The notes under the pieces are model-generated. The model ran no database searches and was not told where the DNA came from. It was given only the letters and a program-made list of their open reading frames with translations. Made by a program: the position numbers and the translations under genes. A DNA stretch of 64,000 nt, from positions 64,001 through 128,000 of the forward strand of contig CAVUVW010000026.1 in the NCBI GenBank assembly GCA_963745035.1, read 5' to 3'. Within the stretch, counting starts at the first letter, position 1; every line of letters begins with the position of its first letter. Source of the stretch: an uncultured delta proteobacterium (GTDB taxonomy: Bacteria > Desulfobacterota > Binatia > UBA9968). This document shows, in pieces, positions 1 through 64,000 of the stretch.

Positions 1-146
1 GGATCGCCACCGGCCGCGTAGAGAAAGATAAAGGCTATGTCGTCGAGCTTGCGGAGTTCGCGCAGGTGTTGGGCTTCCTGCTCGCGGGCTATTTCACGAT
101 ACTCTTGGTCTTGCGGGGGAAATTGAAAAGCGCTATTAGCTTGCAT
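1..146 (-). CDS. Hypothetical protein, 5' part only (runs off window edge): MQANSAFQFPPQDQEYREIAREQEAQHLRELRKLDDIAFIFLYAAGGD...
   Basis: Manual translation; ATG at 146 preceded by RBS-like GAAAGGA; open to window edge; co-oriented with the upstream HTH gene. Confidence 0.55.
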   Translation of the reverse strand, partial: MQANSAFQFPPQDQEYREIAREQEAQHLRELRKLDDIAFIFLYAAGGD

Positions 147-211
147 CAGTTAAATCCTTTCGGAGTCGCGCTGGCGTATCCTGCCCAGGTTTCGCCACCG
201 GCCCCTAATTT

Positions 212-415
212 TTACGCCGCGTGCGGTCCTTCCGAGTCGTTTACAAAACAGTCCACACCCAAGGTCAGCTTCAACCGCTCCCGCTCTTCTGGCGTCGGGT
301 CGCGATGGCCCTGCACTATTCGACTCAATTTTGATTCCTCGATGCGTAGCGGCTTAGCCGCGCGGATCTGAGAACCAAACCGACGAATCAAAGCCATCTT
401 CAGTTCCACGTTCAT
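212..415 (-). CDS. Small Cro/XRE-like HTH DNA-binding protein
   Basis: SQIRAAKPLRIEESKLSRIVQG HTH pattern; RBS GAGAGGT; divergent from the 526-1446 gene. Confidence 0.75.
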   Translation of the reverse strand: MNVELKMALIRRFGSQIRAAKPLRIEESKLSRIVQGHRDPTPEERERLKLTLGVDCFVNDSEGPHAA

Positions 416-525
416 TTGGCTCTACCTCTCTTGGGTCAACAACAATTCTGCTATTGTATTTCTCATATGTCCCGCGTATTGTCTATAAATGCTTGGGACA
501 GAGCATAGGAGGGATTTTTCAAGAA

Positions 526-1446
526 ATGCACCATACAAACAGCGAAGAGCTGACCAACCTTGCTAATTTTTTGAATCTGAGGCTTACCCAAAACTTTGAT
601 GTGGTATCTGGGCCAACCGACCGAGCTATCAAGTTCATGCGGACCTACGGCGACTTTATCCGTACCAATGGCGATCCACTGCCCGAGCTGGTTGAGACCC
701 AACGGGAGATTGCGTTTTTTCTGAAAGCCGCTCTTCAGCCCGAGGTCTTGGTAAAATCTTATCCGCGGCGGCGAAAGTTCAAACGTAGGGGAAAGGTCCC
801 TATCGATGATTTTTCGACGAACTTCAAGGCCCAAAACGCGCAGATGGTCGCCAATTTTAAAGCCGATCCCGGCCATTTCCTTCACCCGCTTATCGAAAGA
901 ATTAATGAGGCAGAGCGCCGCGCGCAGTGGATAGCTGAAGAATCGCCGCCAGCAACGGCCTGGAATCTCTCCATCCGGGACAAGCGCTGGTCACTGAAAA
1001 GAAACCCGTACGGCGGCCCAGGGACGGTCCTTCACTGGCTCGCACGGGTTTTGGAGCAGAACGAGCTTTCAAAACTAGGGTGCTGCCATGTTTGCCGGCG
1101 GTTTTTTGTTTTGGAGCGCCACTGGCAAGTTTACTGCGGCGAGAAGTGCCGCACCAAATACAGCAACTACACTTCAGCGTTCAGAAAAGCTGACAATCGG
1201 GCAACAAAGAAGAGGGCCGAAGCTGCGAAGCGGCTTGCGAAGCAACGACAGGAGAGCAAGGACAAGCTCCTTTCCAAGTTAAAGTCGCTCGCCTTTTTAA
1301 ACCGGTTGCCCGGTGGCCCAAATCAAAAACACACCAGACAAGCCCAGCTCATCACACTCTTTGAATCGGCTAAGACCGTTGAGGCATTTAGAGCCAACTG
1401 TGATCCTAACCTCCAGCGCTTGCTAGATGCGGTGATTGAAGAATAA
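526..1446 (+). CDS. CGNR-like zinc-finger protein (phage/IME-type regulator)
   Basis: C-terminal CCHVCRRFF...YCGEKCR motif followed by a basic helix; ATG 526 preferred over the TTG at 454. Confidence 0.65.
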   Translation: MHHTNSEELTNLANFLNLRLTQNFDVVSGPTDRAIKFMRTYGDFIRTNGDPLPELVETQREIAFFLKAALQPEVLVKSYPRRRKFKRRGKVPIDDFSTNFKAQNAQMVANFKADPGHFLHPLIERINEAERRAQWIAEESPPATAWNLSIRDKRWSLKRNPYGGPGTVLHWLARVLEQNELSKLGCCHVCRRFFVLERHWQVYCGEKCRTKYSNYTSAFRKADNRATKKRAEAAKRLAKQRQESKDKLLSKLKSLAFLNRLPGGPNQKHTRQAQLITLFESAKTVEAFRANCDPNLQRLLDAVIEE

Positions 1447-1475
1447 GGATCGGAGTTCGGGCGAAAGATCGGGCC

Positions 1476-1504
1476 TTGACCTATCCCGACCATTGGTCTA
1501 TATC
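1476..1504 (+). promoter_or_regulatory. Sigma70 promoter with a palindromic operator in the spacer
   Basis: TTGACC-N17-TATATC; GACCA-T-TGGTC palindrome between the boxes; GTG start 8 nt downstream. Confidence 0.6.
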
Positions 1505-1512
1505 ACTGCTCA

Positions 1513-1686
1513 GTGAGCGCAAAAGAATTTAAGTTGCTACGTGAGCGCCGCGGCTATTCGCAAGCGGAGCTGGCGCGGCTTCTCAAGGTGACCGTGCGAA
1601 CTATTTCCCGCTGGGAAAATGGTCAGCGGAAAGTTCCGCACATTGCCATCATGGCGCTGCAAGGATTGAAACCGAAGAACAAATGA
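1513..1686 (+). CDS. XRE-family HTH regulator, 57 aa (missed by the ORF track)
   Basis: MSAKEFKLLRERRGYSQAELARLLKVTVRTISRWENGQRKVP... is a textbook HTH_3 pattern. Confidence 0.85.
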   Translation: MSAKEFKLLRERRGYSQAELARLLKVTVRTISRWENGQRKVPHIAIMALQGLKPKNK

Positions 1687-1787
1687 CAGGCCGAAATTAA
1701 AGCGGCCGGCTCTTGCAAACCTTCCATGACGTGCGGTAAGCGCCTGCGGCGAGATTCACGAGACGAACCTGCGGGTCAGTCCAACTC

Positions 1788-2639
1788 TTACGCTTCGAAT
1801 GGGATTCCCGGTGACTTTTTTCTTATAGTGTAATCGAAAGACGCTATCAGTCGATTGGTGTTTTCACACTCGGCTGCCTTGTGATAACAGCTCGGTTCCT
1901 CAGCGAAAATAGTTCCCCTTCTGCCCAGAATGGTCTCCATCCTGTTGCCGTACAGTTGGCTCGCAACATCATCGCTGAGCCACAAGTTGCTGATCTCCTT
2001 GAGCGACTTGCGCTTGTGTGTTCCTCGTATAAACAAATGGGGTCCTGAATCTAAGTTAACGTCGGTGAGGTATATGAAAATCGTCAGAGATTTGAAGTCA
2101 TGGCTGTCATAATGGAAATCGTGATAGTTGTAGCCGACCATCCTGCGCCTGAGTTCCCGATTGCTGTTCCGAATATCCTCCCGGCTAAATGTCCACCGTA
2201 GTTGCGTCGTGCCCAACTGCGGCTCGGCCCCAATGTATTTTCGCGCGATTGCCAGGAAAGTTTTGTTTCGCGAGAGGCGATCGATGACGCCACAAGTGAG
2301 GTGTGGATTCCAGTAAGAAATTCGATTGTGCTCCGCACAGTAGGCGAGGATTTGGTCGGTGTACTGGGCTGGGAGGCACCCGATCTTTGCCGCGCCGTTT
2401 TTCTCGATCTCGGCAACGATCTGGTCTATGTCGATTTGGGCAAACTCTGGATGTGTCTCCGCTTGCAGTGGCTTAGACCTACTTAATGTTCGATAAAAAC
2501 CAAGTAGAGGTCTCTGCAGTGGGCCGAACATTATCATGGCGCGAGTTGTCCGAGCCCATCGGAGTAACCGGGGATCGTTTCGAATATACTGTTTCAGCCA
2601 CTGCATGTGTTCGAGCCGGGTGTCTTGCCCTACAATCAT
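1788..2639 (-). CDS. Phytanoyl-CoA dioxygenase-like Fe(II)/2OG oxygenase
   Basis: HYD (HxD) facial-triad motif, IYLTDV..SGPH..IRGTH, distal H in CYHKA. Confidence 0.75.
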   Translation of the reverse strand: MIVGQDTRLEHMQWLKQYIRNDPRLLRWARTTRAMIMFGPLQRPLLGFYRTLSRSKPLQAETHPEFAQIDIDQIVAEIEKNGAAKIGCLPAQYTDQILAYCAEHNRISYWNPHLTCGVIDRLSRNKTFLAIARKYIGAEPQLGTTQLRWTFSREDIRNSNRELRRRMVGYNYHDFHYDSHDFKSLTIFIYLTDVNLDSGPHLFIRGTHKRKSLKEISNLWLSDDVASQLYGNRMETILGRRGTIFAEEPSCYHKAAECENTNRLIASFDYTIRKKSPGIPFEA

Positions 2640-2954
2640 GCAGGGGTTGAGCTTTTGTATGTCCAGTTAGCCATTCAAATAACCTCCAGCCGGACGCGCT
2701 GTAGAGCACGGATTATGCCGGGGCGTTTTGGAGGAACTACGAGAATCTATGGAAACGAAGTATTCGCAGGAGCGGCGGCATTTATGCCCGGCGTGGTAAC
2801 AGGCAGAGGAAACTCAGGCGAGGATCTCTTGCCGTAAAGGTGGAAAGCGCGCATTCAAACAGTCATCCGCGGGCATAGGGATTGTTTTAAATCGCGAATG
2901 CGATAGAAGCGCATCTTGGAGGGTCAAACGATGGCCAGTAGCAAAAAAGGTGAA

Positions 2955-3137
2955 CTAGCTCTGCTTTTTCTGCTCGTCTTTCCAAGCCTTCCTGCGCTCG
3001 AACTCGATGTTTACCATTGTGCAGCCGTGGCCGCGGTTTAAGATCTCGTAGACCGTGAGTTTCATAAATTTGGACATGCTATCGACCAGCTTGACAGCTT
3101 CGTCCTCTTTATCTTTGAGGTGGACCGGGGCGATCAT
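2955..3137 (-). CDS. Small hypothetical protein
   Basis: 60-aa ORF with protein-like composition. Confidence 0.4.
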   Translation of the reverse strand: MIAPVHLKDKEDEAVKLVDSMSKFMKLTVYEILNRGHGCTMVNIEFERRKAWKDEQKKQS

Positions 3138-3363
3138 CTAACTTTCTTTTCATCCACTGGATACTAAACACACGGTTTCCAATGCCTTAACCGCTGAAGA
3201 AGATTTGCAACGAATACGCCAGCACCCTGAAGTGGGCCACGACTACCACTGGCGCCAAAGATTGGCGGTAACGCCGGAGTTTAAATGCCCGAAAAAAGAA
3301 AGTGATTATCCTATACGGGCGCGCGGTGCGATCGGCGCCCGGTTCTGCTATTTAGGGGCGGTC

Positions 3364-3636
3364 ATGACAGAGGAGAAACCACTCACAGAACAGGAGAAGC
3401 GCTATCTCGGCGCGCTGAAATTATTTATGGAGAGCAGCGAGGATCCGAAGCATCACGACGCTGGCAAAGTGCTCGACGAAATGTCAGCGGAAGAGCAACG
3501 CCGCATCATCGCTACATATCATTTTGGCCTGGAAAATCCGCAGGCGTTTTTGCTCGCTAACAAAATCATGGGTTGGATCTCGCCAATACTTCACCCTTGG
3601 AAGACTATTAGGGATATCCTTCGCAATTTTTTATAA
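3364..3636 (+). CDS. Hypothetical protein
   Basis: ATG after AGGGGCGG; helical charged sequence. Confidence 0.5.
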   Translation: MTEEKPLTEQEKRYLGALKLFMESSEDPKHHDAGKVLDEMSAEEQRRIIATYHFGLENPQAFLLANKIMGWISPILHPWKTIRDILRNFL

Positions 3637-3656
3637 TTACCAAAGCGGGCGCGAAT

Positions 3657-3926
3657 CACCGCACCCGCCGCACATCGTAGCCAGTGTTAATGCCCTTGAA
3701 CTCATTTTTTTCCTGGGAACATTTGGGATTCGAGCCTAACGCATTCTTCGCAAACGCGCTCGCCGGCGGGGAGCTGTCCAAACTGGACCTGAATATAATT
3801 TGTCTCCGGCCAACCCGGACATTTAGTATGGAAGTGCCAGCGGGAACCGTCTTTGCGCTTACGGTAAACTACGATCATCTTTTAATTTTATCTCGACTGA
3901 AGACCGGTGCAAAGTTTTTTTCCACG
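3657..3926. repeat. ~270-bp direct duplication (partner ~5630-5899)
   Basis: Visibly near-identical sequence from caccgcacc to tttttccacg at both loci. Confidence 0.9.
3702..3878 (-). CDS. Small His/Cys metal-binding protein, 58 aa, copy 1 (MIVVYRKRKDGSRWHFHTKCPGWP...RVCEEC...)
   Basis: Manual translation; frame conserved in the duplicate at 5675-5851; missed by the ORF track. Confidence 0.75.
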   Translation of the reverse strand: MIVVYRKRKDGSRWHFHTKCPGWPETNYIQVQFGQLPAGERVCEECVRLESQMFPGKK

Positions 3927-4006
3927 GGTCGCGAGGAGCCGGCGAGTAGAATCCGGAAGGGTGAAGAGCACGCACAGCAACACGCATCTTAGATGCTTAA
4001 CTGGCG

Positions 4007-4228
4007 TTATCTCCGCCCGTCAACCCAATTTATGGCAAACCGCAGAGCTTCTTTTTCCGCTTCCTCGTAAGTGCCAAAGTTTTCAGCGAAGTGCCATCCC
4101 ATCCAAAGCCTAACGCGTTCCTTGCCGTCCTCGTTCCAGTTAACTTGCGCAATGGGTTTAAATCCGATGGCGTTCCGAAGTGCTGCAGCAGTCGCCCGGA
4201 TTAGATATTGTTTGTAAACTTCTTCCAT
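4007..4228 (-). CDS. Small hypothetical protein
   Basis: 73-aa ORF ending in a F.TYEEAEKEAL.FA..WVD helix motif. Confidence 0.6.
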   Translation of the reverse strand: MEEVYKQYLIRATAAALRNAIGFKPIAQVNWNEDGKERVRLWMGWHFAENFGTYEEAEKEALRFAINWVDGRR

Positions 4229-4583
4229 TCTTTTTCTATAATCCGGAGCTCTTACAGATTCTGTCCAATAGTGAACCCTTTTTCACTAGCACTGTTGCGT
4301 TAACGCTTTATGTTGAGATAGAAGCGCGGATATGGCGACAGTCGAAGAAGCAAACCGCCTTGCCAAACTCTACAAAGATCATACGGGCAGCGCTTCTTGT
4401 TTTTTTGGAAAACAAAGATGCGGTGTCCTCAGCGGTGTAGAGTAATCGTGTGAGTTTCCGGCAAGCGCTCCGCTGGATCATCATCGCGGTGCTAGCCGTC
4501 GTTCTGTGGGCGGTTTATCTCTACTCCTAGCCGACATACCCACAGCAAACCTCACCCACGGGCAATAGCGTCAGTACGGATCT

Positions 4584-4738
4584 CTAACTTTTCGGGAACA
4601 TGGCCGCGTCGAGCTTTGCGCATTCGTCGCAGATGCGCTCATCTTCAGCGAGAACTATAAATCGCACTTGGATGTAATCTGATTCAGGCCAGCGCGAGCA
4701 TTGCCGTATGGAAACCGACAACGGGAGGGCGCACCATG
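4584..4738 (-). pseudogene. Degenerate third copy of the small His/Cys protein
   Basis: ...FHT/QCSRWPESDYIQVRFIVLAEDERICDECAKLDAAMFPKS* with a frameshift near 4705. Confidence 0.7.
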
Positions 4739-4877
4739 AAAATCTTCTGCAAAGCTGTCCTAGCCGGCCTTACATTTCTGCTGTGTTTTTATTCAACAAC
4801 GATTGCGATGAGCGTCATGTCCGCCCTGGACTCGGCACCGCTGGCGTTTTGAATCGTTGTGAATGGGTACGAACCGG

Positions 4878-5027
4878 CTACTCGCCGTCCCGCGGTTTTG
4901 GTTTGCTGACTGTTTCGAGAACCTTCTGGATTTCGAGGATTACTTTTTCCTGTTTCTCTGAAAGCTTTTTGGACTGCTCTAACAGCCTGCGACTACTTTT
5001 TAACAGTTTCTTTACTTCCTTCGGCAT
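4878..5027 (-). CDS. Small coiled-coil protein, 49 aa
   Basis: MPKEVKKLLKSSRRLLEQSKKLSEKQEKVILEIQKVLETVSKPKPRDGE*. Confidence 0.45.
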   Translation of the reverse strand: MPKEVKKLLKSSRRLLEQSKKLSEKQEKVILEIQKVLETVSKPKPRDGE

Positions 5028-5093
5028 TCGGACATGATACTATCTCGGGTTTGGTCAGCCAAGTCTCTTACGCGCGGAAGGGACAATAAAGCT

Positions 5094-5273
5094 ATGGACC
5101 GGGGGATATGGACATTGAGATGCCAGAAGTGCCGGGAGACGTTCGAGGTTGAATTGAAGCCCGGCGAAAGAATCATCCAATACGCCAGAGAAGCAGCTTG
5201 CCCACACTGCCAGAATAAGCCAGACGGTGAAACCGTGCCTTGGCACCATATCACCACTTTCAAAAATACTTAG
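5094..5273 (+). CDS. Small zinc-ribbon protein
   Basis: CQKC...CPHC pairs. Confidence 0.65.
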   Translation: MDRGIWTLRCQKCRETFEVELKPGERIIQYAREAACPHCQNKPDGETVPWHHITTFKNT

Positions 5274-5345
5274 AACCGAATCCACTTGAATCAAGCCATG
5301 AAGCGCTTCCGCTTATCTGGCGGACCGCGTGAAAGGTAAAAGACG

Positions 5346-5621
5346 ATGAAACTTGGCGAGCAACCTTGGTGGCCGAGAAAATGGAGAAGGCCACCAATGT
5401 ACGAAAATATTCCGGCCGAGGAGATCAGAAAAGACGGCATTTTTGTAGACTGCGACCTATTTCCGAGCGATCTCATGATCCGGGTTAATTACAAGGGCAT
5501 GGATGTTAGCGGCCGGATCGCTAGTGGGAATTTGAATGCACCCGCAAATCTACAGCTTATGGATCTCCTTTCCGACTACACCGGAAGTTCAATGCAAAGT
5601 ATCGAGGATCTGGTATTTTGA
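5346..5621 (+). CDS. Hypothetical protein (WPxxW family, related to the 35468-36202 genes)
   Basis: RBS GAAAGGT; WWPRKW and a C-terminal S...IEDL motif resemble the paralogs. Confidence 0.6.
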   Translation: MKLGEQPWWPRKWRRPPMYENIPAEEIRKDGIFVDCDLFPSDLMIRVNYKGMDVSGRIASGNLNAPANLQLMDLLSDYTGSSMQSIEDLVF

Positions 5622-5674
5622 CTCACGGTCACCGCACCTGCCGCACATCGTAGCCGGGGTTAATGCCCTTGAAG

Positions 5675-5851
5675 TCATTTTTTCCCCGGGAACATTTGGG
5701 ATTCAAGCCTGACGCATTCTTCACAAACGCGCTCGCCGGCGGTGAGCTGTCCAGACTGGACCTGAATATAATTAGTCTCCGGCCAACCCGGACATGCAGT
5801 ATGGAAGTGCCAGCGGGAGCCGTCTTTGCGCTTGCGGTAAACGACGATCAT
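5675..5851 (-). CDS. Small His/Cys metal-binding protein, 58 aa, copy 2
   Basis: Same length as 3702-3878 and nearly identical translation. Confidence 0.75.
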   Translation of the reverse strand: MIVVYRKRKDGSRWHFHTACPGWPETNYIQVQSGQLTAGERVCEECVRLESQMFPGKK

Positions 5852-5997
5852 CTTTTCATCTTATCCCGCTTGAAGATCGGTTCAAAGTTTTTTTCCACGA
5901 GAGCCGGCGAGTCGAAATCCGGAACGTGAAAAACAGGCACGGCAAAACACACGCGCGGGTTTGACTGGTTTTTCTCCGGACGCTGGGATAGAAGCTG

Positions 5998-6198
5998 ATG
6001 ATGGATAAAAAATTGGAAGGGCTTCAGCAGGACATCGAAACCCTGCTTCAACAGTTCACAAATGAGACCGGCCAAGTTGTTCTAAAAATTGACGTCAGTA
6101 ACAGCGATGTGCAGGCCAATAACATCAAGGTAAGCCGAGTTCGATACGCTGCCAAGGTTGTCTTGAAGGGAGATATTGGCCTGCCTGCCACATCATGA
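5998..6198 (+). CDS. Small hypothetical protein
   Basis: 66-aa ORF, helix then strands. Confidence 0.5.
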   Translation: MMDKKLEGLQQDIETLLQQFTNETGQVVLKIDVSNSDVQANNIKVSRVRYAAKVVLKGDIGLPATS

Positions 6199-6389
6199 AG
6201 AGCACGCACAGCCACTCACATCCGCGGGCTTAAAGCCGGGCGGCATCCTTGAGGTTGCGCCCGCTAACGCCTCCATCAGTGTAGTCGAACCTGTCTCACC
6301 TTTGAAACAGCGCCCCGCTATCAATCCCAAATTTCAGAGGTACATGGGAAAAATTTAGAGATTTTATTAGCTGGCCTTCGCCTTCCCAG

Positions 6390-6404
6390 TGGCACGTATA
6401 CTGC
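6390..6404 (+). promoter_or_regulatory. Sigma54-type -24/-12 promoter
   Basis: TGGCACG-TATA-CTGC (GG-N10-GC) 35 nt upstream of the 6440 ATG. Confidence 0.55.
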
Positions 6405-6439
6405 GTTGCTATCGGTAGTCCGCCTCATTGTGAGGCATT

Positions 6440-6952
6440 ATGGTACACGCCAGCTCACTAAGAGTTATCGGTCAGGCATTAGAAGTGGCCGACGTTTGTG
6501 CTTTCGAACTTGAGAAACACGGCCAATACTATGTCGTCTGGAGCGATTCGCTGGCAAATACAGAAAAGTGGATTTCTGACTTGGCGCTCACTGCGGATTG
6601 TTGTGCCGCAGGCGCTCGGCAGGACAAGGCAAACTGCTCTTTGTGTTTCAGCCGGTCCGATATAATTCGTCTGGATCATAAGGCCAGTAAACGTAGGCAC
6701 AGCGCGTCATCATCCCATACCCAGGGCAACAAGCTTCCTCAATTACTGCGTACCGTGGGCGAACACCTAGACCGGAATGCAGTTGGTGCATTTCGTCTTT
6801 CTTGGACGCCGGAGGACGCAAGAGTTTCGATCCTACCTACCAATGACTTAATGCTTGAAAAAATAACATTCACCCAAGAGAAGCTTCGGCAGCTCTCGTT
6901 GCATACTCGACTCCGACGATCAAAGCCGCACGGTCTCCAGTTAATCCACTAA
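6440..6952 (+). CDS. Hypothetical protein with an internal LRxIG..L(E/D) repeat; paralog of 21036-21575
   Basis: SLRVIGQALE...FEL...SDIIRLD...LRTVGEHLD...F.LSW shared with the paralog. Confidence 0.7.
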   Translation: MVHASSLRVIGQALEVADVCAFELEKHGQYYVVWSDSLANTEKWISDLALTADCCAAGARQDKANCSLCFSRSDIIRLDHKASKRRHSASSSHTQGNKLPQLLRTVGEHLDRNAVGAFRLSWTPEDARVSILPTNDLMLEKITFTQEKLRQLSLHTRLRRSKPHGLQLIH

Positions 6953-7069
6953 AATGAGCTTTGCGGCACGCTACGTCACCGCCAGCTTACGGGCTTTCTC
7001 GAGCGAGCCGAAGCCGTCGGCGTGACGAAGATGCGGGCCGCCCTGACGGAGCGGCCGTCGCCGATGCTC

Positions 7070-7699
7070 TCAAAGATACTGGGCTAACTTTGCCAATCCC
7101 TTGATGAGAATCGGATGATTCCCGAGCCCGGTGCGCTCAAGCTCTTTTGTTAGCCGCGCGACTTCTTCGGGTGTGCCGAATGATTCGAGCACCTCGCGCG
7201 CCTGGGATAGCGTCTCATCACTGTTCGCGCCGCCGAACTCCGGATCGTTTTGAAATTCCTGTTTCCAGCTCATCACTTCGTCGTAACGCTTCTCGCCGAT
7301 CTCTTGGTATTCGGCAACCTGCCGGGCAGAGTCTCCAATGGCGCGCAAATGCAGATCGGCAAAGCGCTGCATCTGCTCAGCCGTGAAACCGTGCTCACGG
7401 CCAAGCTTGGTGAAGTCGCGCATCAAACCGTCGTCGACAATGGCGCCGTCGGGAAGCTTCAAATCGTAGAGATCCGCGGCGGCGGCATCCTCGGCCAGCT
7501 TATTAAGGTAATTTTTGCCGTCGGCCTTGTCGCTCGGCTCAGCCTTCGGCGCTTCCTTCGTGTTTTCCTTGGCCGGTTCCTTCCCGTACAGCACTTCCGC
7601 TAAAGGCCGCTCTGCGCTGCCTGACTTGCTTGCCGGCGCGCTCTCCGTGGTCTGCGACGGATACAGTACATCCGCCGCGCTTCGTTCTGATGTTTCCAT
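7070..7699 (-). CDS. Phage head scaffold-like protein (BPP-1/epsilon15-type podophage)
   Basis: Strong RBS AGGAGGT; YDLKLPDG...W......DPEFGG...TGLGNHP.LIK pattern; near the cement gene. Confidence 0.65.
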   Translation of the reverse strand: METSERSAADVLYPSQTTESAPASKSGSAERPLAEVLYGKEPAKENTKEAPKAEPSDKADGKNYLNKLAEDAAAADLYDLKLPDGAIVDDGLMRDFTKLGREHGFTAEQMQRFADLHLRAIGDSARQVAEYQEIGEKRYDEVMSWKQEFQNDPEFGGANSDETLSQAREVLESFGTPEEVARLTKELERTGLGNHPILIKGLAKLAQYL

Positions 7700-7701
7700 G
7701 C

Positions 7702-7914
7702 CTACCTCCTCGCCGGATCGTTTATCGCGTTCGGCAGCGCGCAATTCGAGTAACAGAATGACGGAAAAGTCGACGAGCCTTGGCTCCTGAACCTCGTCAT
7801 CAGACAATCGTCCTTATGCTTGCAACCCTCCGGTGGCTGCGTTCGCGGCTGCACGCCCGCAATAATTTCATCGTCACGCTTGTGCTGCTCCCGGTAGATT
7901 TCTGATTGATCCAT
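7702..7914 (-). CDS. Small hypothetical phage protein
   Basis: RBS AAGGAG; fills the gap between the cement and scaffold genes. Confidence 0.55.
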   Translation of the reverse strand: MDQSEIYREQHKRDDEIIAGVQPRTQPPEGCKHKDDCLMTRFRSQGSSTFPSFCYSNCALPNAINDPARR

Positions 7915-7953
7915 GTTTCGTTTTCTCCTTCTTGGTTGTGGGTTAGTAATCGG

Positions 7954-8391
7954 TCACATAGCCACGAAATTTTTCGGGTAAGTGTGTGATAGCTGCGTAT
8001 CAGCCGCGATCCTCGCCGAGACCTTTCCGGCGGTCATCGGACCGGTAGTCACCGTGTAAACCAACCCGAGATAGCGCTGGATCGTACGCTCTGGAACTTG
8101 AAGCACGATTGGCGTTCGGCCTACGGCTAAATCGGCGAGAGTGAGCGTCACCCGAGCCAGAAGCGTCGGCGTATCCAGAGACTCATTATCGGCCGTCGCT
8201 GTGGCTATCTGGAGTGTTGCCGCACCGTCGGCGGTGAAGCTCTCGGTCACGATGACCACAACATCTAGTATATCGACCGCGGACCCGCGAATATTCGGTG
8301 CGACGACACCGAGGTCGATCACGTTGGTAGAGTCCCGCGTCACGGTGATTGCCGCGTTTTCATCGAAGCTATTTTGTTTGTCGAAGATCAT
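7954..8391 (-). CDS. Bbp16-family capsid cement/decoration protein
   Basis: MIFDKQNSF...DSTNVIDLG...QRYLGLVYTVTTGPMTAGKVSA matches the BPP-1 Bbp16 pattern. Confidence 0.8.
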   Translation of the reverse strand: MIFDKQNSFDENAAITVTRDSTNVIDLGVVAPNIRGSAVDILDVVVIVTESFTADGAATLQIATATADNESLDTPTLLARVTLTLADLAVGRTPIVLQVPERTIQRYLGLVYTVTTGPMTAGKVSARIAADTQLSHTYPKNFVAM

Positions 8392-8452
8392 TTTTCCCTC
8401 TTTGGTTGTGGGTTAATAGGCGGTCGCTTCGGTTTGATACTTAGCTATGCAA

Positions 8453-8641
8453 TCACCACCCTTCGCGATACGGGTCGTATTCGCTGACAACGTTTTCCAA
8501 TTCCCGCACCCGGGTAAAAGCCACGATTTTTGCTGGCTCAGGCGGCCGTAAACCGCACACCCAAAAGCAGTACGGGTCCATCCCAACGCGACGGTTAACT
8601 ACTCTGCCCATCGGGCACTTCTCGGCTTTGCACTCAGCCAT
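8453..8641 (-). CDS. Small Cys-containing protein, 62 aa, ending EYDPYREGW
   Basis: ATG overlaps the end of the terminase gene. Confidence 0.5.
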   Translation of the reverse strand: MAECKAEKCPMGRVVNRRVGMDPYCFWVCGLRPPEPAKIVAFTRVRELENVVSEYDPYREGW

Positions 8642-9180
8642 TGAGTCTCCGCTCTTGCTCCTTGGCTCTTTCAAACGGGTCGTAGTCGGTTTGGACTTTC
8701 CCGACACCGCTAAGCCCGTGATGGTGTTGGGTGTAGAGCTGGCGGAGATACCACTCGATTGTGTTCTCAATATCCAGCGGGTTCTCCGGCGTCGGCTTCC
8801 AGATTTTATGGCTCACCAGCCACAACTTATCCGCCTCTTTATCCCACGCCACGGCAACCACGGCTGCGCAGTCATGCTTGATGCCGGCATCCACGCCGAC
8901 GAAAAGCCCGGTTGTCTTGCCGCGCTCGATTGCGGCACAGCACGCCATCGCCAGCGCAACAATGGCGTCAATTTTCTTCGATGCCTTTTCCTTCGCGATC
9001 CTCCAGCCGCGGGGATGCTCGACGGCAATCGTGCTTAGCGCCTGGCTCCGTAGATCATCGGCCGGATACATCACCAGATTGCGACCGTTGAGACTTGTAT
9101 GATGGATGTCGGCTCTGAACCGGGAGTGCTCTGCTACAATGCCCGAAACGCCAAAGGCATTGTGCAAGGAGGCACTCAGC

Positions 9181-10317
9181 ATGGGACACAAAGCGTTTAT
9201 ACCACAAGAGTACGATGTGTTTGCGGGCTTGGACGTAGATAAAAGAAGCATCTCGGTGACCTTTAGCAACCATCAGCAAGGATTTGTCCGATCGTTGCAC
9301 ATGCCGTACAGCGTGGAGCACTTGCTCAAGCACGTACGCAAGCATTATCCCGATCAGAAGGTTGCGTTTGTCTATGAAGCTGGACCGACGGGGTATGGAT
9401 TGTATGATGGGCTTTCGGCCCAGGGGTATAACTGCTTGGTGGCGGCACCTTCGATGATCCCTCGAGCTCCCGGGCAAAGAGTCAAAACCAATCGCCTCGA
9501 TAGCCGAGGGTTGTCGGAGAGCTTGCGCGGTGGACAGTTGAAGAGCATTCACGTGCCTTCGCCCATTTATCGAGAGCTTCGCCATCTCACTCAGCTGCGC
9601 GACACCTTGGTCAGTGAAGTGGCGGGGATGAAGCAGCGGATTCAATCGCTGTTGCTGTTTGAGGGGATCGCTTTCCCAGCGGCTCCCGCTGGGAGCCGCT
9701 GGTCTTTGAAAGTGAAGAGCCAACTGAGGAAACTTCAGTGCTCTAAGAGCATGCGCTTTAAACTCGATCAGTTGCTCGACAACGTGGAGTTTTCTGAGAA
9801 GCAGGTCGTGAAAGTGACCAAAGAGATTCGCAAGCTCTGTCAGAACGATCCTGAACTGGCGCAGTGCATGAAGTATATGATGAGCGTTTGTGGCATCGGC
9901 TGGATTGTGGCCAGTCAGCTCCTGGCTCGTATCGGTGATTGGCGGGAACTTAAAAACGTGCGTCAGCTGGCAGGGTTTTTGGGGCTGGTTCCGAGTGAGG
10001 ACTCTACGGGAGAGAAAACCGATCGAGGCTCGATCACCCGCACGGGACATGGCCGCCTGAGGAGTAAACTCATCCAAGCGGCCTGGTCGGCGATTCGCCA
10101 AGATGGTGAACTTCGGGAGTTTTACAGTTCGGTATGCCGCAGACACCCGCGGCATATGGGTCCGCGAGTCGCCATCGTCGCCGTGGCGCGCAAGCTCAGC
10201 ACCCGGATTGCTGCGGTGTTGATGGAACAACGGCCCTATGTGATGAGACAAAAAGTTCATTCAGCTCCTTTGACCCAAGAGGAGACATCGCCCCAGGGAA
10301 CGGCTCGACGACTTTGA
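9181..10317 (+). CDS. IS110-family DEDD recombinase/transposase
   Basis: AGLDVDK, YEAGPTG, KTNRLDS and GLVPSEDSTG motifs; RBS AAGGAGG. Confidence 0.95.
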   Translation: MGHKAFIPQEYDVFAGLDVDKRSISVTFSNHQQGFVRSLHMPYSVEHLLKHVRKHYPDQKVAFVYEAGPTGYGLYDGLSAQGYNCLVAAPSMIPRAPGQRVKTNRLDSRGLSESLRGGQLKSIHVPSPIYRELRHLTQLRDTLVSEVAGMKQRIQSLLLFEGIAFPAAPAGSRWSLKVKSQLRKLQCSKSMRFKLDQLLDNVEFSEKQVVKVTKEIRKLCQNDPELAQCMKYMMSVCGIGWIVASQLLARIGDWRELKNVRQLAGFLGLVPSEDSTGEKTDRGSITRTGHGRLRSKLIQAAWSAIRQDGELREFYSSVCRRHPRHMGPRVAIVAVARKLSTRIAAVLMEQRPYVMRQKVHSAPLTQEETSPQGTARRL

Positions 10318-10517
10318 GAACCGGGAGAAACAAACTCCTGACGGTTCGATCCTTGAGACAGAGATCCCGGGGCTTTGTGCCTTAGAGAGGGGCGCATTTT
10401 AAGTCAGTGTGACGGCCGGGTGCCGTGCCACGCATAGCAGCAAGTCTCTCTTGGCCGGGAAAGAAGAAGGGATAAACTAAGAGCATTCGCGGTGTAGCGA
10501 CTTGACATCCACATAGC
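10318..10517 (+). ncRNA. Candidate IS110 bridge/seek RNA region
   Basis: 200-bp non-coding end containing CATAGCAG+CAAGTCT (10433-10447), which matches both halves of the circular donor junction. Confidence 0.5.
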
Positions 10518-11563
10518 AGCAAGTCGAAGAGAGTTTGCCCCATGAGCGTGCAGTTCGCTTGCGTCTGGGGAAATTCCTTGATCGGGATGCTGGCGTTCTT
10601 GAGCGTCGTGATCGATCTGTGCAGCTGATAGGGGTCGGCCACAATCTGCTGCACGGGGCCCGTAAAGGCCGGCAGCGGGGTACGAACGATGCACGGATCC
10701 CAAAGACTGGCGGAAATAAAAATCTCTTCCGCGCTCGCCCACTTGTTTTCGTGAAGACGGAGATACGTACCGGGGCGGAGAACGCGCTTCTGGCTCGCGT
10801 AGTAAGCTTCAGTCTGCCACGGCATGCGCGGCTCATGGTCCCAGTAGGCAAACAGCCGGGCTTCGCGATTGGCATAGATCGGCAAATCGGGATGAAGCCG
10901 CTCGCCTTGTCCCTCCGGGTGCTCATCGGGGCTCACCACCTGCTTGTAAAGATCCATGAGGAGCTCGCTCTCGCCCTCAAAGCCGGCATAGGTCCGTGAT
11001 GAACCGGATGGAATTTCTGCGGGTCGGCACCGGGGTTAACTCTTCCCATAGCCGCCGGCTGGATTCAGAGACATAGGCCCAAAGCTCGTCATAACTCACA
11101 AAGCCATGATTCGAGCCCGCGGCGCCGGCATAGTCGCCGCTGATCGCCGTCACTGTCGTACCGTTGGCCAGATAAATCGTCTTGCTCTGGACCTCGGCCT
11201 CGCGGCGCAATTCGGGATGGTGCTGAATGATGCCTTCCATCGTGCGATAGACGCGCGCCAGTGTTTGCTCAAGGTCATTTGCCAGGATTAGTATTTCGTT
11301 CGGCGCTTCCTGAGTGAATCCCCAGCCAAGCGTTATGGCGCCATTCAGCGTGGTTTTGCCGCTCTTCTTGATGCAGGAATAAAGAATCGTATCCCACGGT
11401 AGGCGGCCGTCCTGATCGAAGGCGAAGGCGAGACGGAGAACCTCCCGCTGGTGATCGCTGAGCCCGAAGGGCTGGCCAAGCTCGTTTTTCTTAACCAGCT
11501 TGTCGATAAATGTCATCGGGTGAATCAGTTTGGTCATGGCCCTTCGATCCTGTGATATAATCA

Positions 11564-12166
11564 GTGGTCACTGTGTTTGATTCTTGCCTGCATTGCGGCA
11601 GTCATAGCTTCGAGCGCTCTCATCGCAGCCGCTGGGAACGTTTGTTGAGCACCCCCATAAATGCACGCCTGTTTAGCTGCCGTGATTGCAACTCCCGCTA
11701 TTGGGTAAGTCCAAACGGCATTTGGGGACGTGGCTTTCTTCATCTTCTTTGGTTGCGGTTCATGCGCTGGTTCTCAGTTCTCTTGTGGATGGCTGTTATT
11801 TTCGTTCTTTCGACGGAACATTTTTCTTCGGCACGAACCCCTATCCCAAAGGAGCTCATGGAATTGGGCTTCGATCAATTTTTGGTTCGCAAAGTTGCTC
11901 ATTGGACCGAATACTTCATACTTGGATTCCTGTTAATGCGCGCTCTCAGCGCGAACTCCGATAAGCTCATATTCAAACGCCACATCGTTTTAAGCGTGAT
12001 CGTCGCTGCTGTTTATGCAGTGACCGATGAGTGGCATCAGTCGTTCGTCCCAAATCGGGACGCTAAAATGAGCGATGTCGCCCTCGACGCTGTGGGAGCT
12101 TGTTGCGGTACATGGTTATGGTCGCGGGTGCGAACCCTTTGTTGGATGAGTTGGATAATTCGATGA
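11564..12166 (+). CDS. VanZ-family membrane protein with an N-terminal Zn-ribbon
   Basis: VRKVAHWTEYFILG...YAVTDEWHQSFVPNR...DVALD VanZ motifs; CLHC...CRDC at the N-terminus. Confidence 0.85.
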   Translation: MVTVFDSCLHCGSHSFERSHRSRWERLLSTPINARLFSCRDCNSRYWVSPNGIWGRGFLHLLWLRFMRWFSVLLWMAVIFVLSTEHFSSARTPIPKELMELGFDQFLVRKVAHWTEYFILGFLLMRALSANSDKLIFKRHIVLSVIVAAVYAVTDEWHQSFVPNRDAKMSDVALDAVGACCGTWLWSRVRTLCWMSWIIR

Positions 12167-12169
12167 AAT

Positions 12170-12444
12170 TCATACTTCATCCAGCAAGGCATGAAACCTG
12201 ATGATGCCCACCTTGGCGAGCAGTGCCTTTGCCCTCTTCAAAGCGTAACCGTCCATCCGGCAGTGATCAGAGCAATAGCGTTTGCCGCGCTGTGATTTGA
12301 TCGTGATGGGCTTAGCGCACAACGGGTTCGCGCAGCGTTCAGGATTGGCGTTATTGGTAGCCGTTAACGGCTCATTCTCGCATTCTCCGGGCTCGGTAGG
12401 GGTGAGCCTTCACTCTCAAAGGTGCGAGTTGTTAACGCCTTCAT
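12170..12444 (-). pseudogene. Small zinc-finger protein with a 1-nt frameshift
   Basis: RBS GGAGGT; CANPLC...KRYCSDHCR in the shifted frame. Confidence 0.5.
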
Positions 12445-12894
12445 TGGTCTTTCAGTTGCTACCTCCTAGTAGCGTGACTCTGAGAGACATGGCTATGGGC
12501 GACTCAAATGTCCCAGACAGTGCGCTATCGGAAACCAAAGGGCACTCGATTCTCGCGAGTTTACCCAGATCTCTTCCAAAGCACGGGCGGAAATTGCGCT
12601 TCTCAAAAAAACTGCGGTGCTGTGTGAATCGTGCGGTTGTGTCTATGGGGATTGCGGCGATGAGACAGTTTGCTTGGAACGGTTGCCAGTAGCCGGACAG
12701 TCCTAAACGGATTACCGCGAGGTGGGCCGTGAGCACGAAAAATGTTCTGGATTCGGTACTACTGCTTCTTGTCGCATCCGCAATGATGTTTCTCTGGTGC
12801 CGGAGCGACCCTCGCGCGCCGCACAGGGACGAAAGTTTCTTAGCGTCTCTAGCTCGCATGCGCTGATCAAAGCGACTCCGACGGGTTAGCGCGG

Positions 12895-13386
12895 TCATTG
12901 GCGGGTGTCGGCTTGGGGCTGCTCGGTATCGCCGTTGAGAAGGTCGGTAACGGTTTTCACTTTGTGCCGGCGCTCAAGGCCGAGCATGTTGAGATACTTG
13001 GCGAGTCCATCGGCTAGCTGTTGGCGCTGAATGACCACAGGCATGATGGTTTTTGCCTTCCTGCGTCCGACGATCAGCGTGTCTTGGGTGAGCAGCCAAC
13101 CGTCTATACTATCGAGCAGAAACTTGGACTTGCAGGCTAAATCGATGATGGCGTGCTGCTGGGTTGAGAGATTCTCTTGGCCGCCAAGATCGGCGATTAA
13201 TTCCAGCCGCCACCGCTTAAGCGCCTTAGCCACGGCAGAGCGGCCGTCGATGGCGCGCTTACCAAGTACTAAGACTGCTCTTTTAAGCGTGTGGAAGCCG
13301 TGCTTTTCGGCGTAGCGGTTTCTTTTTGGTGCCGGGTAAATCGGGGTGCCGCCATCGCCTATGCCACAAGGTTTCGTGGGTTCCAT
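12895..13386 (-). CDS. Putative terminase small subunit-like phage protein
   Basis: NRYAEKHG, IDGRS, DLGG...LSTQQ and LGLERR motifs; upstream of and co-oriented with terL. Confidence 0.6.
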   Translation of the reverse strand: MEPTKPCGIGDGGTPIYPAPKRNRYAEKHGFHTLKRAVLVLGKRAIDGRSAVAKALKRWRLELIADLGGQENLSTQQHAIIDLACKSKFLLDSIDGWLLTQDTLIVGRRKAKTIMPVVIQRQQLADGLAKYLNMLGLERRHKVKTVTDLLNGDTEQPQADTRQ

Positions 13387-13531
13387 AAAGTCGGGCTATT
13401 CAGGATCACTTCTCGAAAACTTCACGATAGATGATGCACAAAGTCGAAACTTAGCCAACTTTGCGCTCCCTGAGTTTGTAATAATCTCGGATAGTTAGAA
13501 GATGTTGGAGATTGTTGGAAGATTGTTGAAC

Positions 13532-13557
13532 GGGTTCAAATCCCGTCGGGGACGCCA
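13532..13557 (+). repeat. att core: tRNA-Glu 3'-end fragment GGGTTCAAATCCCGTCGGGGACGCCA
   Basis: T-arm plus acceptor strand with CCA; identical copy at 34939-34964; 5' half of the tRNA absent. Confidence 0.85.
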
Positions 13558-13587
13558 AATTCTCTCGTCATTTTCCGCGTTGCAAAA

Positions 13588-14103
13588 TCACCCTCTGAAA
13601 TTTCCGTTTCCATTTCCGTTTTTTTGCTCGAGCTCGGCCATCATCCGCGCGCCGAAGTCGCTGCTCATGTAGCGACCGTAGTGCTGCTCGATCATCTGCG
13701 CCGAGCTGCCGCACTGTTCTGCGATCGCCTTGATGTTCTCGCCGGCGGTAAGCGCCAAGCTGATGAACGTGTGTCTTGTGCAGTAGAGCGCTACTGAAAG
13801 ATTGTCGTTAGGCATGATGCCGACGGCGTTGAGCGCAGCACCGAAGAGGAGGAGAGCAGGGCCCAAATACACTTCCATGATTTGCTTTGCCGCTCCGTAA
13901 GACGCACCTGCTGATACAAGACGCTTGTAGTTGTCCATCCTTTGCAGAATATCTGCCAATTCCGAAAAGTTGGGTCGCCATTTGGGATGGCTATCCTGGA
14001 TTGCTGCCGCTAGGCCTCGAAGTTGTAAGATCGTATTTGCTGGGTAGCCGGTTTGGTCTACAAATACTGCCTCGTATTCGGATTCGAGTACCGTGTGCTT
14101 CAT
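13588..14103 (-). pseudogene. Tyrosine integrase C-terminal remnant fused to an unrelated N-terminus
   Basis: LYCTRHTFIS...IAEQCGSS..MIEQHY (RH...Y catalytic motifs) only in the last ~65 aa. Confidence 0.8.
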
Positions 14104-14296
14104 GTCCTCTGCTAAGGCCGATTCTGGATCTCTTTCAGGATCTCGTGAAGATAGGAATTTAACGTGCTGATCTGAATATAAATACCCCAGATGAATAAAG
14201 TTATAACGAATCCAAGGCCGCCAACGGGCAATGCCTGTCGTGCGGTTATTGGTTTGCTTGGATCGTAATCAATGGCAAAGCGGAAGGAAGCATTAA

Positions 14297-14478
14297 ATGG
14301 CCGACGAAGCTAAAGACCAAAAGGTGAGTCTCGAACAGCCCATGGTAAGCACTCTCGCGATGACGGATGCGTCGCAAAGCTGCTGATCGCCAAGGGCATC
14401 ATCACGGATGCGGAGTCCAAAGCGCGTGGCAGCGCGGAAGGGGCGAACTCTCTCGCCGTGCTGAAGCGGCTGCAGTGC
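14297..14478 (+). pseudogene. Frameshifted small hypothetical protein
   Basis: MADEAKDQKVSLEQ.MVSTLAMTDA/AKLLIAKGIITDAE...; RBS GGAAGG. Confidence 0.45.
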
Positions 14479-14578
14479 CCCCTTAGCTGTCTAAACCGGC
14501 TAAGCCTTCACAGCGTCGACGGGTGAATATTCGAGCCAGAGTCGCTTGCGTACCGAAGCAAGTACCGCTGTGGGCTGG

Positions 14579-14794
14579 TCAGAACATGAGCCAATCTAAC
14601 AAAAGAGCCGTAAGCGCAGCTAGAGCGAAGGTGATTACGCTGGTAATGAGCTTCATCGCGCCTAGAGCTTGATAGAAAAGAAAGGCGCCGGCGACTGCGG
14701 TCAGGGACGTGAGAGGGTGATGGAGCACCATACGCATAGTGTAATCAAACCAGTAGGTGAGATCACTCATGATTTGGTTCATGTTCATGTTCAC
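14579..14794 (-). CDS. Small two-TM membrane protein
   Basis: RBS AGGGAGG; two hydrophobic segments. Confidence 0.6.
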   Translation of the reverse strand: MNMNMNQIMSDLTYWFDYTMRMVLHHPLTSLTAVAGAFLFYQALGAMKLITSVITFALAALTALLLDWLMF

Positions 14795-15377
14795 CCCTCC
14801 CTAGTTTGCCGTATATACCAATCAGCCAAAGAGTAGACAAGCGGCGATAAACTTGAAGTCGGAGCAGACTTGTAAGTTTGTCATTGCTTCATCGATCATA
14901 CGGGGGAGAAAAAATGAAAAACAGTAAGTTCTGCTCGCCGCGGCTGTCTTGGTTATTTTCGCTCTAGGAAGGATGCGCAACCGTTAAGAGGCACTTCGAA
15001 GGAGCGGGCATGCTCAATGCGCTGAAGGTCGTGAATGAGGGCGATAATATTTTAGAGGTGCGCGCGATTCTCGATTACTATCGCGACCTGTACCGGCAGG
15101 AGGGGAGACACTGAGGGCAATTCCCACACCTTAGCGGATGTCCTCGAAAACAATGCCGATATATTTCACGATCCTTCCCGCGCTTTTTTCCGCGCGTCCG
15201 CTTTCGTGGGAACGGTACGGCGAGAGCCAGACGGGTCGGCTCATGAGCGTGCTCATGGTCGAGTTCGCAGCCGATTTCATATGACGCCAAGCGCGGATCT
15301 AGAGTGAGATAAAAGTCGAGCACGAGAGAGGACAAGCATGCGAGGCGCAGCGTTACTATAGCGAAAAAGGCGGTCGG

Positions 15378-15625
15378 GTGGCGTCCGGCCTTTCTTTCGC
15401 GGGTGCGGCAGCAACACAGACCGGTTTTCGATGCGATGCCACAGGCACACCGGCACAGGTTGTCGAATTTGATGTTACAGTCACCGCAGCGGAAGGAACG
15501 GAGACAAAAGGCGAAAAGGCGGCATCGGTGTTTTTGTGGTGCAATCGAGCTCGGCTCTCACGGGAAATCGGAGTCTTCGAACACCTCTGTAGGCCGAATC
15601 AAATTCTCAGTTCCGATTTTGCTAT
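15378..15625 (+). pseudogene. Fragmented hypothetical protein (VEFDV.VT...GGIGVF...SVGRIKFSVP; Trypco-like)
   Basis: Motif pieces distributed across reading frames. Confidence 0.45.
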
Positions 15626-15797
15626 ATATTGACATCTCCACGAGCCGCGCTGTATGTACGCAGTCACAGCGCCAATCTCATCACATGGCGCGCCCCGCCC
15701 GCTTGACTTTGAACTTACTCGGGTTGGGGTGGAGGAAATGCATCAACTAGAAACGTCGCCACAAACGTACAATGATAGTTCAAATGGAGGATGCATT

Positions 15798-16589
15798 ATG
15801 ATTACGCTGAGCCAGTATAAGGCTGGAGAAGTTATTGTTCAAGAAAACGACTTTGGCGAAACGGCTTACGTCATCGCACAAGGGCAGGTTGAAGTAACTA
15901 AGGGACTACATGGGCAAAATGTCCATTTGGCTTACCTTGGGGCCGGAGAAATCTTTGGCGAAATGAGCATGATTGATGAGAGGCCACGCAGTGCAACCGT
16001 AACAGCCGTTACCGAGATTTTGGTAAATGAGATCCGGCGGGACGACTTTTTCAACAGCTTTCAGACAGACCCCAAAGTAGCGCTCCAACTCTTAAAAGTT
16101 CTCTTTGAGCGTTTGCGTTTGGCGGATTCCATGATTTTGCAGCTCCAAAAATCGGACCCCCAGCACGCGCTGGTCCCGAAGGAATCGTTGGCCGCAGTCC
16201 CGCCTCCGGGAGAGCCCACGATTACGCTGGAAGGGGTAACCGCGCGAGCTGACACCGCTCTACCGGTGACGCCTTTTCAGATCACACAATTCCCCTTTCG
16301 TATTGGCAGAGAGAGTCCGGATCCGCTTGTCTACAATGATCTGATGCTTCCCGACTCTGTGCCGATGCAAGTCTCTCGGCATCATCTTGCTTTCATCGCA
16401 CACGAAGGCTGCGTAGGGGTCGTGGACCGAGGTAGTACCCTGGGTTCATGGGTAGATGGTCAACAAGTTGGCGGCCCAGCCGGCTTATCTGGCCCCGTGT
16501 TTTTTACTGGGTCAGAAGGGCTTCTTGTGTTAGGCACTCGGGAATCCCCCTTCAGATATCGCGTCAGCCTTCGCCCTAGCGTTTCGTGA
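15798..16589 (+). CDS. cNMP-binding plus FHA domain protein
   Basis: GEIFGEMS...PRSATV (cNMP) and IGR...VSRHH...DRGSTLGSWVDG (FHA); RBS GGAGG. Confidence 0.9.
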   Translation: MITLSQYKAGEVIVQENDFGETAYVIAQGQVEVTKGLHGQNVHLAYLGAGEIFGEMSMIDERPRSATVTAVTEILVNEIRRDDFFNSFQTDPKVALQLLKVLFERLRLADSMILQLQKSDPQHALVPKESLAAVPPPGEPTITLEGVTARADTALPVTPFQITQFPFRIGRESPDPLVYNDLMLPDSVPMQVSRHHLAFIAHEGCVGVVDRGSTLGSWVDGQQVGGPAGLSGPVFFTGSEGLLVLGTRESPFRYRVSLRPSVS

Positions 16590-16706
16590 GACTCTCGAAA
16601 TTTTCGACATTCTTCCGCGCTGCGTCCACCTGCGACTGGAAACGAAAGATCTGATCGGCATCGATCGGCCCGCGGTGCCGATTCTTGAAAAAGTCCGAGC
16701 TCGTCG

Positions 16707-16811
16707 GTGCAAATTGCGTTTGCCGAGTGGACGCCCGACGGGCACCTCCGGGACTCGAGCTTTGCGGGTCTGCGCAACGATAAAGCCCCCCGACATATTG
16801 TGCGGGAGTAG
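16707..16811 (+). pseudogene. LigD/ATP-dependent DNA ligase C-terminal fragment
   Basis: VQIAFAEWTPDGHLRDSSFAGLRNDKAPRHIVRE*. Confidence 0.75.
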
Positions 16812-16849
16812 CTTGCTCCCCGCATCAAACCCCGGGTGATCGAACCGAT

Positions 16850-16869
16850 GCGTCGTTCAGTTCAATCCT
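16850..16869 (-). repeat. Inverted AGGATTGAACTG site (left boundary of module A)
   Basis: GCGTCGTTCAGTTCAATCCT; homolog at 31635-31655; reverse complement of the start of the 130-bp element. Confidence 0.7.
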
Positions 16870-16961
16870 GCGGGGAACTTTGCAATGGTCTGGCCGAAAT
16901 AAGCCGCCATTCGTTAGGAAGATAACCCGCCGCCCTGGCAGGTTTTGTCGGAAACGAAACG

Positions 16962-17080
16962 TTGACAAACTACGGAGCTGGCGGATATTGCATCTATTTG
17001 GATTTTATTGTCGGAGCCACTGCCGAGATAAACCGACCAGTAATTGTCGGTCGCTACGGCGGCTCACTTAATAGTTAGCG
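16962..17080 (+). promoter_or_regulatory. Candidate cassette promoter and attI-like site
   Basis: TTGACA at 16962; GTTAGCG at 17074-17080 opens the first cassette with no upstream RYYYAAC partner. Confidence 0.45.
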
Positions 17081-17094
17081 TGCAGAGGCGAACT

Positions 17095-17538
17095 ATGGCG
17101 AAGGTCAAGGAGTTACACGATGCGGTGAAGCGTGGGGATTTGGCTCTGGTGAAGGCGCTCCTTGACGAAGACCGTGCTCTCACGAACGCCGTGACCACGA
17201 CAGACGCGCGAGGCACGTATCCCCTCCATGTGGCGGCCGAGTTCGGTCAAGCCGAGGCTGCGCGCATCCTCCTGGGCTTTGGAGCGGACGTGTCGCTGCT
17301 CGATGCGGAGAATTATGCCATCGCCCTGGGGTGGGCAGCGTTCTTCGGCCGGCCAGAGGTTGTCGCGGTCCTTCTGGAAGTAGGATCGGAACCCAGCCAA
17401 CGCAACAAGCATGGTTTGACACCGCTTGCCTGTGCGGTGGGCGGGACGCAGGGGAGATGGAAACACTTCTCCAACGCGACTGTCGAGGAGTGGCAGCGGG
17501 CGGCAGACTTGATTCGTTCTCACGGAGGCATCGAGTAA
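17095..17538 (+). CDS. Ankyrin-repeat protein (integron cassette 1)
   Basis: LHDAVKRGD, YPLHVAAEFG, GLTPLACA repeats; bounded by GTTAGCG/CGCTAAC. Confidence 0.9.
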   Translation: MAKVKELHDAVKRGDLALVKALLDEDRALTNAVTTTDARGTYPLHVAAEFGQAEAARILLGFGADVSLLDAENYAIALGWAAFFGRPEVVAVLLEVGSEPSQRNKHGLTPLACAVGGTQGRWKHFSNATVEEWQRAADLIRSHGGIE

Positions 17539-17556
17539 GCGCTCCGGTTCCATGCG

Positions 17557-17642
17557 CGCTAACAACGGCGTTGAGCGGTCGCGCTGATGGTTGGCGACCA
17601 CACTGTCGTTGGTGCCCGCGCCGCCCACGCCTATCGTTAGAC
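17557..17642 (+). other. attC site 1
   Basis: CGCTAAC...GTTAGAC with an imperfect internal palindrome; R'' complements the cassette start. Confidence 0.85.
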
Positions 17643-17694
17643 CACTTAAACGACTACCGTTCCGATGACAGCAACTCAATAAAGGAGAATACCG

Positions 17695-18009
17695 ATGAAA
17701 TACATGATCAGCTGGTTCGAACGTCCGCAAGGATCGCCTACGGAATACGAGAATGCCCAGAAGCGAATACTGGAGGTTTTCACCCAATGGAAGGCGCCCG
17801 CCAATTTCAATATCGAGTTATTCGTGGTGCGGGTAGGCGATTGGGGCGGGTATATGATGGTGGACTGCGATGATCCGTTGACCGTTCACAAGTTCTGCTC
17901 GACCCTTCCTTCTTTTGTATTCGAAGCACGGCCAGTGGTTCCCGTTATGGACGCTGTCCGGGTGGAGCTAGAAGCGATTGCCTTTCGTGATGGGCTCAAA
18001 GGCAAGTAA
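17695..18009 (+). CDS. DUF3303-like protein (integron cassette 2)
   Basis: MKYMISWFER...FVVRVGDWGGYMMVDCDDP...FEARPVVPV; RBS AAGGAG. Confidence 0.8.
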   Translation: MKYMISWFERPQGSPTEYENAQKRILEVFTQWKAPANFNIELFVVRVGDWGGYMMVDCDDPLTVHKFCSTLPSFVFEARPVVPVMDAVRVELEAIAFRDGLKGK

Positions 18010-18084
18010 CATTCGAGAGGATCGAATCGCATTTGCCGAGTCGGCGAAAGATGTATTCACGACGAGTTTGATAAACACCGTGTG

Positions 18085-18177
18085 GCCTAACCATGCGCTG
18101 CAAGCGAACCCGGCCATCGCGCTCCGGTTGCACCGGACGCCCTCGTGGGCCGGGTCGCTGAGCTTGGGTCGTTAACC
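18085..18177 (+). other. attC site 2
   Basis: GCCTAACCATGCGCTGCAAGCGAACCCGGCC...GGCCGGGTCGCTGAGCTTGGGTCGTTAAC. Confidence 0.9.
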
Positions 18178-18307
18178 TACGATTGAACTGAATTCTCCAT
18201 CAACGCAGTCTCGCGTGAGATCACATTGAAGCGACGGAAATTTGGGTTCCCCTTGACGAATACTGTCAAAGGTATGGGCCGCGGGGACGTCTGATATTCA
18301 GTCAGCG
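18177..18307 (+). repeat. 130-bp non-coding element, copy A (copy B at 32609-32738)
   Basis: Near-identical copies that tolerate 1-nt indels; internal hairpins. Confidence 0.9.
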
Positions 18308-18384
18308 TGCTTCTCAGTTCGATGTCCGCTCGCCCTCTCATAAACGGCTTGCTTGATCGCCGCAGGTCGTCAGGGGGCCACCCA

Positions 18385-19197
18385 TCAGAAGGTTGCATGC
18401 GTGTCCTGCCATCCGAGTCCGTTCCAAAACACTATTTCGAGCAATCGCCTTATTTTCCGACTTGGAAGATTGCGAAAGATCCCATTGTTCGGCCCTACCA
18501 TGCGGTAATCCAAATGAATCCGCCGGTAATCCCATTTGACACGGTCAAGCGGTCGCCATTCGCCGGGGGCCTCCTCGCCGAACAGCCCGCTTGAGCCGCC
18601 TTCAAACCGATGGTCGACGAAAATGCCCTCTCTTGCCGGGTTGGGGCATCGTTGCTCAGTAATAGTGAGTTGTGGGACAATCTTGAATCTCGTGTATCCC
18701 AGCTGATCGAGCAGCTGCAGTTGCGTGAACGTGTCCTTGATCGACGTCGCGCTTGCCTCCACCGAAATATACTTCGGCTTCTTCTCTACGCTGAGCAGAC
18801 CTTCGAGGCATACGGAATCCATTCCCTCGATATCTACTTTCATGTAGTACGGCACACCGAATTTTAGGATGACGTCCTTGATCGTAGTCGCCTCGACCTT
18901 AACCGGATGACTCTTGAATCCTCGCGCATCGTTTCTTTTGACCCACTCGGGGTTTGCTGTCCCCCATATGCTGACTTGCTCGTTGACAAAAAAATCGATG
19001 GTTCCGACGGTATGACTGATTGCCTTGTTGATGATCTGTAATTGGCCAGAGCCGATCGCTGCCGAGAATTTGTGTGCGCACTCCTCGCAGAGTTGGGCAT
19101 TCGCCTCGATTCCGACGACCCGAAATCCTTTTCTGAGATAGAACTCCGTGTCTTCTCCTGTATGCATTCCAACGTCATAGATTAAGTCGTCTCGCAT
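18385..19197 (-). CDS. FkbM-family methyltransferase
   Basis: IYDVGMHTGEDT...VVGIEAN...MKVDIEG. Confidence 0.9.
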   Translation of the reverse strand: MRDDLIYDVGMHTGEDTEFYLRKGFRVVGIEANAQLCEECAHKFSAAIGSGQLQIINKAISHTVGTIDFFVNEQVSIWGTANPEWVKRNDARGFKSHPVKVEATTIKDVILKFGVPYYMKVDIEGMDSVCLEGLLSVEKKPKYISVEASATSIKDTFTQLQLLDQLGYTRFKIVPQLTITEQRCPNPAREGIFVDHRFEGGSSGLFGEEAPGEWRPLDRVKWDYRRIHLDYRMVGPNNGIFRNLPSRKIRRLLEIVFWNGLGWQDTHATF

Positions 19198-19312
19198 CTC
19201 GTAATCTCCAGGGTTATGAATACGCGCCGATCTGTGTCTCGAAAGATCGTCATCGCTTCGGGCACAACGGCGCTTTTCGACTCAACGATGGGTCCGAAAC
19301 CCGTCTGCTCTG

Positions 19313-19489
19313 GTTCTGTGCCAACCAGAGCAGAACAAACACCTCCCATTGTCTAACACCCGGGAGGTGAACATTAAATAATTGGATTTTTTCGTTGATG
19401 TTCCGCTCTGGTTTGGCCCCGACTTGACTCTTAATCAGCGGGTCCGGGGGTGTTCTGGATGCTAGGATTGAACTGAATTCTCCATCAAC
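19313..19489 (+). repeat. att-arm plus tRNA-Lys(CTT) fragment plus GCTAGGATTGAACTG site, copy A (copy B at 33456-33614)
   Basis: TGACTCTTAATCAGCGGGTCCGGGG anticodon-arm fragment; ~170 bp homologous to copy B. Confidence 0.8.
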
Positions 19490-19490
19490 T

Positions 19491-19590
19491 TTGAGTGCGG
19501 TGGTACTGCTTACTGTTGCGGTCGTCGCCGAGGCGCAACAGCCTAAGAAAATCCATCGAATAGGTTATCTATCGCTGATCGACCCAGCTC
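19491..19590 (+). pseudogene. N-terminal fragment of an ABC substrate-binding protein
   Basis: VVLLTVAVVAEAQQPKKIHRIGYLS. Confidence 0.65.
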
Positions 19591-19690
19591 TTGGACAAGC
19601 AGATTGAATGGCAGCAGCAGTATCCGGGACACGATATCTATTTCCCGCAGAGCGCTGCCGCTCAGCTTAAAATCAGCGCTGGTGCAATGG

Positions 19691-19819
19691 AAAGAATCAT
19701 CACGTTTAGAATGCTCGTGGTCCACCGATGTCATTCACTGACGAACACCGAACTGTTCACCAGCGATCAGCAGATGTTCACGAGTGGATAGCCCCCCAAT
19801 TACTATTAAGATTACTAAG
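19691..19819. repeat. ~130-bp dispersed repeat (partner 29701-29840), replication-gene/iteron-like
   Basis: Shared gaatgctcgtggtcc...gaacacc.aactgttcacc.gcgatcagcagatgttca...gccccccaattact.ttaagattactaaga. Confidence 0.8.
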
Positions 19820-19894
19820 AGAATTATTATTTAGATAAATACTAATGGTGTCCGCGACGATTCGTGGTCCACTGAGAACGTTCTGCCTTGGTCG

Positions 19895-20290
19895 TCACGG
19901 CTGGGATTCCGAATACGCTCCAACACGATAGATCGTGATAGCAATACTCAACCCCAATGTTGCCGCCTGTCGGAGCACCGCTTCAGGAAGCTGGAAGGTC
20001 TGAGACTCTGGTTCCGTTCCGCCCTCGAAGGCTAGATCCACCACACGTCGAGTGCATCCCTCCCAGAGTGCCTTCGATTCACCCGTTAGCTTCTCAAGCA
20101 ATGAGCAGTAAAACGATACGGCATCAGCTGCCGTTGTGTCGGTGTCGGCAAGACCTACCGACACACGATAGACGTCGCCAACCCAGTCGTTGAGATGAAT
20201 GATAATGCTGTTGCCGAACTCAGCCGCTAGCGCCGAAAGATTGCGTTCTGAGTCGCATTGCAGGTCCGTGGTGATGTACGAGATAGCCAT
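19895..20290 (-). CDS. Hypothetical protein (DUF4279-like)
   Basis: 131-aa globular ORF ending L..AA.LGLSIAITIY. Confidence 0.6.
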   Translation of the reverse strand: MAISYITTDLQCDSERNLSALAAEFGNSIIIHLNDWVGDVYRVSVGLADTDTTAADAVSFYCSLLEKLTGESKALWEGCTRRVVDLAFEGGTEPESQTFQLPEAVLRQAATLGLSIAITIYRVGAYSESQP

Positions 20291-20293
20291 GCT

Positions 20294-20744
20294 TTAGCTG
20301 CTCCGGTTGAGCGCCGTATCATCGCCCATTTCGGCGATGATTTCCTGAAGCGATTCGGTTTTCCCCGCCTTCTCGAACCCAAACCGCTGAAGATTACCAG
20401 CCAAGCTATTCACCACGCCGCGTTTACACCCGTCCAGCGTGTGCAGCGCCTTCGGATTGTTCCGCGCCTTTGGTTTTGATTCCATCACGCCGTCAATTGC
20501 TCGGTTCACGGCAGCCAACCAAGCCGCGTCACTGGCGATGACCTCGGGGAGCACGCGCATGGCCGTGCTGATCTGAGACTCGCCGCCCTTGTCGGTGATT
20601 AAGCCGTTAAGGAGTTCTTCCCGGATGGACTGCTCTGCTGGTGTGAGGGCGCCGTTTACCCGGCGTTGTGCAACCCCCCGCTGGACCGTGTCTGAAAGCG
20701 TTCTGGTTGCCTGGTGGGCCGGATTTCCCGCATATGCCTGCCAT
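20294..20744 (-). pseudogene. Second TerS-like phage protein, +1 frameshift in a G6 run
   Basis: MAGICGKSGPPGNQNAFRHG.../...DKGGESQISTAMRVL...FGFEK. Confidence 0.65.
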
Positions 20745-21035
20745 GAGCACAGGATAGCGGAGACAGCGCTATTTTGCCTGTGAATAGCGCGATTCGATCT
20801 GTCAGACGAGATTCTATTCGATTCTAGATGGGATTTCTGACCGACAAAGTAATGGCAAAGCCAAGAAATTCCTCTTTGTTCTCTGCTGGTTAGAGGTGCT
20901 ACGAGAATCCATAGTCCTCGTGTCGGGTGGTATTGGTTTCGCTAGTTCGTGCCCATCGATAGGCAGGGGATAGTCGAGCGTCTATGCGCCGAACCTGATT
21001 TGGCGGACTAGCTTCGGCGCGAACTTCCGCTCCAG

Positions 21036-21575
21036 TCAGACCTCCGCAGATACATCTGCACGCTCGTGCACGTCGCGGTCGTATAGGTTTTGTGTCGTGA
21101 AATCTTGAACCCTGTGAATTCCGTTGGGAGTCTGGTATTGAACCATCACCAAATCGGGTGACCACGTAATGGAAAACGTGACGGCCTGTTTTTCATCTAA
21201 GAAGTCACCGATCATGCGCAAAGACAACGAGAAATTGGCAGTACGCGACAGCCTACCTGAAGCGCTGCCGCGTCGGGAACGTCCCTCAGTGTCTAAGCGA
21301 TCAATATCGGAGCTTGTTATAAGAATCCCTTTTAGATCCAAAGCATGTCGCATGGATTGGTCTACACGGCCCCAGAGTTTTTCAGTGATGGCCTTTCGCT
21401 TTCTTGCGAATGCGCTGCGTGTCGGTATTAGAATGTAATCCGCGCTGTTTTTGCGTAATTCGAAGGAATTGAGCCGAAGCGCGTCCAATGCCTGACCAAT
21501 GGCCCTAAGCGATTGTGCATACGAGAGGGTTTCTGCCACCGGGGGATGATTTTTAACGTTCGACTGATTCTGCAT
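21036..21575 (-). CDS. Hypothetical protein, paralog of 6440-6952
   Basis: SLRAIGQALD...FEL...SDIDRLD...LRMIGDFLD...F.ITW. Confidence 0.7.
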   Translation of the reverse strand: MQNQSNVKNHPPVAETLSYAQSLRAIGQALDALRLNSFELRKNSADYILIPTRSAFARKRKAITEKLWGRVDQSMRHALDLKGILITSSDIDRLDTEGRSRRGSASGRLSRTANFSLSLRMIGDFLDEKQAVTFSITWSPDLVMVQYQTPNGIHRVQDFTTQNLYDRDVHERADVSAEV

Positions 21576-23182
21576 TGTGTACTTCCTATAGGAAATCCCC
21601 TCTCGGCATTGAGAAACGCCACTTTTGCCGGGATTAGGTTCGATAAAGAGCGGCGCGCGATTCAAAGTTATTGACGTCGAGACCACTGAGAAGCGGGCGC
21701 TGAGCTGGGGCCCTTGCACCGCTGGAATAATATGAAAAGAGCGCTCTCTCTGCTAGAAAGCAGAAGTTGGAGAACGACATCAGGGAGCTGGACGCGTTAA
21801 TAAGTCTGTACAAGCTACCCACGGGATATCGAAGCTTACAAAATTCAACGTCCCATCTCCGCGAAATTGTCTCCGGATAACATGGGCCATTATAAAAACT
21901 CCGAGAATACGGGTAACGCACTGCCACCCTTCTTGACTATTTCCGGCGCGAATTAGGGAATTGTCATTCCCCTCCATGTGTTTTGTCTTGCAGCTTCTGG
22001 AGATCCTCTAAGCACTGCTCTGGCTCGGCATTTACAACATGCCATTATAGAGACCGATACCTCTCAACAGTCCGAACAATTTAAGTGGCCACAGAGTAAA
22101 CATTTCACTTTAAAAGTGGCCACTCTGGTCGCTTGCTCATTCCTGATCCGGCTCTCTTTGGTTTCATTGTCGTTGAGGTTGAGCGGTCATCGCGGGAGGT
22201 AGACCCGAAATTTACGCCGCCGACTTGAGGGCCGCGCTGTTTCTTTTGCCTCGGGTAGGATTTGGGTTGTAATGAATTCGGGATGTGCTCTCTTAATCTC
22301 TTCTGATAGACCTGCTTTAGCTGTAGCGATTTCTTTGGCTTTTCTAATAACATGGGGTTTCAAATCGGAGGACCTCATCGGAATTTCTCCTCCTAATTGC
22401 TCATGGGTCAGCCAAATACCAGTGGGACCGCTATTTTTCTCTCTAAAAGATTTCATCAAAGCACTCCGCCAACAATGGATCGCCTTTACCGCAAAGATGA
22501 TGCCGCGTAAAGTCGTCATGTCTTGTACGGAAGTAGCTCTAGATGGAAAGCTTTTCTACTATGTCTCGCCAGTCGTGGGGGATATGCTTGGCAAATTGAC
22601 AAAAGCCAGGGCTCGAAGATCGAATTCAATTCTCCCCGGTATGGTAGTAGTGTCTGCTTCTATCGTATTTTGGCCTCCAAAACCCTATGGAGAGGAGAAT
22701 TGAAATGACTAGAACAACGACTGGCCGACACGTCCGCGTACCGGATCATGTGTTAACATCTCGCGAAGTGACTTTAGAAAATTACTTGCCGCCAGCTTGG
22801 ATGATGCACAGCTGATCATGGCAGGTGAGCACATCGATAGGGAGTTTAACGAAGAGATCGACAAGGCACGGCGCGACGAGGGACGCGAACGGGAGAAGAA
22901 AAGCGGACAGACACACCTACTACTGTTCAACTTTCTCACTTGAAAAAAGATTTGAAGTGGTGTTGGGATTTCGTGGTTAGCGCGCGGTCGCTTTTACACC
23001 CGGTGAACAATTTTACCGGTTTGGAGTTCTACTTTCCGAAACTGGCTTCGTTGGTTTTGACAACCTTTGACAGCGGTCAAATCCTAAAGCGCTCGCACGT
23101 TCGTCTGTGGCTTGCGGCATTTTTTTGCGTTATCATCGATGTTGCTCATCGGCATTGTCATTGGCTCGGAAAGGAAGAGGGG

Positions 23183-23763
23183 ATGCCACTGCCATACCAT
23201 ACCTTATTGCCTTGTCGGACATTTCTCGCTCTCCTACTAGTGACGGGTTGCGCACCTGAAATTAGGACTCCAAAGTCGACAGCGCTGAACTGGACGGCAG
23301 AAAACCCACTCGTGTCTACAGGCGTCTCAGAAGGATCGAACGCGGTATCCAGAGTTCTTAGCCCGTCTAGTCTTGAGGCGCTGCGAAGAGGAGAAAGCAC
23401 TTCGACACCGCCATCGAGTCCCCTTACAGACATTTATTTTGCATTTGATCGATACGACCTTCGAGTGGATGCTCGCGAAACTCTCGATGCGAATGCGAAA
23501 TGGCTTAAGGAGAATCCTTCGGTCCGGGTGGAGATCGAGGGACACTGCGATGAGCGTGGTACAAGCGAATACAATTTGGGATTGGCCGCCAAGCGAGCAC
23601 AGGCGGCCAGGGATTACTTAGTATCGGTGGGAATAGTGGGCCTCGATTATCCACAGTAAGTTACGGCGAGGAAACTCCAATGTGCACGGAACACACGGAA
23701 TCCTGCTGGCAGAAAAATCGCCGGGAGCGCTTTGTCATTGCTTCGGCACTTCCGACGCTTTAA
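23183..23763 (+). CDS. pal: Peptidoglycan-associated lipoprotein (OmpA family); frameshift near 23640
   Basis: Lipobox VTGC; IYFAFD...IEGHCDERGTSEYNLGL; continuation VSYGEE.P.C...CWQKNRR. Confidence 0.85.
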
Positions 23764-23768
23764 ATCAC

Positions 23769-24292
23769 CTAATAGATTTCGCCAAAACCTATAGCTGCTT
23801 TTTTGGCGTTGATATAAACGTCTACCTCATAATTGCCAATAGCCCATTTTCCCGGGTCGAAACTTCCAGCGTTGACAACATGGCTAGACGAAGTCCAATC
23901 TGGTCCAATTCGGTTGTCGACTTCTTCAATGCGGACGGTCCTTCCGTTACGGCGAAAATCAAGTCTAATGGGAAAATGGATACTGGTTTTGGTTCGAGGA
24001 TAGTCAAGACTAATGTCGGTATAAACGGTCCTGCCTATCTTCATTGCAAACCTGGTTTCATATTGTCGATGCACAAATGCTACTTTAGATCGTTCACCTT
24101 CGAAAAACTGGACTTTCGTAACACGTGCGTTCACGGATGGACTTAAGGCGATTGGCTCCTCGACAATCATGGCGTCACGCACCGTGGAGCCCGAGCGAGT
24201 TTCCAACGTACGCGTAGCGCTACAGGCCGTGATCGACAGAAAAAAAAGGCAACCAATGGTAGGCCAGGCGATTGTTTTAGGTCGAAGAACAT
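23769..24292 (-). CDS. Lipoprotein with an Ig-like beta domain; homopolymer frameshift at 24240-24247
   Basis: RBS GAGGAGGG; lipobox ITAC; PGKWAIGNYEVDVYIN. Confidence 0.6.
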
Positions 24293-24588
24293 CACTCCCT
24301 CCTCGCTTTAACCCTTAGAACAATCAAAATGCCAAAATGGAAAGGGCTATAAATTGTATTGTTCTACACGGATTGTGTCGTGGCAGACCAACAGTGTTTA
24401 CACAACTGGCCCAATATGACCAAACTTGATACCTGGTGCTGGGTCCCGGCTCGTCACGGATTGAGCCACTGCGAGAGATGTCTGGTACATTTCGCACCTC
24501 GTTCGTGAGAGCTGATATTGTTGTCGGAGCACTCAATTGTTAAACCCGGCACTCTGCCTCTCGTTCTTCCGTTTTTCGAAGATCACGC

Positions 24589-24927
24589 TTAGGTTTTGTA
24601 AAACTCGCCCAATCTCGCAGAGGAGACGCACTTGGAATTTGTGTAAAGGCGTAATAGCAGTGTGAGTTCTCGCGCCGTTTCTACCGGTGCGCTGTGATCC
24701 TCGCCCCTAAGTTCACGTCGTTCCTTGTCCAACTGCTGTATTAACGACGATCGACGATCGTTACACTGCCGGGCAGTTGCGAATGACTCAAGCGGCATCC
24801 ATTTGTTCGTGGCTGGGAGTTCCTCGGTGATGGTGAACTCTGGAGCGATTAGTATCCAACTGGTCCCGAACGAATTTGCTGGTGCGGATAAAAAGGATAC
24901 GAGAAGAAGGGCTATCGAAATTTTCAT
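24589..24927 (-). CDS. Secreted hypothetical protein
   Basis: Signal peptide; W..LESF.T..QC...KCV motif. Confidence 0.65.
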   Translation of the reverse strand: MKISIALLLVSFLSAPANSFGTSWILIAPEFTITEELPATNKWMPLESFATARQCNDRRSSLIQQLDKERRELRGEDHSAPVETARELTLLLRLYTNSKCVSSARLGEFYKT

Positions 24928-25145
24928 AGGCTTGTGATGGTAACGGTTTATGAGCTATCCATCCAAGCTTTATCTTTACCTCGGGCTCTGGTACGGATTT
25001 TGACCGTCGTCGCCGGTCGATGGCTGGAGCTTTCAATGCTTACAAGGTCGGAGCGTTTGGTGTGGCCTATGGCGTTGCCATGGTTTTCGTTGGAGGTGAT
25101 TGTTTGGGCGAAAGACCTTGTAATGGAATACAAAAGCAACACGGC

Positions 25146-25268
25146 TCAGGCTCTAAGCGTTCCTGACAATTGCAACTTTCTGCGTTCCCTGAACTCCGCG
25201 GTACACCATCCGATAACAAATCCTGACATTGCAACTACGATTATTGATGTGATCGTGAAAGCTTCCAT
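25146..25268 (-). CDS. Small single-TM protein, 40 aa
   Basis: RBS AGGGAGGT; MEAFTITSIIVVAMSGFVIGWCTAEFRERRKLQLSGTLRA*. Confidence 0.55.
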   Translation of the reverse strand: MEAFTITSIIVVAMSGFVIGWCTAEFRERRKLQLSGTLRA

Positions 25269-25753
25269 TTGTTACCTCCCTACTTCGCAAAAAAGCCACA
25301 ATGTAAATGGTTGCCGTCCGGTAGACGGAGCCCGACTCAGCAAAGATCGTGCTCGGAGTTTCTGCGGATTACTGCGAGCCTGGGAGGAAGGCACCTAGGA
25401 CGATCTGCCCAGCAGCAGAACAGATTTGACGTGGTGAACTGGCAGACCCGCATGTCTCGCGGTTCTACTTCACTTCGGGAACCCGAGGCAAATGGCACCC
25501 GTTCATCCCTCTCTACACAGGATCCGAACCATGTAACGCGCGGTTAAAGAGTAGTAAGAGCTCGAGCGTTGGCGCCCTGACCAGGGTGAACGCGATCTGC
25601 GCAACGAGGAGCAGCTTCAGCCAACGGGAGTGCCACATCTACTCCGTCGCAAGCGAGTAGAAGGAAGGGTTCTTTCGCTTGCCCGGCAGATTTCGTGCAA
25701 GGCCATTGCGCCCAAATTCAGGCAGGCGGGATCATGTGCGGCGCACGCAGCTG

Positions 25754-25957
25754 CTACAGTTTGCTCGGTGTGATCTCTGGGCAACTCTCGGGAGTTTTTG
25801 GCAACTCACCTATCTTTTTGATTGCTCGCTCTCTACACCGACAGCAAGCAACTGTAGAAGTCGAGATTTCGCGACATTCACGACAACTGCGGTGGCCGCA
25901 TAGTGCGCACGTTACTTCAAAAAGAGGCCACTCGGCATGTTTGATCATTTTTGGCAT
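25754..25957 (-). CDS. Small Cys-rich protein, paralog of 33797-33976
   Basis: EWPLFEVTCALCGHRSCRECREISTSTVACCRC. Confidence 0.7.
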   Translation of the reverse strand: MPKMIKHAEWPLFEVTCALCGHRSCRECREISTSTVACCRCRERAIKKIGELPKTPESCPEITPSKL

Positions 25958-26119
25958 CACCGCTCGATAACCATCAGTTCCCGCGAGCGGATCATCTGAG
26001 AGCAAGCTCGATGCCTCGCATTCATGTCATGTAGCGTGTCGGATTGAAGGTATTTGAACAATGTTGTCTGTGCCTGTTGACGGCACAATGACGTGCGACT
26101 GGCACAATGTTCTGCGCTA

Positions 26120-26500
26120 CCTCTGACGCTAAGGTAGTAGCACTGGGTTACCATCCCCCATACGTCGGGATTCATTTCGCCGGATAATATACGGTCCACA
26201 TTCTTGCCAAGGGCATCAATATCGATGCACAACAACTCGTGCCCGGTCTCCTCTGCACAGAACCGCCGAAAATACCCGGAAAGAAAATACCCGGAAACCG
26301 TTCATCCCTGGTTGCGAGTTGATCTGCCGCAGCCGTCAAATACCTGGGCGTATGCTTTACAAGGTAATAGGTTTCTCGTAGGTACGCCAGATAGTGGAAG
26401 CGGGTGAAATCGCCGGCGGCGAGTCGCGTGAAGATCGGATGAGGATCGAGAGTATTTTCTTTGTACGACCTAAGGTCAGTGAGAAGCTCCGAAATCACGG
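26120..26500 (-). pseudogene. Heme-oxygenase-like/TenA-PqqC iron-redox enzyme fragment
   Basis: YLAYLRETYYLVKHTP.../FCAEETGHE..C.D...LG across frameshifts; short tandem duplication aaatacccggaaa. Confidence 0.65.
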
Positions 26501-26689
26501 CTACCTCATACGTCGAAAAATGAATCCGTGTGGGACAAAGTATACCACCGGTGCTTGATCGCTCTGGGTAGTGCAGGAATTTTTCGTGGCGGAGGCGAGT
26601 TAAGCACAATCGAGAACTTCGGCGAGGATGAGAGCCAAAGTGGAGTGCGGCGGTCGGATTCACACCGTGCTCTCTCACATGGAGATAAA

Positions 26690-26878
26690 ATGATACGTTT
26701 CACGGCGGTAAGCGTGATTCTTCTTTTCACCCCGTGCATCGGTTGCAGCGCGCAGGTCGTGGAGCGCCCGAAGCAACTGGAGGCAAGCCGACCCAAGCAG
26801 GAAGAAGATCGGAAGTCTTCCTCAACGCCTACATTCACGTATCGCCCAGGTGCTGGTCTGATAATCGAGGGGCGCTAA
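26690..26878 (+). CDS. Small lipoprotein
   Basis: RBS GGAGA; signal peptide with IGC lipobox. Confidence 0.55.
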   Translation: MIRFTAVSVILLFTPCIGCSAQVVERPKQLEASRPKQEEDRKSSSTPTFTYRPGAGLIIEGR

Positions 26879-27823
26879 GGAGCCCTGATCGAGCGTTCTG
26901 CTGTAGTTTATCAACTCAGCATGATCGTTGGGCCAGAGTAATTCTCGGATCGCAGCGCCACGGTCTGTGCTCCCCGGCTTTTTCGAGATGGACTCCCGGC
27001 GTGTCGCCTGGTTTCACTTGTGGCGCGTACATTCGGGTCCGGTTTGGCTAATGGTTTAACCCGTTCTTCGATTCACTACAGAGCGGGAATAGAGAAATTT
27101 GAATTTCGGCTTGCCCTCGTAGCGATAAACGGCAGCAGGCGAGCGGTTCTCGTTGAACTCTTTCCTCATTGCCCCTTGCACCTCCATGTTTGAGGAGCGC
27201 TACGGACTCAGTAAATCTCGTAGCGGAGGTGATAATGAAAAATTTCTCTCTGTAGCCGTTCTCCTCGTGACTGCTCCACAAGGAAAGAAGTTGACGGGCC
27301 TCGAATACGGGGAGTGCGGCTTTAGTCTGACTGTGGCGCTCCAACTCGGTACCGGGTTAACTGATGAAGAAAATCTATTTCACGGGGTTAAAGAACTAAT
27401 CTGAAAAATCATCTTGATCCCCACGCGACAACTATGTCAGAAGTTTTTTCCTGTCACGCAGTTTCTTCTCGGCCACGATTTCCAAAGCCGACAAGATTAC
27501 ACCCCAGGCATCAAGCGGCTGCCTTTCATTGCCCTGGTACAGTTGTTGCCTATTTACCGAGTCGACGTTGATGCTACGAACTGACCACCCCAGATGGTCA
27601 CCATGGGTGTCAGGGAGCAAATGGTGAAACCGCCAACGGTCGCGATCGCTTTTTTTGCCTCCCCGCAGCCTGCTGACTCTTTCTCGGTAATCAGTCCGTA
27701 ATCTGCACAACAAGCGACAACATTGGCAAAACTCGGCCGACTCGGTTCGCTGGAGCGATTGAAGGACCGAAACGGCAGAGAGAACATTTGGTTATCGGAG
27801 CGGTGATCGTGAGGCAAAACTCA

Positions 27824-28237
27824 ATGAGAACATTCCTTTTGTCCGGAGTCATTTTCGTCTTTTTGAATGGCTGCGCTGCTCCGTTGGCTCTGACTCTTCT
27901 TGGCGTAGGTGCCGGCGTAACGACGGGTACAGCAGTCTCATACACGATGGACGGGATTGCCTACCGAACCTTTACAGCGCCGCTTCCACAGGTCGAGCGG
28001 GCCACGCTGACAGCGCTAAATGATATGGGAATGGAAGTCGAGAGCGCAGAGAAAACTGACAACGGGAAAGCAATCAAAGCCAAGGGAGTCGACCGTCGGA
28101 TCGAGATAGAATTGCAGGCAATAAGCTCGAAGGCAACCCGAATCCGCACGGTTGCCAAGGACGGGGTGTTTTTCAAGGACCGGGCGACCGCTACGGAAAT
28201 CATTTTACAGACCGAAAGAATTCTTGGCAAAGCGTAA
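27824..28237 (+). CDS. DUF3568-family lipoprotein
   Basis: LNGC lipobox, GVGAGVTTG, ...RATATEII.QT. Confidence 0.8.
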   Translation: MRTFLLSGVIFVFLNGCAAPLALTLLGVGAGVTTGTAVSYTMDGIAYRTFTAPLPQVERATLTALNDMGMEVESAEKTDNGKAIKAKGVDRRIEIELQAISSKATRIRTVAKDGVFFKDRATATEIILQTERILGKA

Positions 28238-28255
28238 CCACAAGGGGGGTTATTT

Positions 28256-29101
28256 ATGAAGAAAGTACCGTACGTGTTCTTTATCGGTGTTTCGCTATTA
28301 ATCTTGGCGGCGGCTCCGGCGCAGAACTTTGCTCAGACAACTTCTGCGAGTAGCACGCCAGCTACCAACATCAGCAATGACTACAGTTACTTTCTTAAAA
28401 ACGTCAACTCACAGCAAGTCGTAAACGACCTTAGAAACGGGCAGTGGACCACCACTGTTACAGACCCTAAGACAAATGCGACAACTACTACCACCGAGGC
28501 TCTTCCAACCGGGAAGATGGGATTCGGCAATGTGAAGATTTCCTTGGGTCTAGCCCAGGAGAGCCTAAGGCAGCAAGGCATCCTACAGCCCACAACTGAG
28601 CAGCTTCACACGGCCATGGTGGGCGGGCAAATGGTTCCGGGCGACCCCACGACCACGACCAATGGCATTCTCCAGATGCGCGCCGATGGAATGGGTTGGG
28701 GACAAATTGCCCAAAAGTATGACGTCAAACTCGGTCAGCTCATGAGTGGCAAGCAGCCCGCCTCGACAACAACGACCAGCACGACGAGTACTAGTACGAC
28801 CAGCAAAGGTATCACTACCGGCAACGGAAAGTCGTCGACAACCTTCACGGGTAAAGGGAATGGCAAAGCCTTTTCAGGAAGTGAATCTCAGGAAAGCGGA
28901 ATCGTCAGCGCCTCGGGCCGAACCTCCGGTACATCCTCTGGTTCCGTAAGTCACGGCGGGCGTGGCATTGTGAGCGGGTCCGGTCGATCCATAGGTCATA
29001 CGAGCGGCATCGTTACGGGCGGGGGCAACGGGCATCAATATGGCGCATCGGGAGGCGGTCACGGTAATAGTGGGGGAAATGGAAAAGGTCATTCTAAATA
29101 G
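28256..29101 (+). CDS. Secreted Thr/Ser/Gly-rich protein
   Basis: Signal peptide; MGFGNV.ISL and GILQMRADGMGWGQIA motifs; Gly-rich tail. Confidence 0.8.
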   Translation: MKKVPYVFFIGVSLLILAAAPAQNFAQTTSASSTPATNISNDYSYFLKNVNSQQVVNDLRNGQWTTTVTDPKTNATTTTTEALPTGKMGFGNVKISLGLAQESLRQQGILQPTTEQLHTAMVGGQMVPGDPTTTTNGILQMRADGMGWGQIAQKYDVKLGQLMSGKQPASTTTTSTTSTSTTSKGITTGNGKSSTTFTGKGNGKAFSGSESQESGIVSASGRTSGTSSGSVSHGGRGIVSGSGRSIGHTSGIVTGGGNGHQYGASGGGHGNSGGNGKGHSK

Positions 29102-29471
29102 GCCCATGACCGACAGTCCGATCTGTATTTTTGAGTAATGAAAAATGGAACAACGTCAGAATTGTAATCACGAAAAAAGATCACACTCGTCAGAAAGCTG
29201 TGCTTCCGATTGCGTTACCTGTCGGCCCGCGAACGCGCCCATATTTCTCAATAGCATCTCGACAGGAGAAGACATTTCAGAGCAGATTGCGCGCCTGCGC
29301 AGATTCGAGCCGTCGCCGATGAACTTGACGCGTAATCTGCTCTGACCGGACATCCTGCTCATCAGCAGTTAGATCAGCCTCGCTGCGTCGGCGCTGAATT
29401 GTGGAAAGTCCATGCCGGAATCCGGTCTGATTGAGACGGTGTATAGTCATTAAAAACTAGGAGACAAACTT

Positions 29472-29603
29472 ATGAGCGGAAAGGTGATTGGGCTTCTACT
29501 GGCTCTTGCGCTCATATGGTGGCTTTACAGTTTCTGTGGAGGAGATCCGAGATGCCCGGCGACGGACTACGCGATACGATCACCGATCCGTTGGCTTTTC
29601 TAA
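29472..29603 (+). CDS. Small membrane protein, 43 aa
   Basis: RBS AGGAGA; MSGKVIGLLLALALIWWLYSFCGGDPRCP... Confidence 0.5.
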   Translation: MSGKVIGLLLALALIWWLYSFCGGDPRCPATDYAIRSPIRWLF

Positions 29604-30078
29604 CGACTTAAGCAACAGCTAATGCGGGGTCATCAGCGCCGGTACTCTGGGGATGGGTGATGATTGCGTGCAATACGGGAGCTTCAGCGCTGGTGGGATG
29701 GGAAGAATCATCACCCTAAGAATGCTCGTGGTCCTGCTAGACAGTAGATGCCGTTCACTGGTGAACACCAAACTGTTCACCGGCGATCAGCAGATGTTCA
29801 TGGGTGAATAGCCCCCCAATTACTTTTAAGATTACTAAGATCGTCCGCTCCTTGGTTATTCCACCTCTGTATTTTTAGCCCAACACCCAATCGTCTCCCG
29901 CTTCCAACTTCAAGTCGCGATCAAAACTCCAAGCCTTCGCGTCGATATCGCGGGGTCTCGCCTCGTGTATGTCACGAGTTTTCCAACTACGAATCAAGGT
30001 GACGATACCTGGAAGGATACAAAAAGATACGCTGGGTGTGATGATGAGTATGAGAGCTAGACTGTGCACGTTTCTAAC

Positions 30079-31553
30079 TAGTTCTCACTGAAAAAGTAGG
30101 GTTGAGACCGGATTGGAGATCATCAGCGACTGAATCGGTTTTTCAAATGGGAACAATCTTTAGAGTTGATCATCACTCAGGTTCTTTGCCACAGGTTGTA
30201 AGAGAAGATCGCCCATCCTGTCCAGATAGCCGTTCCTGCAGAGCCCTTGGCCAGCACTCGACCCAAGCCGAACTTGCGTTTCAGCATACTGATGGAGGCT
30301 TCTATGCCGCAGCGAAACCGTTGCAATTGTCTGAACCACTTCTTTCTTTGATGAGTCCTTTCACGGCTGCTCAAGCGGCCCACTTTCGGGATGCCGACTT
30401 TCTCAATCCCGGCCTGGCTGAGTTTCAGCACGTTATCGCGACTGTAGTAACCTCGATCCGCGGCCAGTTCCGTAGGTTTTATCCCCACAGCGGTTTTTGC
30501 CTGTCGCAGTACCGAAAGCAGTTCGGTCCTATCGCTGGGGTTGCCTCTGTGAACCTCGTAGTGAACGATGACTCCACAACTGTCCTGCACCAGCTGCAGC
30601 GTACGCCCAAACTCCACCGCCTTATTAAGTTTCCCTTTGCGAATCGGCCGCACCTCAGGGTCGTGGAAGGAAACGATCCGCTGCGGGATTGATTTTTGTC
30701 CCGCAAGCTTTTGCTCGGTCTGGCTCAGAATAGTTTGAGCCCGCTCGATTTGATCCAAAAACTTTCCCTTGAGCTTTGCACACTGATCCGACACCGATGG
30801 AAACGCCCGGCGGCTCTGTCGAACGGTGTGTTGGACAAGCTTGGCCACTTTCTTGAGGATTTTTCTTCCCTTCCTTTGACGCTCTTTGGGCTTGCCCTTG
30901 GCCGACTGACTCCAACTGAAAAGCGCCCGCTTGGTGGCCCGTACGTGGCTGGTGATCTTTTGACCCAAAGAGCGCGCCGTACGGGTAAGCGTTTTGATCG
31001 CCTGGTGCATCACTCCAACATCGTTGGGATAGCTGATGTGAGCCTCCAGGGTGGTGGAGTCGATGCGAATCCGGCGCGGCTTAATCGATCGACTCTTGAT
31101 CAACTGCTTGACCAAATGCTTATTGAGACCGCTGATCCGATCTTGGCCAAATCTTTGATTGAGCTTGATCAAAGTCGTAGCGTCGGGGACGGGGTCCATC
31201 AGGGAAAGATGGCAAAAATACCGCCACGGCAGCCTCTCTCGAACTTCCCGCTCCACTTCTTCGTAGCTCAAGCCCCAGCGAAATTTCAGGTACATCATCC
31301 GCAGATAGATCCCCACCGCCGTGCCGGGACGGCCCAGACTCGGATCGAAAACCTCCTCAAAGGGTCTGAGCAAAGGCGCATTGGACAAAAGCTCATCGAC
31401 CTTTTTAAGCTCTTCATCCAACTCGTAGAGCGAGGCATCGACAAAACCATCGCCAAAACTCATTTGCTGGGATATGGGTCTGCGCATGATTTACTCTTTA
31501 CACGATACTACTGCTCAGACCCAAGACAATTTGTACTTTTTCAGTGAGAACTA
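30079..31553 (-). mobile_element. IS5/ISNCY-type insertion sequence
   Basis: 20-bp perfect TIRs TAGTTCTCACTGAAAAAGTA / TACTTTTTCAGTGAGAACTA (terminal TA may be the target duplication). Confidence 0.92.
30177..31487 (-). CDS. IS5-like DDE transposase
   Basis: GRPG, PDATTL, RIDST, AADRGY, RCGIEASIS.LKR. Confidence 0.95.
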   Translation of the reverse strand: MRRPISQQMSFGDGFVDASLYELDEELKKVDELLSNAPLLRPFEEVFDPSLGRPGTAVGIYLRMMYLKFRWGLSYEEVEREVRERLPWRYFCHLSLMDPVPDATTLIKLNQRFGQDRISGLNKHLVKQLIKSRSIKPRRIRIDSTTLEAHISYPNDVGVMHQAIKTLTRTARSLGQKITSHVRATKRALFSWSQSAKGKPKERQRKGRKILKKVAKLVQHTVRQSRRAFPSVSDQCAKLKGKFLDQIERAQTILSQTEQKLAGQKSIPQRIVSFHDPEVRPIRKGKLNKAVEFGRTLQLVQDSCGVIVHYEVHRGNPSDRTELLSVLRQAKTAVGIKPTELAADRGYYSRDNVLKLSQAGIEKVGIPKVGRLSSRERTHQRKKWFRQLQRFRCGIEASISMLKRKFGLGRVLAKGSAGTAIWTGWAIFSYNLWQRT

Positions 31554-31634
31554 ATTACTACTGGATCGGTTTCACGTACTAAAAGCCGCGGTCGGATTCT
31601 CCATCAATCCGATATTCGCAGCAATCCAACTAAA

Positions 31635-31655
31635 GCGTCGTACAGGTCAATCCTA
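31635..31655 (-). repeat. Inverted AGGATTGA site (left boundary of module B)
   Basis: GCGTCGTACAGGTCAATCCTA, homologous to 16850-16869. Confidence 0.65.
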
Positions 31656-31723
31656 AAGATATCTGGGATTGGTTTGCCTGGATACACCGCAGCCTGATAT
31701 CTGGATACACCAAGGGAGCACGT

Positions 31724-32500
31724 ATGTTCGAAGTCGCAGAGGCATATGAAGTAATGATGGGGCGGTGGAGCCGGCAGTTGGCGCCGTTGTTTGTGGCCTT
31801 TGTCGGTGTCCGGGATGGTGAGAGTGTGCTCGACGTAGGATGTGGCACGGGCTCGCTATCAATGACTTTGGCCAGAGTCACTGGAGCTTCGAAGATTGTT
31901 GGTATCGATCCTTCCAGCGGTTTTGTCGAATACGCCCGGACGCAAAATGCCGATCCGCGTGTGACCTTCGAGGTCGGCGACGCGCAGGCCTTGCCTTACT
32001 CCGACGAGTCATTCGACCGATCCATGGCATTACTCATCGTCAACTTTATCCCCGATGCTCCAAAGGCGGCGAAAGAGATGCGCAGAGTGACGCGGTCAGG
32101 AGGTATAGTTGCAACGACGATGTGGGACCGCCGTGCTAACGAACTCAATGCCTGCTTGTGGAAGGCCGCCGTTGCGATCGATCCGACTGTGAAACGGCCT
32201 ACTGAGACGGGACGGTCGTACGGTTCTGCGGAAGCGCTTTCAGATCTCTGGAAAAGCGCCAGTCTTACAGACATCGAAGTTACAGACTTGATGATGCCGT
32301 GCTAGTTCTCTTCGTTTGATGAGCTGTGGCAACGTAGTCTGACTGGCGAGAGCGCTGGGAGCGCTTACGTGCTCAGTCTGACAGAGGATCGCCGCCAGGC
32401 GTTAAGACAACAGTTGCGGCAAGATGTTCTGCACGGCAATGCCGATGGGCCGTTTACACTTCAAGCGAAAGCGTGGGCGGTGCGTGGTCTCGTGCCTTGA
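31724..32500 (+). pseudogene. Class I SAM methyltransferase with an in-frame TAG at 32303-32305
   Basis: VLDVGCGTG; same frame continues FSSFDELW...AKAWAVRGLVP*. Confidence 0.85.
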
Positions 32501-32553
32501 ATCGAATTGCGTAATACCCGGGGAAGAAGTTGAGAGCTGTTATTGACAGATTT

Positions 32554-32608
32554 GCCTAACCTCCGGCTTGAGAAAGGCGCTTCGCGCTTCTCAGCCTTCA
32601 CGTTAACG
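32554..32608 (+). other. attC site 3 (short)
   Basis: GCCTAAC...GGCTTGAGAA...TTCTCAGCC...GTTAACG. Confidence 0.75.
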
Positions 32609-32738
32609 CTAGGATTGAACTGAATTCTCCATCAACGCAATCTGGCGTGAGATCACATTGAAGCGACGAAATTTGGGTTCCCCTTTGACGAATACTGTCA
32701 AAGGCATGGGCCGCGGGGACGCTGATATTCAGTCAGCG
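32609..32738 (+). repeat. 130-bp non-coding element, copy B
   Basis: See 18177-18307. Confidence 0.9.
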
Positions 32739-32853
32739 GAATATTTCCATTCGATGTAGCGTGCGAAGCGAGGCGGTTTTAGCGGCGCCTCTCACCTAAT
32801 TAGGATGATCACACCTATCGCCATTTTCCGTAAAAGCAGTCCGGAGAAAATTT

Positions 32854-33332
32854 TTATCCTGCCGGTACTACTCCGCGCACTGCCCAAGCCTTTGCACGAA
32901 GTTTAATCGACCCATCAGGGCGATTACCAAGACTGTCTGTGCGTAGTCGCTCCTTCAATACCTGTCGGCGATCGTCGGAGAGACTACTGATATAAGGTTT
33001 AGGCGGTCCCTGGGTATTTGACAAGAGACTCCAGAAATCGTCAAGGGAAGTTTCTGAGCATCTCCGATTTCAAAAGCAACATGCGGATGTGAATTCTGCG
33101 CACGAGCATATTCTAAGTAGCCAACTGAAGGGTCAATGCCGACAACAGTTGAGGCTTTTGTTGTATCAGCGATAGTGAATGTCAGTGAACCCGTACCACA
33201 GCCTACGTCTAATACCCGATCCCCTTCTTTAATACCGTCTATAAATTTGATGAAGAGAGGAGCAAGGGTTTTACTCCTGCTTGCCATTCCGGCCTGATAC
33301 TTATCAGCATCCGTGTGCAGGTTGGGTTCCAT
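32854..33332 (-). pseudogene. Internally deleted class I SAM methyltransferase, paralog of 31724-32500
   Basis: RVLDVGCGTGSL...GDAQKLP, then the C-terminal piece KLRAKAWAVRGVVPAG*. Confidence 0.8.
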
Positions 33333-33455
33333 AGTCGCCTCCGTAACCGTGTTGACCGGGACTGACGTCTAACTACCAACATACTGATAGCTTTTGCGGA
33401 TATTAATATCGCCAAAGGCCGCCGGCAAGGTAAAGGCCGATTCTAAGCTGTGCCT

Positions 33456-33614
33456 GTTCTGTGCCAGAACCAGAGCAGAACATCATATCCCATTGCCTAA
33501 CGCCCTGGAGACGAGCGTTAGAATTATTGGCTTTTCTTGTTGATGCTCTGGTCTGCGCTTGAATTGACTCTTAATCAGCGGGCATAGGGTCTTCTGTGAT
33601 GCTAGGATTGAACT
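33456..33614 (+). repeat. att-arm plus tRNA-Lys(CTT) fragment plus GCTAGGATTGAACT, copy B
   Basis: See 19313-19489. Confidence 0.8.
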
Positions 33615-33796
33615 TGAGTAGAAGTTACGCACCCGGAACGACTTAATCACCCTTCCAACCTGTCAAAGAACAGAGACAACCACGCTCAATCATTTCGATC
33701 CTTGCACTTCAGCTGACAGAAATAATCCGGTCTCGCACTTGCTCTCCCCCGATCCGCTCTCAGGACAAAAGCTGTTGGAAAGCAACTACGGGTGAA

Positions 33797-33976
33797 ATGA
33801 GCAAACAGCCAGAGTGGCCTCTCTTTGCAGTGCCATGCTTGCTATGCGGACACACAAGTTGTCGTGACTGTCGTACGGTGTCGCCTTCTACACTCGCCTG
33901 CTGTCGATGTGGAGAGAATGCAACGAAATGTATTGAAAAGTTTGTAGAGCTTCAAAAACCGAAGGCGAATGCATAA
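33797..33976 (+). CDS. Small Cys-rich protein, 59 aa (missed by the ORF track)
   Basis: MSKQPEWPLFAVPCLLCGHTSCRDCRTVSPSTLACCRC...; paralog of 25754-25957. Confidence 0.75.
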   Translation: MSKQPEWPLFAVPCLLCGHTSCRDCRTVSPSTLACCRCGENATKCIEKFVELQKPKANA

Positions 33977-34188
33977 GTGCCAATTTTGGCCACTGCTCAA
34001 GGTTGTACCGATTAATCCACGCGTAGTGCGCCAGCTGCGCTGCGCTCGTTGTTTTCTGATCGGCGATGTCTTCCTCAGTCATCATTTGCAACCAATTGGT
34101 CGGTCACTATTGACTGGCCTACAATCTGCTCAACGCTGTGTGCCGGCCGGCACAAACATACTGATGACCTTGAATAGGAGGAAAACGA

Positions 34189-34635
34189 GTGAACAAGAAA
34201 CTCTCAAAGGTAAGCGTAATGGCTGCAGTGGTTTTATTCGCTGCTTCAACATCTGTAAATGCACACCATCTATTAGCCCCGACGACTGTACTTTGTCCGA
34301 TCGTCAACAACGTCATTCAAGTGAATTGGGATGACTTAGCCGAGGCTACGAAATACTCAGTAAATGTCGTAGTGAGTTACGATACCGGCATTCCCGGAGA
34401 TACGACGGACGACACCAGCAAGGATTGGGATTTCGGCACCGGAGACCGGATGGATGGGTTTCCAATTTCTCAGTCCGACTTGATGATTCCACTGAACGCT
34501 TTGATTCACGATTTCGGAACAGGACCGTTGTCTCCTCTTGCAGTTCAGCTCCGTGTTAAAGGTCTCCACGCTGGGAAGAATCAAGAACGGCAAAATAACC
34601 TATTTTCGGATTTTTGTTTTCCCGCAGCTGTGTAA
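34189..34635 (+). CDS. Secreted beta-rich (FN3-like) protein
   Basis: RBS AGGAGG; signal peptide; W.....ATKYSV...LRVKG. Confidence 0.7.
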   Translation: MNKKLSKVSVMAAVVLFAASTSVNAHHLLAPTTVLCPIVNNVIQVNWDDLAEATKYSVNVVVSYDTGIPGDTTDDTSKDWDFGTGDRMDGFPISQSDLMIPLNALIHDFGTGPLSPLAVQLRVKGLHAGKNQERQNNLFSDFCFPAAV

Positions 34636-34654
34636 CCGACATCATAAATAAATC

Positions 34655-34692
34655 CACACCGAGGCACTCTCAACGAAGGGTGCCTCGGTGTG
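34655..34692 (+). terminator. Stem-loop terminator
   Basis: CACACCGAGGCAC...GTGCCTCGGTGTG. Confidence 0.7.
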
Positions 34693-34938
34693 ACCGTTAT
34701 GTGAAGAGTTCCGCGTAAGGTGGCTTCAACTGTGGTCAGCCGGTTGCCCTGTAGACTGCTCTCGGCTCAAAACGGAAATGGACGGAAATTCATTTCCGTC
34801 TTGGGGATGAATCGGGCTGAAATCGGGAATTATCGGGCAATATCCCAAGATCAGCCGGAAACAAAAAAGCCGCGCATATCCATAGACATGCATGGCTTTA
34901 TTCACTTTTTTCTTTCTTGTGTTTTACACGGCGAGTTT

Positions 34939-34964
34939 GGGTTCAAATCCCGTCGGGGACGCCA
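34939..34964 (+). repeat. att core: second tRNA-Glu 3'-end copy
   Basis: Identical to 13532-13557. Confidence 0.85.
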
Positions 34965-35202
34965 CTCTATTCCAAGACTTAGGAAATTGACCGGAAAAGG
35001 TTCCGGTTTTCTGCGCAACGTAAAGCGCGTAACAGCGCGTCGCGATCATCGCGAATATACTTCCTGTAGTGCTCTTGAATCATGACGATGCTTGTTCCGG
35101 TCTGCTCCGCGATCCACTTTTGATTACTGCCCAAAGTCAACGCGGTGCCGATGTACCGAATGGCGCAGGTCGTAAAACGGGCGTTGGCGGTATTAATGAT
35201 TG

Positions 35203-35370
35203 TTAGGGCTTTTTGAGTTTTTGCTGCTCTTGGATTTGTGCTCGGATTCGACGCGAGCGGGCGACCGCTGCCTTGGTTTGTTCCACAGCAGTCTTGGACT
35301 CGTCGCGCAGAACACGGGACTCCTCACACAATTTTCTACTGTAGTCTACGGTTACGTCAGATCGGGCCAT
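35203..35370 (-). CDS. Small coiled-coil protein, 55 aa
   Basis: RBS AAGGAG; MARSDVTVDYSRKLCEESRVLRDESK... Confidence 0.6.
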   Translation of the reverse strand: MARSDVTVDYSRKLCEESRVLRDESKTAVEQTKAAVARSRRIRAQIQEQQKLKKP

Positions 35371-35447
35371 GCGCAGGACTCCTTTCCCCTGGTGAGGGTT
35401 CGGGCTTCCGGTCCTGTGGCCCCGGTGGATAAGCTCAAACGATTATT
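35371..35447 (-). promoter_or_regulatory. Conserved 5' leader motif, copy 1 (copy 2 at 36203-36278)
   Basis: GTTTGAGCTTATCCACC.GG.C..CAGGACCG.AAGCCCGAAC...AAGGAGTCC before two unrelated genes. Confidence 0.65.
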
Positions 35448-35467
35448 AGTTTCTAGCTGGGTAGATT

Positions 35468-35778
35468 TTACAGCATATGCGACAAATTTAAGTCTCCGAT
35501 CTCTTTGATGGACCGACCGACGTTTGCCTGCAAGATCGTATAAATTTGGTGGCAGAATTGGCGATCATCCAAGTGGATCGAGCCCATATATCGAAAGCTT
35601 GATACTGGATGAACATAAAAATTTTGTTATCGAACAGTGCGTGCATCATCGCGCGTTCGAGAGTCCCGATTTCCCCGGTCGGTCTGTCGTTAGCGTCCAG
35701 GCGTGTCGTTGTCCAGGTTGGCGGCCAACTTGGAATGCCGCTCTTGCGGGTCATTAGCGGGTGATCACGAAACCGCAT
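35468..35778 (-). CDS. Hypothetical HPLM...WPPxW family protein (1-nt frameshift)
   Basis: MRFRDHPLM...SWPPTW...GEIGTL.../RYMGSIHLDD.QFC...IKEIGDLNLS. Confidence 0.75.
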
Positions 35779-35893
35779 GCCCGCAATTAGACAGGACTCA
35801 CTGGGAAGAGTCAACGAAATAGTACAATGTCAGAAAGGCGACAATTAAGTTCAAGGCGCCGCGCGGTTCACTTCACCGATGGCGACAGTTACG

Positions 35894-36202
35894 CTAAAGC
35901 GTATAGGAGATGTCCAAAGAGCCGATGTCTTCAATCGCGAGGTTCACATGATGTTGCAGCACAAAGAAGAGATGGCGACAAAAGGCCGCATCATCGATGA
36001 GAATCGTACCCAAGTAGTTCCGGCCTTCGTATTCGGTGTACAAATGGCAGGTATAGCCTTCCATTGACGAGTAGGAAACCCGCCTTAGTGTCCCTAGTTC
36101 ACCCGTCAGGATTTTATTTCTAGGCTCTTCTGTCGGACTCCATCTTGGAGGCCAGGTCGGCATGTCGTAATATCGCATTAGCGGGTGATTTCGGAGTTCC
36201 AT
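35894..36202 (-). CDS. Hypothetical HPLM...WPPxW family protein
   Basis: Tandem paralog of 35468-35778; RBS AAGGAG. Confidence 0.8.
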   Translation of the reverse strand: MELRNHPLMRYYDMPTWPPRWSPTEEPRNKILTGELGTLRRVSYSSMEGYTCHLYTEYEGRNYLGTILIDDAAFCRHLFFVLQHHVNLAIEDIGSLDISYTL

Positions 36203-36467
36203 TCCGGACTCCTTCCCACGGCGTTAGCGTTCGGGCTTTCGGTCCTGCGGGCCGGGTGGATAAGCTCAAACTGTTATCCAGATAGCCCAGAGTAGGCTCA
36301 TCGCGGAGGCACGTTCAAGGGGTTTCAAGAAGCGGATGGATAATTTTGACTTTATTCGCTCTGTGCGGACTTGCGCCCCGATGAGCCGACTGGTTTTAAT
36401 GGCAAACGTCGAGGCCTTTTTAGTGACCGCGAACATTCTTGCAAGAATTTTTCACAACACTGCCGCG

Positions 36468-37301
36468 TCATCGCTGCTTGGGATCGAGCAGATCGCGCAA
36501 TCCGTTGCCCAGTATATTGAACGCAAGGATCGTGACGAAGATCGCCGCGGCGGGAAAGGCGATGACGTGCGGATAGCTGCGCATCGCGCGGTAGCCGTCT
36601 TGCGCCAAGGTGCCCCAGCTCGTGCCCCACGCGCTGTACGGATCGTTGATGCCGAGGCCGATGAAGCTCAAGGTCGATTCGGCGAGGATCGCGGACGGAA
36701 TGCTGAACGTGAGGGTGACGATGATTGGACCGATGATGTTGGGCAGAATGTGCCGCAGCAAGATCCTGCTTCGCGGCGAGCCGAGAGCGGCGGCGCTTTC
36801 CACGAACAGCAGCTCTTTGGCTTGCAGCACCTGGCCGCGCGCAATGCGCGCGAAACGCACCCAGGTCACGAGACCGAGGGCGATGAGAAGGCCGCCGACG
36901 TTCCTTCCTAGCACAAGCGACAGCAAGATAAAGATCAATAGATCAGGCAGGCCGTAGAAGACGTCCACGGTGCGCATCATGAAGTGATCCCAGCGGCCGC
37001 CTTTAAAGCCGGCAATCATTCCGTAGCCCGTGCCGATCACCAGCGCGATCAAGGCCGTTCCGACACCGACCGTGATCGAGACACGCGCGCCGTACAGCAC
37101 TCGCGTCAAAAGGTCCCGGCCGAGGCCGTCCGTGCCCATCCAGTGCGCCGTGCTCGGTGGCTCCAAGAGGCGCTTCGCTTCCAGGCCGCCGGCGGCGTAC
37201 GGGGCGATCCAGGGAGCGAGAAATCCCAGCGCGATCACTACCGAGACGACGACGCCGCTGGTGACAAGCCAAGGATTGGTTGCCGTCGCGGCGCGGTTCA
37301 A
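36468..37301 (-). CDS. oppC: Oligopeptide ABC transporter permease
   Basis: HWMGTDGLGRD, FVESAAALG, ILAESTLSFIGLG. Confidence 0.9.
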   Translation of the reverse strand: MNRAATATNPWLVTSGVVVSVVIALGFLAPWIAPYAAGGLEAKRLLEPPSTAHWMGTDGLGRDLLTRVLYGARVSITVGVGTALIALVIGTGYGMIAGFKGGRWDHFMMRTVDVFYGLPDLLIFILLSLVLGRNVGGLLIALGLVTWVRFARIARGQVLQAKELLFVESAAALGSPRSRILLRHILPNIIGPIIVTLTFSIPSAILAESTLSFIGLGINDPYSAWGTSWGTLAQDGYRAMRSYPHVIAFPAAAIFVTILAFNILGNGLRDLLDPKQR

Positions 37302-37317
37302 ATCATCCTCATGTGGA

Positions 37318-38232
37318 TCACGCCCGGATGCGCGGATCGACGTAGCCGTATAAAATATCCACGAGAAAATTCGCGAGAACCAACAACGCCGCATACACCA
37401 AGGTCACGCCCATGATCAACGTATAATCGCGATCGGTAACCGCGGTGATAAAAAATCGCCCCATGCCGGGAATCGCGAACACATACTCGACCACGAAAGA
37501 ACCGGTGAGGAGAGCGGCGGCGAGCGGGCCCATGACCGTCAATACCGGGATCAGTGAGTGCGCGAGCGCATGCTTTACAACGACCACGGATTCCCTCAGG
37601 CCTTTGGCGCGGGCGGTGCGAACGAAATCCTCACCCAAGCTTTCGATGAGAGTCGAGCGCAGCAGAGCGGAAAGATAGGCGGCGGGAGCGGCGCCGAGGG
37701 TGATCGTCGGCAGGATCACGCTGCGCCAGTCGTCCCACCGTCCCGCTTGCAGCCAGCCGAACTCCAGCGCCACGAGCCAGATCAGCAGCGCGCCGAGGAT
37801 GAAGTTCGGCAAGGAGATGCCGAGGGTCGTCAGCAAAAGACCCCAACGGTCGATGAACGAGCCGTGGTAATACGCGGTCAACAAGCCCATCGGAAAGGCC
37901 GTAAAGAGCGTGAATAGCAGCGCAAGCGCGCCGAGCAGCGCGGAAGTCGGCAAGGTTTCCCGGATAATCTGACTCACGCTTCGGTCGAGATATTTGTACG
38001 ACGGGCCGAGATCGCCGCGCGCGATACCGCCGAGATAGCGGGCGTACTGCATGAGAATGGGCTCGTTGAGATGATACTTGGCCTCGAGATTGGCGAGCAC
38101 TTCGGGCGGCAGCTTGCGCTCGCTATCGAACGGGCCGCCGGGGGCGAGGCGAAGAAGCAAAAACGTAAATGTGGCGACGGTCCAGAGAACGATCAGACCA
38201 TGGACTGTGCGCTTCAGCAGGATCGCGATCAT
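37318..38232 (-). CDS. oppB: Oligopeptide ABC transporter permease
   Basis: LAPGGPF, GDLGPSY, FVRTARAKGL, VEYVFAIPGMG. Confidence 0.92.
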   Translation of the reverse strand: MIAILLKRTVHGLIVLWTVATFTFLLLRLAPGGPFDSERKLPPEVLANLEAKYHLNEPILMQYARYLGGIARGDLGPSYKYLDRSVSQIIRETLPTSALLGALALLFTLFTAFPMGLLTAYYHGSFIDRWGLLLTTLGISLPNFILGALLIWLVALEFGWLQAGRWDDWRSVILPTITLGAAPAAYLSALLRSTLIESLGEDFVRTARAKGLRESVVVVKHALAHSLIPVLTVMGPLAAALLTGSFVVEYVFAIPGMGRFFITAVTDRDYTLIMGVTLVYAALLVLANFLVDILYGYVDPRIRA

Positions 38233-38380
38233 TGAGCTGTTGGAACTGTAGCGCTTCGCTCAGGTGTTGTCATTCTCGCTGGCCCGAGTGTTTCAGAACT
38301 CACCACGAAGTGATTCATGATCTTCGCTCATTCACAGATGCTGAAAACAGGGAGTTCCCACGGCACGATTTTCCCGCCAT

Positions 38381-38458
38381 CGTCATTCCCGCGCAGGCGG
38401 GGAATCCAGGTTTGTTCTCGCCAAATTAGCCTGGATACCGGCCTTCGCCGGTATGACG
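38381..38458. repeat. REP-like palindrome (CGTCATTCCCGCG..GGCGGGAATCC type)
   Basis: Inverted ends CGTCAT...ATGACG; related copy at 50249-50326. Confidence 0.75.
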
Positions 38459-38590
38459 GAATCAAACCGCGCTGCCCTAGGGGTTAGCATCCCGTCACGT
38501 ATTTTCGAAGAGAACGAAGCTGGTACTGTGCCGCGCCCACCACCCGGTCCTCAGTCGAAGACCGGGGCGTGGCTGTCATGCACGGCTCCA

Positions 38591-39940
38591 TCAATACTCT
38601 TCAAGCTTCTTTTCCAACCAGCGGGTGTTGACGGCGCCGGCGCGGTACTCGGGATCGGCGATAACGGCCTTCAGAAAAGGAATTAAAGTGTCGATGCCGG
38701 TCACGTGAAAATTGTCGAGCGCGCGCGCCGCCGCATCCGCCGCGGTTTCTCGCGTGGCGGCGTGCACGATCAACTTAGCGAGCAGAGAATCGTAATAAGG
38801 CGGCACGAAGTAGCCGGGATAACAGTGGGTATCGAGCCGGATGCCGGTACCCTGGGGTGCTTGCCATTCGATGATTCGCCCCGGACAGGGACGAAAACCG
38901 TGCTGTGGCGATTCCGCGGTGATGCGGCATTCAATGGCATGGCCGGAGAACGTGATGTGCGATTGCTTGAACGGCAGCGCCTCGCCGCGCGCAACGTGGA
39001 GCTGCTGCTGCACCAGATCGACGCCCGTGATCATTTCGGTGACCGGGTGCTCAACCTGGATGCGCGTGTTCATCTCGAGAAAATAAAAATCCGCCGAGTC
39101 GTTGTCATAGATGAACTCGATGGTCCCGGCGCTTTGGTAGCCGATGCTCCGCGCCAACGTCGCCGCGGCGTTGCAGATCTTGGCGCGAATGTCCTGGGGT
39201 ACGGCGTACGCGGGCGCCTCTTCGACGATCTTTTGATGGCGGCGCTGCAACGAGCAGTCGCGCTCGCCGAGGTGAATTACATTGCCGTGCCGGTCGCCGA
39301 GAATCTGTACCTCGATATGCCGCGCGTTGCCGACATAGCGTTCCATGTAGAGCGTGTCGTTGCCGAATGCGGACCGCGCCTCGGCGGCGGCCGTGCGGAA
39401 CGTGTCTTCGATCTCGCCGCGATGGTTCACAAGCTTGATACCCCGGCCGCCCCCGCCCGCCGATGCTTTCAGCAGGAGCGGGTAGCCGATCTGCTCGGCG
39501 AGGCGCGCCGCTTCCTGCGGATTTTTTGCTTGATCCGATCCCGGCACCAGCGGCACTCCCGCGCTGCGCGCGATCTTGCGCGCCTCGAGCTTGTCGCCCA
39601 TCATGGTGATGTTTTCGGCGCTCGGCCCGACAAACGTAATTTTGTTGTCCGCGCACGCTTGGGCAAGAGCGGCGCGCTCGGAAAGGAAGCCGTAGCCGGG
39701 ATGGAGCGCGTCACAGCCCGTGCCATGGGCCGCAGCGATGAGGTTTTCGACCTTGAGATAGCTGTCGGTGGAGCGCGGCGGGCCGATGCAAACGGAACGG
39801 TCGGCCATCTGCGCCGCCATGCTCTCGCGATCGGCGTCGGAGACCGCCGCGACCGTCTCGATCCCCAAACTCTGGCACGCCCGAATAATTCGCACGGCGA
39901 TCTCGCCGCGGTTGGCGACCAGGACTCGTGTGACGCTCAT
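38591..39940 (-). CDS. accC: Biotin carboxylase
   Basis: VLVANRGEIA, HPGYGFLSE, GGGGRG, EMNTRIQVEHPVTE. Confidence 0.95.
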   Translation of the reverse strand: MSVTRVLVANRGEIAVRIIRACQSLGIETVAAVSDADRESMAAQMADRSVCIGPPRSTDSYLKVENLIAAAHGTGCDALHPGYGFLSERAALAQACADNKITFVGPSAENITMMGDKLEARKIARSAGVPLVPGSDQAKNPQEAARLAEQIGYPLLLKASAGGGGRGIKLVNHRGEIEDTFRTAAAEARSAFGNDTLYMERYVGNARHIEVQILGDRHGNVIHLGERDCSLQRRHQKIVEEAPAYAVPQDIRAKICNAAATLARSIGYQSAGTIEFIYDNDSADFYFLEMNTRIQVEHPVTEMITGVDLVQQQLHVARGEALPFKQSHITFSGHAIECRITAESPQHGFRPCPGRIIEWQAPQGTGIRLDTHCYPGYFVPPYYDSLLAKLIVHAATRETAADAAARALDNFHVTGIDTLIPFLKAVIADPEYRAGAVNTRWLEKKLEEY

Positions 39941-39957
39941 GGGAACTCCTGAAAAGA

Positions 39958-39985
39958 GTAGGGGCGGATTTAAATCCGCCCCTAC
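39958..39985. repeat. GTAG-type REP palindrome
   Basis: GTAGGGGCGGATTTAAATCCGCCCCTAC perfect palindrome. Confidence 0.8.
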
Positions 39986-40025
39986 GAAAATCCATCGATA
40001 AAATTTCCAGAGATCGCAGACCGCG

Positions 40026-40511
40026 TTACGGCTTGACGATAAACAGTGGCTGGCCGAACTCGACAAACTGACCGTTTTGCGCCACCACTTCGACGATCGT
40101 GCCTTTGACGGTGGCGCGCACGCTGTTGAAGACTTTCATCACCTCGATCAAACCGACGGTCGTGTCTTCGGTGATCTGCTGGCCGACTTTGACGAAGGGC
40201 GGTGCGCCCGGTTCCGGGGCGACATAAAAAGTTCCGAGAAGCGGCGCGGTGATCGGCAGCATGCCTTCCGGAATTACGGCAGGTTTGGCTGCTGGCGCCG
40301 CCGGCGCAGCGGCCGGCTTTGCGGCTACGGCGGGAGCTGGAGTTGGCGCGGCGTTGACGGCGGCCGGCTGCGGAGCTGCGCCCGCCAGCGGAATAGGATC
40401 GCCCTTGCTGACGGTGATCTTTAATTCGCCGACTTCGAGCTGAAAGTAGTCGAATTTCGATTCGTCGATCAATTTCAAGATGTGCAGGACATCATCTTCG
40501 CTGAGTTCCAT
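40026..40511 (-). CDS. accB: Biotin carboxyl carrier protein
   Basis: EVMKVFN biotinylation motif; Ala/Pro linker. Confidence 0.93.
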   Translation of the reverse strand: MELSEDDVLHILKLIDESKFDYFQLEVGELKITVSKGDPIPLAGAAPQPAAVNAAPTPAPAVAAKPAAAPAAPAAKPAVIPEGMLPITAPLLGTFYVAPEPGAPPFVKVGQQITEDTTVGLIEVMKVFNSVRATVKGTIVEVVAQNGQFVEFGQPLFIVKP

Positions 40512-40585
40512 TAGCCTCGCCTTCCTCGGAGTTGATTGGTTTTATTTCTTATGTGATTTCCGCGCGCTTGGCAAATTCCGGCGGT

Positions 40586-42191
40586 TCATTTCTGCGCCGA
40601 AGTCGCGGCTCTTACGTTGCGCAGGTCCATGCGCGCCATGGCATTGTACTCCAAGCCGGTGAATTTAGGATTGAGGACCGTTGCTTCGGCTTTCCAATAA
40701 AGCGGCACGATGGCGGCGTCGATTTCGGTGAGCAGTCTTTGCGCTTGGTCGTAGATCTGCGCGCGTTTTTTCGCGTCCAGTTCGCGCGCTGCGAGCTCGA
40801 GAAGTTGATCATACCGAGAATTTTTCCAACGCCCGTGATTGTTGCCGCTGTTGGAGGTGAACAACTTCATGAAATTATCCGGGTCGGGGTAATCGGCGCC
40901 CCAGCCGGAGCGAAAGACCGGGAACGGGTCGGTCTGAAGCTTCTTGAGAAATACTTTCCATTCCTGGTTTTCAATGCTGACCACTACGCCGAGATGCTTC
41001 TGCCACATGCTCTGGATCGCCTCGGCGATCAGCTTCTTTTCTTCGTCGGTGTTGTAGCCGAGCACGATGGGCGGCAGCCCTTTGCCGTCCGGATAGCCCG
41101 CATCCTTGAGGAGCTTGCGCGCTTCGTCCGGATTGAACTTGAGGCCGATCTCGGGATTGTGCGCGAGCATGCCCGGCGGGATCCACGAAGTCGCCGGAGT
41201 GGGGCCGCCCTGGAGAATCTTGGGCAGCACGTCGCGGTCGATGGCCATGGCGAACGCTTTTCTCACCAACGGATTGTCGAAGGGCTTACGATCGACGGCG
41301 AAGCTGTAGTACTCGCCGCGCAGCTGCGGCACGACCTTGAAGCCCGGGAGTTTCGACAAGCGCGGCTTTTCCAGCGGCGGAATGCTGTGCGATTCGTCCA
41401 TGAAATCTAAATTTCCCTGCTCGTACATGGCCACCGCCGTGGTTCTTTCATTGACCATGTACATGGTCACTTTTTCGAGCGTGGGCTTGCCGCGAAAAAA
41501 ATCCGGGTTGGCGCTGAGCTCGATCTGGTTCTCGTGCTTCCACGACGTCATGCGAAATGGCCCGTTGGTGACGATGTTCCCGGGTTCGGTCCAGCGGCTG
41601 TCGAACTTTTCAATGATGTCCCGCCGTTGAGGGTAGGTGACTTCAAACGTGGTGATCGCGAGAAAATAAGAGGCTGGATGGCGCAAAGTGACCACGAGAG
41701 TTTGATCGTTCTCGGCTCGCACACCTACCGCCGCCGGATCTTTTAGTTTGCCTTCGTTGTATTCCTGGGCGTTTGCCAGGTCGAACAAGAATATAGGCGT
41801 ATTGCGACGCGGTTTTTGGGTCGAGCAGGCGCTTCCAGGAATATTCGAAGTCCTGAGCACGAACCGTTTTGCCGTCGCTCCACTTTACGTCGTCGCGCAG
41901 ATGAAAGACGATTTTTTTTCCGCCCTCCTGCAACTCCCACGATTTGGCAATGACCGGCGCGGGCTTCAAATCTTTGTCGAACTCGGTCAAGCCGACCATC
42001 AAGTTCGAGATGACGTTGAAGGAAACGTGGTCGGTGGCGAGCGACCAGTCCAGGCTGGGCGGTTCGGTGCCGAGATTGACGCGAAAATGTTTGTCGCTGC
42101 CCTGCGGCGTGGATTTGCATCCGCCTGCGAGCGCCAGGAGCGACGCTATCGCCAGGGTGAGCAGCCAGGGAAGTTTTACGGCATTCAACAA
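40586..42191 (-). CDS. oppA: Oligopeptide ABC substrate-binding lipoprotein (frameshift near 41790)
   Basis: Lipobox GGC; EPPSLD, WSDG, NGPF, GWGADYPDP. Confidence 0.9.
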
Positions 42192-42276
42192 GGTTTGTTC
42201 ATCTTGCCTGAAAGAGGTTTAGCCGGTATTACTAGCGCAATACTTTCGTTCCTTCAAGAAAGGCGGCCGCGCACTT

Positions 42277-43308
42277 ATGGACGCAAAAGAACTGGTGATG
42301 ACGAGCTTGGTCATCGAGGGTCATCGTGACGTTTACGAGCAGCTCTATCGGACCTCGATAGGCGAAAAAGCGCCGATCCGCGACGGTGTCGCGCCGCGCT
42401 TGATCCGCGACGGCATCAATATGACGGTCTACGCGATCAGCGGCGATTCCTACTCGCACTCGCAGAATACCGGGCGCTACCTCGAAACCACGCTCGATCA
42501 AATCGATCAGTTTCTGGAGGAGGCGCCGCGCTCCGAAGGCATGATTCAGATGGTCAAGACTCGCGGCGATCTGCCCGAGAAAGTCGAGCCGGGAACGGTC
42601 AAGTTTCTGCTTCACTTCGAAGGCTGCATGCCGCTCCGCGGCAGCATTCATAATTTGCGAAATTTTTACCGGCTCGGCCTGCGCTCGCTGCAGCCCGTGT
42701 GGAATTTCCGCAACGAGCTGGGCGACGGCGTTTGGGAGAACCGCACCGGCGGCGGGCTGACGAACTTCGGTGTCGAGGTGATCAAAGAAGCCAATCGGCT
42801 GGGGATGGTGGTCGATCTATCGCACATGAATCGCGAAGGCTTTTTCCAGACGTTGGACGTCGCCACGGCGCCGCTCTTGGTCAGCCACGCCAATGCCTGC
42901 GGCATGCTCGACAATCCGCGCAATCTCGCGGACGACCAGATCAAGGCGATCGCCAATCAAGGCGGGCTGGTCGGCATTCTCGCTCTACCCGAGCGGGTCG
43001 GCAAAGGCGAAGTCGCTATCGAAGACATGCTCCGGCACATGGATTACATGATCAAGCTCGTCGGCATCGAGCATCTCGCTTTGGGCATGGATTTCGTCAA
43101 GTACGACGGCCCGCGCACTCTCAAAGACCGCCACCATCCGCTGCACAAAGATCCACTGATCAAAGGCTTCGAGGAAATCGAGGATCTGCCGAACTTGATC
43201 GATGGTCTGCAGAAACACGGCTACAAGGATGAGGAGATCAGTTTGATTCTCGGTGGCAACTATTTGCGAGTGTTGAAGACGATCTTGCCGGAGCAGTCGG
43301 TGATCTGA
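42277..43308 (+). CDS. Membrane dipeptidase (peptidase M19)
   Basis: GHRD, HFEG, VDLSH, SHANA, GMDF. Confidence 0.9.
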   Translation: MDAKELVMTSLVIEGHRDVYEQLYRTSIGEKAPIRDGVAPRLIRDGINMTVYAISGDSYSHSQNTGRYLETTLDQIDQFLEEAPRSEGMIQMVKTRGDLPEKVEPGTVKFLLHFEGCMPLRGSIHNLRNFYRLGLRSLQPVWNFRNELGDGVWENRTGGGLTNFGVEVIKEANRLGMVVDLSHMNREGFFQTLDVATAPLLVSHANACGMLDNPRNLADDQIKAIANQGGLVGILALPERVGKGEVAIEDMLRHMDYMIKLVGIEHLALGMDFVKYDGPRTLKDRHHPLHKDPLIKGFEEIEDLPNLIDGLQKHGYKDEEISLILGGNYLRVLKTILPEQSVI

Positions 43309-43363
43309 TTCTTTTTTTGGGTATAGGAGCATGGTGAAGCACTCTTCCTCTTTTAATCCGATT

Positions 43364-43459
43364 CTCTCCCCCTTGACGGGGGAGAGTTAGAGTAGGGGTG
43401 ATGAGTTGTTGCTTCGAAGGCTCACCCCCATCCTGACCTTCCCCCGTCGAGGGGGAAGG
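43364..43459. repeat. REP-like intergenic repeat
   Basis: CTCCCCCTTGACGGGGGAG...GGGGTG...CACCCCC...CCTTCCCCCGTCGAGGGGGAAGG. Confidence 0.7.
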
Positions 43460-43536
43460 TACCTAACAGAAAACATCTTTTCTCTTACCGCACGGTCTGA
43501 ATCTCCACGGCTGCATACGCCGGATTTATCCTCATT

Positions 43537-45801
43537 ATGACCATAGGCGTTTCCACCCCGCGCATCGACGGCATCGAAAAGGTAACGGGCGCGGCCAAGT
43601 TCACCGGCGATATCGCGCTTCCCGGCCTGCTCGAGGCAAGAGTCCTCCGCAGCCCCTTGCCGCATGCGGCGATCGAAGCGATCGACATCCGCAAAGCCGA
43701 AGCACTGGCGGGCGTTGTCGCGGTGCTGACGCGCGACGATCTCAAGGACATCGATCCTTTTTACGGCAATTGTCTGCGCGACCGGGCGATCGTCGCCATG
43801 GACCGGGTGCGTTTTGTCGGCGAGCCGGTCGCCGTTGTCGCCGCTGAAGACGCGCTGATCGCCGAGGAGGCGCTGGCACTGATCGACGTTCGCTACAAAG
43901 AGCTGCCTTGCGTGGCGGACATCGACGCCGCACGCGCGGAAGGCGCGCCGTTGCTGCATCAAGATGCGGCGGGAGCGGGCGAGTTTCACGACGTCGCCGG
44001 AGTGGGTGAGCGGTTCGGCGGGAATATCTGCCACCGTGAACATTTCGTAAAGGGCGACCCGGCTTCCGCGTTCGCGCAGGCCGACGAGATCGTCGAAGAG
44101 TGCTTCGAGTTTCCGATGGTCTATCAGTACGCCATGGAGCCGCACACGGCCGTCGCGCGCGTGACCGTCGACGGCATCACCTTGTGGAGCACTTCGGCGC
44201 ATCCTTTCCTGGTTCGCTCGGAGCTTGCGCATATGTTTGGTTTGCCGCACGCCAAGGTCGAAGTGATCGTGCCCTTCGTCGGCGGCGCCTACGGCAGCAA
44301 GTCCTATTTCAAAATCGAGCCGCTCGCCGTCGCCATGGCGCGCAAGACCGGCGGCCGGCCGGTGCGCGTGGCGCAGAGCCTCACCGAGGCGATGTTGACG
44401 ACGCGGCGCCACTCGGCGCGCGTGCGCATGAAGACCGGCGTGAAACGCGACGGCACGTTGGTCGCGCGCGAAGCCGAAGTTCTGATGGATACCGGCGCTT
44501 ATGCGGATAACGGCCCGCGCGTCGCCAAGCGCGCGATCAGCCGCATGCTCGGTCCTTACAAGCTCGATCACTGCAAAGTCGAGGTGCTGGCGTTCTATAC
44601 GAACACGGTTCCCGCCGGTTCCATGCGCTCCATCGGCGGGCCGCAGACGATCTGGGCGCTGGAATCGCACATGGACACCATCGCGGCGCGGCTCGATCTC
44701 GATCCGCTGGAATTTCGCATGCGCAGTCTCTTGCGCCGCGGGGAAATCTTAAAGCCGGGCGCGACACCGGTGGATGCCGATCTGTGTCAGGGAGCAAAGG
44801 CGGCCGTCAGACCACTTGAATGGAACGCGGCAAAAGACGGCAAAGGCAAGGGCGCAGGTGTCGCTGTCGGAGTTTCCGATTCCGAAGCGATGCCGGTTTC
44901 GGTTGCGTTGGTGCGCCTGCTCGCCGACGGCAGCGTGATCTTGAGCGCGGGGACAACCGAAGTGGGTCAAGGCGCGCGCACGATTCTCAGCCAGATCGTC
45001 GCGCAGGAATTATCTCTGCCTGTCGAGCAGGTGACCATGAGCGGCACGGATACGAAGTGGACGCCTTTCGACCGCTCCACCGGCGCGAGCCGATCGACGA
45101 CGGTCATGGGCAGCGCCGTCAAAGCCGCGGCTGAAGATTTGCGCCGCCAGTTGATCGATGCCGCCGCGGAAAGTTTCAACGCAAGTGCAACGACGATCAA
45201 GTTGAAAGACGGCGAAGCTCATTCGGCGGACAAGCACTTGCCGTACGGCAAAATCGTCAGCGCTTACTTCGGCATGCCGGGCGGTGAATTGATCGGCCGC
45301 GGCTACATGCGTCCGGGCGCCGGCTTGGGGTCGACGTTTCCATTATTTTGGGAAACAGGCATGGGCGGCGCTGAAATCAAGGTCGACGGCGAGACCGGCG
45401 AAATTCGCTTGGAAAAGTACATGACCGTGGCGGACGTGGGCACGGCGATCAATCCGCAGCAGGCGGAAGGGCAGGATGAAGGCGCGGCCGTTCAGGGATT
45501 CGGCCCGGCGTTGTTCGAGGCGCTGGTTTACGAGCAAGGTCAGCCGCTCAACGCCAATCTGGTCGACTACCGGGTGCCGCGATTCACCGATCTGCCGGAT
45601 CATTTCGAGTCCGCACTGATCGAAAATCACGACGGGCCGGGGCCCTACGGCGCCAAAGGCATGGGCGAGTCCGGCATCGTTTCCGTGGCTCCGGCAATCG
45701 GCAATGCGCTTTATCGCGCGACGGGCGTTCGAATTCGTGAACTGCCTTTGACGCCGGAGCGGGTTTGGCGGGCTCTCAAAGATTCCAAGCGGGCGGAATG
45801 A
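43537..45801 (+). CDS. Xanthine dehydrogenase-family molybdopterin-binding subunit
   Basis: KVTGAAKF, GGAYGSK, EVGQG, GAKGMGE. Confidence 0.93.
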   Translation: MTIGVSTPRIDGIEKVTGAAKFTGDIALPGLLEARVLRSPLPHAAIEAIDIRKAEALAGVVAVLTRDDLKDIDPFYGNCLRDRAIVAMDRVRFVGEPVAVVAAEDALIAEEALALIDVRYKELPCVADIDAARAEGAPLLHQDAAGAGEFHDVAGVGERFGGNICHREHFVKGDPASAFAQADEIVEECFEFPMVYQYAMEPHTAVARVTVDGITLWSTSAHPFLVRSELAHMFGLPHAKVEVIVPFVGGAYGSKSYFKIEPLAVAMARKTGGRPVRVAQSLTEAMLTTRRHSARVRMKTGVKRDGTLVAREAEVLMDTGAYADNGPRVAKRAISRMLGPYKLDHCKVEVLAFYTNTVPAGSMRSIGGPQTIWALESHMDTIAARLDLDPLEFRMRSLLRRGEILKPGATPVDADLCQGAKAAVRPLEWNAAKDGKGKGAGVAVGVSDSEAMPVSVALVRLLADGSVILSAGTTEVGQGARTILSQIVAQELSLPVEQVTMSGTDTKWTPFDRSTGASRSTTVMGSAVKAAAEDLRRQLIDAAAESFNASATTIKLKDGEAHSADKHLPYGKIVSAYFGMPGGELIGRGYMRPGAGLGSTFPLFWETGMGGAEIKVDGETGEIRLEKYMTVADVGTAINPQQAEGQDEGAAVQGFGPALFEALVYEQGQPLNANLVDYRVPRFTDLPDHFESALIENHDGPGPYGAKGMGESGIVSVAPAIGNALYRATGVRIRELPLTPERVWRALKDSKRAE

Positions 45802-45802
45802 T

Positions 45803-47077
45803 ATGGAAACAAATTCGCACTACGAAAAAGTGATCAAAGCCATAGCCGAGCAGAAGAACGACCTGGTCGACTTATGCTTGCAGCTGGGCAATACCCCGAG
45901 CTTTCACGCTCAGGAGCGCAAGCTCGGCGAAGCGGTGTTGCAATGGCTCGGCGCCGCGGGAATAGAAGGCGAGCTGCAGTTCATTACCAGCGAGAGCGTC
46001 AATGCGGTGGCCACCCTTAGAGGCAGCGGCGGAGGCAAGAGTTTGATTTGGAACGCGCACATGGACACCGGGCCGGAGCTTGGGCCTGATGCGACAGACG
46101 ACGACAGGAAATTGGAGACAGCCTGGATCGACGGCGACATGCTGTTCGGCAAAGGGATGATCAACGACAAGGCGCAGCTCTGCGCCTTCATGATCGCCAT
46201 GCGAGCCATCAAGCAATGCGCTATCGAATTGAAGGGCGATCTCACCCTGACCGCCGTGGCATTCGAAACCGGCGCTCCGTCGGTGGATCAACAGCAAGGC
46301 ATCAATTTTCCCGGCGAGGGGTTCGGCACCAAGTGGGTCGTCGATCGCGGTGTGGTCGCCGATTACGCGCTGGTCGGCGAGACCTCGGGTTTCGGCATCG
46401 TGCAAGCGGAGTGCGGCGCGGGCTGGTATAAGGTGCGGGTGAAGGGCAGAGAAGTTTACACGCCGCGTCTCGAGCGGGGAACTTCCGTCCAGGAAAATCC
46501 CAACGCTTTCGTCAAAGCCGTCCCAATTATCTCGGCCATCGAAGCATGGGCGGTCGACTACGAAAAACGCGAGACCATGAAATTTGCCGGCGGCACGATC
46601 ATTCCCAAGGCGCAGATCGTAGAAGTCCGCGGCGGCGGGCGGGTCGACCGGGCCAGTCCGTTCTGCGATATTTTTATCGACGTGCGCATCGTGCCGGGGA
46701 AAAATCCCAACGACATCAAAAAAGAAATCGAGGCGGCGCTCGCGCCGCTGCGGATCGATTGCGCGGTATCGCTGTTCCAGTATTCGCGCGGTTACATCGC
46801 CAAGAATGCCGAGCCGCTCATCGATGCGATCGCCGAAGCGCACCGTTACATATTCAAATCCGAACCGCCGGCGCCGCCATCCGCCGAAACCAGCATGTGG
46901 CGCGATTTGAATGTTTTCAACGAAGTGGGCATTCCCTCGGTGTGTTACGGACCGCCGCGCCAACGCGAGCCGCTGAGCGGGGCCGGGAATCGCGCCATGA
47001 AGATCGCTGACCTGATCGACGCGACCAAAGTTTATGCGCTCACCGCAATGAAACTCTGCGGTATTCACGAAAAATGA
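45803..47077 (+). CDS. M20/ArgE-like metallopeptidase or deacylase
   Basis: NAHMDT, GKGMINDK, VGET. Confidence 0.85.
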   Translation: METNSHYEKVIKAIAEQKNDLVDLCLQLGNTPSFHAQERKLGEAVLQWLGAAGIEGELQFITSESVNAVATLRGSGGGKSLIWNAHMDTGPELGPDATDDDRKLETAWIDGDMLFGKGMINDKAQLCAFMIAMRAIKQCAIELKGDLTLTAVAFETGAPSVDQQQGINFPGEGFGTKWVVDRGVVADYALVGETSGFGIVQAECGAGWYKVRVKGREVYTPRLERGTSVQENPNAFVKAVPIISAIEAWAVDYEKRETMKFAGGTIIPKAQIVEVRGGGRVDRASPFCDIFIDVRIVPGKNPNDIKKEIEAALAPLRIDCAVSLFQYSRGYIAKNAEPLIDAIAEAHRYIFKSEPPAPPSAETSMWRDLNVFNEVGIPSVCYGPPRQREPLSGAGNRAMKIADLIDATKVYALTAMKLCGIHEK

Positions 47078-47099
47078 GGAAGCGAAAATAATTATAGCA

Positions 47100-48107
47100 A
47101 TGAAGTTCTGCCTGCAACTCAATCCTCAGGTCTCGATCGACAAACCCGGCGAATCGTTGATGCCCACGTTGATCGAGCAGGTGCGTGTCGCCGATGCAGT
47201 CGGCTTCGACGCCTTCTCGATGGGTGACCATTACAATATTCCCGGTCTGCAGAGGCTCAATCAGGTTCCCGCGCTGGCGCGGCTGTGCGCGGAGACAAAG
47301 CACTGTGCCGTGGGCACTGCCGTGACACTGCTTGGCTTGCGCCATCCGGTAACAGTGGCCAGCGAGCTCGCGAGCCTCGATGTCTTGAACGAGGGCCGAT
47401 CATTTGCAGCCTTTGGCCTAGGCTACCGCGACGAAGAGCTGAAAGCGTTCAACCTTACCAAGAAGCAGCGCTTCCAGCGCTTCGCCGAGGGCGTCGAGAT
47501 CATCAAACGGCTCTGGACCGAAGACCATGTGAGTTTCAGCGGCGAAGCGTTCACTCTCACCGATGTCACAGTTGATCCCAAGCCGTTGCAGAAGCCGCGC
47601 CCGCCGATCTGGATCGCCGCCAATACCGACGCCGCGGTGGAGCGCGCGGCGAAGCTGGGCGACGGCTGGATGATCGGACCGCACTCGGCCATCGATGAGT
47701 TGGAGCGTCAGGTCGAGCTATGCCGCACAGCGTGGAAGGGCGCGGGCAAGGAGGGAGTGCCGGAGACGCCGATCATTCGCGAAACGTTCGTCGCCGGCGA
47801 TAGGAAGGAGGCGGTGGAGAAGGCGCGTCCCTGTCTGGAGCATCTGTATCGCGCGGTATACATCAAGTGGAAACAAAACGAGGCGATGAACGATCCCAAC
47901 GAATTGGCCTGGGCATTCGACAAATTGGCCAAGGGCCGTTTCATCCTGGGTTCGCCGTCGGAATGCATCGATCAGATTCAGGAGTATAAGGAACGGTTGG
48001 GGATATCGTACATGCTGCCCCGCTTCGACTGGACGCCGGGCTTGCCTCAAAGCGAAATTCTCGCTTCAATGCGGCTGTTCGGCGAGAAGGTGATCCAGAA
48101 ACTTTAG
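47100..48107 (+). CDS. LLM-class flavin-dependent oxidoreductase
   Basis: GFDAFSMGDH, GLGYR, PKPLQKPRPPIWIA. Confidence 0.9.
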   Translation: MKFCLQLNPQVSIDKPGESLMPTLIEQVRVADAVGFDAFSMGDHYNIPGLQRLNQVPALARLCAETKHCAVGTAVTLLGLRHPVTVASELASLDVLNEGRSFAAFGLGYRDEELKAFNLTKKQRFQRFAEGVEIIKRLWTEDHVSFSGEAFTLTDVTVDPKPLQKPRPPIWIAANTDAAVERAAKLGDGWMIGPHSAIDELERQVELCRTAWKGAGKEGVPETPIIRETFVAGDRKEAVEKARPCLEHLYRAVYIKWKQNEAMNDPNELAWAFDKLAKGRFILGSPSECIDQIQEYKERLGISYMLPRFDWTPGLPQSEILASMRLFGEKVIQKL

Positions 48108-48132
48108 GCGCATATTGCAAAGGAGGATGGTA

Positions 48133-49083
48133 ATGAAACGAATTGTCGTCTCGCTCGCGGTAATGCTCTGCTTGCTCGGCATGGCTCCATCCAGGAGCGC
48201 GGCAAAGATCATCGTCGGCCTGTCCTCGGTAAACGTCGCTTTCCTGCCGGTCTACGTGACCGAGGCGAAAGGTTTCTTCAAAGACGAGGGACTCGACGTG
48301 TTGTTGGTCCTGTTCAACGCCGGCGCGACCAACTTGCAGGCGCTCGTCGGCGGCGACGTTCACATCATGGGCAGCGCCTTCGTGGAAACCATCGGCGGAC
48401 GCGCCGCCGGGATGGATATCAGGAATTTTTGGGGTATCTCCAATATCATGCCGTTCCAGCTTTATTCGCAGCCGGATTTTAAATCGATGAAGCAGGCCAA
48501 AGGCAAGCGCTTTGCGATCAGCCGGTTCGGGTCGCTTACGGACTTCTTAACGCGATCGAGTTTGCGCCACTTCGGCGTGGACGCCAAGGACGTGACGATT
48601 CTCCAGATCGGCAGCACGCCGGCGCGCTTCGCCGCGCTATCAGCAAAGGGCGTTGACGCATCCCTGGTGTGGTTTCCGGTGACGGAGATCGCCAAAGCGC
48701 AGGGGTACAACAAGCTGCTCGACCTCAAGGAAGTGTTTCCAGAATGGCCGTATGAAACATTCGCCGCGAAGGAGTCGTATCTCAGCAAGGAAAGAGATCA
48801 GGTCACGAAGTTTCTCCGGGCTTACCAGCGCGGCATCAAGTACACCCATGAGAACAAGGCCGACGCGGTGCGGATCATGGGCAAGTATGTGAAGATAGAT
48901 CAGGCCTATGCTCCCGCCGGTTACGACGAGTATCGCGACTCGTTTCCGATGAACGGACAAATCGCCGAAAAAGCCATTCCGGTCGTGATCGAAGAAGAGT
49001 TCCAAGCCGGCAGAATCAAAAGGAAGATTACCCTCGAAGAAATGATTGACCGCTCGTTCATCAAAATGTTAGGGGGAAAGTAA
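48133..49083 (+). CDS. NMT1/SsuA-like ABC substrate-binding protein
   Basis: Signal peptide; KGFFKDEGLDV; ISRFGSLTD. Confidence 0.88.
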   Translation: MKRIVVSLAVMLCLLGMAPSRSAAKIIVGLSSVNVAFLPVYVTEAKGFFKDEGLDVLLVLFNAGATNLQALVGGDVHIMGSAFVETIGGRAAGMDIRNFWGISNIMPFQLYSQPDFKSMKQAKGKRFAISRFGSLTDFLTRSSLRHFGVDAKDVTILQIGSTPARFAALSAKGVDASLVWFPVTEIAKAQGYNKLLDLKEVFPEWPYETFAAKESYLSKERDQVTKFLRAYQRGIKYTHENKADAVRIMGKYVKIDQAYAPAGYDEYRDSFPMNGQIAEKAIPVVIEEEFQAGRIKRKITLEEMIDRSFIKMLGGK

Positions 49084-49112
49084 TTCATTCCGAGTCCAAG
49101 AAGGAGGGCGCT

Positions 49113-50207
49113 ATGATTATCGATCTAGATTCTCATTTGCGTGAAGGTTATTTCATGGACGAAGTTTACAACCTGCCGGAGCCCTACGCGCGCTTTACGC
49201 CGCAGAAAGCCGGCGAAGGCAGAAATCACAATACCAAGTGGGTTCATTCTCTGGATCCGGGCGATCCGCAGGGGCGCGCGGCGCATCGCCATCCCTACAT
49301 CTACGATCCTAAAGTGAACTGGCGCAACGGCGAGATCGCGGCGCGCCAGATCGCCGGGCATGATATGGAGTTTCGCTTCAACGACATCAAAAGAGAAGGC
49401 CTTGATAAGCAGGTGCTGTTTCCCACCGGCATCAACGTCGCCACGGAAAACGTCGGTGGCTTGGGCCTGGCGTGCGCCCAGTCTTACAACAACTGGGTGC
49501 GAAAGCTGATCCGTGGTCATGAAGACATGTTTTTACCGGTCGCCATGGCGCCCGCCGGCTGTCCGGAAGAGATGGCGAATGAGCTGCGGCGCTGCGTCAA
49601 GGAGCTGGGCTTCAAGGCGAGCCATCTTGTGCCGTACATCGGACGGCGCAACCTCGACCATCCGACGTTTTATCCGTACTATCAGGCGGCTGAGGAGTTG
49701 GGCGTGCCGCTCTTTTGCCATCCGAACAGCAATGGCGAATTGACCGACCGCTTCGATAATTTTTTTAAAACGCACGTGCTCGGCCGGGTGATGAACTGCA
49801 CGCCGGCTCTGGTGGCGCTGGTGCTCGGCGGCGTGTTCGAGAAATTTCCCAAGCTCAAAGTCGCGTTCTTCGAATGCAGCGCCGAGTGGCCGCTCTACTG
49901 GATGCACCGCATGGACGACGACTGGGAGTGGGCCAAAGACTTTCCCCAAGTATCCGGTGATCTCAAGATGGCGCCATCGGAGTATGTCAAGCGCAACTGC
50001 TATTTCACCTGCGAGGCCGACGAAGGCGACATGAGCCAATCGCTCAAAGAAGTCGGAGAGGATCATTTTCTGATGGCGACCGACTACCCGCACTTCGATT
50101 CGGAGTTTCCGCACACGGTATCGGGCATTCGCGAGCGCACGGATTTAAGCGCCAAGCAGAAGGATAAGATTCTCGGAGAGAACGCGGCCAAGCTGTTGAA
50201 TCTGTAA
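49113..50207 (+). CDS. Amidohydrolase_2 family protein
   Basis: IDLDSH, FCHP, ATDYPHFD. Confidence 0.9.
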   Translation: MIIDLDSHLREGYFMDEVYNLPEPYARFTPQKAGEGRNHNTKWVHSLDPGDPQGRAAHRHPYIYDPKVNWRNGEIAARQIAGHDMEFRFNDIKREGLDKQVLFPTGINVATENVGGLGLACAQSYNNWVRKLIRGHEDMFLPVAMAPAGCPEEMANELRRCVKELGFKASHLVPYIGRRNLDHPTFYPYYQAAEELGVPLFCHPNSNGELTDRFDNFFKTHVLGRVMNCTPALVALVLGGVFEKFPKLKVAFFECSAEWPLYWMHRMDDDWEWAKDFPQVSGDLKMAPSEYVKRNCYFTCEADEGDMSQSLKEVGEDHFLMATDYPHFDSEFPHTVSGIRERTDLSAKQKDKILGENAAKLLNL

Positions 50208-50248
50208 CTGCGCGCGCCAATTCAACGCGAGGATAGAACTCTTTATGG

Positions 50249-50326
50249 CGTCACCCCCGAACGTTTTTATCGGGGGTCCAGTCGGAGTCTCGCCTGGATT
50301 CCCGCTAAAAGCATGCGGGAATGACG
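50249..50326. repeat. REP-like palindrome
   Basis: CGTCACCCCCG...CGGGGGTCCAG...CTGGATTCCCGC...GCGGGAATGACG. Confidence 0.7.
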
Positions 50327-50434
50327 GAGTGTTAGGGCGAGAACTTGTCGTAAAGCAGCGCAGAACGCTTTTTCGGAAAAACAACAGAGCTTTCTGATGC
50401 GCGATAATCCCGTCGTCAACTCAGCCTAACATGC

Positions 50435-51402
50435 CTACTTAACCAGCCCGGCTTTCTTTGCGATCTGCTCGACCTGCCGGTGTTCTTCGCGAATTTCAGC
50501 GAGGAGCTTGTCGGGGGGAGCGTAGTCGGCGACCAGGCCGAGGTTGCCGAGCTTCGAAGCCACTGCCGGGTCCTTCATAACTTTCTCCAAGCGCGGCGAT
50601 CAGACTTTTCGACACTTCCGCGGGCACGCCGGCCGGGCGCGAAAAACGCGGACCAGACACCCAAAAGGTTTTGCTTGTAGCCTAACTGAGGCAAGGTTGG
50701 GATCTGAGGAAACTCCGGCATCTTCGTCGATGCCACGATTCCTCTCATCGTGCCTGCTTTTAAATGTTCGGCGACGACGCCCTGAGCGGCGGCCGCTCCC
50801 TCGATGTGACCGCCTAAGGCCGCGGTCACTCCCGGTCCAGCGCCTTTGAACGGCACCATGGTGATATCCGCGCCGGTAAGGGAGTTTATGATCTCGACGG
50901 TAAAGTGGCCGACGGATCCCGGCCCTACGGTGCCGACGCGCAAGCTGCCGGGATTTTTCTTGCCGTACTCGACCATCTCGGCGAAATTTTTGAACGGTAC
51001 GTTGCTATGGACCGCAAGCAGGATCGGTGTGCGCACCGCCATGCCAATCGGAGTCAGGTCCTTGAACGGATCGTAAGGAACGGCGTCAGGCGTGAGAATG
51101 CGATTGAATATCAGCGACGCATTATTCGCGATCAGGATCGTATAGCCGTCCTTGGGCGCTTTCACCGCGCTGTCGGTGCCGATGGTTCCGCCCGCGCCGG
51201 GTCTGTTAACCGCGACAACCGGTACTTTGAGCAGTTTGGAGAGGCCTTCGCCGATGGTACGACCAGCCACGTCCGTGGCATCGCCGGGCGCCAGTGGGAA
51301 TGATGAGATTGATGGGTTGTTTTGGATAAGCTTGAGCGCGGAGCGACTGAGGCGGGAAGAGAAGCACAAGCCTGTCGATAGAGCCAGTAAACTACGAATC
51401 AT
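50435..51402 (-). CDS. Bug/TctC tripartite tricarboxylate transporter binding protein (several frameshifts)
   Basis: PGDATDVAGR, NRPGAGG, DGYTIL, VPFKGAGP. Confidence 0.85.
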
Positions 51403-51413
51403 GAAGTTCTCCT

Positions 51414-52442
51414 TTAGCGCGAAACTTCCGCGCCCCAAATCTCTTTCAGAAAGCCACTCTTCTCTAGATCCTCAGCGAATCGGTTGTCAATGATATCTCC
51501 GGGCTTGCGCCGCACGTTGGTGCCCTGCTCGCGAACAACTTCGATGGCGCCGGCCACGGTACTCTCGGGCACGAGCAATCGGCGGTTGACCAGCAATTTC
51601 GCGTAGGCGTCGTAAGCCGATTGGAGCGCATCCGCGTCGTTGAGCTTGAGCGCTTTGCTCACCGCTGCTTTGCCTTTCTCCGGATTTTTCTCGACGAATT
51701 GGATCGACTCCGCCAGTGCCGCGACAAACTTTTGTGTCACGGCTGGACGCTCTTTCAACGACTTCGCGTTGGCATGAAGCGAACTGTAAAGCGCCGGCAA
51801 GCCGAGGTCGTTAAGTCGGTAAACGAGGTTGAAGCCGTCGCGCCGGCCGCGCACATCGAGCGGCGGGGTGACCAAGGCCGCTTCGGCCAGGCCCGCGCGC
51901 ATGGCGTTGAACGGCTCGACCTGGCCCGTACCCCCGACAGTGAGAATCTTGACGTCGCTTTCGGTCAAGTTGAATTTCCTGAGCAACGCACGCGCAAGAC
52001 GAAACGTCAGATCGCCGGCGCGCGTGACGGCAATGCTCTTTCCCTTAAGCTCTTCAGGCCTTTTGATATCCTTGCGCGCCAGCATGACCCAGGGCAGGCC
52101 GACGAGCGGCGAAGCGATCAATTTAGCGTCGCTGCCGGAAGCCATACCCGGAATCGTCGCATCCGCCGCGCAGTAGAGATATTGAATCTCGTCGGCAGCC
52201 AAAGCCGCGAGCGCGACGCCGCTGCCGCGGATCGAGACGAATTCAACCTTGACGCCGTACTTATCGAACAGATTGGAGTCGAGAGCGGCGTAGAGGTGAA
52301 TGAAGCCCCCAGTTATGGCGCAGGTCGCCGCGCGGACGGTCGCGACCGCTTCTCCCGGTTTCGACAAATATGGGTTGGCGTACACCGGCCACGACACCGT
52401 GACGGCCGCGCATGCCAACAGGGTGGAAACAAAGCGTCTCAT
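51414..52442 (-). CDS. NMT1/SsuA-like substrate-binding protein
   Basis: Signal peptide; LFDKYGV; ELKGKSIAVTR; LEKSGF. Confidence 0.88.
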   Translation of the reverse strand: MRRFVSTLLACAAVTVSWPVYANPYLSKPGEAVATVRAATCAITGGFIHLYAALDSNLFDKYGVKVEFVSIRGSGVALAALAADEIQYLYCAADATIPGMASGSDAKLIASPLVGLPWVMLARKDIKRPEELKGKSIAVTRAGDLTFRLARALLRKFNLTESDVKILTVGGTGQVEPFNAMRAGLAEAALVTPPLDVRGRRDGFNLVYRLNDLGLPALYSSLHANAKSLKERPAVTQKFVAALAESIQFVEKNPEKGKAAVSKALKLNDADALQSAYDAYAKLLVNRRLLVPESTVAGAIEVVREQGTNVRRKPGDIIDNRFAEDLEKSGFLKEIWGAEVSR

Positions 52443-52594
52443 AATTCGTTCCCCCTTCCGCGCCTGCGATACAACCGTTGGTTCTGAGTTGTCAACCTCG
52501 GAGAGGCTGTACTAGAGTGGCGCCGTGGGAAAAACAAATAGCGGAACAATTTCGCACGCGGTGCTGCCGTCGATCTGAAAGGCGGTGTTTCGTG

Positions 52595-53572
52595 ATGGTT
52601 CCAACCTTATACAGTTTGGTATTTCTGCTGAGTGTCATCTTCTTGTCGGCGCCGCCGGCGGCGGCGCAATCGCTCAAAGTCGGCATGACTTCGAAGACGC
52701 TCTTTTACCTGCCGTTCTACGTCGGGCTCAAGAAAGGCTTCTACGCGGCGGAAAACTTGAAGACGGAGTTGATTCTCATCGGCCGGAGCGACGTTCAGCT
52801 TCAGGCGTTGATCGCGGGCGAGATCGATTTCGGCACGCTCAACGCCGACGGTGTGATCCTGGTCAACGAGAAAGGCGCCAATCTCAAGGTCATCGCCGGC
52901 GTCGACAACGCCGCTCCGTATATTTTGGTCGGCGGCAAAGCATACAAAAAGATCGAGGATCTCAAAGGCGCGCGCTTGGGCGTGTCCGGATTGCGCGGGG
53001 GCGCGACTTCCATTTTGACGGATTATCTGAAGAGCAGGGGCCTGCACTATCCGCGGGACTATACTTTCACGGTTATTTCCGGCGGCACTGCGGCGCGGCT
53101 GACGGCGCTCGAGAGCGGCGCGATCGCGGCAGGCATACTCGGCATTCCATATTCGGACATCGCTATCGATCAGGGCTTCAACAAGCTGGGCGACACCATG
53201 GAAGTGATCTCGACCTATCAGTTCAACGGCATCACCGTGAATCCGGCGTGGGCGGAGAAGAATCGCGCGACAGTCGTCAAGTTTCTCAAGGCGCACATCC
53301 GCTCGCTGCGCTGGATCCATGAGCAACCGCAGCAGGCCGCGGAATTTTTTACCGCGGAGATGGGCGTCAAGCCTCCCTATGCGCGCAAGGGCATCGACTA
53401 CTTTACGAAGAACAAGATTTTTCCCGTCGATGGCGCGGTGACCCTCGATGGACTCAAGGTCAACATCGAAGTCCAATTTCGCGACGGTATCCTGAAGGAA
53501 CCGCTGCCGGCGCCGGAAAAATACGCCGATCAGAGTTACGTCAAGCAGGCGCAGAAGGAACTCGGATTGTAG
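52595..53572 (+). CDS. NMT1/SsuA-like substrate-binding protein
   Basis: Signal peptide; KKGFYAAENL; DLKGARLGVS. Confidence 0.88.
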   Translation: MVPTLYSLVFLLSVIFLSAPPAAAQSLKVGMTSKTLFYLPFYVGLKKGFYAAENLKTELILIGRSDVQLQALIAGEIDFGTLNADGVILVNEKGANLKVIAGVDNAAPYILVGGKAYKKIEDLKGARLGVSGLRGGATSILTDYLKSRGLHYPRDYTFTVISGGTAARLTALESGAIAAGILGIPYSDIAIDQGFNKLGDTMEVISTYQFNGITVNPAWAEKNRATVVKFLKAHIRSLRWIHEQPQQAAEFFTAEMGVKPPYARKGIDYFTKNKIFPVDGAVTLDGLKVNIEVQFRDGILKEPLPAPEKYADQSYVKQAQKELGL

Positions 53573-53578
53573 AGATTG

Positions 53579-53617
53579 GTTCAAGCCGTTCAAATCGTTC
53601 AAAACGTTCAAGCCGTT
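53579..53617 (+). repeat. Short tandem repeat (GTTCAAnnC)x4
   Basis: gttcaagcc gttcaaatc gttcaaaac gttcaagcc. Confidence 0.8.
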
Positions 53618-53733
53618 AACGGAACAAGTCCCAGAGGTACCCAGGGGTGGAATCTGATTGACGGCAGGTGGGGTGCTTTGTTATCCGATCAAAGGATAGA
53701 ATTCTTGTCGCGCAACGGGAGCCTTCAACGAAT

Positions 53734-54747
53734 ATGAGTCACCATAGTGTGTTAGCTGTTTTCCTTTTCCTCGGCATAGCGCTTTTTTCTCTCAACGCTG
53801 AAGCTCAGCCCAGGTCAAAAATCGTTATCGGTTACGCCTCGATGAGCTCGGTGGTGACCACGCTCTGGATAGCGCAGGAGAAAGGCTTCTTTGCCAAAAA
53901 CGGCCTGGACGTGCAGTCTATATTTATTCCGGGGTCGCCGACGTTGATTGCCACGCTTAACACCGGCGACGTGCATTTAGGTTACACCGGCGGCACGGCA
54001 ACACTGGGAGCCGCGGTCGGCGGACTCGATCTGAAAATCGTCGCGTCCTTCGGTAATTTCGTTCAAACCGATTTGGTGGTTCGGCCGGACATCAAAACCG
54101 CGGCGGATCTCAAAGGAAAGCGCATCGGCGTTACCAGTATCGGAGGAACTGGCTGGATGTCGGCAATGTTGGGCCTGGAGCAGATCGGTTTGAATCCGGA
54201 GCGCGACAAAATCTCGATTGCCGCTTTCGGCGATCAAAGAGTCATTAGCCAGGCTCTGGAATCGGGAACGATCCAAGGCGCTTCGATTTCCGGAATCTTC
54301 AGTCGAAAGTTGAAAAGGGCCGGCTTCAATTTCTTGGGCGATCTGGAAAAGATTCCGCTGGTCGGCACCAGCCTGGTCGTGAAGTCCGAGTATCTGGCCA
54401 GCCATCAACCCATCGTGCGCGGCGCTGTTCGAGCGCTCATGGAAGGCCACGGGTTTGTGTTGAATCCGGCGAACAAGGCGACGGTGATCGAAGTCGTAAG
54501 CAAGAAACTCGGCATTACCGATCCGGTGGCCGCTAACGATGGTTATGACGATTACGTGCGGCGCACCGACAAGAAAGGCTTTGTCGTCGTCGACGGACTG
54601 AAAAATATTCAGCGCTTCATGAAACTGCGCAATCCAAAGATCGGCGATATCAATCTGGAACGGATGATCGACGAAAGTATTTTGCGAGAGTTGGAAAAGA
54701 GTGGATTTCTTGAACAGGCGATGAGCGGCAAAACCACCGTTCGCTGA
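53734..54747 (+). CDS. NMT1/SsuA-like substrate-binding protein
   Basis: Signal peptide; GFFAKNGLDV; DLKGKRIGVTSIGG. Confidence 0.88.
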   Translation: MSHHSVLAVFLFLGIALFSLNAEAQPRSKIVIGYASMSSVVTTLWIAQEKGFFAKNGLDVQSIFIPGSPTLIATLNTGDVHLGYTGGTATLGAAVGGLDLKIVASFGNFVQTDLVVRPDIKTAADLKGKRIGVTSIGGTGWMSAMLGLEQIGLNPERDKISIAAFGDQRVISQALESGTIQGASISGIFSRKLKRAGFNFLGDLEKIPLVGTSLVVKSEYLASHQPIVRGAVRALMEGHGFVLNPANKATVIEVVSKKLGITDPVAANDGYDDYVRRTDKKGFVVVDGLKNIQRFMKLRNPKIGDINLERMIDESILRELEKSGFLEQAMSGKTTVR

Positions 54748-54762
54748 AAAGGAGGAGGCGCT

Positions 54763-55854
54763 ATGGCCATCGACGGCATGAAAGTGATCGATCTGGACAG
54801 TCATCTGGTGGGCGATTTGGAGAGTTGGCATCAAACGGTCGAAGCGAAGTACAAGGATTTTTGCCGCGCAAGCTGCCGACCAAGGATAACGAGCGGCGCA
54901 AGACTCTGGTCGGCAATCAGATCATGGTCGGTTCCGAGCTTGGCCGGCAAAAGGCGGAAAAGAAGGAGTGGGTCACCGAAGCCGACCTCACGCCGCAGGG
55001 GCGGGTGCGCAATATGAATCTCGATGGCATCGACGTCGCGGTGCTTGTCGCCCAACTCGCCGGCGCTCGATATACTCTGGTTCGCGGACGATGCGGAGCT
55101 CGGCGCGGCCTACGCGCGGGCGCAAAACAATTACATGAATTGGTACTCCTCGCAGCAGCCCGGCCGCCTCATGTGGGCGGGCGTGATTCCGCTGCAAGAC
55201 CCAAAGGAAGCGATCAAAGAGCTGCACCGATCGCGCGAGCTCGGCAGCAAAGCGCTCAATGTGAAGGCGACGCCGATCCCGGGAAAGGAATGGTGGGACC
55301 CGCACTTCGATCCGATCTTCGATGAGCTCGAGAAAACCAAGACGCCGATCATTTTTCACGACACCAAGACCGGCTCCATGGGACATGAGCGTTTCGCCGA
55401 TAATTTTTTCTTCTCGCACATGGTCGGGCGCACCATCGAGAGCATGGTTTGCCTGATGGTTTACCTTTGCGGCGGCGTGATGGAAAAGCACCCGAATTTG
55501 AAAATCATCTGCCTCGAGACCGGCGCATCGCAAATGCCCTGGTGGCTGTCGCGCATGGACGAGCACTGGGAAAAGCTGCCGCATCTGGTTCCCTGGCAGA
55601 AGCGCAAGCCATCGGATATTTTCAACGAAAGCGTGTACGTCGGCTGCGAGCCATTCGAAGACGGCCTGTTCGAATGGGCGGTGGAATATTTGGGCGGCGA
55701 CCGGCTCGTGCTGGCGACCGATTCGCCGCATTGGGATTCCTCTCAGCCGGGGCAAGTGACCGGACCGATCTCGCAGAGCACGAAAATTTCGCAGGAAAAT
55801 AAGCGGAAGGTGCTCGGCGAGAACGCGATCAATCTTTTGGGCTTGGGTTTGTGA
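54763..55854 (+). CDS. Amidohydrolase_2 family protein (two frameshifts near 54860 and 55045)
   Basis: IDLDSH, IIFH, ATDSPHWD across three ORFs. Confidence 0.85.
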
Positions 55855-55922
55855 GATTTCAGCGACAAGGAAAGCTTCGCTCGGAAGCGTATCGTATTTC
55901 GGCTCCAATGAGAGGAGACGTT

Positions 55923-56936
55923 ATGAGTTGGTTACTAGCGGCTGCTCTTGCGGTTGTGAGTTTGCTTGCGCACTCCAGCACTTCTCACGCCGCCAGCGCC
56001 GGCCGCACCGTAGTCATCGCGCATGCGGCGATGAACGCCCGGGTGGCGCCGCTATGGGTGGCGCGCGACCGCGGGTTTTTTGCTAAGTATGGAGTGAACG
56101 CTGACACGATCTTCGTGCGCGGGGCGCCGACGCTGGTCGCCGCCATGCAGTCCAATGAGATCGACGTTGGCTACACGGGCGGAACGGCCGTCGTCGGAGC
56201 AGTCGCCAACGGCGCCGATCTGAAAGTCCTCTCCGCGTTCACCAATCGCGTGACCTACGACCTGATGGTCAAGCCTGGCATTAAACGGCCGGAGGATTTG
56301 CGCGGCAAAATATTCGGCATTCAAAGCATTGGCGGCACCGTATGGATGGGCGCCATTCTTGCTCTGGAGCATCTGAAGCTCGACGCAGATCGCGACAAGA
56401 TCAATATTATCGCAGTCGGCGACCAAAACGTATTAGCTCAAGCGCTGGAAGCGGGGACCATCGATGCGACCGTGCTCGACGGCGTGCAAAGCCGCCGCTT
56501 GAGCGCGCTGGGATTTGCGACGCTTGCGGATTTGAACAAGGCAAATTTGCCGATCCTGAGCTCCGGCTTCGTCATGAGAGAGCCCAACATTCAAAAGAAT
56601 CCGCAGCTCGCGGAGAACCTGATGAAAGCCGTTATCGAAGGTGCGGTGTTTTCGCTTTCGCAATCACAAAAACCCACAACGTTGAAGATCTTGCAAAAAT
56701 ATCTTCGAGTTACCGAAAAGGACGCGGAAGAAGGTTATCGCGACCTGGTGATTGGGACGGACAAGAAGCCTTATGCCGCGGCCGCGGGCGTTACGAACGT
56801 CGTTCGCCTGATGAAGCGAGGCAATCCGAAAGTTGAAAACGTTAAACCGGAAACGCTGATCGACGATCGCATTTTGAAAAAAATCGATCAGAGCGGTTTT
56901 ATCGATGAGGTGTTGGCAAAGTACGGAGTGAAATAG
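55923..56936 (+). CDS. NMT1/SsuA-like substrate-binding protein
   Basis: Signal peptide; GFFAKYG; QSIGGTVW. Confidence 0.88.
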   Translation: MSWLLAAALAVVSLLAHSSTSHAASAGRTVVIAHAAMNARVAPLWVARDRGFFAKYGVNADTIFVRGAPTLVAAMQSNEIDVGYTGGTAVVGAVANGADLKVLSAFTNRVTYDLMVKPGIKRPEDLRGKIFGIQSIGGTVWMGAILALEHLKLDADRDKINIIAVGDQNVLAQALEAGTIDATVLDGVQSRRLSALGFATLADLNKANLPILSSGFVMREPNIQKNPQLAENLMKAVIEGAVFSLSQSQKPTTLKILQKYLRVTEKDAEEGYRDLVIGTDKKPYAAAAGVTNVVRLMKRGNPKVENVKPETLIDDRILKKIDQSGFIDEVLAKYGVK

Positions 56937-56937
56937 C

Positions 56938-57061
56938 CGGGCTGGTGAAAACGTCCATATGCTTCGTTGCGCTTGATCGTCTCGCTCCAATGTACTGCAG
57001 AGTACGCCTCCGCGCGCCGATTCTGAGCGCGCCTCGCATCTGGAACGTTTTGACCAGCCCG
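56938..57061. repeat. MITE-like intergenic element
   Basis: Terminal inverted repeats CGGGCTGGTGAAAACGT / ACGTTTTGACCAGCCCG. Confidence 0.7.
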
Positions 57062-57109
57062 CAATCATTTTAGCTGACGCTTAGAGATCCGATATAAGGA
57101 GCAAAGGAA

Positions 57110-58246
57110 ATGTACATCGACGGCGATACACACTACTGGCCGCTGCGCTTCCTTGACAAGGTAAAGCACCCGGGGAAAGGGCATCTCGAAGTCGTCGAGG
57201 ACAAGGGCGACATGGTGCGCTACGGGGAAGTCGTGCCGGGGAAGGTGGCCACCTATTATCGCGACGGCAAAAAGATCCATTCCTTCAAGGAAGGGCGCTG
57301 GAGTTTATCGCTGCGCGCCGAGTTCATGAAGAAAGACGGCTTCGATGTGCAGGTACTGATTCCGGATAACCGGCCATTGATCTACGAATGCGAGCCGAGC
57401 TCGGCCGCCAGTTGGCCCGCGCGTACAACGACACGGTCGCCGAGGATATCCAGGGCGACGAGCGGTTCATCGGCGTCGCTTGGATCTATTTGCCCGACAT
57501 CAAGGAAGCCGTGAAGGAGCTTCGCCGCGCGGTGAAGGAGCTGGGATTGAAGGCGGTCAAGTTCAACGGCGGCTGGGGCGACGGCGATCTCGACAATGAA
57601 GTGCTGTTGCCGCTTTACGAAGAGATCGCCGATCTCGATATTCCGATTCTGCTTCACCCGGCCGCGCGAGTGTTCGAACTGCAGCATAGCCATCCCTGGC
57701 TGGTCGGCGCCGAGCGCTATCAGGGCTTTCAACATTTTCCGACGGCGCTGGGATTTCCTTTGACCTACATGGTCAGCGCGGCGCGCTTGATCTTCGGCGG
57801 CGTGCTCGATCGCTTTCCCACCTTGAAGTTCGGTTTTTTCGAAGGCGGCATCGGCTGGGTGCCATGGCTCATGCACACGCTGGATGCCCATATGCCCAAT
57901 GAAGCGACGGTCTCCGATCTCCGTGCAGCAGTTTTTTGAAGGCAAGAAGGGCATCAAGAAATCGCCCAGCCAGTATTTCGATCAATTCTACATCGCCGCG
58001 GTCTCGTGGGAATCCTACCTCGCTGACACGGTAAACGGCTGGCCGAACCATAACATCATCATCGGCAGCGATTTCGATCACGGCGACGCCGTCGCTACTT
58101 GGCCGCGCACCGTGGACGTTATCAAAAAGATGAAAACCCTCTCCGATGTCGACAAGGAAAAGGTCCTCGGCGGCAACGCGATGAGAATGTTCGGGTTGCA
58201 TGGCAACGGCGGCAATACAGTTGGCATATCCTCCGAGGCAAATTGA
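57110..58246 (+). CDS. Amidohydrolase_2 family protein (two frameshifts near 57395 and 57915)
   Basis: IDGDTH, LLHP, FEGGIGW, GSDFDHGD. Confidence 0.85.
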
Positions 58247-58377
58247 AGCGGATGACTGCACCACAGAATCCTGACAATTCCGCAGTTTGAAGGAAACTTC
58301 CTCCGGAAAATCACTACATCGGAAAGATCCGTCAGAAAAGTGTCGGCAAAAGGGTGGAGTGTCTCTAACACGCCGTT

Positions 58378-58392
58378 TGGCACCGTGGTTGC
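58378..58392 (+). promoter_or_regulatory. Sigma54 -24/-12 promoter
   Basis: TGGCAC-CGTGG-TTGC upstream of the USP gene. Confidence 0.7.
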
Positions 58393-58424
58393 CTTATTCA
58401 TAAAGGTGAAAGGAGGTGTAAATC

Positions 58425-58979
58425 ATGATTACTATAAGAACGATTCTCGTGCCTACGGATCTTTCTGCCGCCTCGGTGCCCGCTATCGCGTATGCTGCGT
58501 TCCTAGGGAAGGCTCATGACGCAGAAGTTGCCCTGCTGCACGTCGTTCCGATGGAAGCGAATAAGGGGCATTTCACTGATAGCTATGCCGAAGGGGTTGG
58601 GTTTGCGCTGGGTAATCAGCCGGCTGGTCGGCTGCAGCACGATGTGGAAGCCATCTACGCGCCCAAGAAGGAAATTCTGCTTGGTTTTCTCGATCACAAT
58701 ATAGGAGCCGATCTTCGCAAGACGACAAAGTTCAGGGCGCTCGTCAGACCTGGAAAGGTCGTTGAGGAGATTATTGCTGCGGCTAAAGAGGAGAAATCCG
58801 ATCTCATCGTGATGACGAAACAAGCAGGGAATCTGCGACGACTGTTTGGCGGAAGCGTCACCGAGCGCATTGTTCGACATGCTCCGTGCCCGGTCCTCTC
58901 GATGCAGCCATCAGCCGAAGTCAGGACAGAAAAGAACGAACGGTTTCCGGTCAAGCTCATCGACAGGTGGGCTGCTTGA
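58425..58979 (+). CDS. Universal stress protein
   Basis: ILVPTDLS, DLIVM, GSVTERIVRHAPCPVL. Confidence 0.92.
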   Translation: MITIRTILVPTDLSAASVPAIAYAAFLGKAHDAEVALLHVVPMEANKGHFTDSYAEGVGFALGNQPAGRLQHDVEAIYAPKKEILLGFLDHNIGADLRKTTKFRALVRPGKVVEEIIAAAKEEKSDLIVMTKQAGNLRRLFGGSVTERIVRHAPCPVLSMQPSAEVRTEKNERFPVKLIDRWAA

Positions 58980-59245
58980 TTACTCTTGGTTGCCGACGCG
59001 AAACCCCGGCCAGTCTATGGCCGGGTTTCGCCCGACTGATGTCCGCCCCGGCAGTAAGCTTAATCATCCTATCCTGCCCTTGATCGCCACACGGCAGCGC
59101 TGAATCGAAAGCTATAGTCACGCCCACAGTCGACTGAAACCCGGTCGAACTTCGGGTTCATCGAGGGAGTTCGATTGACAACTTTCGGAGCATTGGATAA
59201 ATCTTTTTGCATAAACTTTTTCATAACATTGTTAGGAGAGAAATC

Positions 59246-60691
59246 ATGGCTAAGGATCTCAGGACCTTTATATCGGACTGCGAGCGTCAACTGCCGGGCG
59301 AGGTGATCCACATCACCAAGGAAGTCAATCCGGCGAATTACGACGTCACGGCGATCATCAAGCATCTCGGCGCGCAGAAGAAGTTTCCCATCATCATCTT
59401 CGACAATCCTAAGAATTTGAACGGCAAAGTCGGCCCGATCAAGCTGACGATGAACTGTGAGATCTCTCAAGGGAAGACGCAGATCGCTCTAGGCATGCCG
59501 AAAAACGCGACGCGTCCGCAGATGGCGGAAAAGTGCCTTGAGATGGAAGAGCATCGGGTTCCGCCGACGATCGTCAGCAAAAAGGACGCGCCGATCAAGG
59601 AAAACACCATGGTCGGCAAGGACGTGGATCTCTATCAGATCCCCATCATGCGCCACCACGAGATGGACGGCGGCCCGTATATCGTCTTGTCGACGATCAC
59701 CAAGGACCGTAAGTCGGGCATCTACAATCTCTCGTATCATCGCATGGAGGTGAAATCGAAAAATTCGACGGCGCTGTATGCCTCGCCACGCCATCTCTGG
59801 AAGATTTTCAAGGACTACGAAGAAAACAATATGGAGATGCCGGTCGCCACGGTGCTGGGCCATCACCCGGCGTTTCATATGGGCGCTTGCTACAGCGGGC
59901 CGTTCGAAGTCAGCGAGTATGATGTCATCGGTGGATACCTCGGCGAACCGTTGCGACTGGTCGCTTCGGAAACTTTTGGCGATGATTTACTGATCCCGGC
60001 TGATGCTGAAGTCGTCATCGAAGGCGTGCTCAAGCCGGGCGGCCGCGTCGTCGAAGGACCGTTCGGCGAAGCCCCCGGTTATCTCGGCCCGCAGCGGTAT
60101 ACGACCTGCGTTCACTATGAAGTGCGCGCCATCAACTATCGCAACGGCGCCATGTATCAATCGGTCATCACGCCGGAAGGCGACAAGCCGTGGATGGATC
60201 TGCCGCGCGAAGGCGCGTATCTGCGCCGCTGCCGCGAAGCGGTTCCAGGCGTAACCGCGGTCTGCAAGCAGGGCCGGCACGCGCATTACAACGTATTTAT
60301 CTCTATGAAAAAAATGTCGGAAGGCGATCCAGGCCGAGCCGCCGCTGCTGCGTTGACCTTCGATCACACCAAGAACGTTTTCGTTTTCGACGACGATATC
60401 GACGTGTTCAATCCGACGGATATTCTTTGGGCCTTTGCCACCCGCGTACAACCGCATCGCCAGGTGTCGATCTTGCAGCCGCTTTTCCGCGGCAATTTCC
60501 TGGATCCGTCGTTGGTCGACGAGATCAAAACCTCCGGCATGATCGTCGACGCCACCAAGCCGCTCGACCGGCCGTTTTCGCCGGTTTCGAAATGTCCGGA
60601 TGAGGCGATGGAGCGGATCAAGTTGGAGGAGTATGTGCCCGGTGAAGTTCTGCAACATATTCCGATGGATCGCACGACATACTGGGCGTAA
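59246..60691 (+). CDS. UbiD-family (prFMN-dependent) decarboxylase
   Basis: KDLRTFI, DGGPYI, YHR, EGPFGE, VFDDDID. Confidence 0.92.
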   Translation: MAKDLRTFISDCERQLPGEVIHITKEVNPANYDVTAIIKHLGAQKKFPIIIFDNPKNLNGKVGPIKLTMNCEISQGKTQIALGMPKNATRPQMAEKCLEMEEHRVPPTIVSKKDAPIKENTMVGKDVDLYQIPIMRHHEMDGGPYIVLSTITKDRKSGIYNLSYHRMEVKSKNSTALYASPRHLWKIFKDYEENNMEMPVATVLGHHPAFHMGACYSGPFEVSEYDVIGGYLGEPLRLVASETFGDDLLIPADAEVVIEGVLKPGGRVVEGPFGEAPGYLGPQRYTTCVHYEVRAINYRNGAMYQSVITPEGDKPWMDLPREGAYLRRCREAVPGVTAVCKQGRHAHYNVFISMKKMSEGDPGRAAAAALTFDHTKNVFVFDDDIDVFNPTDILWAFATRVQPHRQVSILQPLFRGNFLDPSLVDEIKTSGMIVDATKPLDRPFSPVSKCPDEAMERIKLEEYVPGEVLQHIPMDRTTYWA

Positions 60692-60927
60692 GAGTTTAAT
60701 TACCCATTTGGCTATATTCAGGAGGAACGATGGGCCAGGCTGTAGAGATAACTTGTCCAAGCTGTAAAAAGGTTTTCGTGGTGAATCCGCACATGCTCGG
60801 GTCGGGCATGAACTTTCATTGTCCATTCTGCGATCTTTATTTTCCGGAAAAAGACAGCCCGAAAATCCGCAAATAGTTTCACGCCGGCCACGGCGATTCT
60901 TTCGCCGTGGCCTTTTCTACTTCATCC

Positions 60928-63222
60928 ATGAACGAGAAGCACAGTTATTCGATTGCGGGAACCAATGCGCCCAGGGTCGACGGCGTCGAAAAAGTAACCG
61001 GCAAAGCGATCTATACGGGCGATATCCAGCTTCCGGGGATGGCGCATGCGCGTATACTGCGCAGCCCCGTCGCTCACGCGAAAATCGTTAAAGTCGACGC
61101 GACAAAGGCGAAGGAGCTTCCGGGCGTTATCGCGACCCTGACGCGCGATGATATCCAAGTGTTCAATTACAAGTACGGCGCGACATATAAAGATCAGTCG
61201 ATCGTTGCAGTCGATAAGGTCCGCTACGTCGGCGATCCGGTGGCCGCGGTACTGGCCGATGATCCGCCACGGCGGAACAGGCTCTGGAGTTGATCGAAGT
61301 CGAGTACGAAGAACTGGCCGAAAGTAACCAACATCGAAGAGGCTACCGCGCCGGGAGCCGTTCTCGTTCACGAAGCGGGCGTGGCGCGCGCCGAGCTGCG
61401 CGGCTCGGTTTACGGCGCGCCGGAGCGATTCAACGGTACCAACATTTGCTATTACCTCACCTTCGGGCGCGAGGATGTGGAAAAAGGCTTTGCCAAGGCC
61501 GATCAGATTTTTGAAGACACGTTCCGCTTTCAAAAAGTTCAGCACTATTCGCTCGAAGCGCACAACAATATCGCCTACTACGACGGCGAGAAGCTCACAG
61601 TCTGGGCGTCCTGCCAGGACCCGTTCACTCTGCGCGATCATCTCTCCGGCATATTTCGTCTGCCGCTCAGCCGCATAAGAGTTATCGTCCCGTACGTCGG
61701 CGGCGGCTACGGCGGCAAGCTCTACGTCAAAGCGGAGCCAATTTCGGCGGCGCTGTCGTGGATGACACGCAGGCCGGTAAAGCTTCAGCTATCGATCAAC
61801 GAAAGCTTCAAGACCGTCACGCGCCATCCGGCGCGCGTCACGGTGAAAACCGGGGTCACGAAGGACGGCAGGCTGATCGCGCGCGAGTGCCAGGTCTACA
61901 TGGACACCGGCGCTTACGCGGACGCCGGTCCGCGCGTGACGCAGAAAGCGGCTTATCGAGCTCTAGGCCCTTATAGGATTCCGTACGCTAAAGTCGAAGC
62001 TTACGGTGTTTACAGCAACACCGTCCCGGCGGGTGCTTTTCGCGGTTTCGGCGCGCTGCAAGTCACTTGGGCTTACGAATCACAGATGGACATGATCGCC
62101 GATCGGCTCGGCATCGATCCGCTGGAATTCCGCATCAAGAATCTACTCAAGAAGGGCGACATCTACACGAAGGGTGACACCCCCGTGGATTGCGATCTGG
62201 AAGAGGGACTGTTGAAAGTCGCCGACGCGATCAAGTGGAAGGAAAATTCCAGCAAGCCCAATCGCGCCAAAGGCATCAGCTGCTGCATCAAGGACGCCGG
62301 CGGAACTTACAAAGTTGCGGGGGCCACGGTCAAAATGTCATCCGATGGCAGCATCGTCTTGCTCACCGGCACGGTTGAAATCGGTCAGGGACCGCGCACG
62401 GCATTGAGCCAAGTCGTTTCGGAAGAACTCACAGTAGGCATGGAGCAAATCACCGTTGCCCAACTCGATACCGACGTGACGCCCTACGACATCTCCACCA
62501 GCGCCAGCAGTTCGATGGTGGTCATGGGGACTGCGGTGCTGCGAGCGGCGCAAGACGCGCGCAAGCAGTTGCTGCAGTGCGCCTCCAAGGTGCTGAAACA
62601 AAAAGTTGAAAACCTGAAACTTCACAACGGTCACGTCGTCTTTGGCGAGAGCGCGCCTATTTCCTTTAGCAAAGTGATCGTTGATTTCTTCGGCAGCAAG
62701 GCCGGAGAAATTATCGGTAAAGGACTTTACCAAGATAAAAAGAACCCCAAGGCCGTATTGGGGTCGACAACGACATTCTGGGAGGTGGGGTGGGGTGGTG
62801 TCGAGATCGAAGTCGATCCAGACACGGGTATGGTTCGGGTTCTGAATTACGTTTCTGCTTGCGATACCGGCAAGGCGATCAATCCGGAGCAGTGCATCGG
62901 CCAAGACGAAGGCGCCGTCTTATTCGGCATCGGCCACACTTTAATGGAAGAAATGGTTTACGAGGACGGCCAGCTTTTGAACGGCAATCTGGTCGACTAT
63001 CGCGTCCCAAGATTCGACGATGCGCCGGAACATCTCCACACGATTCTCATCGAGAACGGCAATGGTCCAGGTCCGTTCGGCTCCAAAGGCATCGGCGAGG
63101 GAGGCCTGTTGCCGGTCGCCTCCGCGGTCGCCAACGCGGTTGCGCGCGCGGTCGGCGTGCGCATTCAGGAATTGCCGCTCACCCCGCCGAAGATCTGGCA
63201 GGCGTTGCAACGAAAACAATAG
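60928..63222 (+). CDS. Xanthine dehydrogenase-family molybdopterin-binding subunit (frameshifts near 61270-61320)
   Basis: KVTGKA.Y, GGGYGGK, AFRGFG, EIGQG, GSKGIGE. Confidence 0.9.
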
Positions 63223-63366
63223 CTCCGCTATCGCTTTTGATATCTTAAAGTTATTGTTTATATCGGATGCGCGGAGTTACGCCGATCTCGGCTCGGCTCG
63301 TCAGGGCTGTGAAAGCGGCATCGAAATTAGAATCGGGTCAAACTAGATCCTGCCTCATGCGAGAGA

Positions 63367-63870
63367 CTAAACCTCCAAAACCTGCCCGCATTTTTTGCAC
63401 GTCGCCAACGCCGCATTGCTCTTCAATGCGTTGGTTGCCTCATTGACGGCGCCGCCCGGATCGTCGAAGCGAACCCGGGCTTCGTACAGATTATTGCCGC
63501 AGTTTTCGCACGGCCAGATGAAGCGATCGATTTCCTGCGGGCTGCGGCGGCGCTCGACGACGAAAGTCCATGAGCCGTCCGCTCGGCGCGGCGAATGCGG
63601 AATGCTGGCCGGCAAAAGAAATAAATCGCCGGCGCCCAGCACGGCGACATCGTGTTTGTCGTCTTTCAGATAATGAAGATTCAGCTCGCCTTCGAGCTGG
63701 TAGAAAATCTCATCGCCGGGATTGATGTGATAGTCTTTGCGCTTGTTCGGCCCGCGCGTGACAAATGCGATGAAATCGGAGTCCTGCCAGATGACCCTTC
63801 GCTGGCCCCAATTGCCGCGATTCTCGTCGATCCATTTCTGGAGACTGAAGCCTTTCAGATGTGGCAGCAT
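63367..63870 (-). CDS. nbaC: 3-hydroxyanthranilate 3,4-dioxygenase
   Basis: GPNKRKDYHIN..DEIFYQ, PHSPRR, VVERRR, CENC...CKKC rubredoxin-like site. Confidence 0.85.
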   Translation of the reverse strand: MLPHLKGFSLQKWIDENRGNWGQRRVIWQDSDFIAFVTRGPNKRKDYHINPGDEIFYQLEGELNLHYLKDDKHDVAVLGAGDLFLLPASIPHSPRRADGSWTFVVERRRSPQEIDRFIWPCENCGNNLYEARVRFDDPGGAVNEATNALKSNAALATCKKCGQVLEV

Positions 63871-63936
63871 AAGACCTCCATCGGATGGAAACACTATAGA
63901 ATTGCCTCCGGCGGGGAATCAAGGCTAAAACTAGCC

Positions 63937-64000
63937 ATGGTGTCGGCACGCAAACGAATGAAGTTGAAATCCGGCCGCATCGGCTTGATTTCCGACACGC
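63937..64000 (+). CDS. Metallophosphoesterase, 5' fragment
   Basis: ...RIGLISDT(H) at the window edge. Confidence 0.6.
   Translation, partial: MVSARKRMKLKSGRIGLISDT

Follow-up and report, generated by a model that had tools for sequence, protein, structure and literature searches.

In integron biology the docking site is assumed to be single and to adjoin a single integrase. How CALINs, which are common, originate is under debate; class 1 integrons with MITE brackets were reportedly described by Gillings et al. in 2009. In the portion of Cury et al. (2016, PMC4889954) drawn on here, CALINs are clusters of attC sites without an integron integrase, and for about half of them an IntI is encoded elsewhere in the genome; cassettes are mostly transcribed opposite to intI, and attI sequences, unknown for most integrons, were left unsearched. 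The platform made of attI and Pc is treated in the excerpted text of Loot et al. (bioRxiv 10.1101/2022.09.11.507474), together with IntI-mediated insertion outside att sites. According to the section of PMC3934969 used here, class 1 integrons of Acinetobacter are bracketed by MITE copies and are thought to be mobilised as a block, and the section used of PMC3184786 presents REP/BIME as extragenic palindromes.

The window, a 64-kb stretch of contig C26, comes from the genome (G000) of a soil-dwelling member of Binatia, an uncultured class of bacteria. A sequence-only reading had reported in it two scaffolds, A and B, with the same ordered architecture and different cargo, and every component that it listed was found in the sequence. 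The two scaffolds are a local sample of a genome-wide and genus-wide system. We lean towards regarding A and B as adjoining stretches of one modular array, the units of which are bounded by a ~75-nt imperfect palindrome (palindromic boundary element, PBE) interlocked with the integron system (Table 1). The window encodes no cognate enzyme for the boundary sites, in agreement with the earlier statement.

Table 1. Features of scaffolds A and B and of the DNA between them (positions in the window)
Feature	Position	Strand	Basis or remark
ATP-dependent DNA ligase gene, 3'-end remnant	16700-16811	+	immediately before scaffold A
PBE right half, profile positions 27-75	16824-16870	+	nhmmer match C26 80824-80870
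Orphan attI-type docking site	16870-17080	+	homology to intI-adjacent regions
Promoter-like TTGACA-16-GATATT	16962-16989	+	promoter scan
Crossover box GTTAGCG	17074-17080	+	end of orphan attI
Ankyrin-repeat cassette ORF	17095-17538	+	Pfam Ank_2 6.9e-18; ATG 17095 follows GTTAG box
Candidate attC site 1 (R'' CGCTAAC ... R' GTTAGAC)	17557-17642	+	heuristic scan
DUF3303 cassette ORF	17695-18009	+	Pfam 8.6e-17
Candidate attC site 2 (GCCTAAC ... GTTAACC)	18085-18177	+	heuristic scan and fold
130-bp element: PBE left half and centre (profile 1-60), then leader remnant	18177-18310	+	
FkbM-family methyltransferase module	18385-19197	-	Pfam Methyltransf_21 2.2e-12
Arm: long imperfect hairpin, then tRNA-Lys(CTT) fragment	19313-19461	+	
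PBE left half, profile 1-28	19462-19489	+	
5'-truncated ABC_sub_bind gene fragment	19491-19607		fused directly to PBE left half; translation
IS5-like insertion sequence between scaffolds	30075-31557	-	TIRs and transposase
PBE without left arm, profile 14-75	31594-31655	+	
Class I SAM methyltransferase cassette	31724-32500	+	Pfam Methyltransf_25 1.1e-22; translation
Candidate attC site 3 (GCCTAAC ... GTTAACG)	32554-32608	+	heuristic scan and fold
130-bp element, second copy (PBE profile 1-60 and leader remnant)	32609-32738	+	
Class I SAM methyltransferase module	32955-33332	-	Pfam
Arm with tRNA-Lys fragment, second copy	33456-33603	+	
PBE left arm, cut after AGGATTGAACT	33604-33615	+	

Scaffold A resembles a CALIN as described in that portion of Cury et al., with attC sites 1 and 2 lying within 600 nt, no IntI match on the contig (4-kb rule) and an IntI elsewhere in the genome; unlike a CALIN so described, its cluster comes with an attI-type docking site and a promoter of its own, and the docking site is multi-copy. 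The likeness to the attI and Pc platform of the excerpt lies in a conserved site that ends in a GTT box where unrelated cassettes start, and in a promoter-like element that faces the cassettes, which lie away from the integrase. The site here, however, is detached from intI and dispersed, and in this genus intI, attI and cassettes are co-directional, in contrast to the majority reported by Cury et al. in the part used. As in the MITE-bracketed integrons outlined in PMC3934969, a cassette array is flanked on both sides by one short inverted-repeat element, but the MITEs of that account measure 439 bp and flank an integron that retains intI, whereas PBE is a 75-nt palindrome split in halves that also bounds non-integron units, mostly ABC_sub_bind, in long tandem arrays. 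With REP/BIME, as far as the cited section goes, PBE shares the nature of a short conserved intergenic palindrome placed just past stop codons and repeated in the genome; it differs in having about 30 copies instead of hundreds, and halves that stand apart with kilobases of cargo between them. A RAYT search gave five Y1_Tnp matches in G000, and neither PBE nor GTTCAA arrays lay beside Y1_Tnp genes at the three loci inspected. PBE is a strongly conserved element without a known family.

Some of the units are integrase-less integron docking sites holding varied captured cassettes, so that part of the system is known integron biology. A single bona fide IntI exceeds the TIGR02249 cut-off in G000 (C6:42134-43036; 445 bits, cut-off 265), and no integron integrase adjoins the array, contig C26 being without a TIGR02249 match. 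An integrase at C26:60.2-61.3 kb was discarded as a candidate, being a frameshifted enzyme of phage type. Scaffold A opens with a 230-nt orphan attI and promoter, followed by two attC cassettes. Three genomes show homology to the attI leader beside intI: in G021:C75 and G007:C165 the leader stands immediately 3' of intI, and in G000 the stretch that follows its own intI aligns with the leader throughout, with TCACTTAATAGTTAG identical at 15/15 positions. Orphan attI is present in 21/31 genomes of the genus. Among 13 strong copies in G000, six are fused to a PBE right half, and all six of these units end in an attC followed by a PBE left half; seven more copies make up the rest. Homology between copies ends at the GTTAG crossover box, and among 28 distinct copies, 26 of them with a first ORF, no pair of homologous ORFs was seen. 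The DUF3303 cassette (17636-18029) shares 87% identity with the cassette in first place behind intI in another species (G012:C72), the homology beginning exactly at the GTTAG crossover box and the attC parts differing between the two copies. The attC sites were called by our own heuristic scan and folding, a method other than the covariance model of IntegronFinder; the three candidates in the window fold in the manner of attC sites, with their R boxes paired (RYYYAAC ... GTTRRRY) and an imperfect inner stem that has bulged bases, the bottom strand of site 1 giving -22.5 kcal/mol (z -2.5), and site 2 has a near copy at C14:611.7 kb, where a PBE follows as well.

These features identify the plus-strand cargo of A as integron cassettes at an orphan attI, delivered as attC cassettes with the integrase in trans on C6. 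IntI from that contig would have docked the ankyrin and then the DUF3303 cassette behind the attI. The plus-strand cargo follows ordinary integron biology, though the setting is unusual: a promoter-bearing docking site, detached from intI, is present in at least 13 copies in one genome, with a first cassette that differs at every examined copy. Orphan attI offers a concrete route by which integrase-less arrays may come into being, remain expressed and go on recruiting genes.

The repeats shared by A and B were confirmed in detail. AGGATTGA has eight exact matches in the window (2.25 expected; eight reached in 1/100 shuffles), five of them within the scaffolds (16862-, 19464+, 31647-, 32611+ and 33604+, the sign giving the strand), and with the variant ACGATTGA at 18179 they account for the six occurrences, two inverted, noted before. 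The inverted sites exist, at corrected positions: 16850-16869, inside the PBE right half of A, and 31635-31654, inside the left-arm-less PBE of B. The last site is also present, though cut short. The two orientations had been taken for separate sites, but they are halves of one palindrome, the inverted site belonging to the right half and GCTAGGATTGAACT to the left. The 130-bp element is duplicated (18177-18289 and 32609-32721, 91% identity ungapped; 18170-18307 and 32601-32738, 94% with gaps); in A its right arm is deleted, and comparison with full units shows the leader remnant to be of the kind that precedes ABC_sub_bind genes. The ~140-bp arm is duplicated at 79% identity (19313-19474 and 33456-33614). 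Its tRNA-Lys fragment is genuine, with 23 nt that match a tRNA-Lys(CTT) gene on contig C13 from the anticodon stem-loop onward; ARAGORN found no whole tRNA in the window. The hairpin of the arm (~19320-19418, GCCAAC...GTTTGGC at the base) is part of a DNA fold of -27 kcal/mol (z -3.8) that none of 200 shuffles equalled, and the arm is found in 6/31 genus genomes beside differing genes. Rfam 15 returned, at the gathering threshold, the c-di-GMP-II riboswitch alone for the window and, at E<=1, a group II intron fragment alone for three array loci.

PBE runs from a left arm AGGATTGAACTGAA through an asymmetric inner loop, a second short stem and a variable tip to a right arm TTCAGTTCAATCCT, and a unit reads right half, cargo, left half. 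Its 14-bp arms, spaced 42-48 nt, do not look like a 28-bp XerC-spacer-XerD dif site, and the earlier remark that the sites are no named IS, dif or attC was supported. The core occurs 31 times in G000, arrayed at about 1.2-kb spacing; in arrays on at least 10 contigs, PBE stands between units of ~1.1 kb. It was found in 21/41 genomes, including 18/24 sampled from the genus (reversed control, 0). Of the 37 units examined, 19 hold ABC_sub_bind genes, 3 hold fragments and 15 hold other cargo. Partial copies end at many positions (left halves at profile 28-64, right halves starting at 13-48) rather than at one terminus or crossover point. Covariation in the stem does not exceed that of shuffles, 79/500 of which reached the score.

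The same modules turn up in more than one array, their ends lying at PBE edges, and the proposal that the sites bound exchangeable units is supported. The FkbM unit (18181-19489) is 94.8% identical to C11:133508-134836, and a TenA unit matches a copy in another array at 96.6% and G045 at 93%, in the latter with both ends <=5 nt from PBE edges. A 6.9-kb array on C13, with a right half as its first element and a left half as its last, is absent from 10/13 relatives' loci, where the flanking genes lie <= about 130 nt apart with a GTTCAA/TTGAAC palindrome between them; those genes are ~75-80% identical, too diverged for base-level junctions, and no target-site duplication is readable at this insertion. 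We infer that whole units were exchanged and inserted at PBE. Cargo does differ between copies of one scaffold, and relatives do not share one fixed cargo. Much of the cargo swapping is due to integron attI/attC capture, which the sequence-only reading had missed. No recombinase or transposase that tracks PBE was found: the sole recombinase gene within an array of G000 is interrupted by an in-frame stop, a search of 30 genomes of the genus gave no close relative, and IntI presence does not track PBE within the genus (11/14 genomes with IntI, 8/11 without).

PBE may be a passive repeat, a structural or regulatory intergenic palindrome kin to the common GTTCAA palindromes, an alternative of some weight though rather unlikely. 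Arrays would then grow by tandem duplication, with RecA-dependent exchange via PBEs, ABC 3' ends and leaders, and new cargo would come from IntI alone. For homologous exchange, 75 nt at about 80-100% identity could plausibly be enough; the (GTTCAANN)n palindromes, 36 in G000 and 0 in a reversed control, also fill the empty site in relatives, and breakpoints are scattered. One shared module begins inside an ABC 3' remnant, away from any PBE, which fits homologous recombination, and since the searches gave no enzyme, RecA-driven exchange between repeats may be at work. Against a passive repeat, PBE lies at just 7/72 ABC_sub_bind-like loci of G000 and so does not generally accompany that gene family, its arms are near-invariant across species (0-2 mismatches in 20 nt) whereas flanked genes show 65-85% identity, unrelated cargo fills 15/37 units, and at a fixed site an array is either wholly present or wholly absent. 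In solo units, moreover, the right half stands upstream and the left half downstream, so that no hairpin can form.

That the halves are ~24-bp imperfect TIRs of passenger-carrying non-autonomous elements, with a transposase elsewhere, for example of IS91 type, is improbable. Read outwards they share 18/24 bases (75%), including a perfect 14-mer, IS91-type elements (tyrosine recombinase and Y2_Tnp) stand beside PBEs at five places in G018 and in G015, and GTTC/GAAC, which we take to be the IS91 target, is abundant in PBE and in the native palindromes. Yet G000 has no Y2 transposase despite about 30 PBEs, the IS91-type element has different ends of its own about 95-380 nt from PBE, and units abut end to end, which is rare for transposons. 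No parent IS with PBE-like ends was found in G000 or the fetched loci, and no transposase unit bounded by these repeats explains all copies; with no target-site duplication or cognate transposase found, the suggested IS-like ends mobilised in trans stay hypothetical. It is highly improbable that the integron integrase itself uses PBE as an unusual site, either of attC type or secondary. The arms of PBE carry facing GAAC/GTTC triplets, as do attC R boxes, with an unpaired inner loop and a second stem, an attC R' box precedes 10/31 left halves at a distance of 5-8 nt, and the attI-bearing units end in attC and left half, as noted above. But none of six intI-linked arrays contains a PBE, the genus lacks the association with IntI, G018 has 40 copies with no IntI detected (genome 80% complete), and in partial copies the cut does not fall at the G|TT of the right arm. 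Furthermore, the single variable pair of the stem (C/T opposite G) keeps pairing on the top strand only, whereas attC is used as the bottom strand.

Under exchange of whole units at PBE, what moved would be ABC_sub_bind genes, orphan-attI mini-integrons and reversed methyltransferase modules with hairpin and tRNA-Lys arm. The likeliest route would be recombination of a resident PBE, or of a native GTTCAA-type palindrome, with the joined ends of the incoming unit, and a palindrome between two units would be a joint, the end of one and the start of the next. It is conceivable, if doubtful, that an undescribed cassette system operates one level above the integron and uses PBE as its attachment site. 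Such a system would move whole units of promoter and gene, including integrase-less attI platforms, lined up end to end at GTTCAA-type palindromes; this stacking would seed many cassette-capturing sites across the chromosome, all served by one IntI, and the system would depend on a recombinase that acts in trans and has so far been linked to no repeat family. PBE brackets attI platforms, solute-binding-protein genes and further modules alike. Should it be a recombination site, it would represent an independent second cassette system; even otherwise, it offers a clear case of repeats organising gene-family arrays in an uncultured soil lineage.

Gene calls of the earlier reading hold for the ankyrin, DUF3303, FkbM and the two class I methyltransferase genes. 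The ankyrin call spans 17044-17538, and the ATG at 17095 was read from the sequence. For the plus-strand methyltransferase of B, the class was right, but the ORF continues past an in-frame TAG (32303-32305) to 32500. The remnant before scaffold A resembles the ligase C-terminus (DNA_ligase_A_C) at L005 14013-14693. The IS5-like element between the scaffolds has 24-nt TIRs (96% complementary) and a transposase with DUF772 and DDE_Tnp_1 at 30177-31487; it was rejected as the source of the repeats, its ends being different. Scaffold B has one attC cassette. The minus-strand methyltransferase modules are units apart from the plus-strand cargo, each with the structured arm and its tRNA-Lys fragment at its end. 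The module of B (32803-33375) has a counterpart of 81-86% identity at C11:148332-149218; there, the methyltransferase gene is a plus-strand attC cassette behind an orphan attI.

All the elements listed by the sequence-only reading, which described one ordered architecture occurring twice with different cargo (scaffold A, 16838-19489; scaffold B, 31623-33614), are found in the window sequence. The 130-bp element is repeated with 91% identity (18177-18289 versus 32609-32721), and the arm, a hairpin followed by a tRNA-Lys fragment, with 79% identity (19313-19474 versus 33456-33614). The tRNA-Lys fragment is genuine, with 23 nt in common with the tRNA-Lys(CTT) gene of the source genome from the anticodon stem-loop onward; no whole tRNA is found in the window. 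Pfam upholds the proposed cargo genes (ankyrin, DUF3303, FkbM and two class I methyltransferases), the first methyltransferase of scaffold B containing an in-frame TAG. The motif AGGATTGA is over-represented, with 8 occurrences in the window versus 2.25 expected, a count reached in 1 of 100 shuffles. The ‘inverted site’ and GCTAGGATTGAACT of that reading are the right and left halves of a single palindromic boundary element (PBE), an imperfect palindrome of ~75 nt. Parts of window 16600-19800 are listed for 20 public runs from 9 studies, to which no evidential weight is given.

The PBE runs from a left arm AGGATTGAACTGAA through TTCTCC, CATCAA, a variable tip, TTGAAG and CGTCG to a right arm TTCAGTTCAATCCT. 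Its 24-nt core occurs in 31 copies (up to 4 mismatches) in the source genome assembly (G000; 7.43 Mb, 28 contigs), many of them arrayed at ~1.2-kb spacing. Allowing up to 2 mismatches, a 20-nt pattern of the left half is found in 21 of 41 genomes, G000 among them, and its reversed control has no match in any genome; by group, 18/24 are positive in the genus, 2/5 in a second family and 0/11 in a third. With an 86-nt BLAST query, PBEs are detected in 18 of 31 genus genomes. The genome tallies here and below (PBE, IntI, leader, arm, recombinase relatives and relatives at the C13 site) include G005, a related genome flagged as unpublished, the omission of which shifts counts by at most 1; it contributes no sequence to the analysis. 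Across 185,579 species, each represented by one genome, a strict full-length pattern matches 20 stretches: 17 in MAGs titled Candidatus Binatia or uncultured delta proteobacterium and three on contigs of 3.9-27.6 kb from MAGs with other labels, where mis-binning is possible.

Pairing across 31 distinct full PBE copies (12 genomes) amounts to 90.8% of cells for the 14-bp basal stem and 72.6% for the 6-bp inner stem. RNAalifold retains the basal stem only, and stem covariation does not rise above shuffles (score equalled in 79 of 500). One stem position often varies (C, 20 copies; T, 11 copies) opposite an invariant G; therefore, pairing survives on the top strand only. The arms are conserved as sequence, and folds of the single-stranded DNA are modest (z -1.2 to -4.7). 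The PBE marks unit boundaries and is a genuine, conserved and unclassified element.

These units are ordered as right half, cargo and left half. In a sample of 37 distinct stretches running from a right arm to the next left arm, taken from G000 and the fetched loci of relatives and picked by similarity to the PBE, 19 carry one to three ABC_sub_bind genes (the family assignment being confirmed), three carry fragments of such genes and 15 carry other cargo. The left half starts 4-21 nt past the ABC stop codon and the right half lies ~100 nt ahead of the next start. Only 7 of the 72 ABC_sub_bind-like loci of G000 have a PBE within 300 nt, and thus PBEs do not generally accompany these genes. Units recur elsewhere in the genome: the FkbM unit (window 18181-19489) matches contig C11:133508-134836 at 94.8%, a TENA unit on C11 (147168-148115) matches C13:1123646-1124598 at 96.6%, and a unit with a 150-aa ORF is shared by C13 and C6 at 98%. 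Between genomes, the TENA unit matches relative G045 at 93%, with both ends at most 5 nt from the PBE edges, and a whole ABC unit of C6 matches relative G018 at 85%, ending at the PBE.

The 6.9-kb array on C13 has a right half at its start and a left half at its end. The MFS transporter gene and the cupin-like gene that flank it are at most about 130 nt apart in 10 of 13 relatives' loci (one of the 13 being uninformative), separated there by a palindrome (GTTCAA)n...(TTGAAC)n. Of the other relatives, one has a right half after the MFS gene and then the end of the contig; another carries, inside the native palindrome, a different insert of 1.3 kb that has an inverted right half. No target-site duplication is readable at the C13 array. 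The first unit of this array contains a D1-D4 fragment of a group II intron (62 bits; locus L003, 9119-9260).

The plus-strand cargo is of integron type. G000 encodes a single integron integrase (IntI) above the NCBIfam cut-off, at C6:42134-43036 (445 bits). The stretch following the right half of scaffold A, here termed the leader (16870-17080, 230 nt), is repeated behind five other right halves in G000, occurs at seven further places with no right half before it (one is in the C6 integron region), and is present in 21 of 31 genus genomes. In two relatives (G021:C75 and G007:C165) it and the 3′ end of intI, both on the same strand, are at most about 20 nt apart, and the region after intI in G000 itself aligns with it end to end, with an identical TCACTTAATAGTTAG. 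Similarity among leader copies ends at this box. Downstream, a first ORF of at least 60 aa is found in 26 of 28 distinct copies, and no pair of these ORFs is homologous at E 1e-5. A TTGACA-16-GATATT element, conserved in a six-copy alignment, points into the cassettes; the promoter scan alone is not significant. The leader is therefore read as a putative orphan attI with a cassette promoter, because of its intI-adjacent homologues, the similarity ending at the box, the unrelated first ORFs and the promoter-like element.

All six units of G000 with a right half and this attI-like leader finish with an attC followed by the left half. In each of the three attC sites of the window, the R boxes pair and the inner stem is bulged. 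The attC heuristic is noisy genome-wide (143 rows, many on both strands) and is relied on only for sites checked by eye and by folding. The DUF3303 cassette and the cassette that comes first after intI in G012:C72 share 87% identity; the homology begins at the GTTAG box, the upstream regions being unrelated and the attC parts different. This integron half of the explanation is well supported. In the genus, intI, attI and attC sites are co-directional and the array lies 3′ of intI (L053, i.e. G000:C6:28001-46000, and L048-L052). According to Cury et al. 2016 (PMC4889954), which defines CALINs and describes attI as unknown for most integrons, cassettes are mostly transcribed opposite to intI; the genus integrons differ in having the less common, co-directional arrangement. 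Ahead of the first G012:C72 cassette (L052 2790-2920) lies a second type of intI-adjacent region, which contains ATACACTGACCAGTGTAT / ATACACTGGTCAGTATAC as inverted repeats; this region is found again upstream of an IS91-type element in G018:C5 (near L014 5000-5300). Reverse-transcriptase-like ORF fragments lie behind the putative orphan attI of G015:C9.

In scaffold A, the second attC is followed by a PBE without its right arm and by a remnant of the leader that precedes ABC_sub_bind genes, the two together constituting the 130-bp element; next come the minus-strand FkbM gene, then the arm, then a left half. Scaffold B has the same layout with a different methyltransferase, 81-86% identical in sequence to an attC cassette that lies on the plus strand of C11 behind a candidate orphan attI. 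In the arm, GCCAAC...GTTTGGC forms the base of a long imperfect hairpin (z -3.8), which is followed by the tRNA-Lys fragment; the arm is present in 6 of 31 genus genomes with differing neighbouring genes. It may be a decayed remnant of a recombination site, either attC-like or a tRNA-Lys att site.

The PBE may be either an active recombination site or a passive repeat. Units ending at or within a few nucleotides of PBE edges have to be set beside one TENA copy that runs 35-90 nt into an ABC 3′ remnant, which counts against a clean site-specific picture. Five partial PBE copies begin at positions 13-15 of the 75-position profile, two of them abutting an IS91-type end; a single crossover point is rejected since partial copies stop at many profile positions. 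As to a cognate enzyme, the sole recombinase inside any G000 array, on C11, has an in-frame stop, and its genus relatives, presumably housekeeping Xer proteins, are only about 40% identical. IntI shows no association with the PBE within the genus (PBE in 11/14 genomes with IntI and in 8/11 without), and no PBE occurs at the six intI-flanking loci inspected (five in relatives and that of G000). In G018 and G015, PBEs have as neighbours IS91-type elements, made of a tyrosine recombinase gene and a Y2_Tnp/Zn_Tnp_IS91 gene. Two of these elements directly adjoin a PBE truncated at profile position 15, and the ends of the IS91-type elements differ from the PBE. No such mobiliser is detected in G000 with two G018 proteins or with the Pfam model, the latter a weak search as no control genome matched. 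A RAYT/REP link is also set aside: of the Y1 transposase genes present, none at the three loci inspected is flanked by such repeats.

A literature search finds no paper on Binatia and integrons. At title and abstract level, no description is found of dispersed orphan attI copies or of the PBE palindrome; supplementary attI/CALIN lists could bear on novelty. Neither the PBE, the leader nor the arm is covered by an Rfam family, and the PBE and leader have no match in the plasmid collection. MITE-bracketed class 1 integrons are already known (PMC3934969), and IntI-mediated insertion outside att sites is described by Loot et al. (bioRxiv 10.1101/2022.09.11.507474).

Coordinates of features in the window, PBE arrays of the source genome and IS91-type elements of relatives
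Feature	Location	Strand	Details
Direct repeat	3656-3941 and 5629-5914		286 nt, 89% identical, 2 kb apart
Left half fused to truncated ABC_sub_bind gene	19462-19489		
Direct repeats	19673-19820 and 29684-29840		about 150 nt, 88-89% identical, bracketing 10 kb
c-di-GMP-II-GAG riboswitch	27560-27644	+	50.1 bits versus gathering score 40
IS5-like element	30075-31557		
PBE array	C11:128.5-149.4 kb		
PBE array	C13:1118.8-1125.8 kb		
PBE array	C14:129.6-135.8 kb		
Smaller PBE groups	C1, C2, C6, C10, C17, C19		
IS91-type elements beside PBEs	L012 15782-17875; L013 5673-7766; L014 2903-4929; L017 1320-3217; L094 9347-11377		

Upstream of scaffold A, a ligase 3′ fragment (16700-16811) is a second copy of the 3′ end of a ligase gene located at a distance of 22 kb. 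That gene is followed by a frameshifted phage-type integrase gene (region L005 14013-17305), and primase-like genes also lie next to it. The duplicated ligase 3′ end and the frameshifted integrase beside the ligase gene suggest an inserted island between this gene and scaffold A. The IS5-like element ends 35 nt away from the truncated PBE at 31594 and is rejected as the cause of this truncation. The ~150-nt direct repeats contain several TGTTCAC motifs. The riboswitch lies 144 nt upstream of a DUF3568 ORF (27788-28237), both within the 10-kb segment between the scaffolds.

Other palindromes are present in the genome. Runs of (GTTCAANN)3-5 number 36 in G000 versus 0 in the reversed control (G000:C24:46600-52300 and 30 other places), and the same kind of palindrome occupies the empty intergenic site of the relatives. 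Those on C24 form six palindromic pairs, spaced ~1.1 kb apart, within tandem genes for periplasmic binding proteins; they fall in the part encoding the signal peptide and translate as FKSSTVQTFN...VVELLNPLNVERA. A further ~75-nt palindrome family, CGTTAACGGCTC...GTTAACG, is picked up by the attC heuristic at window 12362-12437 and at six other places in G000.

Follow-up and report, generated by a model that had tools for sequence, protein, structure and literature searches.

Two attC sites within the window, i.e. the whole 64,000-nt stretch of DNA analysed here, differ in length (93 and 55 nt) and sequence, but both end in GTTAAC and are followed by nearly the same non-coding stretch, which raises the question of what this stretch is and why it should lie twice at the crossover point of unrelated attC sites. 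The window is located on contig C26 of a 7.4-Mb Binatia genome consisting of 28 contigs, and its features are collected in Table 1. The original prediction, that two near-identical copies of one element abut the two differing attC sites, was confirmed by sequence: copy A (18171-18325) reads GTTAAC-CTACGATTGAAC from 18171, copy B (32602-32757) reads GTTAAC-GCTAGGATTGAAC from 32602, and the two are 95% identical over about 130 nt, with three single-base indels in the pairwise alignment, followed by a weak likeness that extends to a common TTCGATGT (18318-18325 and 32750-32757). A 27-mer of the element rendered three matches in the window against none expected from 100 shuffles; the third match, absent from the original prediction, is the 29-nt fragment at 19461-19489.

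Table 1. Features of the window around the two copies of the element
Feature	Position	Strand	Details
Palindrome remnant without outer left arm	16816..16869	+	right arm GTCGTTCAGTTCAATC at 16852-16867
Orphan promoter-attI module 'tail-2'	16868..17080	+	promoter-like TTGACA-16-GATATT 16962-16989; core GTTAGCG 17074-17080
Cassette 1, ankyrin-repeat ORF (about 17095-17538)	17075..17636	+	starts TTAGCG, complement of its own R''
attC1 of cassette 1	R'' CGCTAAC 17557-17563; R' GTTAGAC 17636-17642	+	
Cassette 2	17637..18171	+	DUF3303 ORF 17695-18009 and attC2 (R'' GCCTAAC 18085-18091, R' GTTAACC 18171-18177)
Copy A, part 1	18172..18236	+	core remainder TTAACC, spacer TAC, palindrome left arm and centre (18181-18236), right arm deleted
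Copy A, part 2	18237..18325	+	conserved non-coding leader 'tail-1A', normally 3' of right arm
FkbM-type methyltransferase gene, cargo of the unit starting with copy A	18385..19197	-	
Element B copy 1, attC-like	19310..19458	+	closes FkbM unit; R'' GTCTAAC 19351-19357, R' GTTCTGG 19452-19458
Left-arm-only palindrome fragment	19461..19489	+	fused to signal-peptide region, truncated ABC_sub_bind gene (19490-19600)
Insertion sequence, DUF772 and DDE_Tnp_1 transposase	30177..31487	-	beside next palindrome
Palindrome without outer left arm	31596..31654	+	right arm 31637-31652
Class I SAM methyltransferase gene (frameshifted, to about 32500) and attC3	31724..32608	+	
attC3 boxes	R'' GCCTAAC 32554-32560; R' GTTAACG 32602-32608	+	
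Copy B	32603..32757	+	core remainder TTAACG, spacer CTAG, left arm and centre (32613-32668), right arm deleted, tail-1A
Inverted, internally deleted methyltransferase cassette remnant	32803..33375	-	intact form at C11:148332-149218
Element B copy 2	33455..33614	+	79% identical to copy 1; then 14-nt left-arm stub GCTAGGATTGAACT

The first 56-57 nt of the element are the left arm and centre of an imperfect palindrome of about 72 nt (GATTGAACTGAATTCTCC...GCGTCGTTCAGTTCAATC), whose complete layout is GATTGAACTGAA TTCTCC (variable centre) GCGTCG TTCAGTTCAATC. A four-way alignment with the paralogues at C11:133495 and in C2, both of which keep these bases, revealed a deletion of 20 nt (TTCAGTTCAATCTCAGGCTA) common to copies A and B, which comprises the right arm TTCAGTTCAATC and 8 further bases. 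What follows in both copies is the tail-1A leader, present four times in the genome (window copies A and B, C11:133581, and C2:64950 on the reverse strand). The copies of the window thus belong to the palindrome family and share one deletion, and we consider it likely, together with the whole explanation developed below, that the element is a fossil: a palindrome copy minus 20 nt, plus the leader that normally trails the right arm. The original prediction had recognised neither this large palindrome family nor the truncation of its two representatives in the window.

On the 3' side of each copy a methyltransferase gene or its remnant is found on the minus strand, and the unit is closed in either case by element B, an attC-like site of 105 nt with the R'' box GTCTAAC or GCCTAAC. 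In copy 1 of element B the stem is ACACCCGG/CCGGGGGTGT and R' is GTTCTGG, and GTCTTCT stands at the equivalent place of copy 2; homology to element B halts 1-10 nt before GTT in three other genomes. The unit that carries the FkbM-type gene is repeated at C11:133508-134836, 95% identical and with an intact palindrome at its head.

Other views of the element have to be weighed against this one. That it does not code for protein, as had been proposed, holds, since the 1-nt indels disrupt every reading frame. It is quite unlikely that the element is a functional structured RNA (a small RNA, a leader or a terminator) at the start of a cassette. Copy B folds as single-stranded DNA somewhat better than shuffled sequences (z -2.65 and -2.78, i.e. 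about -2.7), and the block is 95% conserved between the copies versus 79% for the flanking element B; against this, copy A folds like shuffled sequence (z -0.28 and -0.53), no promoter-like or terminator-like site was called within the element, and the element matched no Rfam family, the sole match at gathering threshold in the window being a c-di-GMP-II riboswitch. Of the hairpins that had been put forward, CCTTTGAC-N7-GTCAAAGG is exact in copy B, but copy A carries CCCTTGAC instead and the hairpin is not kept in the paralogues at C11:133581 and C2:64950 (reverse strand), so that the proposal of a non-coding RNA finds no backing either in Rfam or in the paralogues. A remnant of the C-terminus of a minus-strand gene in the 3' half of the element is very unlikely: the leaders give peptides that are loosely similar by eye (..TVFIKWQDQI-stop and ..TRFIEGEKANL-stop), but the 1-nt indels between the copies are uncompensated, the 73-aa ORF at 18177-18398 has no Pfam match, and there is no room for such a gene in most copies because a plus-strand ABC gene starts 70-100 nt past the repeat. 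Finally, the gene-less integron cassette of the original prediction would agree with the cassette-like start at the G/TT crossover with TTAAC (the slash marks the crossover here and below), but the element itself lacks an attC: 1.1 kb and a methyltransferase gene separate it from element B, the first attC-like site beyond it, and the C11 unit shows an identical layout; the element is merely the 5' end of a longer unit, and we regard this possibility as extremely improbable.

The palindrome is widespread in this genome and its relatives. A search with the 23-mer core rendered 31 matches in the genome (at most 4 mismatches), 16 of which have both arms and are complete palindromes of about 72 nt. 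On contigs C11, C13 and C14 the repeats are arranged in arrays of the same orientation, spaced at about 0.7-1.3 kb with one gene per interval, and the genes are small and miscellaneous (SnoaL/DUF4440, glyoxalase, PIN, methyltransferases, TENA, DJ-1), with several ABC_sub_bind solute-binding genes among them; those that are not ABC genes are typical of cassette cargo. The palindrome was found in 17 of the 24 other genomes searched of the same genus, in one of five genomes of one further family and in none of 11 of another. An exact 21-letter pattern matched 101 stretches of public MAG contigs, mostly assigned to Binatia or to 'uncultured delta proteobacterium' and from soil. Some matches to this pattern are short contigs binned to other phyla, and the one in a cultured Algoriphagus is probably due to chance.

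With regard to the context of the repeats, one palindrome, 93-96% identical including its centre, is present at five loci with three kinds of upstream flank and differing downstream flanks. The tail-1 leader adjoins the right arm in all five cases in this genome and in 9 of 10 elsewhere, and in nine intervals the left boundary copy keeps the right arm and the right boundary copy keeps the left arm. The break points of partial copies are scattered from 24 to 59 nt into the repeat, and the idea that partial copies mark one precise central crossover was rejected on this account.

Complete palindromes fold as single-stranded DNA better than their shuffles (z -2.8 and -3.5), with an asymmetric unpaired loop (TTCTCC/GCGTCG), a variable tip, and GTT at the inner edge of the right arm. 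In an alignment of 58 distinct complete copies from several genomes, the outer stem of 12-13 bp is paired in 93% of the cells, but it carries little information because it is almost invariant. The inner stem includes two pairs with compensatory changes (UA 27 / AU 9, and AU 19 / GU 16 / GC 7), and sliding the partners abolishes the pairing (from 86% to 47% or less). The overall covariation score is weak, at 0.101 versus 0.092 for shuffles, and was reached by 36 of 500 shuffles; RNAalifold on a MAFFT alignment rendered only the invariant outer stem. Taken together, these results back the hairpin well by symmetry and weakly by covariation. The palindrome is not an attC site by its boxes: the outer (ATTGAAC/GTTCAAT) and inner (ACTGAAT/GTTCAGT) boxes are each off RYYYAAC/GTTRRRY at one or two places. 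Nor does it form arrays beside intI, since the matches in genomes G014 and G015 are on contigs other than that of intI; in this genome the closest palindrome match is 35 kb away from intI.

The genome also contains a classical integron. The integrase IntI, encoded at C6:42134-43036, scores 444-445 bits with TIGR02249 (cut-off 265), and a core, a cassette and an attC site are found downstream: a motif ..TTCACTTAATAG/TTAG lies about 240 nt 3' of the intI stop on the same strand, followed by a gene and an attC. The integrase is co-directional with its cassettes, since core, gene and attC are downstream on the intI strand. Integrases of the inverted group point the same way as their cassettes. An 'inverted integrase group' is named in a review (PMC3575428).

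The core motif CACTTAATAG/TTAG downstream of intI is accompanied in this genome by at least 10 orphan promoter-attI modules, whose mutual homology ends at the core and which have a different cargo after the core in each copy. The module at 16868-17080 is non-coding; six close paralogues of it were found in the genome, and dozens in the genus. On C6 the intI stop is separated from the first cassette by 240 nt, with which the module aligns along its length, an alignment that covers TTGACA-16-GATATT (16962-16989) as well as the terminal motif CTCACTTAATAG/TTAG. In three of six orphan-module units (C26, C11:148322 and C14:612951), the cassette start is the exact complement of the R'' box of the closing attC. 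The sites attC2 (GCCTAAC...GTTAACC, 18085-18177) and attC3 (GCCTAAC...GTTAACG, 32554-32608) carry R'' and R' boxes and form imperfect bulged hairpins; the last three letters of their R' boxes depart from RRRY, as is expected of letters contributed by the next unit. Home-made attC scans, based on regular expressions and constrained DNA folding, missed known sites and were dropped.

Sites of the attC2 type were found across the genus, and nine loci were excised for alignment. In six of the nine the homology reaches the last base before TT and gives way to unrelated sequence starting with TTA or TTG, and the element was absent from the 90 nt after the attC2-type site in all nine other loci. Cassette 2 also recurs across the genus, with homology ending at G/TT. 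That the element starts at a true IntI crossover, as had been claimed, is thus supported by the loss of homology of attC2-type sites at this very point in other loci.

The attI module and the cassette boundaries behind the fusion in copy A can be read in the window, and they show how the element came to touch attC2. IntI inserted two classical cassettes at the G/TT of the orphan attI module upstream of copy A. Insertion at G/TT places the last attC before the former neighbour of the core, so that attC2 is now joined to TTAACC, a 3-nt spacer and the palindrome. The element is thus in contact with an attC crossover because palindromes sit directly after integron cores of the GTTRRRY type. A core-like hexamer (GTT[AG]N[CT]) precedes the left arm by 0-7 nt at 11 of 39 matches in this genome, at 11 of 90 matches in loci of other genomes and at 3 of 36 matches in the metagenome loci, versus 429 of 20000 random positions (2.1%), and the spacing between core and left arm is 5 nt in 19 of 25 cases. 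The commonest context of the left arm is the 3' end of an ABC_sub_bind gene (13/39, 44/90 and 15/36 in this genome, other genomes and the metagenome, respectively, as classified by a crude peptide motif); in this genome the repeat is borne by 12 of the 91 ABC_sub_bind gene ends, with spacings of 7, 17-18 or 28 nt. The notion of a preferred IntI site comes close in that a core used by IntI adjoins the element, which explains copy A, but the site is the attI-type core upstream and not the element itself.

The case of copy B differs. Its upstream order is insertion sequence, palindrome without outer left arm, short leader, frameshifted methyltransferase gene and attC3, and its fusion to attC3 is explained by analogy alone because no attI module is found upstream. 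Homologues of the methyltransferase gene in five other genomes are in ordinary contexts and gave no means of placing the left border of the attC3 unit. A clean 'empty' attI module followed by a palindrome was not found either, the search rendering two ambiguous pattern matches, one of them truncated (G001). A palindrome that has lost its right arm would be unable to move as such, so that the presence of the truncated block in two places requires another event; the block might have been duplicated, for instance, by segmental duplication or by an exchange at G/TT.

A gene found between the arms gives a clue to the origin of the palindrome. At C11:129885-130900 a left arm is followed by a tyrosine recombinase gene of 300 codons, disrupted by an in-frame stop and by a reading frame that is scrambled locally, and then by a right arm 7 nt past the stop codon. 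In soil metagenomes, 427 stretches encode relatives, and 348 proteins at E<=1e-20 are typically of 301 aa and labelled XerC or XerD in their sources; one comes from a Binatia MAG. Of 80 loci kept, 55 were examined, the 25 left out being those with a match touching the locus end, covering a small part of the protein, or with <=39% identity. The right arm is found 12-19 nt past the end of the match in 36 of the 55 loci and at 61 nt in one more (37/55 in total). In 23 of 55 the left arm precedes the match by about 390-460 nt, which places it about 90 nt 5' of the ATG, and 18 of 55 have both arms; the left-arm count is a lower bound because many contigs end short of its position. Sixteen elements were inspected in full; they have 1011-1020 bp, and in nine of them the ORF, of 300-310 aa, is intact. 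They are flanked in the manner of the short palindrome, with the end of an ABC gene or else an attC-like core on the upstream side and tail-1 on the downstream side, and three metagenome contigs have a common upstream flank and element and differing sequence downstream of the right arm.

The 301-aa protein contains a Phage_integrase domain and a SAM-like N-terminal domain (Pfam scan), its closest solved relative is E. coli XerD (E 6.7e-38), and the catalytic R, K, HxxR, H and Y can be discerned by eye. The C-terminal 198 aa of the C11 copy, a partial protein, score 124.5 and 118.2 bits versus NCBIfam cut-offs of 335 and 330 for XerC and XerD, and are also under the XerA cut-off. The recombinase is 23% identical to the IntI of this genome, with a gap of about 21 residues at an extra segment of IntI, which we take to be the I2 insertion; TIGR02249 matches only positions 257-297 (49.9 bits), the extra segment of integron integrases being absent. 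The existence of recombinase-bearing relatives of the palindrome is clear, and the arms are most likely the binding sites of the XerD-like enzyme, which would act on them.

An intact recombinase gene of this family was not found in this genome, nor any close relative in 30 other genomes of the genus at E<=1e-30, and 300 other genomes of the class rendered only one fragment, located behind a left arm. Palindromes are common in these genomes all the same, which counts against the explanation given here. Tyrosine recombinases beside the palindromes of one genome (G018) were considered as the partner enzyme and rejected, as they are an IS91-like pair inserting into the repeat.

The palindrome would then be the gene-less form of an element of about 1.0 kb from soil Binatia, in which two 18-nt arms bracket a 301-aa XerD-like recombinase; the short palindrome could be a non-autonomous, MITE-like derivative or a solo site. 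That the mobile unit is the left arm, a gene or a short centre, and the right arm, as in insertion sequences and MITEs, is somewhat ahead of the view that the palindrome is a recombination site, because the gene lies between the arms and near-identical whole palindromes are found in differing contexts. As expected of a MITE and its parent, the 18-nt arms of the palindrome recur on either side of the 301-aa recombinase, at C11 and at 18 of the 55 metagenome loci. As for the other MITE hallmarks, no target-site duplication was seen in the flanks inspected, no abutted outer ends (circle junction) were matched in the DNA searched, and the one strict pattern for an empty site, 'ABC stop codon then leader', which constitutes a weak test, rendered 0 matches in 31 genomes; these negative results, along with the near-constant adjacency of tail-1 to a right arm, count against movement in the manner of an insertion sequence or MITE.

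It can also be the case, although we find it doubtful, that the palindrome is a recombination site, i.e. the attC-like hairpin of a second, Xer-type system of gene capture, or one also used by IntI. Units would then run from the right arm through leader and cargo to the next left arm, the cargo being mostly ABC solute-binding genes or an orphan attI module, and the element of the window would be a worn 3' site. The arrays of the same orientation with a spacing of about 1.2 kb and one gene per interval would fit this, as would the nine intervals that begin with a right arm, the tie of tail-1 to the right arm and of 12 ABC 3' ends to the left arm at 7, 17-18 and 28 nt, the attC-like geometry of the hairpin (outer stem, asymmetric loop, variable tip and GTT at the right-arm inner edge), and the three metagenome contigs that are alike upstream and unlike downstream of the right arm. 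On the other hand, the scatter of the break points of partial copies (24-59 nt) points to no single crossover, identical whole palindromes have differing cargo on either side, the recombinase gene between the arms is the usual layout of an insertion sequence, the palindromes of G014 and G015 are on contigs without intI, and covariation is not significant. A still more speculative extension, which we consider rather improbable, is that Binatia run two gene-capture systems in shared arrays, the IntI/attI/attC integron and an Xer-type system with a 72-nt hairpin site able to house its own recombinase gene, the latter shuffling solute-binding-protein genes and promoter-attI platforms and seeding integrase-less landing pads around the chromosome. 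Whether the palindrome moves like an insertion sequence, which we prefer, or is a recombination site, the element of the window is either way a dead copy.

Several known systems resemble the palindrome in part. Sedentary chromosomal integrons have species-specific attC repeats such as the VCRs. Like integron attC sites, the palindrome is imperfect, has conserved ends, an unpaired spacer and a variable tip, and forms same-orientation arrays of about 1.2 kb; it differs in that its boxes are off the consensus, canonical attC sites adjoin it in the same arrays, and a recombinase gene may lie inside it. IS1111-attC elements are small and mobile, insert at one set position of integron attC sites, leave degenerate traces behind in the arrays of cassettes, and carry a DEDD transposase guided by RNA. 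The palindrome is similar to them in size, in having a fixed seat at attC and in leaving such traces, but its enzyme is a XerD-like tyrosine recombinase and not a DEDD transposase, and it is found most often not at attC but where ABC solute-binding genes end. REPIN/RAYT and Xer-dif elements (IMEX and pdif modules) either pair palindromic repeats with a recombinase or transposase dedicated to them or are modules moved by Xer-family enzymes; RAYTs are HUH enzymes, and REPINs are dispersed and not arrayed. The palindrome likewise couples a repeat with a dedicated, Xer-family enzyme, but no dif-like site of 28 bp, in which 6-8 bp separate the two arms, was seen; the distance between the arms is 48 nt or 1 kb here.

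The MITEs of MITE-flanked integrons have a few hundred bp and are found in clinical strains on both sides of a whole integron or of a single cassette. The repeat described here has 72 nt and a tyrosine recombinase for a partner, and there is no intI in the module that it brackets. The likeness lies in short inverted repeats that bracket integron parts, as in MITE-flanked integrons and integron mobilization units (PMC3575428); in the present genome the arm-bearing repeats enclose an orphan promoter-attI module together with one cassette or two. Group IIC-attC introns (PMC3001079) insert at attC in one orientation and bring their own enzyme, both of which they share with the palindrome family, but they are ribozymes with a reverse transcriptase, and no intron family of Rfam was found in the window. 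The original prediction had set the element apart from IS1111-attC elements and from these introns on the ground that they encode their own enzyme, a distinction that is lost now that full-length relatives have been found to carry a XerD-like tyrosine recombinase gene. DeltaattI-type cassettes are similar in that copies or remnants of attI away from intI are used as recombination sites (PMC12901181), but they are short remnants of attI1 and attI2 in clinical arrays, whereas the modules found here are whole, of about 210-240 nt, with at least 10 dispersed copies.

Among the titles and beginnings of abstracts that a literature search rendered, no recombinase-bearing palindrome in cassette arrays was found, only general work on integrons, IS1111 and MITEs, and no paper was found that joins 'Binatia' and 'integron'. 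The palindrome is apparently an undescribed small mobile element living among the parts of a classical integron. The usual reading of integron arrays credits them to IntI acting on attC and attI alone; here a second family of repeats, which has a Xer-like enzyme of its own, lies directly against the attC and attI sites, and the orphan promoter-attI modules bracketed by these repeats have demonstrably received classical cassettes. If the recombinase moves pieces, this would explain the origin and the spread within the genome of cassette clusters devoid of an integrase, and a 1-kb tyrosine-recombinase element with miniature derivatives would join the short list of types of bacterial mobile elements. 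Repeats of the palindrome type break metagenome assemblies and can mislead attC finders. As a minor observation, 20 public runs contain the window stretch or part of it; 6 of them are recorded as RNA, one with more than a small share of the sampled words.

Both truncated copies of the palindrome that abut attC sites in the window (A and B) lie within a stretch of ~21.4 kb of lower GC, located between two identical 26-nt direct repeats that resemble the 3' end of a tRNA. This stretch may be a genomic island. No whole tRNA was found by ARAGORN in the window, and the ORF adjoining the first repeat, which has no Pfam match, reads like the putative catalytic end of a tyrosine integrase. Further features of the window are included in the table.

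Features of the window outside the palindrome copies and attC sites
Feature	Position	Strand	Remarks
26-nt direct repeats (n=2)	13532-13557 and 34939-34964		identical; resemble tRNA 3' end
ORF adjoining first 26-nt repeat	13588-14103	-	catalytic-end-like, tyrosine integrase
Further direct repeat, ~150 nt	19673-19820 and 29684-29840		88-89% identical; adjoins copy A and copy B loci
c-di-GMP-II riboswitch	27560-27644	+	50.1 bits vs gathering score of 40
Insertion sequence	30177-31487	-	transposase, DUF772 + DDE_Tnp_1

Downstream of the riboswitch there is a DUF3568 ORF (27788-28237). A palindrome lacking the outer left arm is found ~110 nt from the insertion sequence. In genome G018, the palindrome adjoins three of the six copies, some of them fragmentary, of an IS91-like pair composed of a tyrosine recombinase of 278-299 aa and an ORF of ~391-396 aa (loci L069-L074; contigs C5, C23, C41, C37 and C10), and the pair's two C23 copies cut the palindrome's left arm at an identical junction.

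The same TENA/THI-4 gene unit is present in two arrays of the window's own genome with different neighbours (C11:147203-148046 and C13:1123691-1124534), where it sits between one repeat reduced to its left arm and one complete copy, and carries a 20-nt remnant of the end of an ABC gene. Orphan copies of the promoter-attI module, the non-coding stretch otherwise found between intI and the first cassette, are also scattered over this Binatia genome (at least 10, on contigs C3, C6, C10, C11, C14, C17, C19, C26 and C27), each with different cargo on its 3' side, and one of them (C6:35571) still has a leftover piece of the 3' end of intI. At locus L198 of another genome (G003:C9), the G|TT of an attC2-type site leads directly into 35 nt left over from the end of the attI module and a second core (..CGCTCACTTAGTAGTTGGGC), a stretch that looks like an attI remnant within an array.
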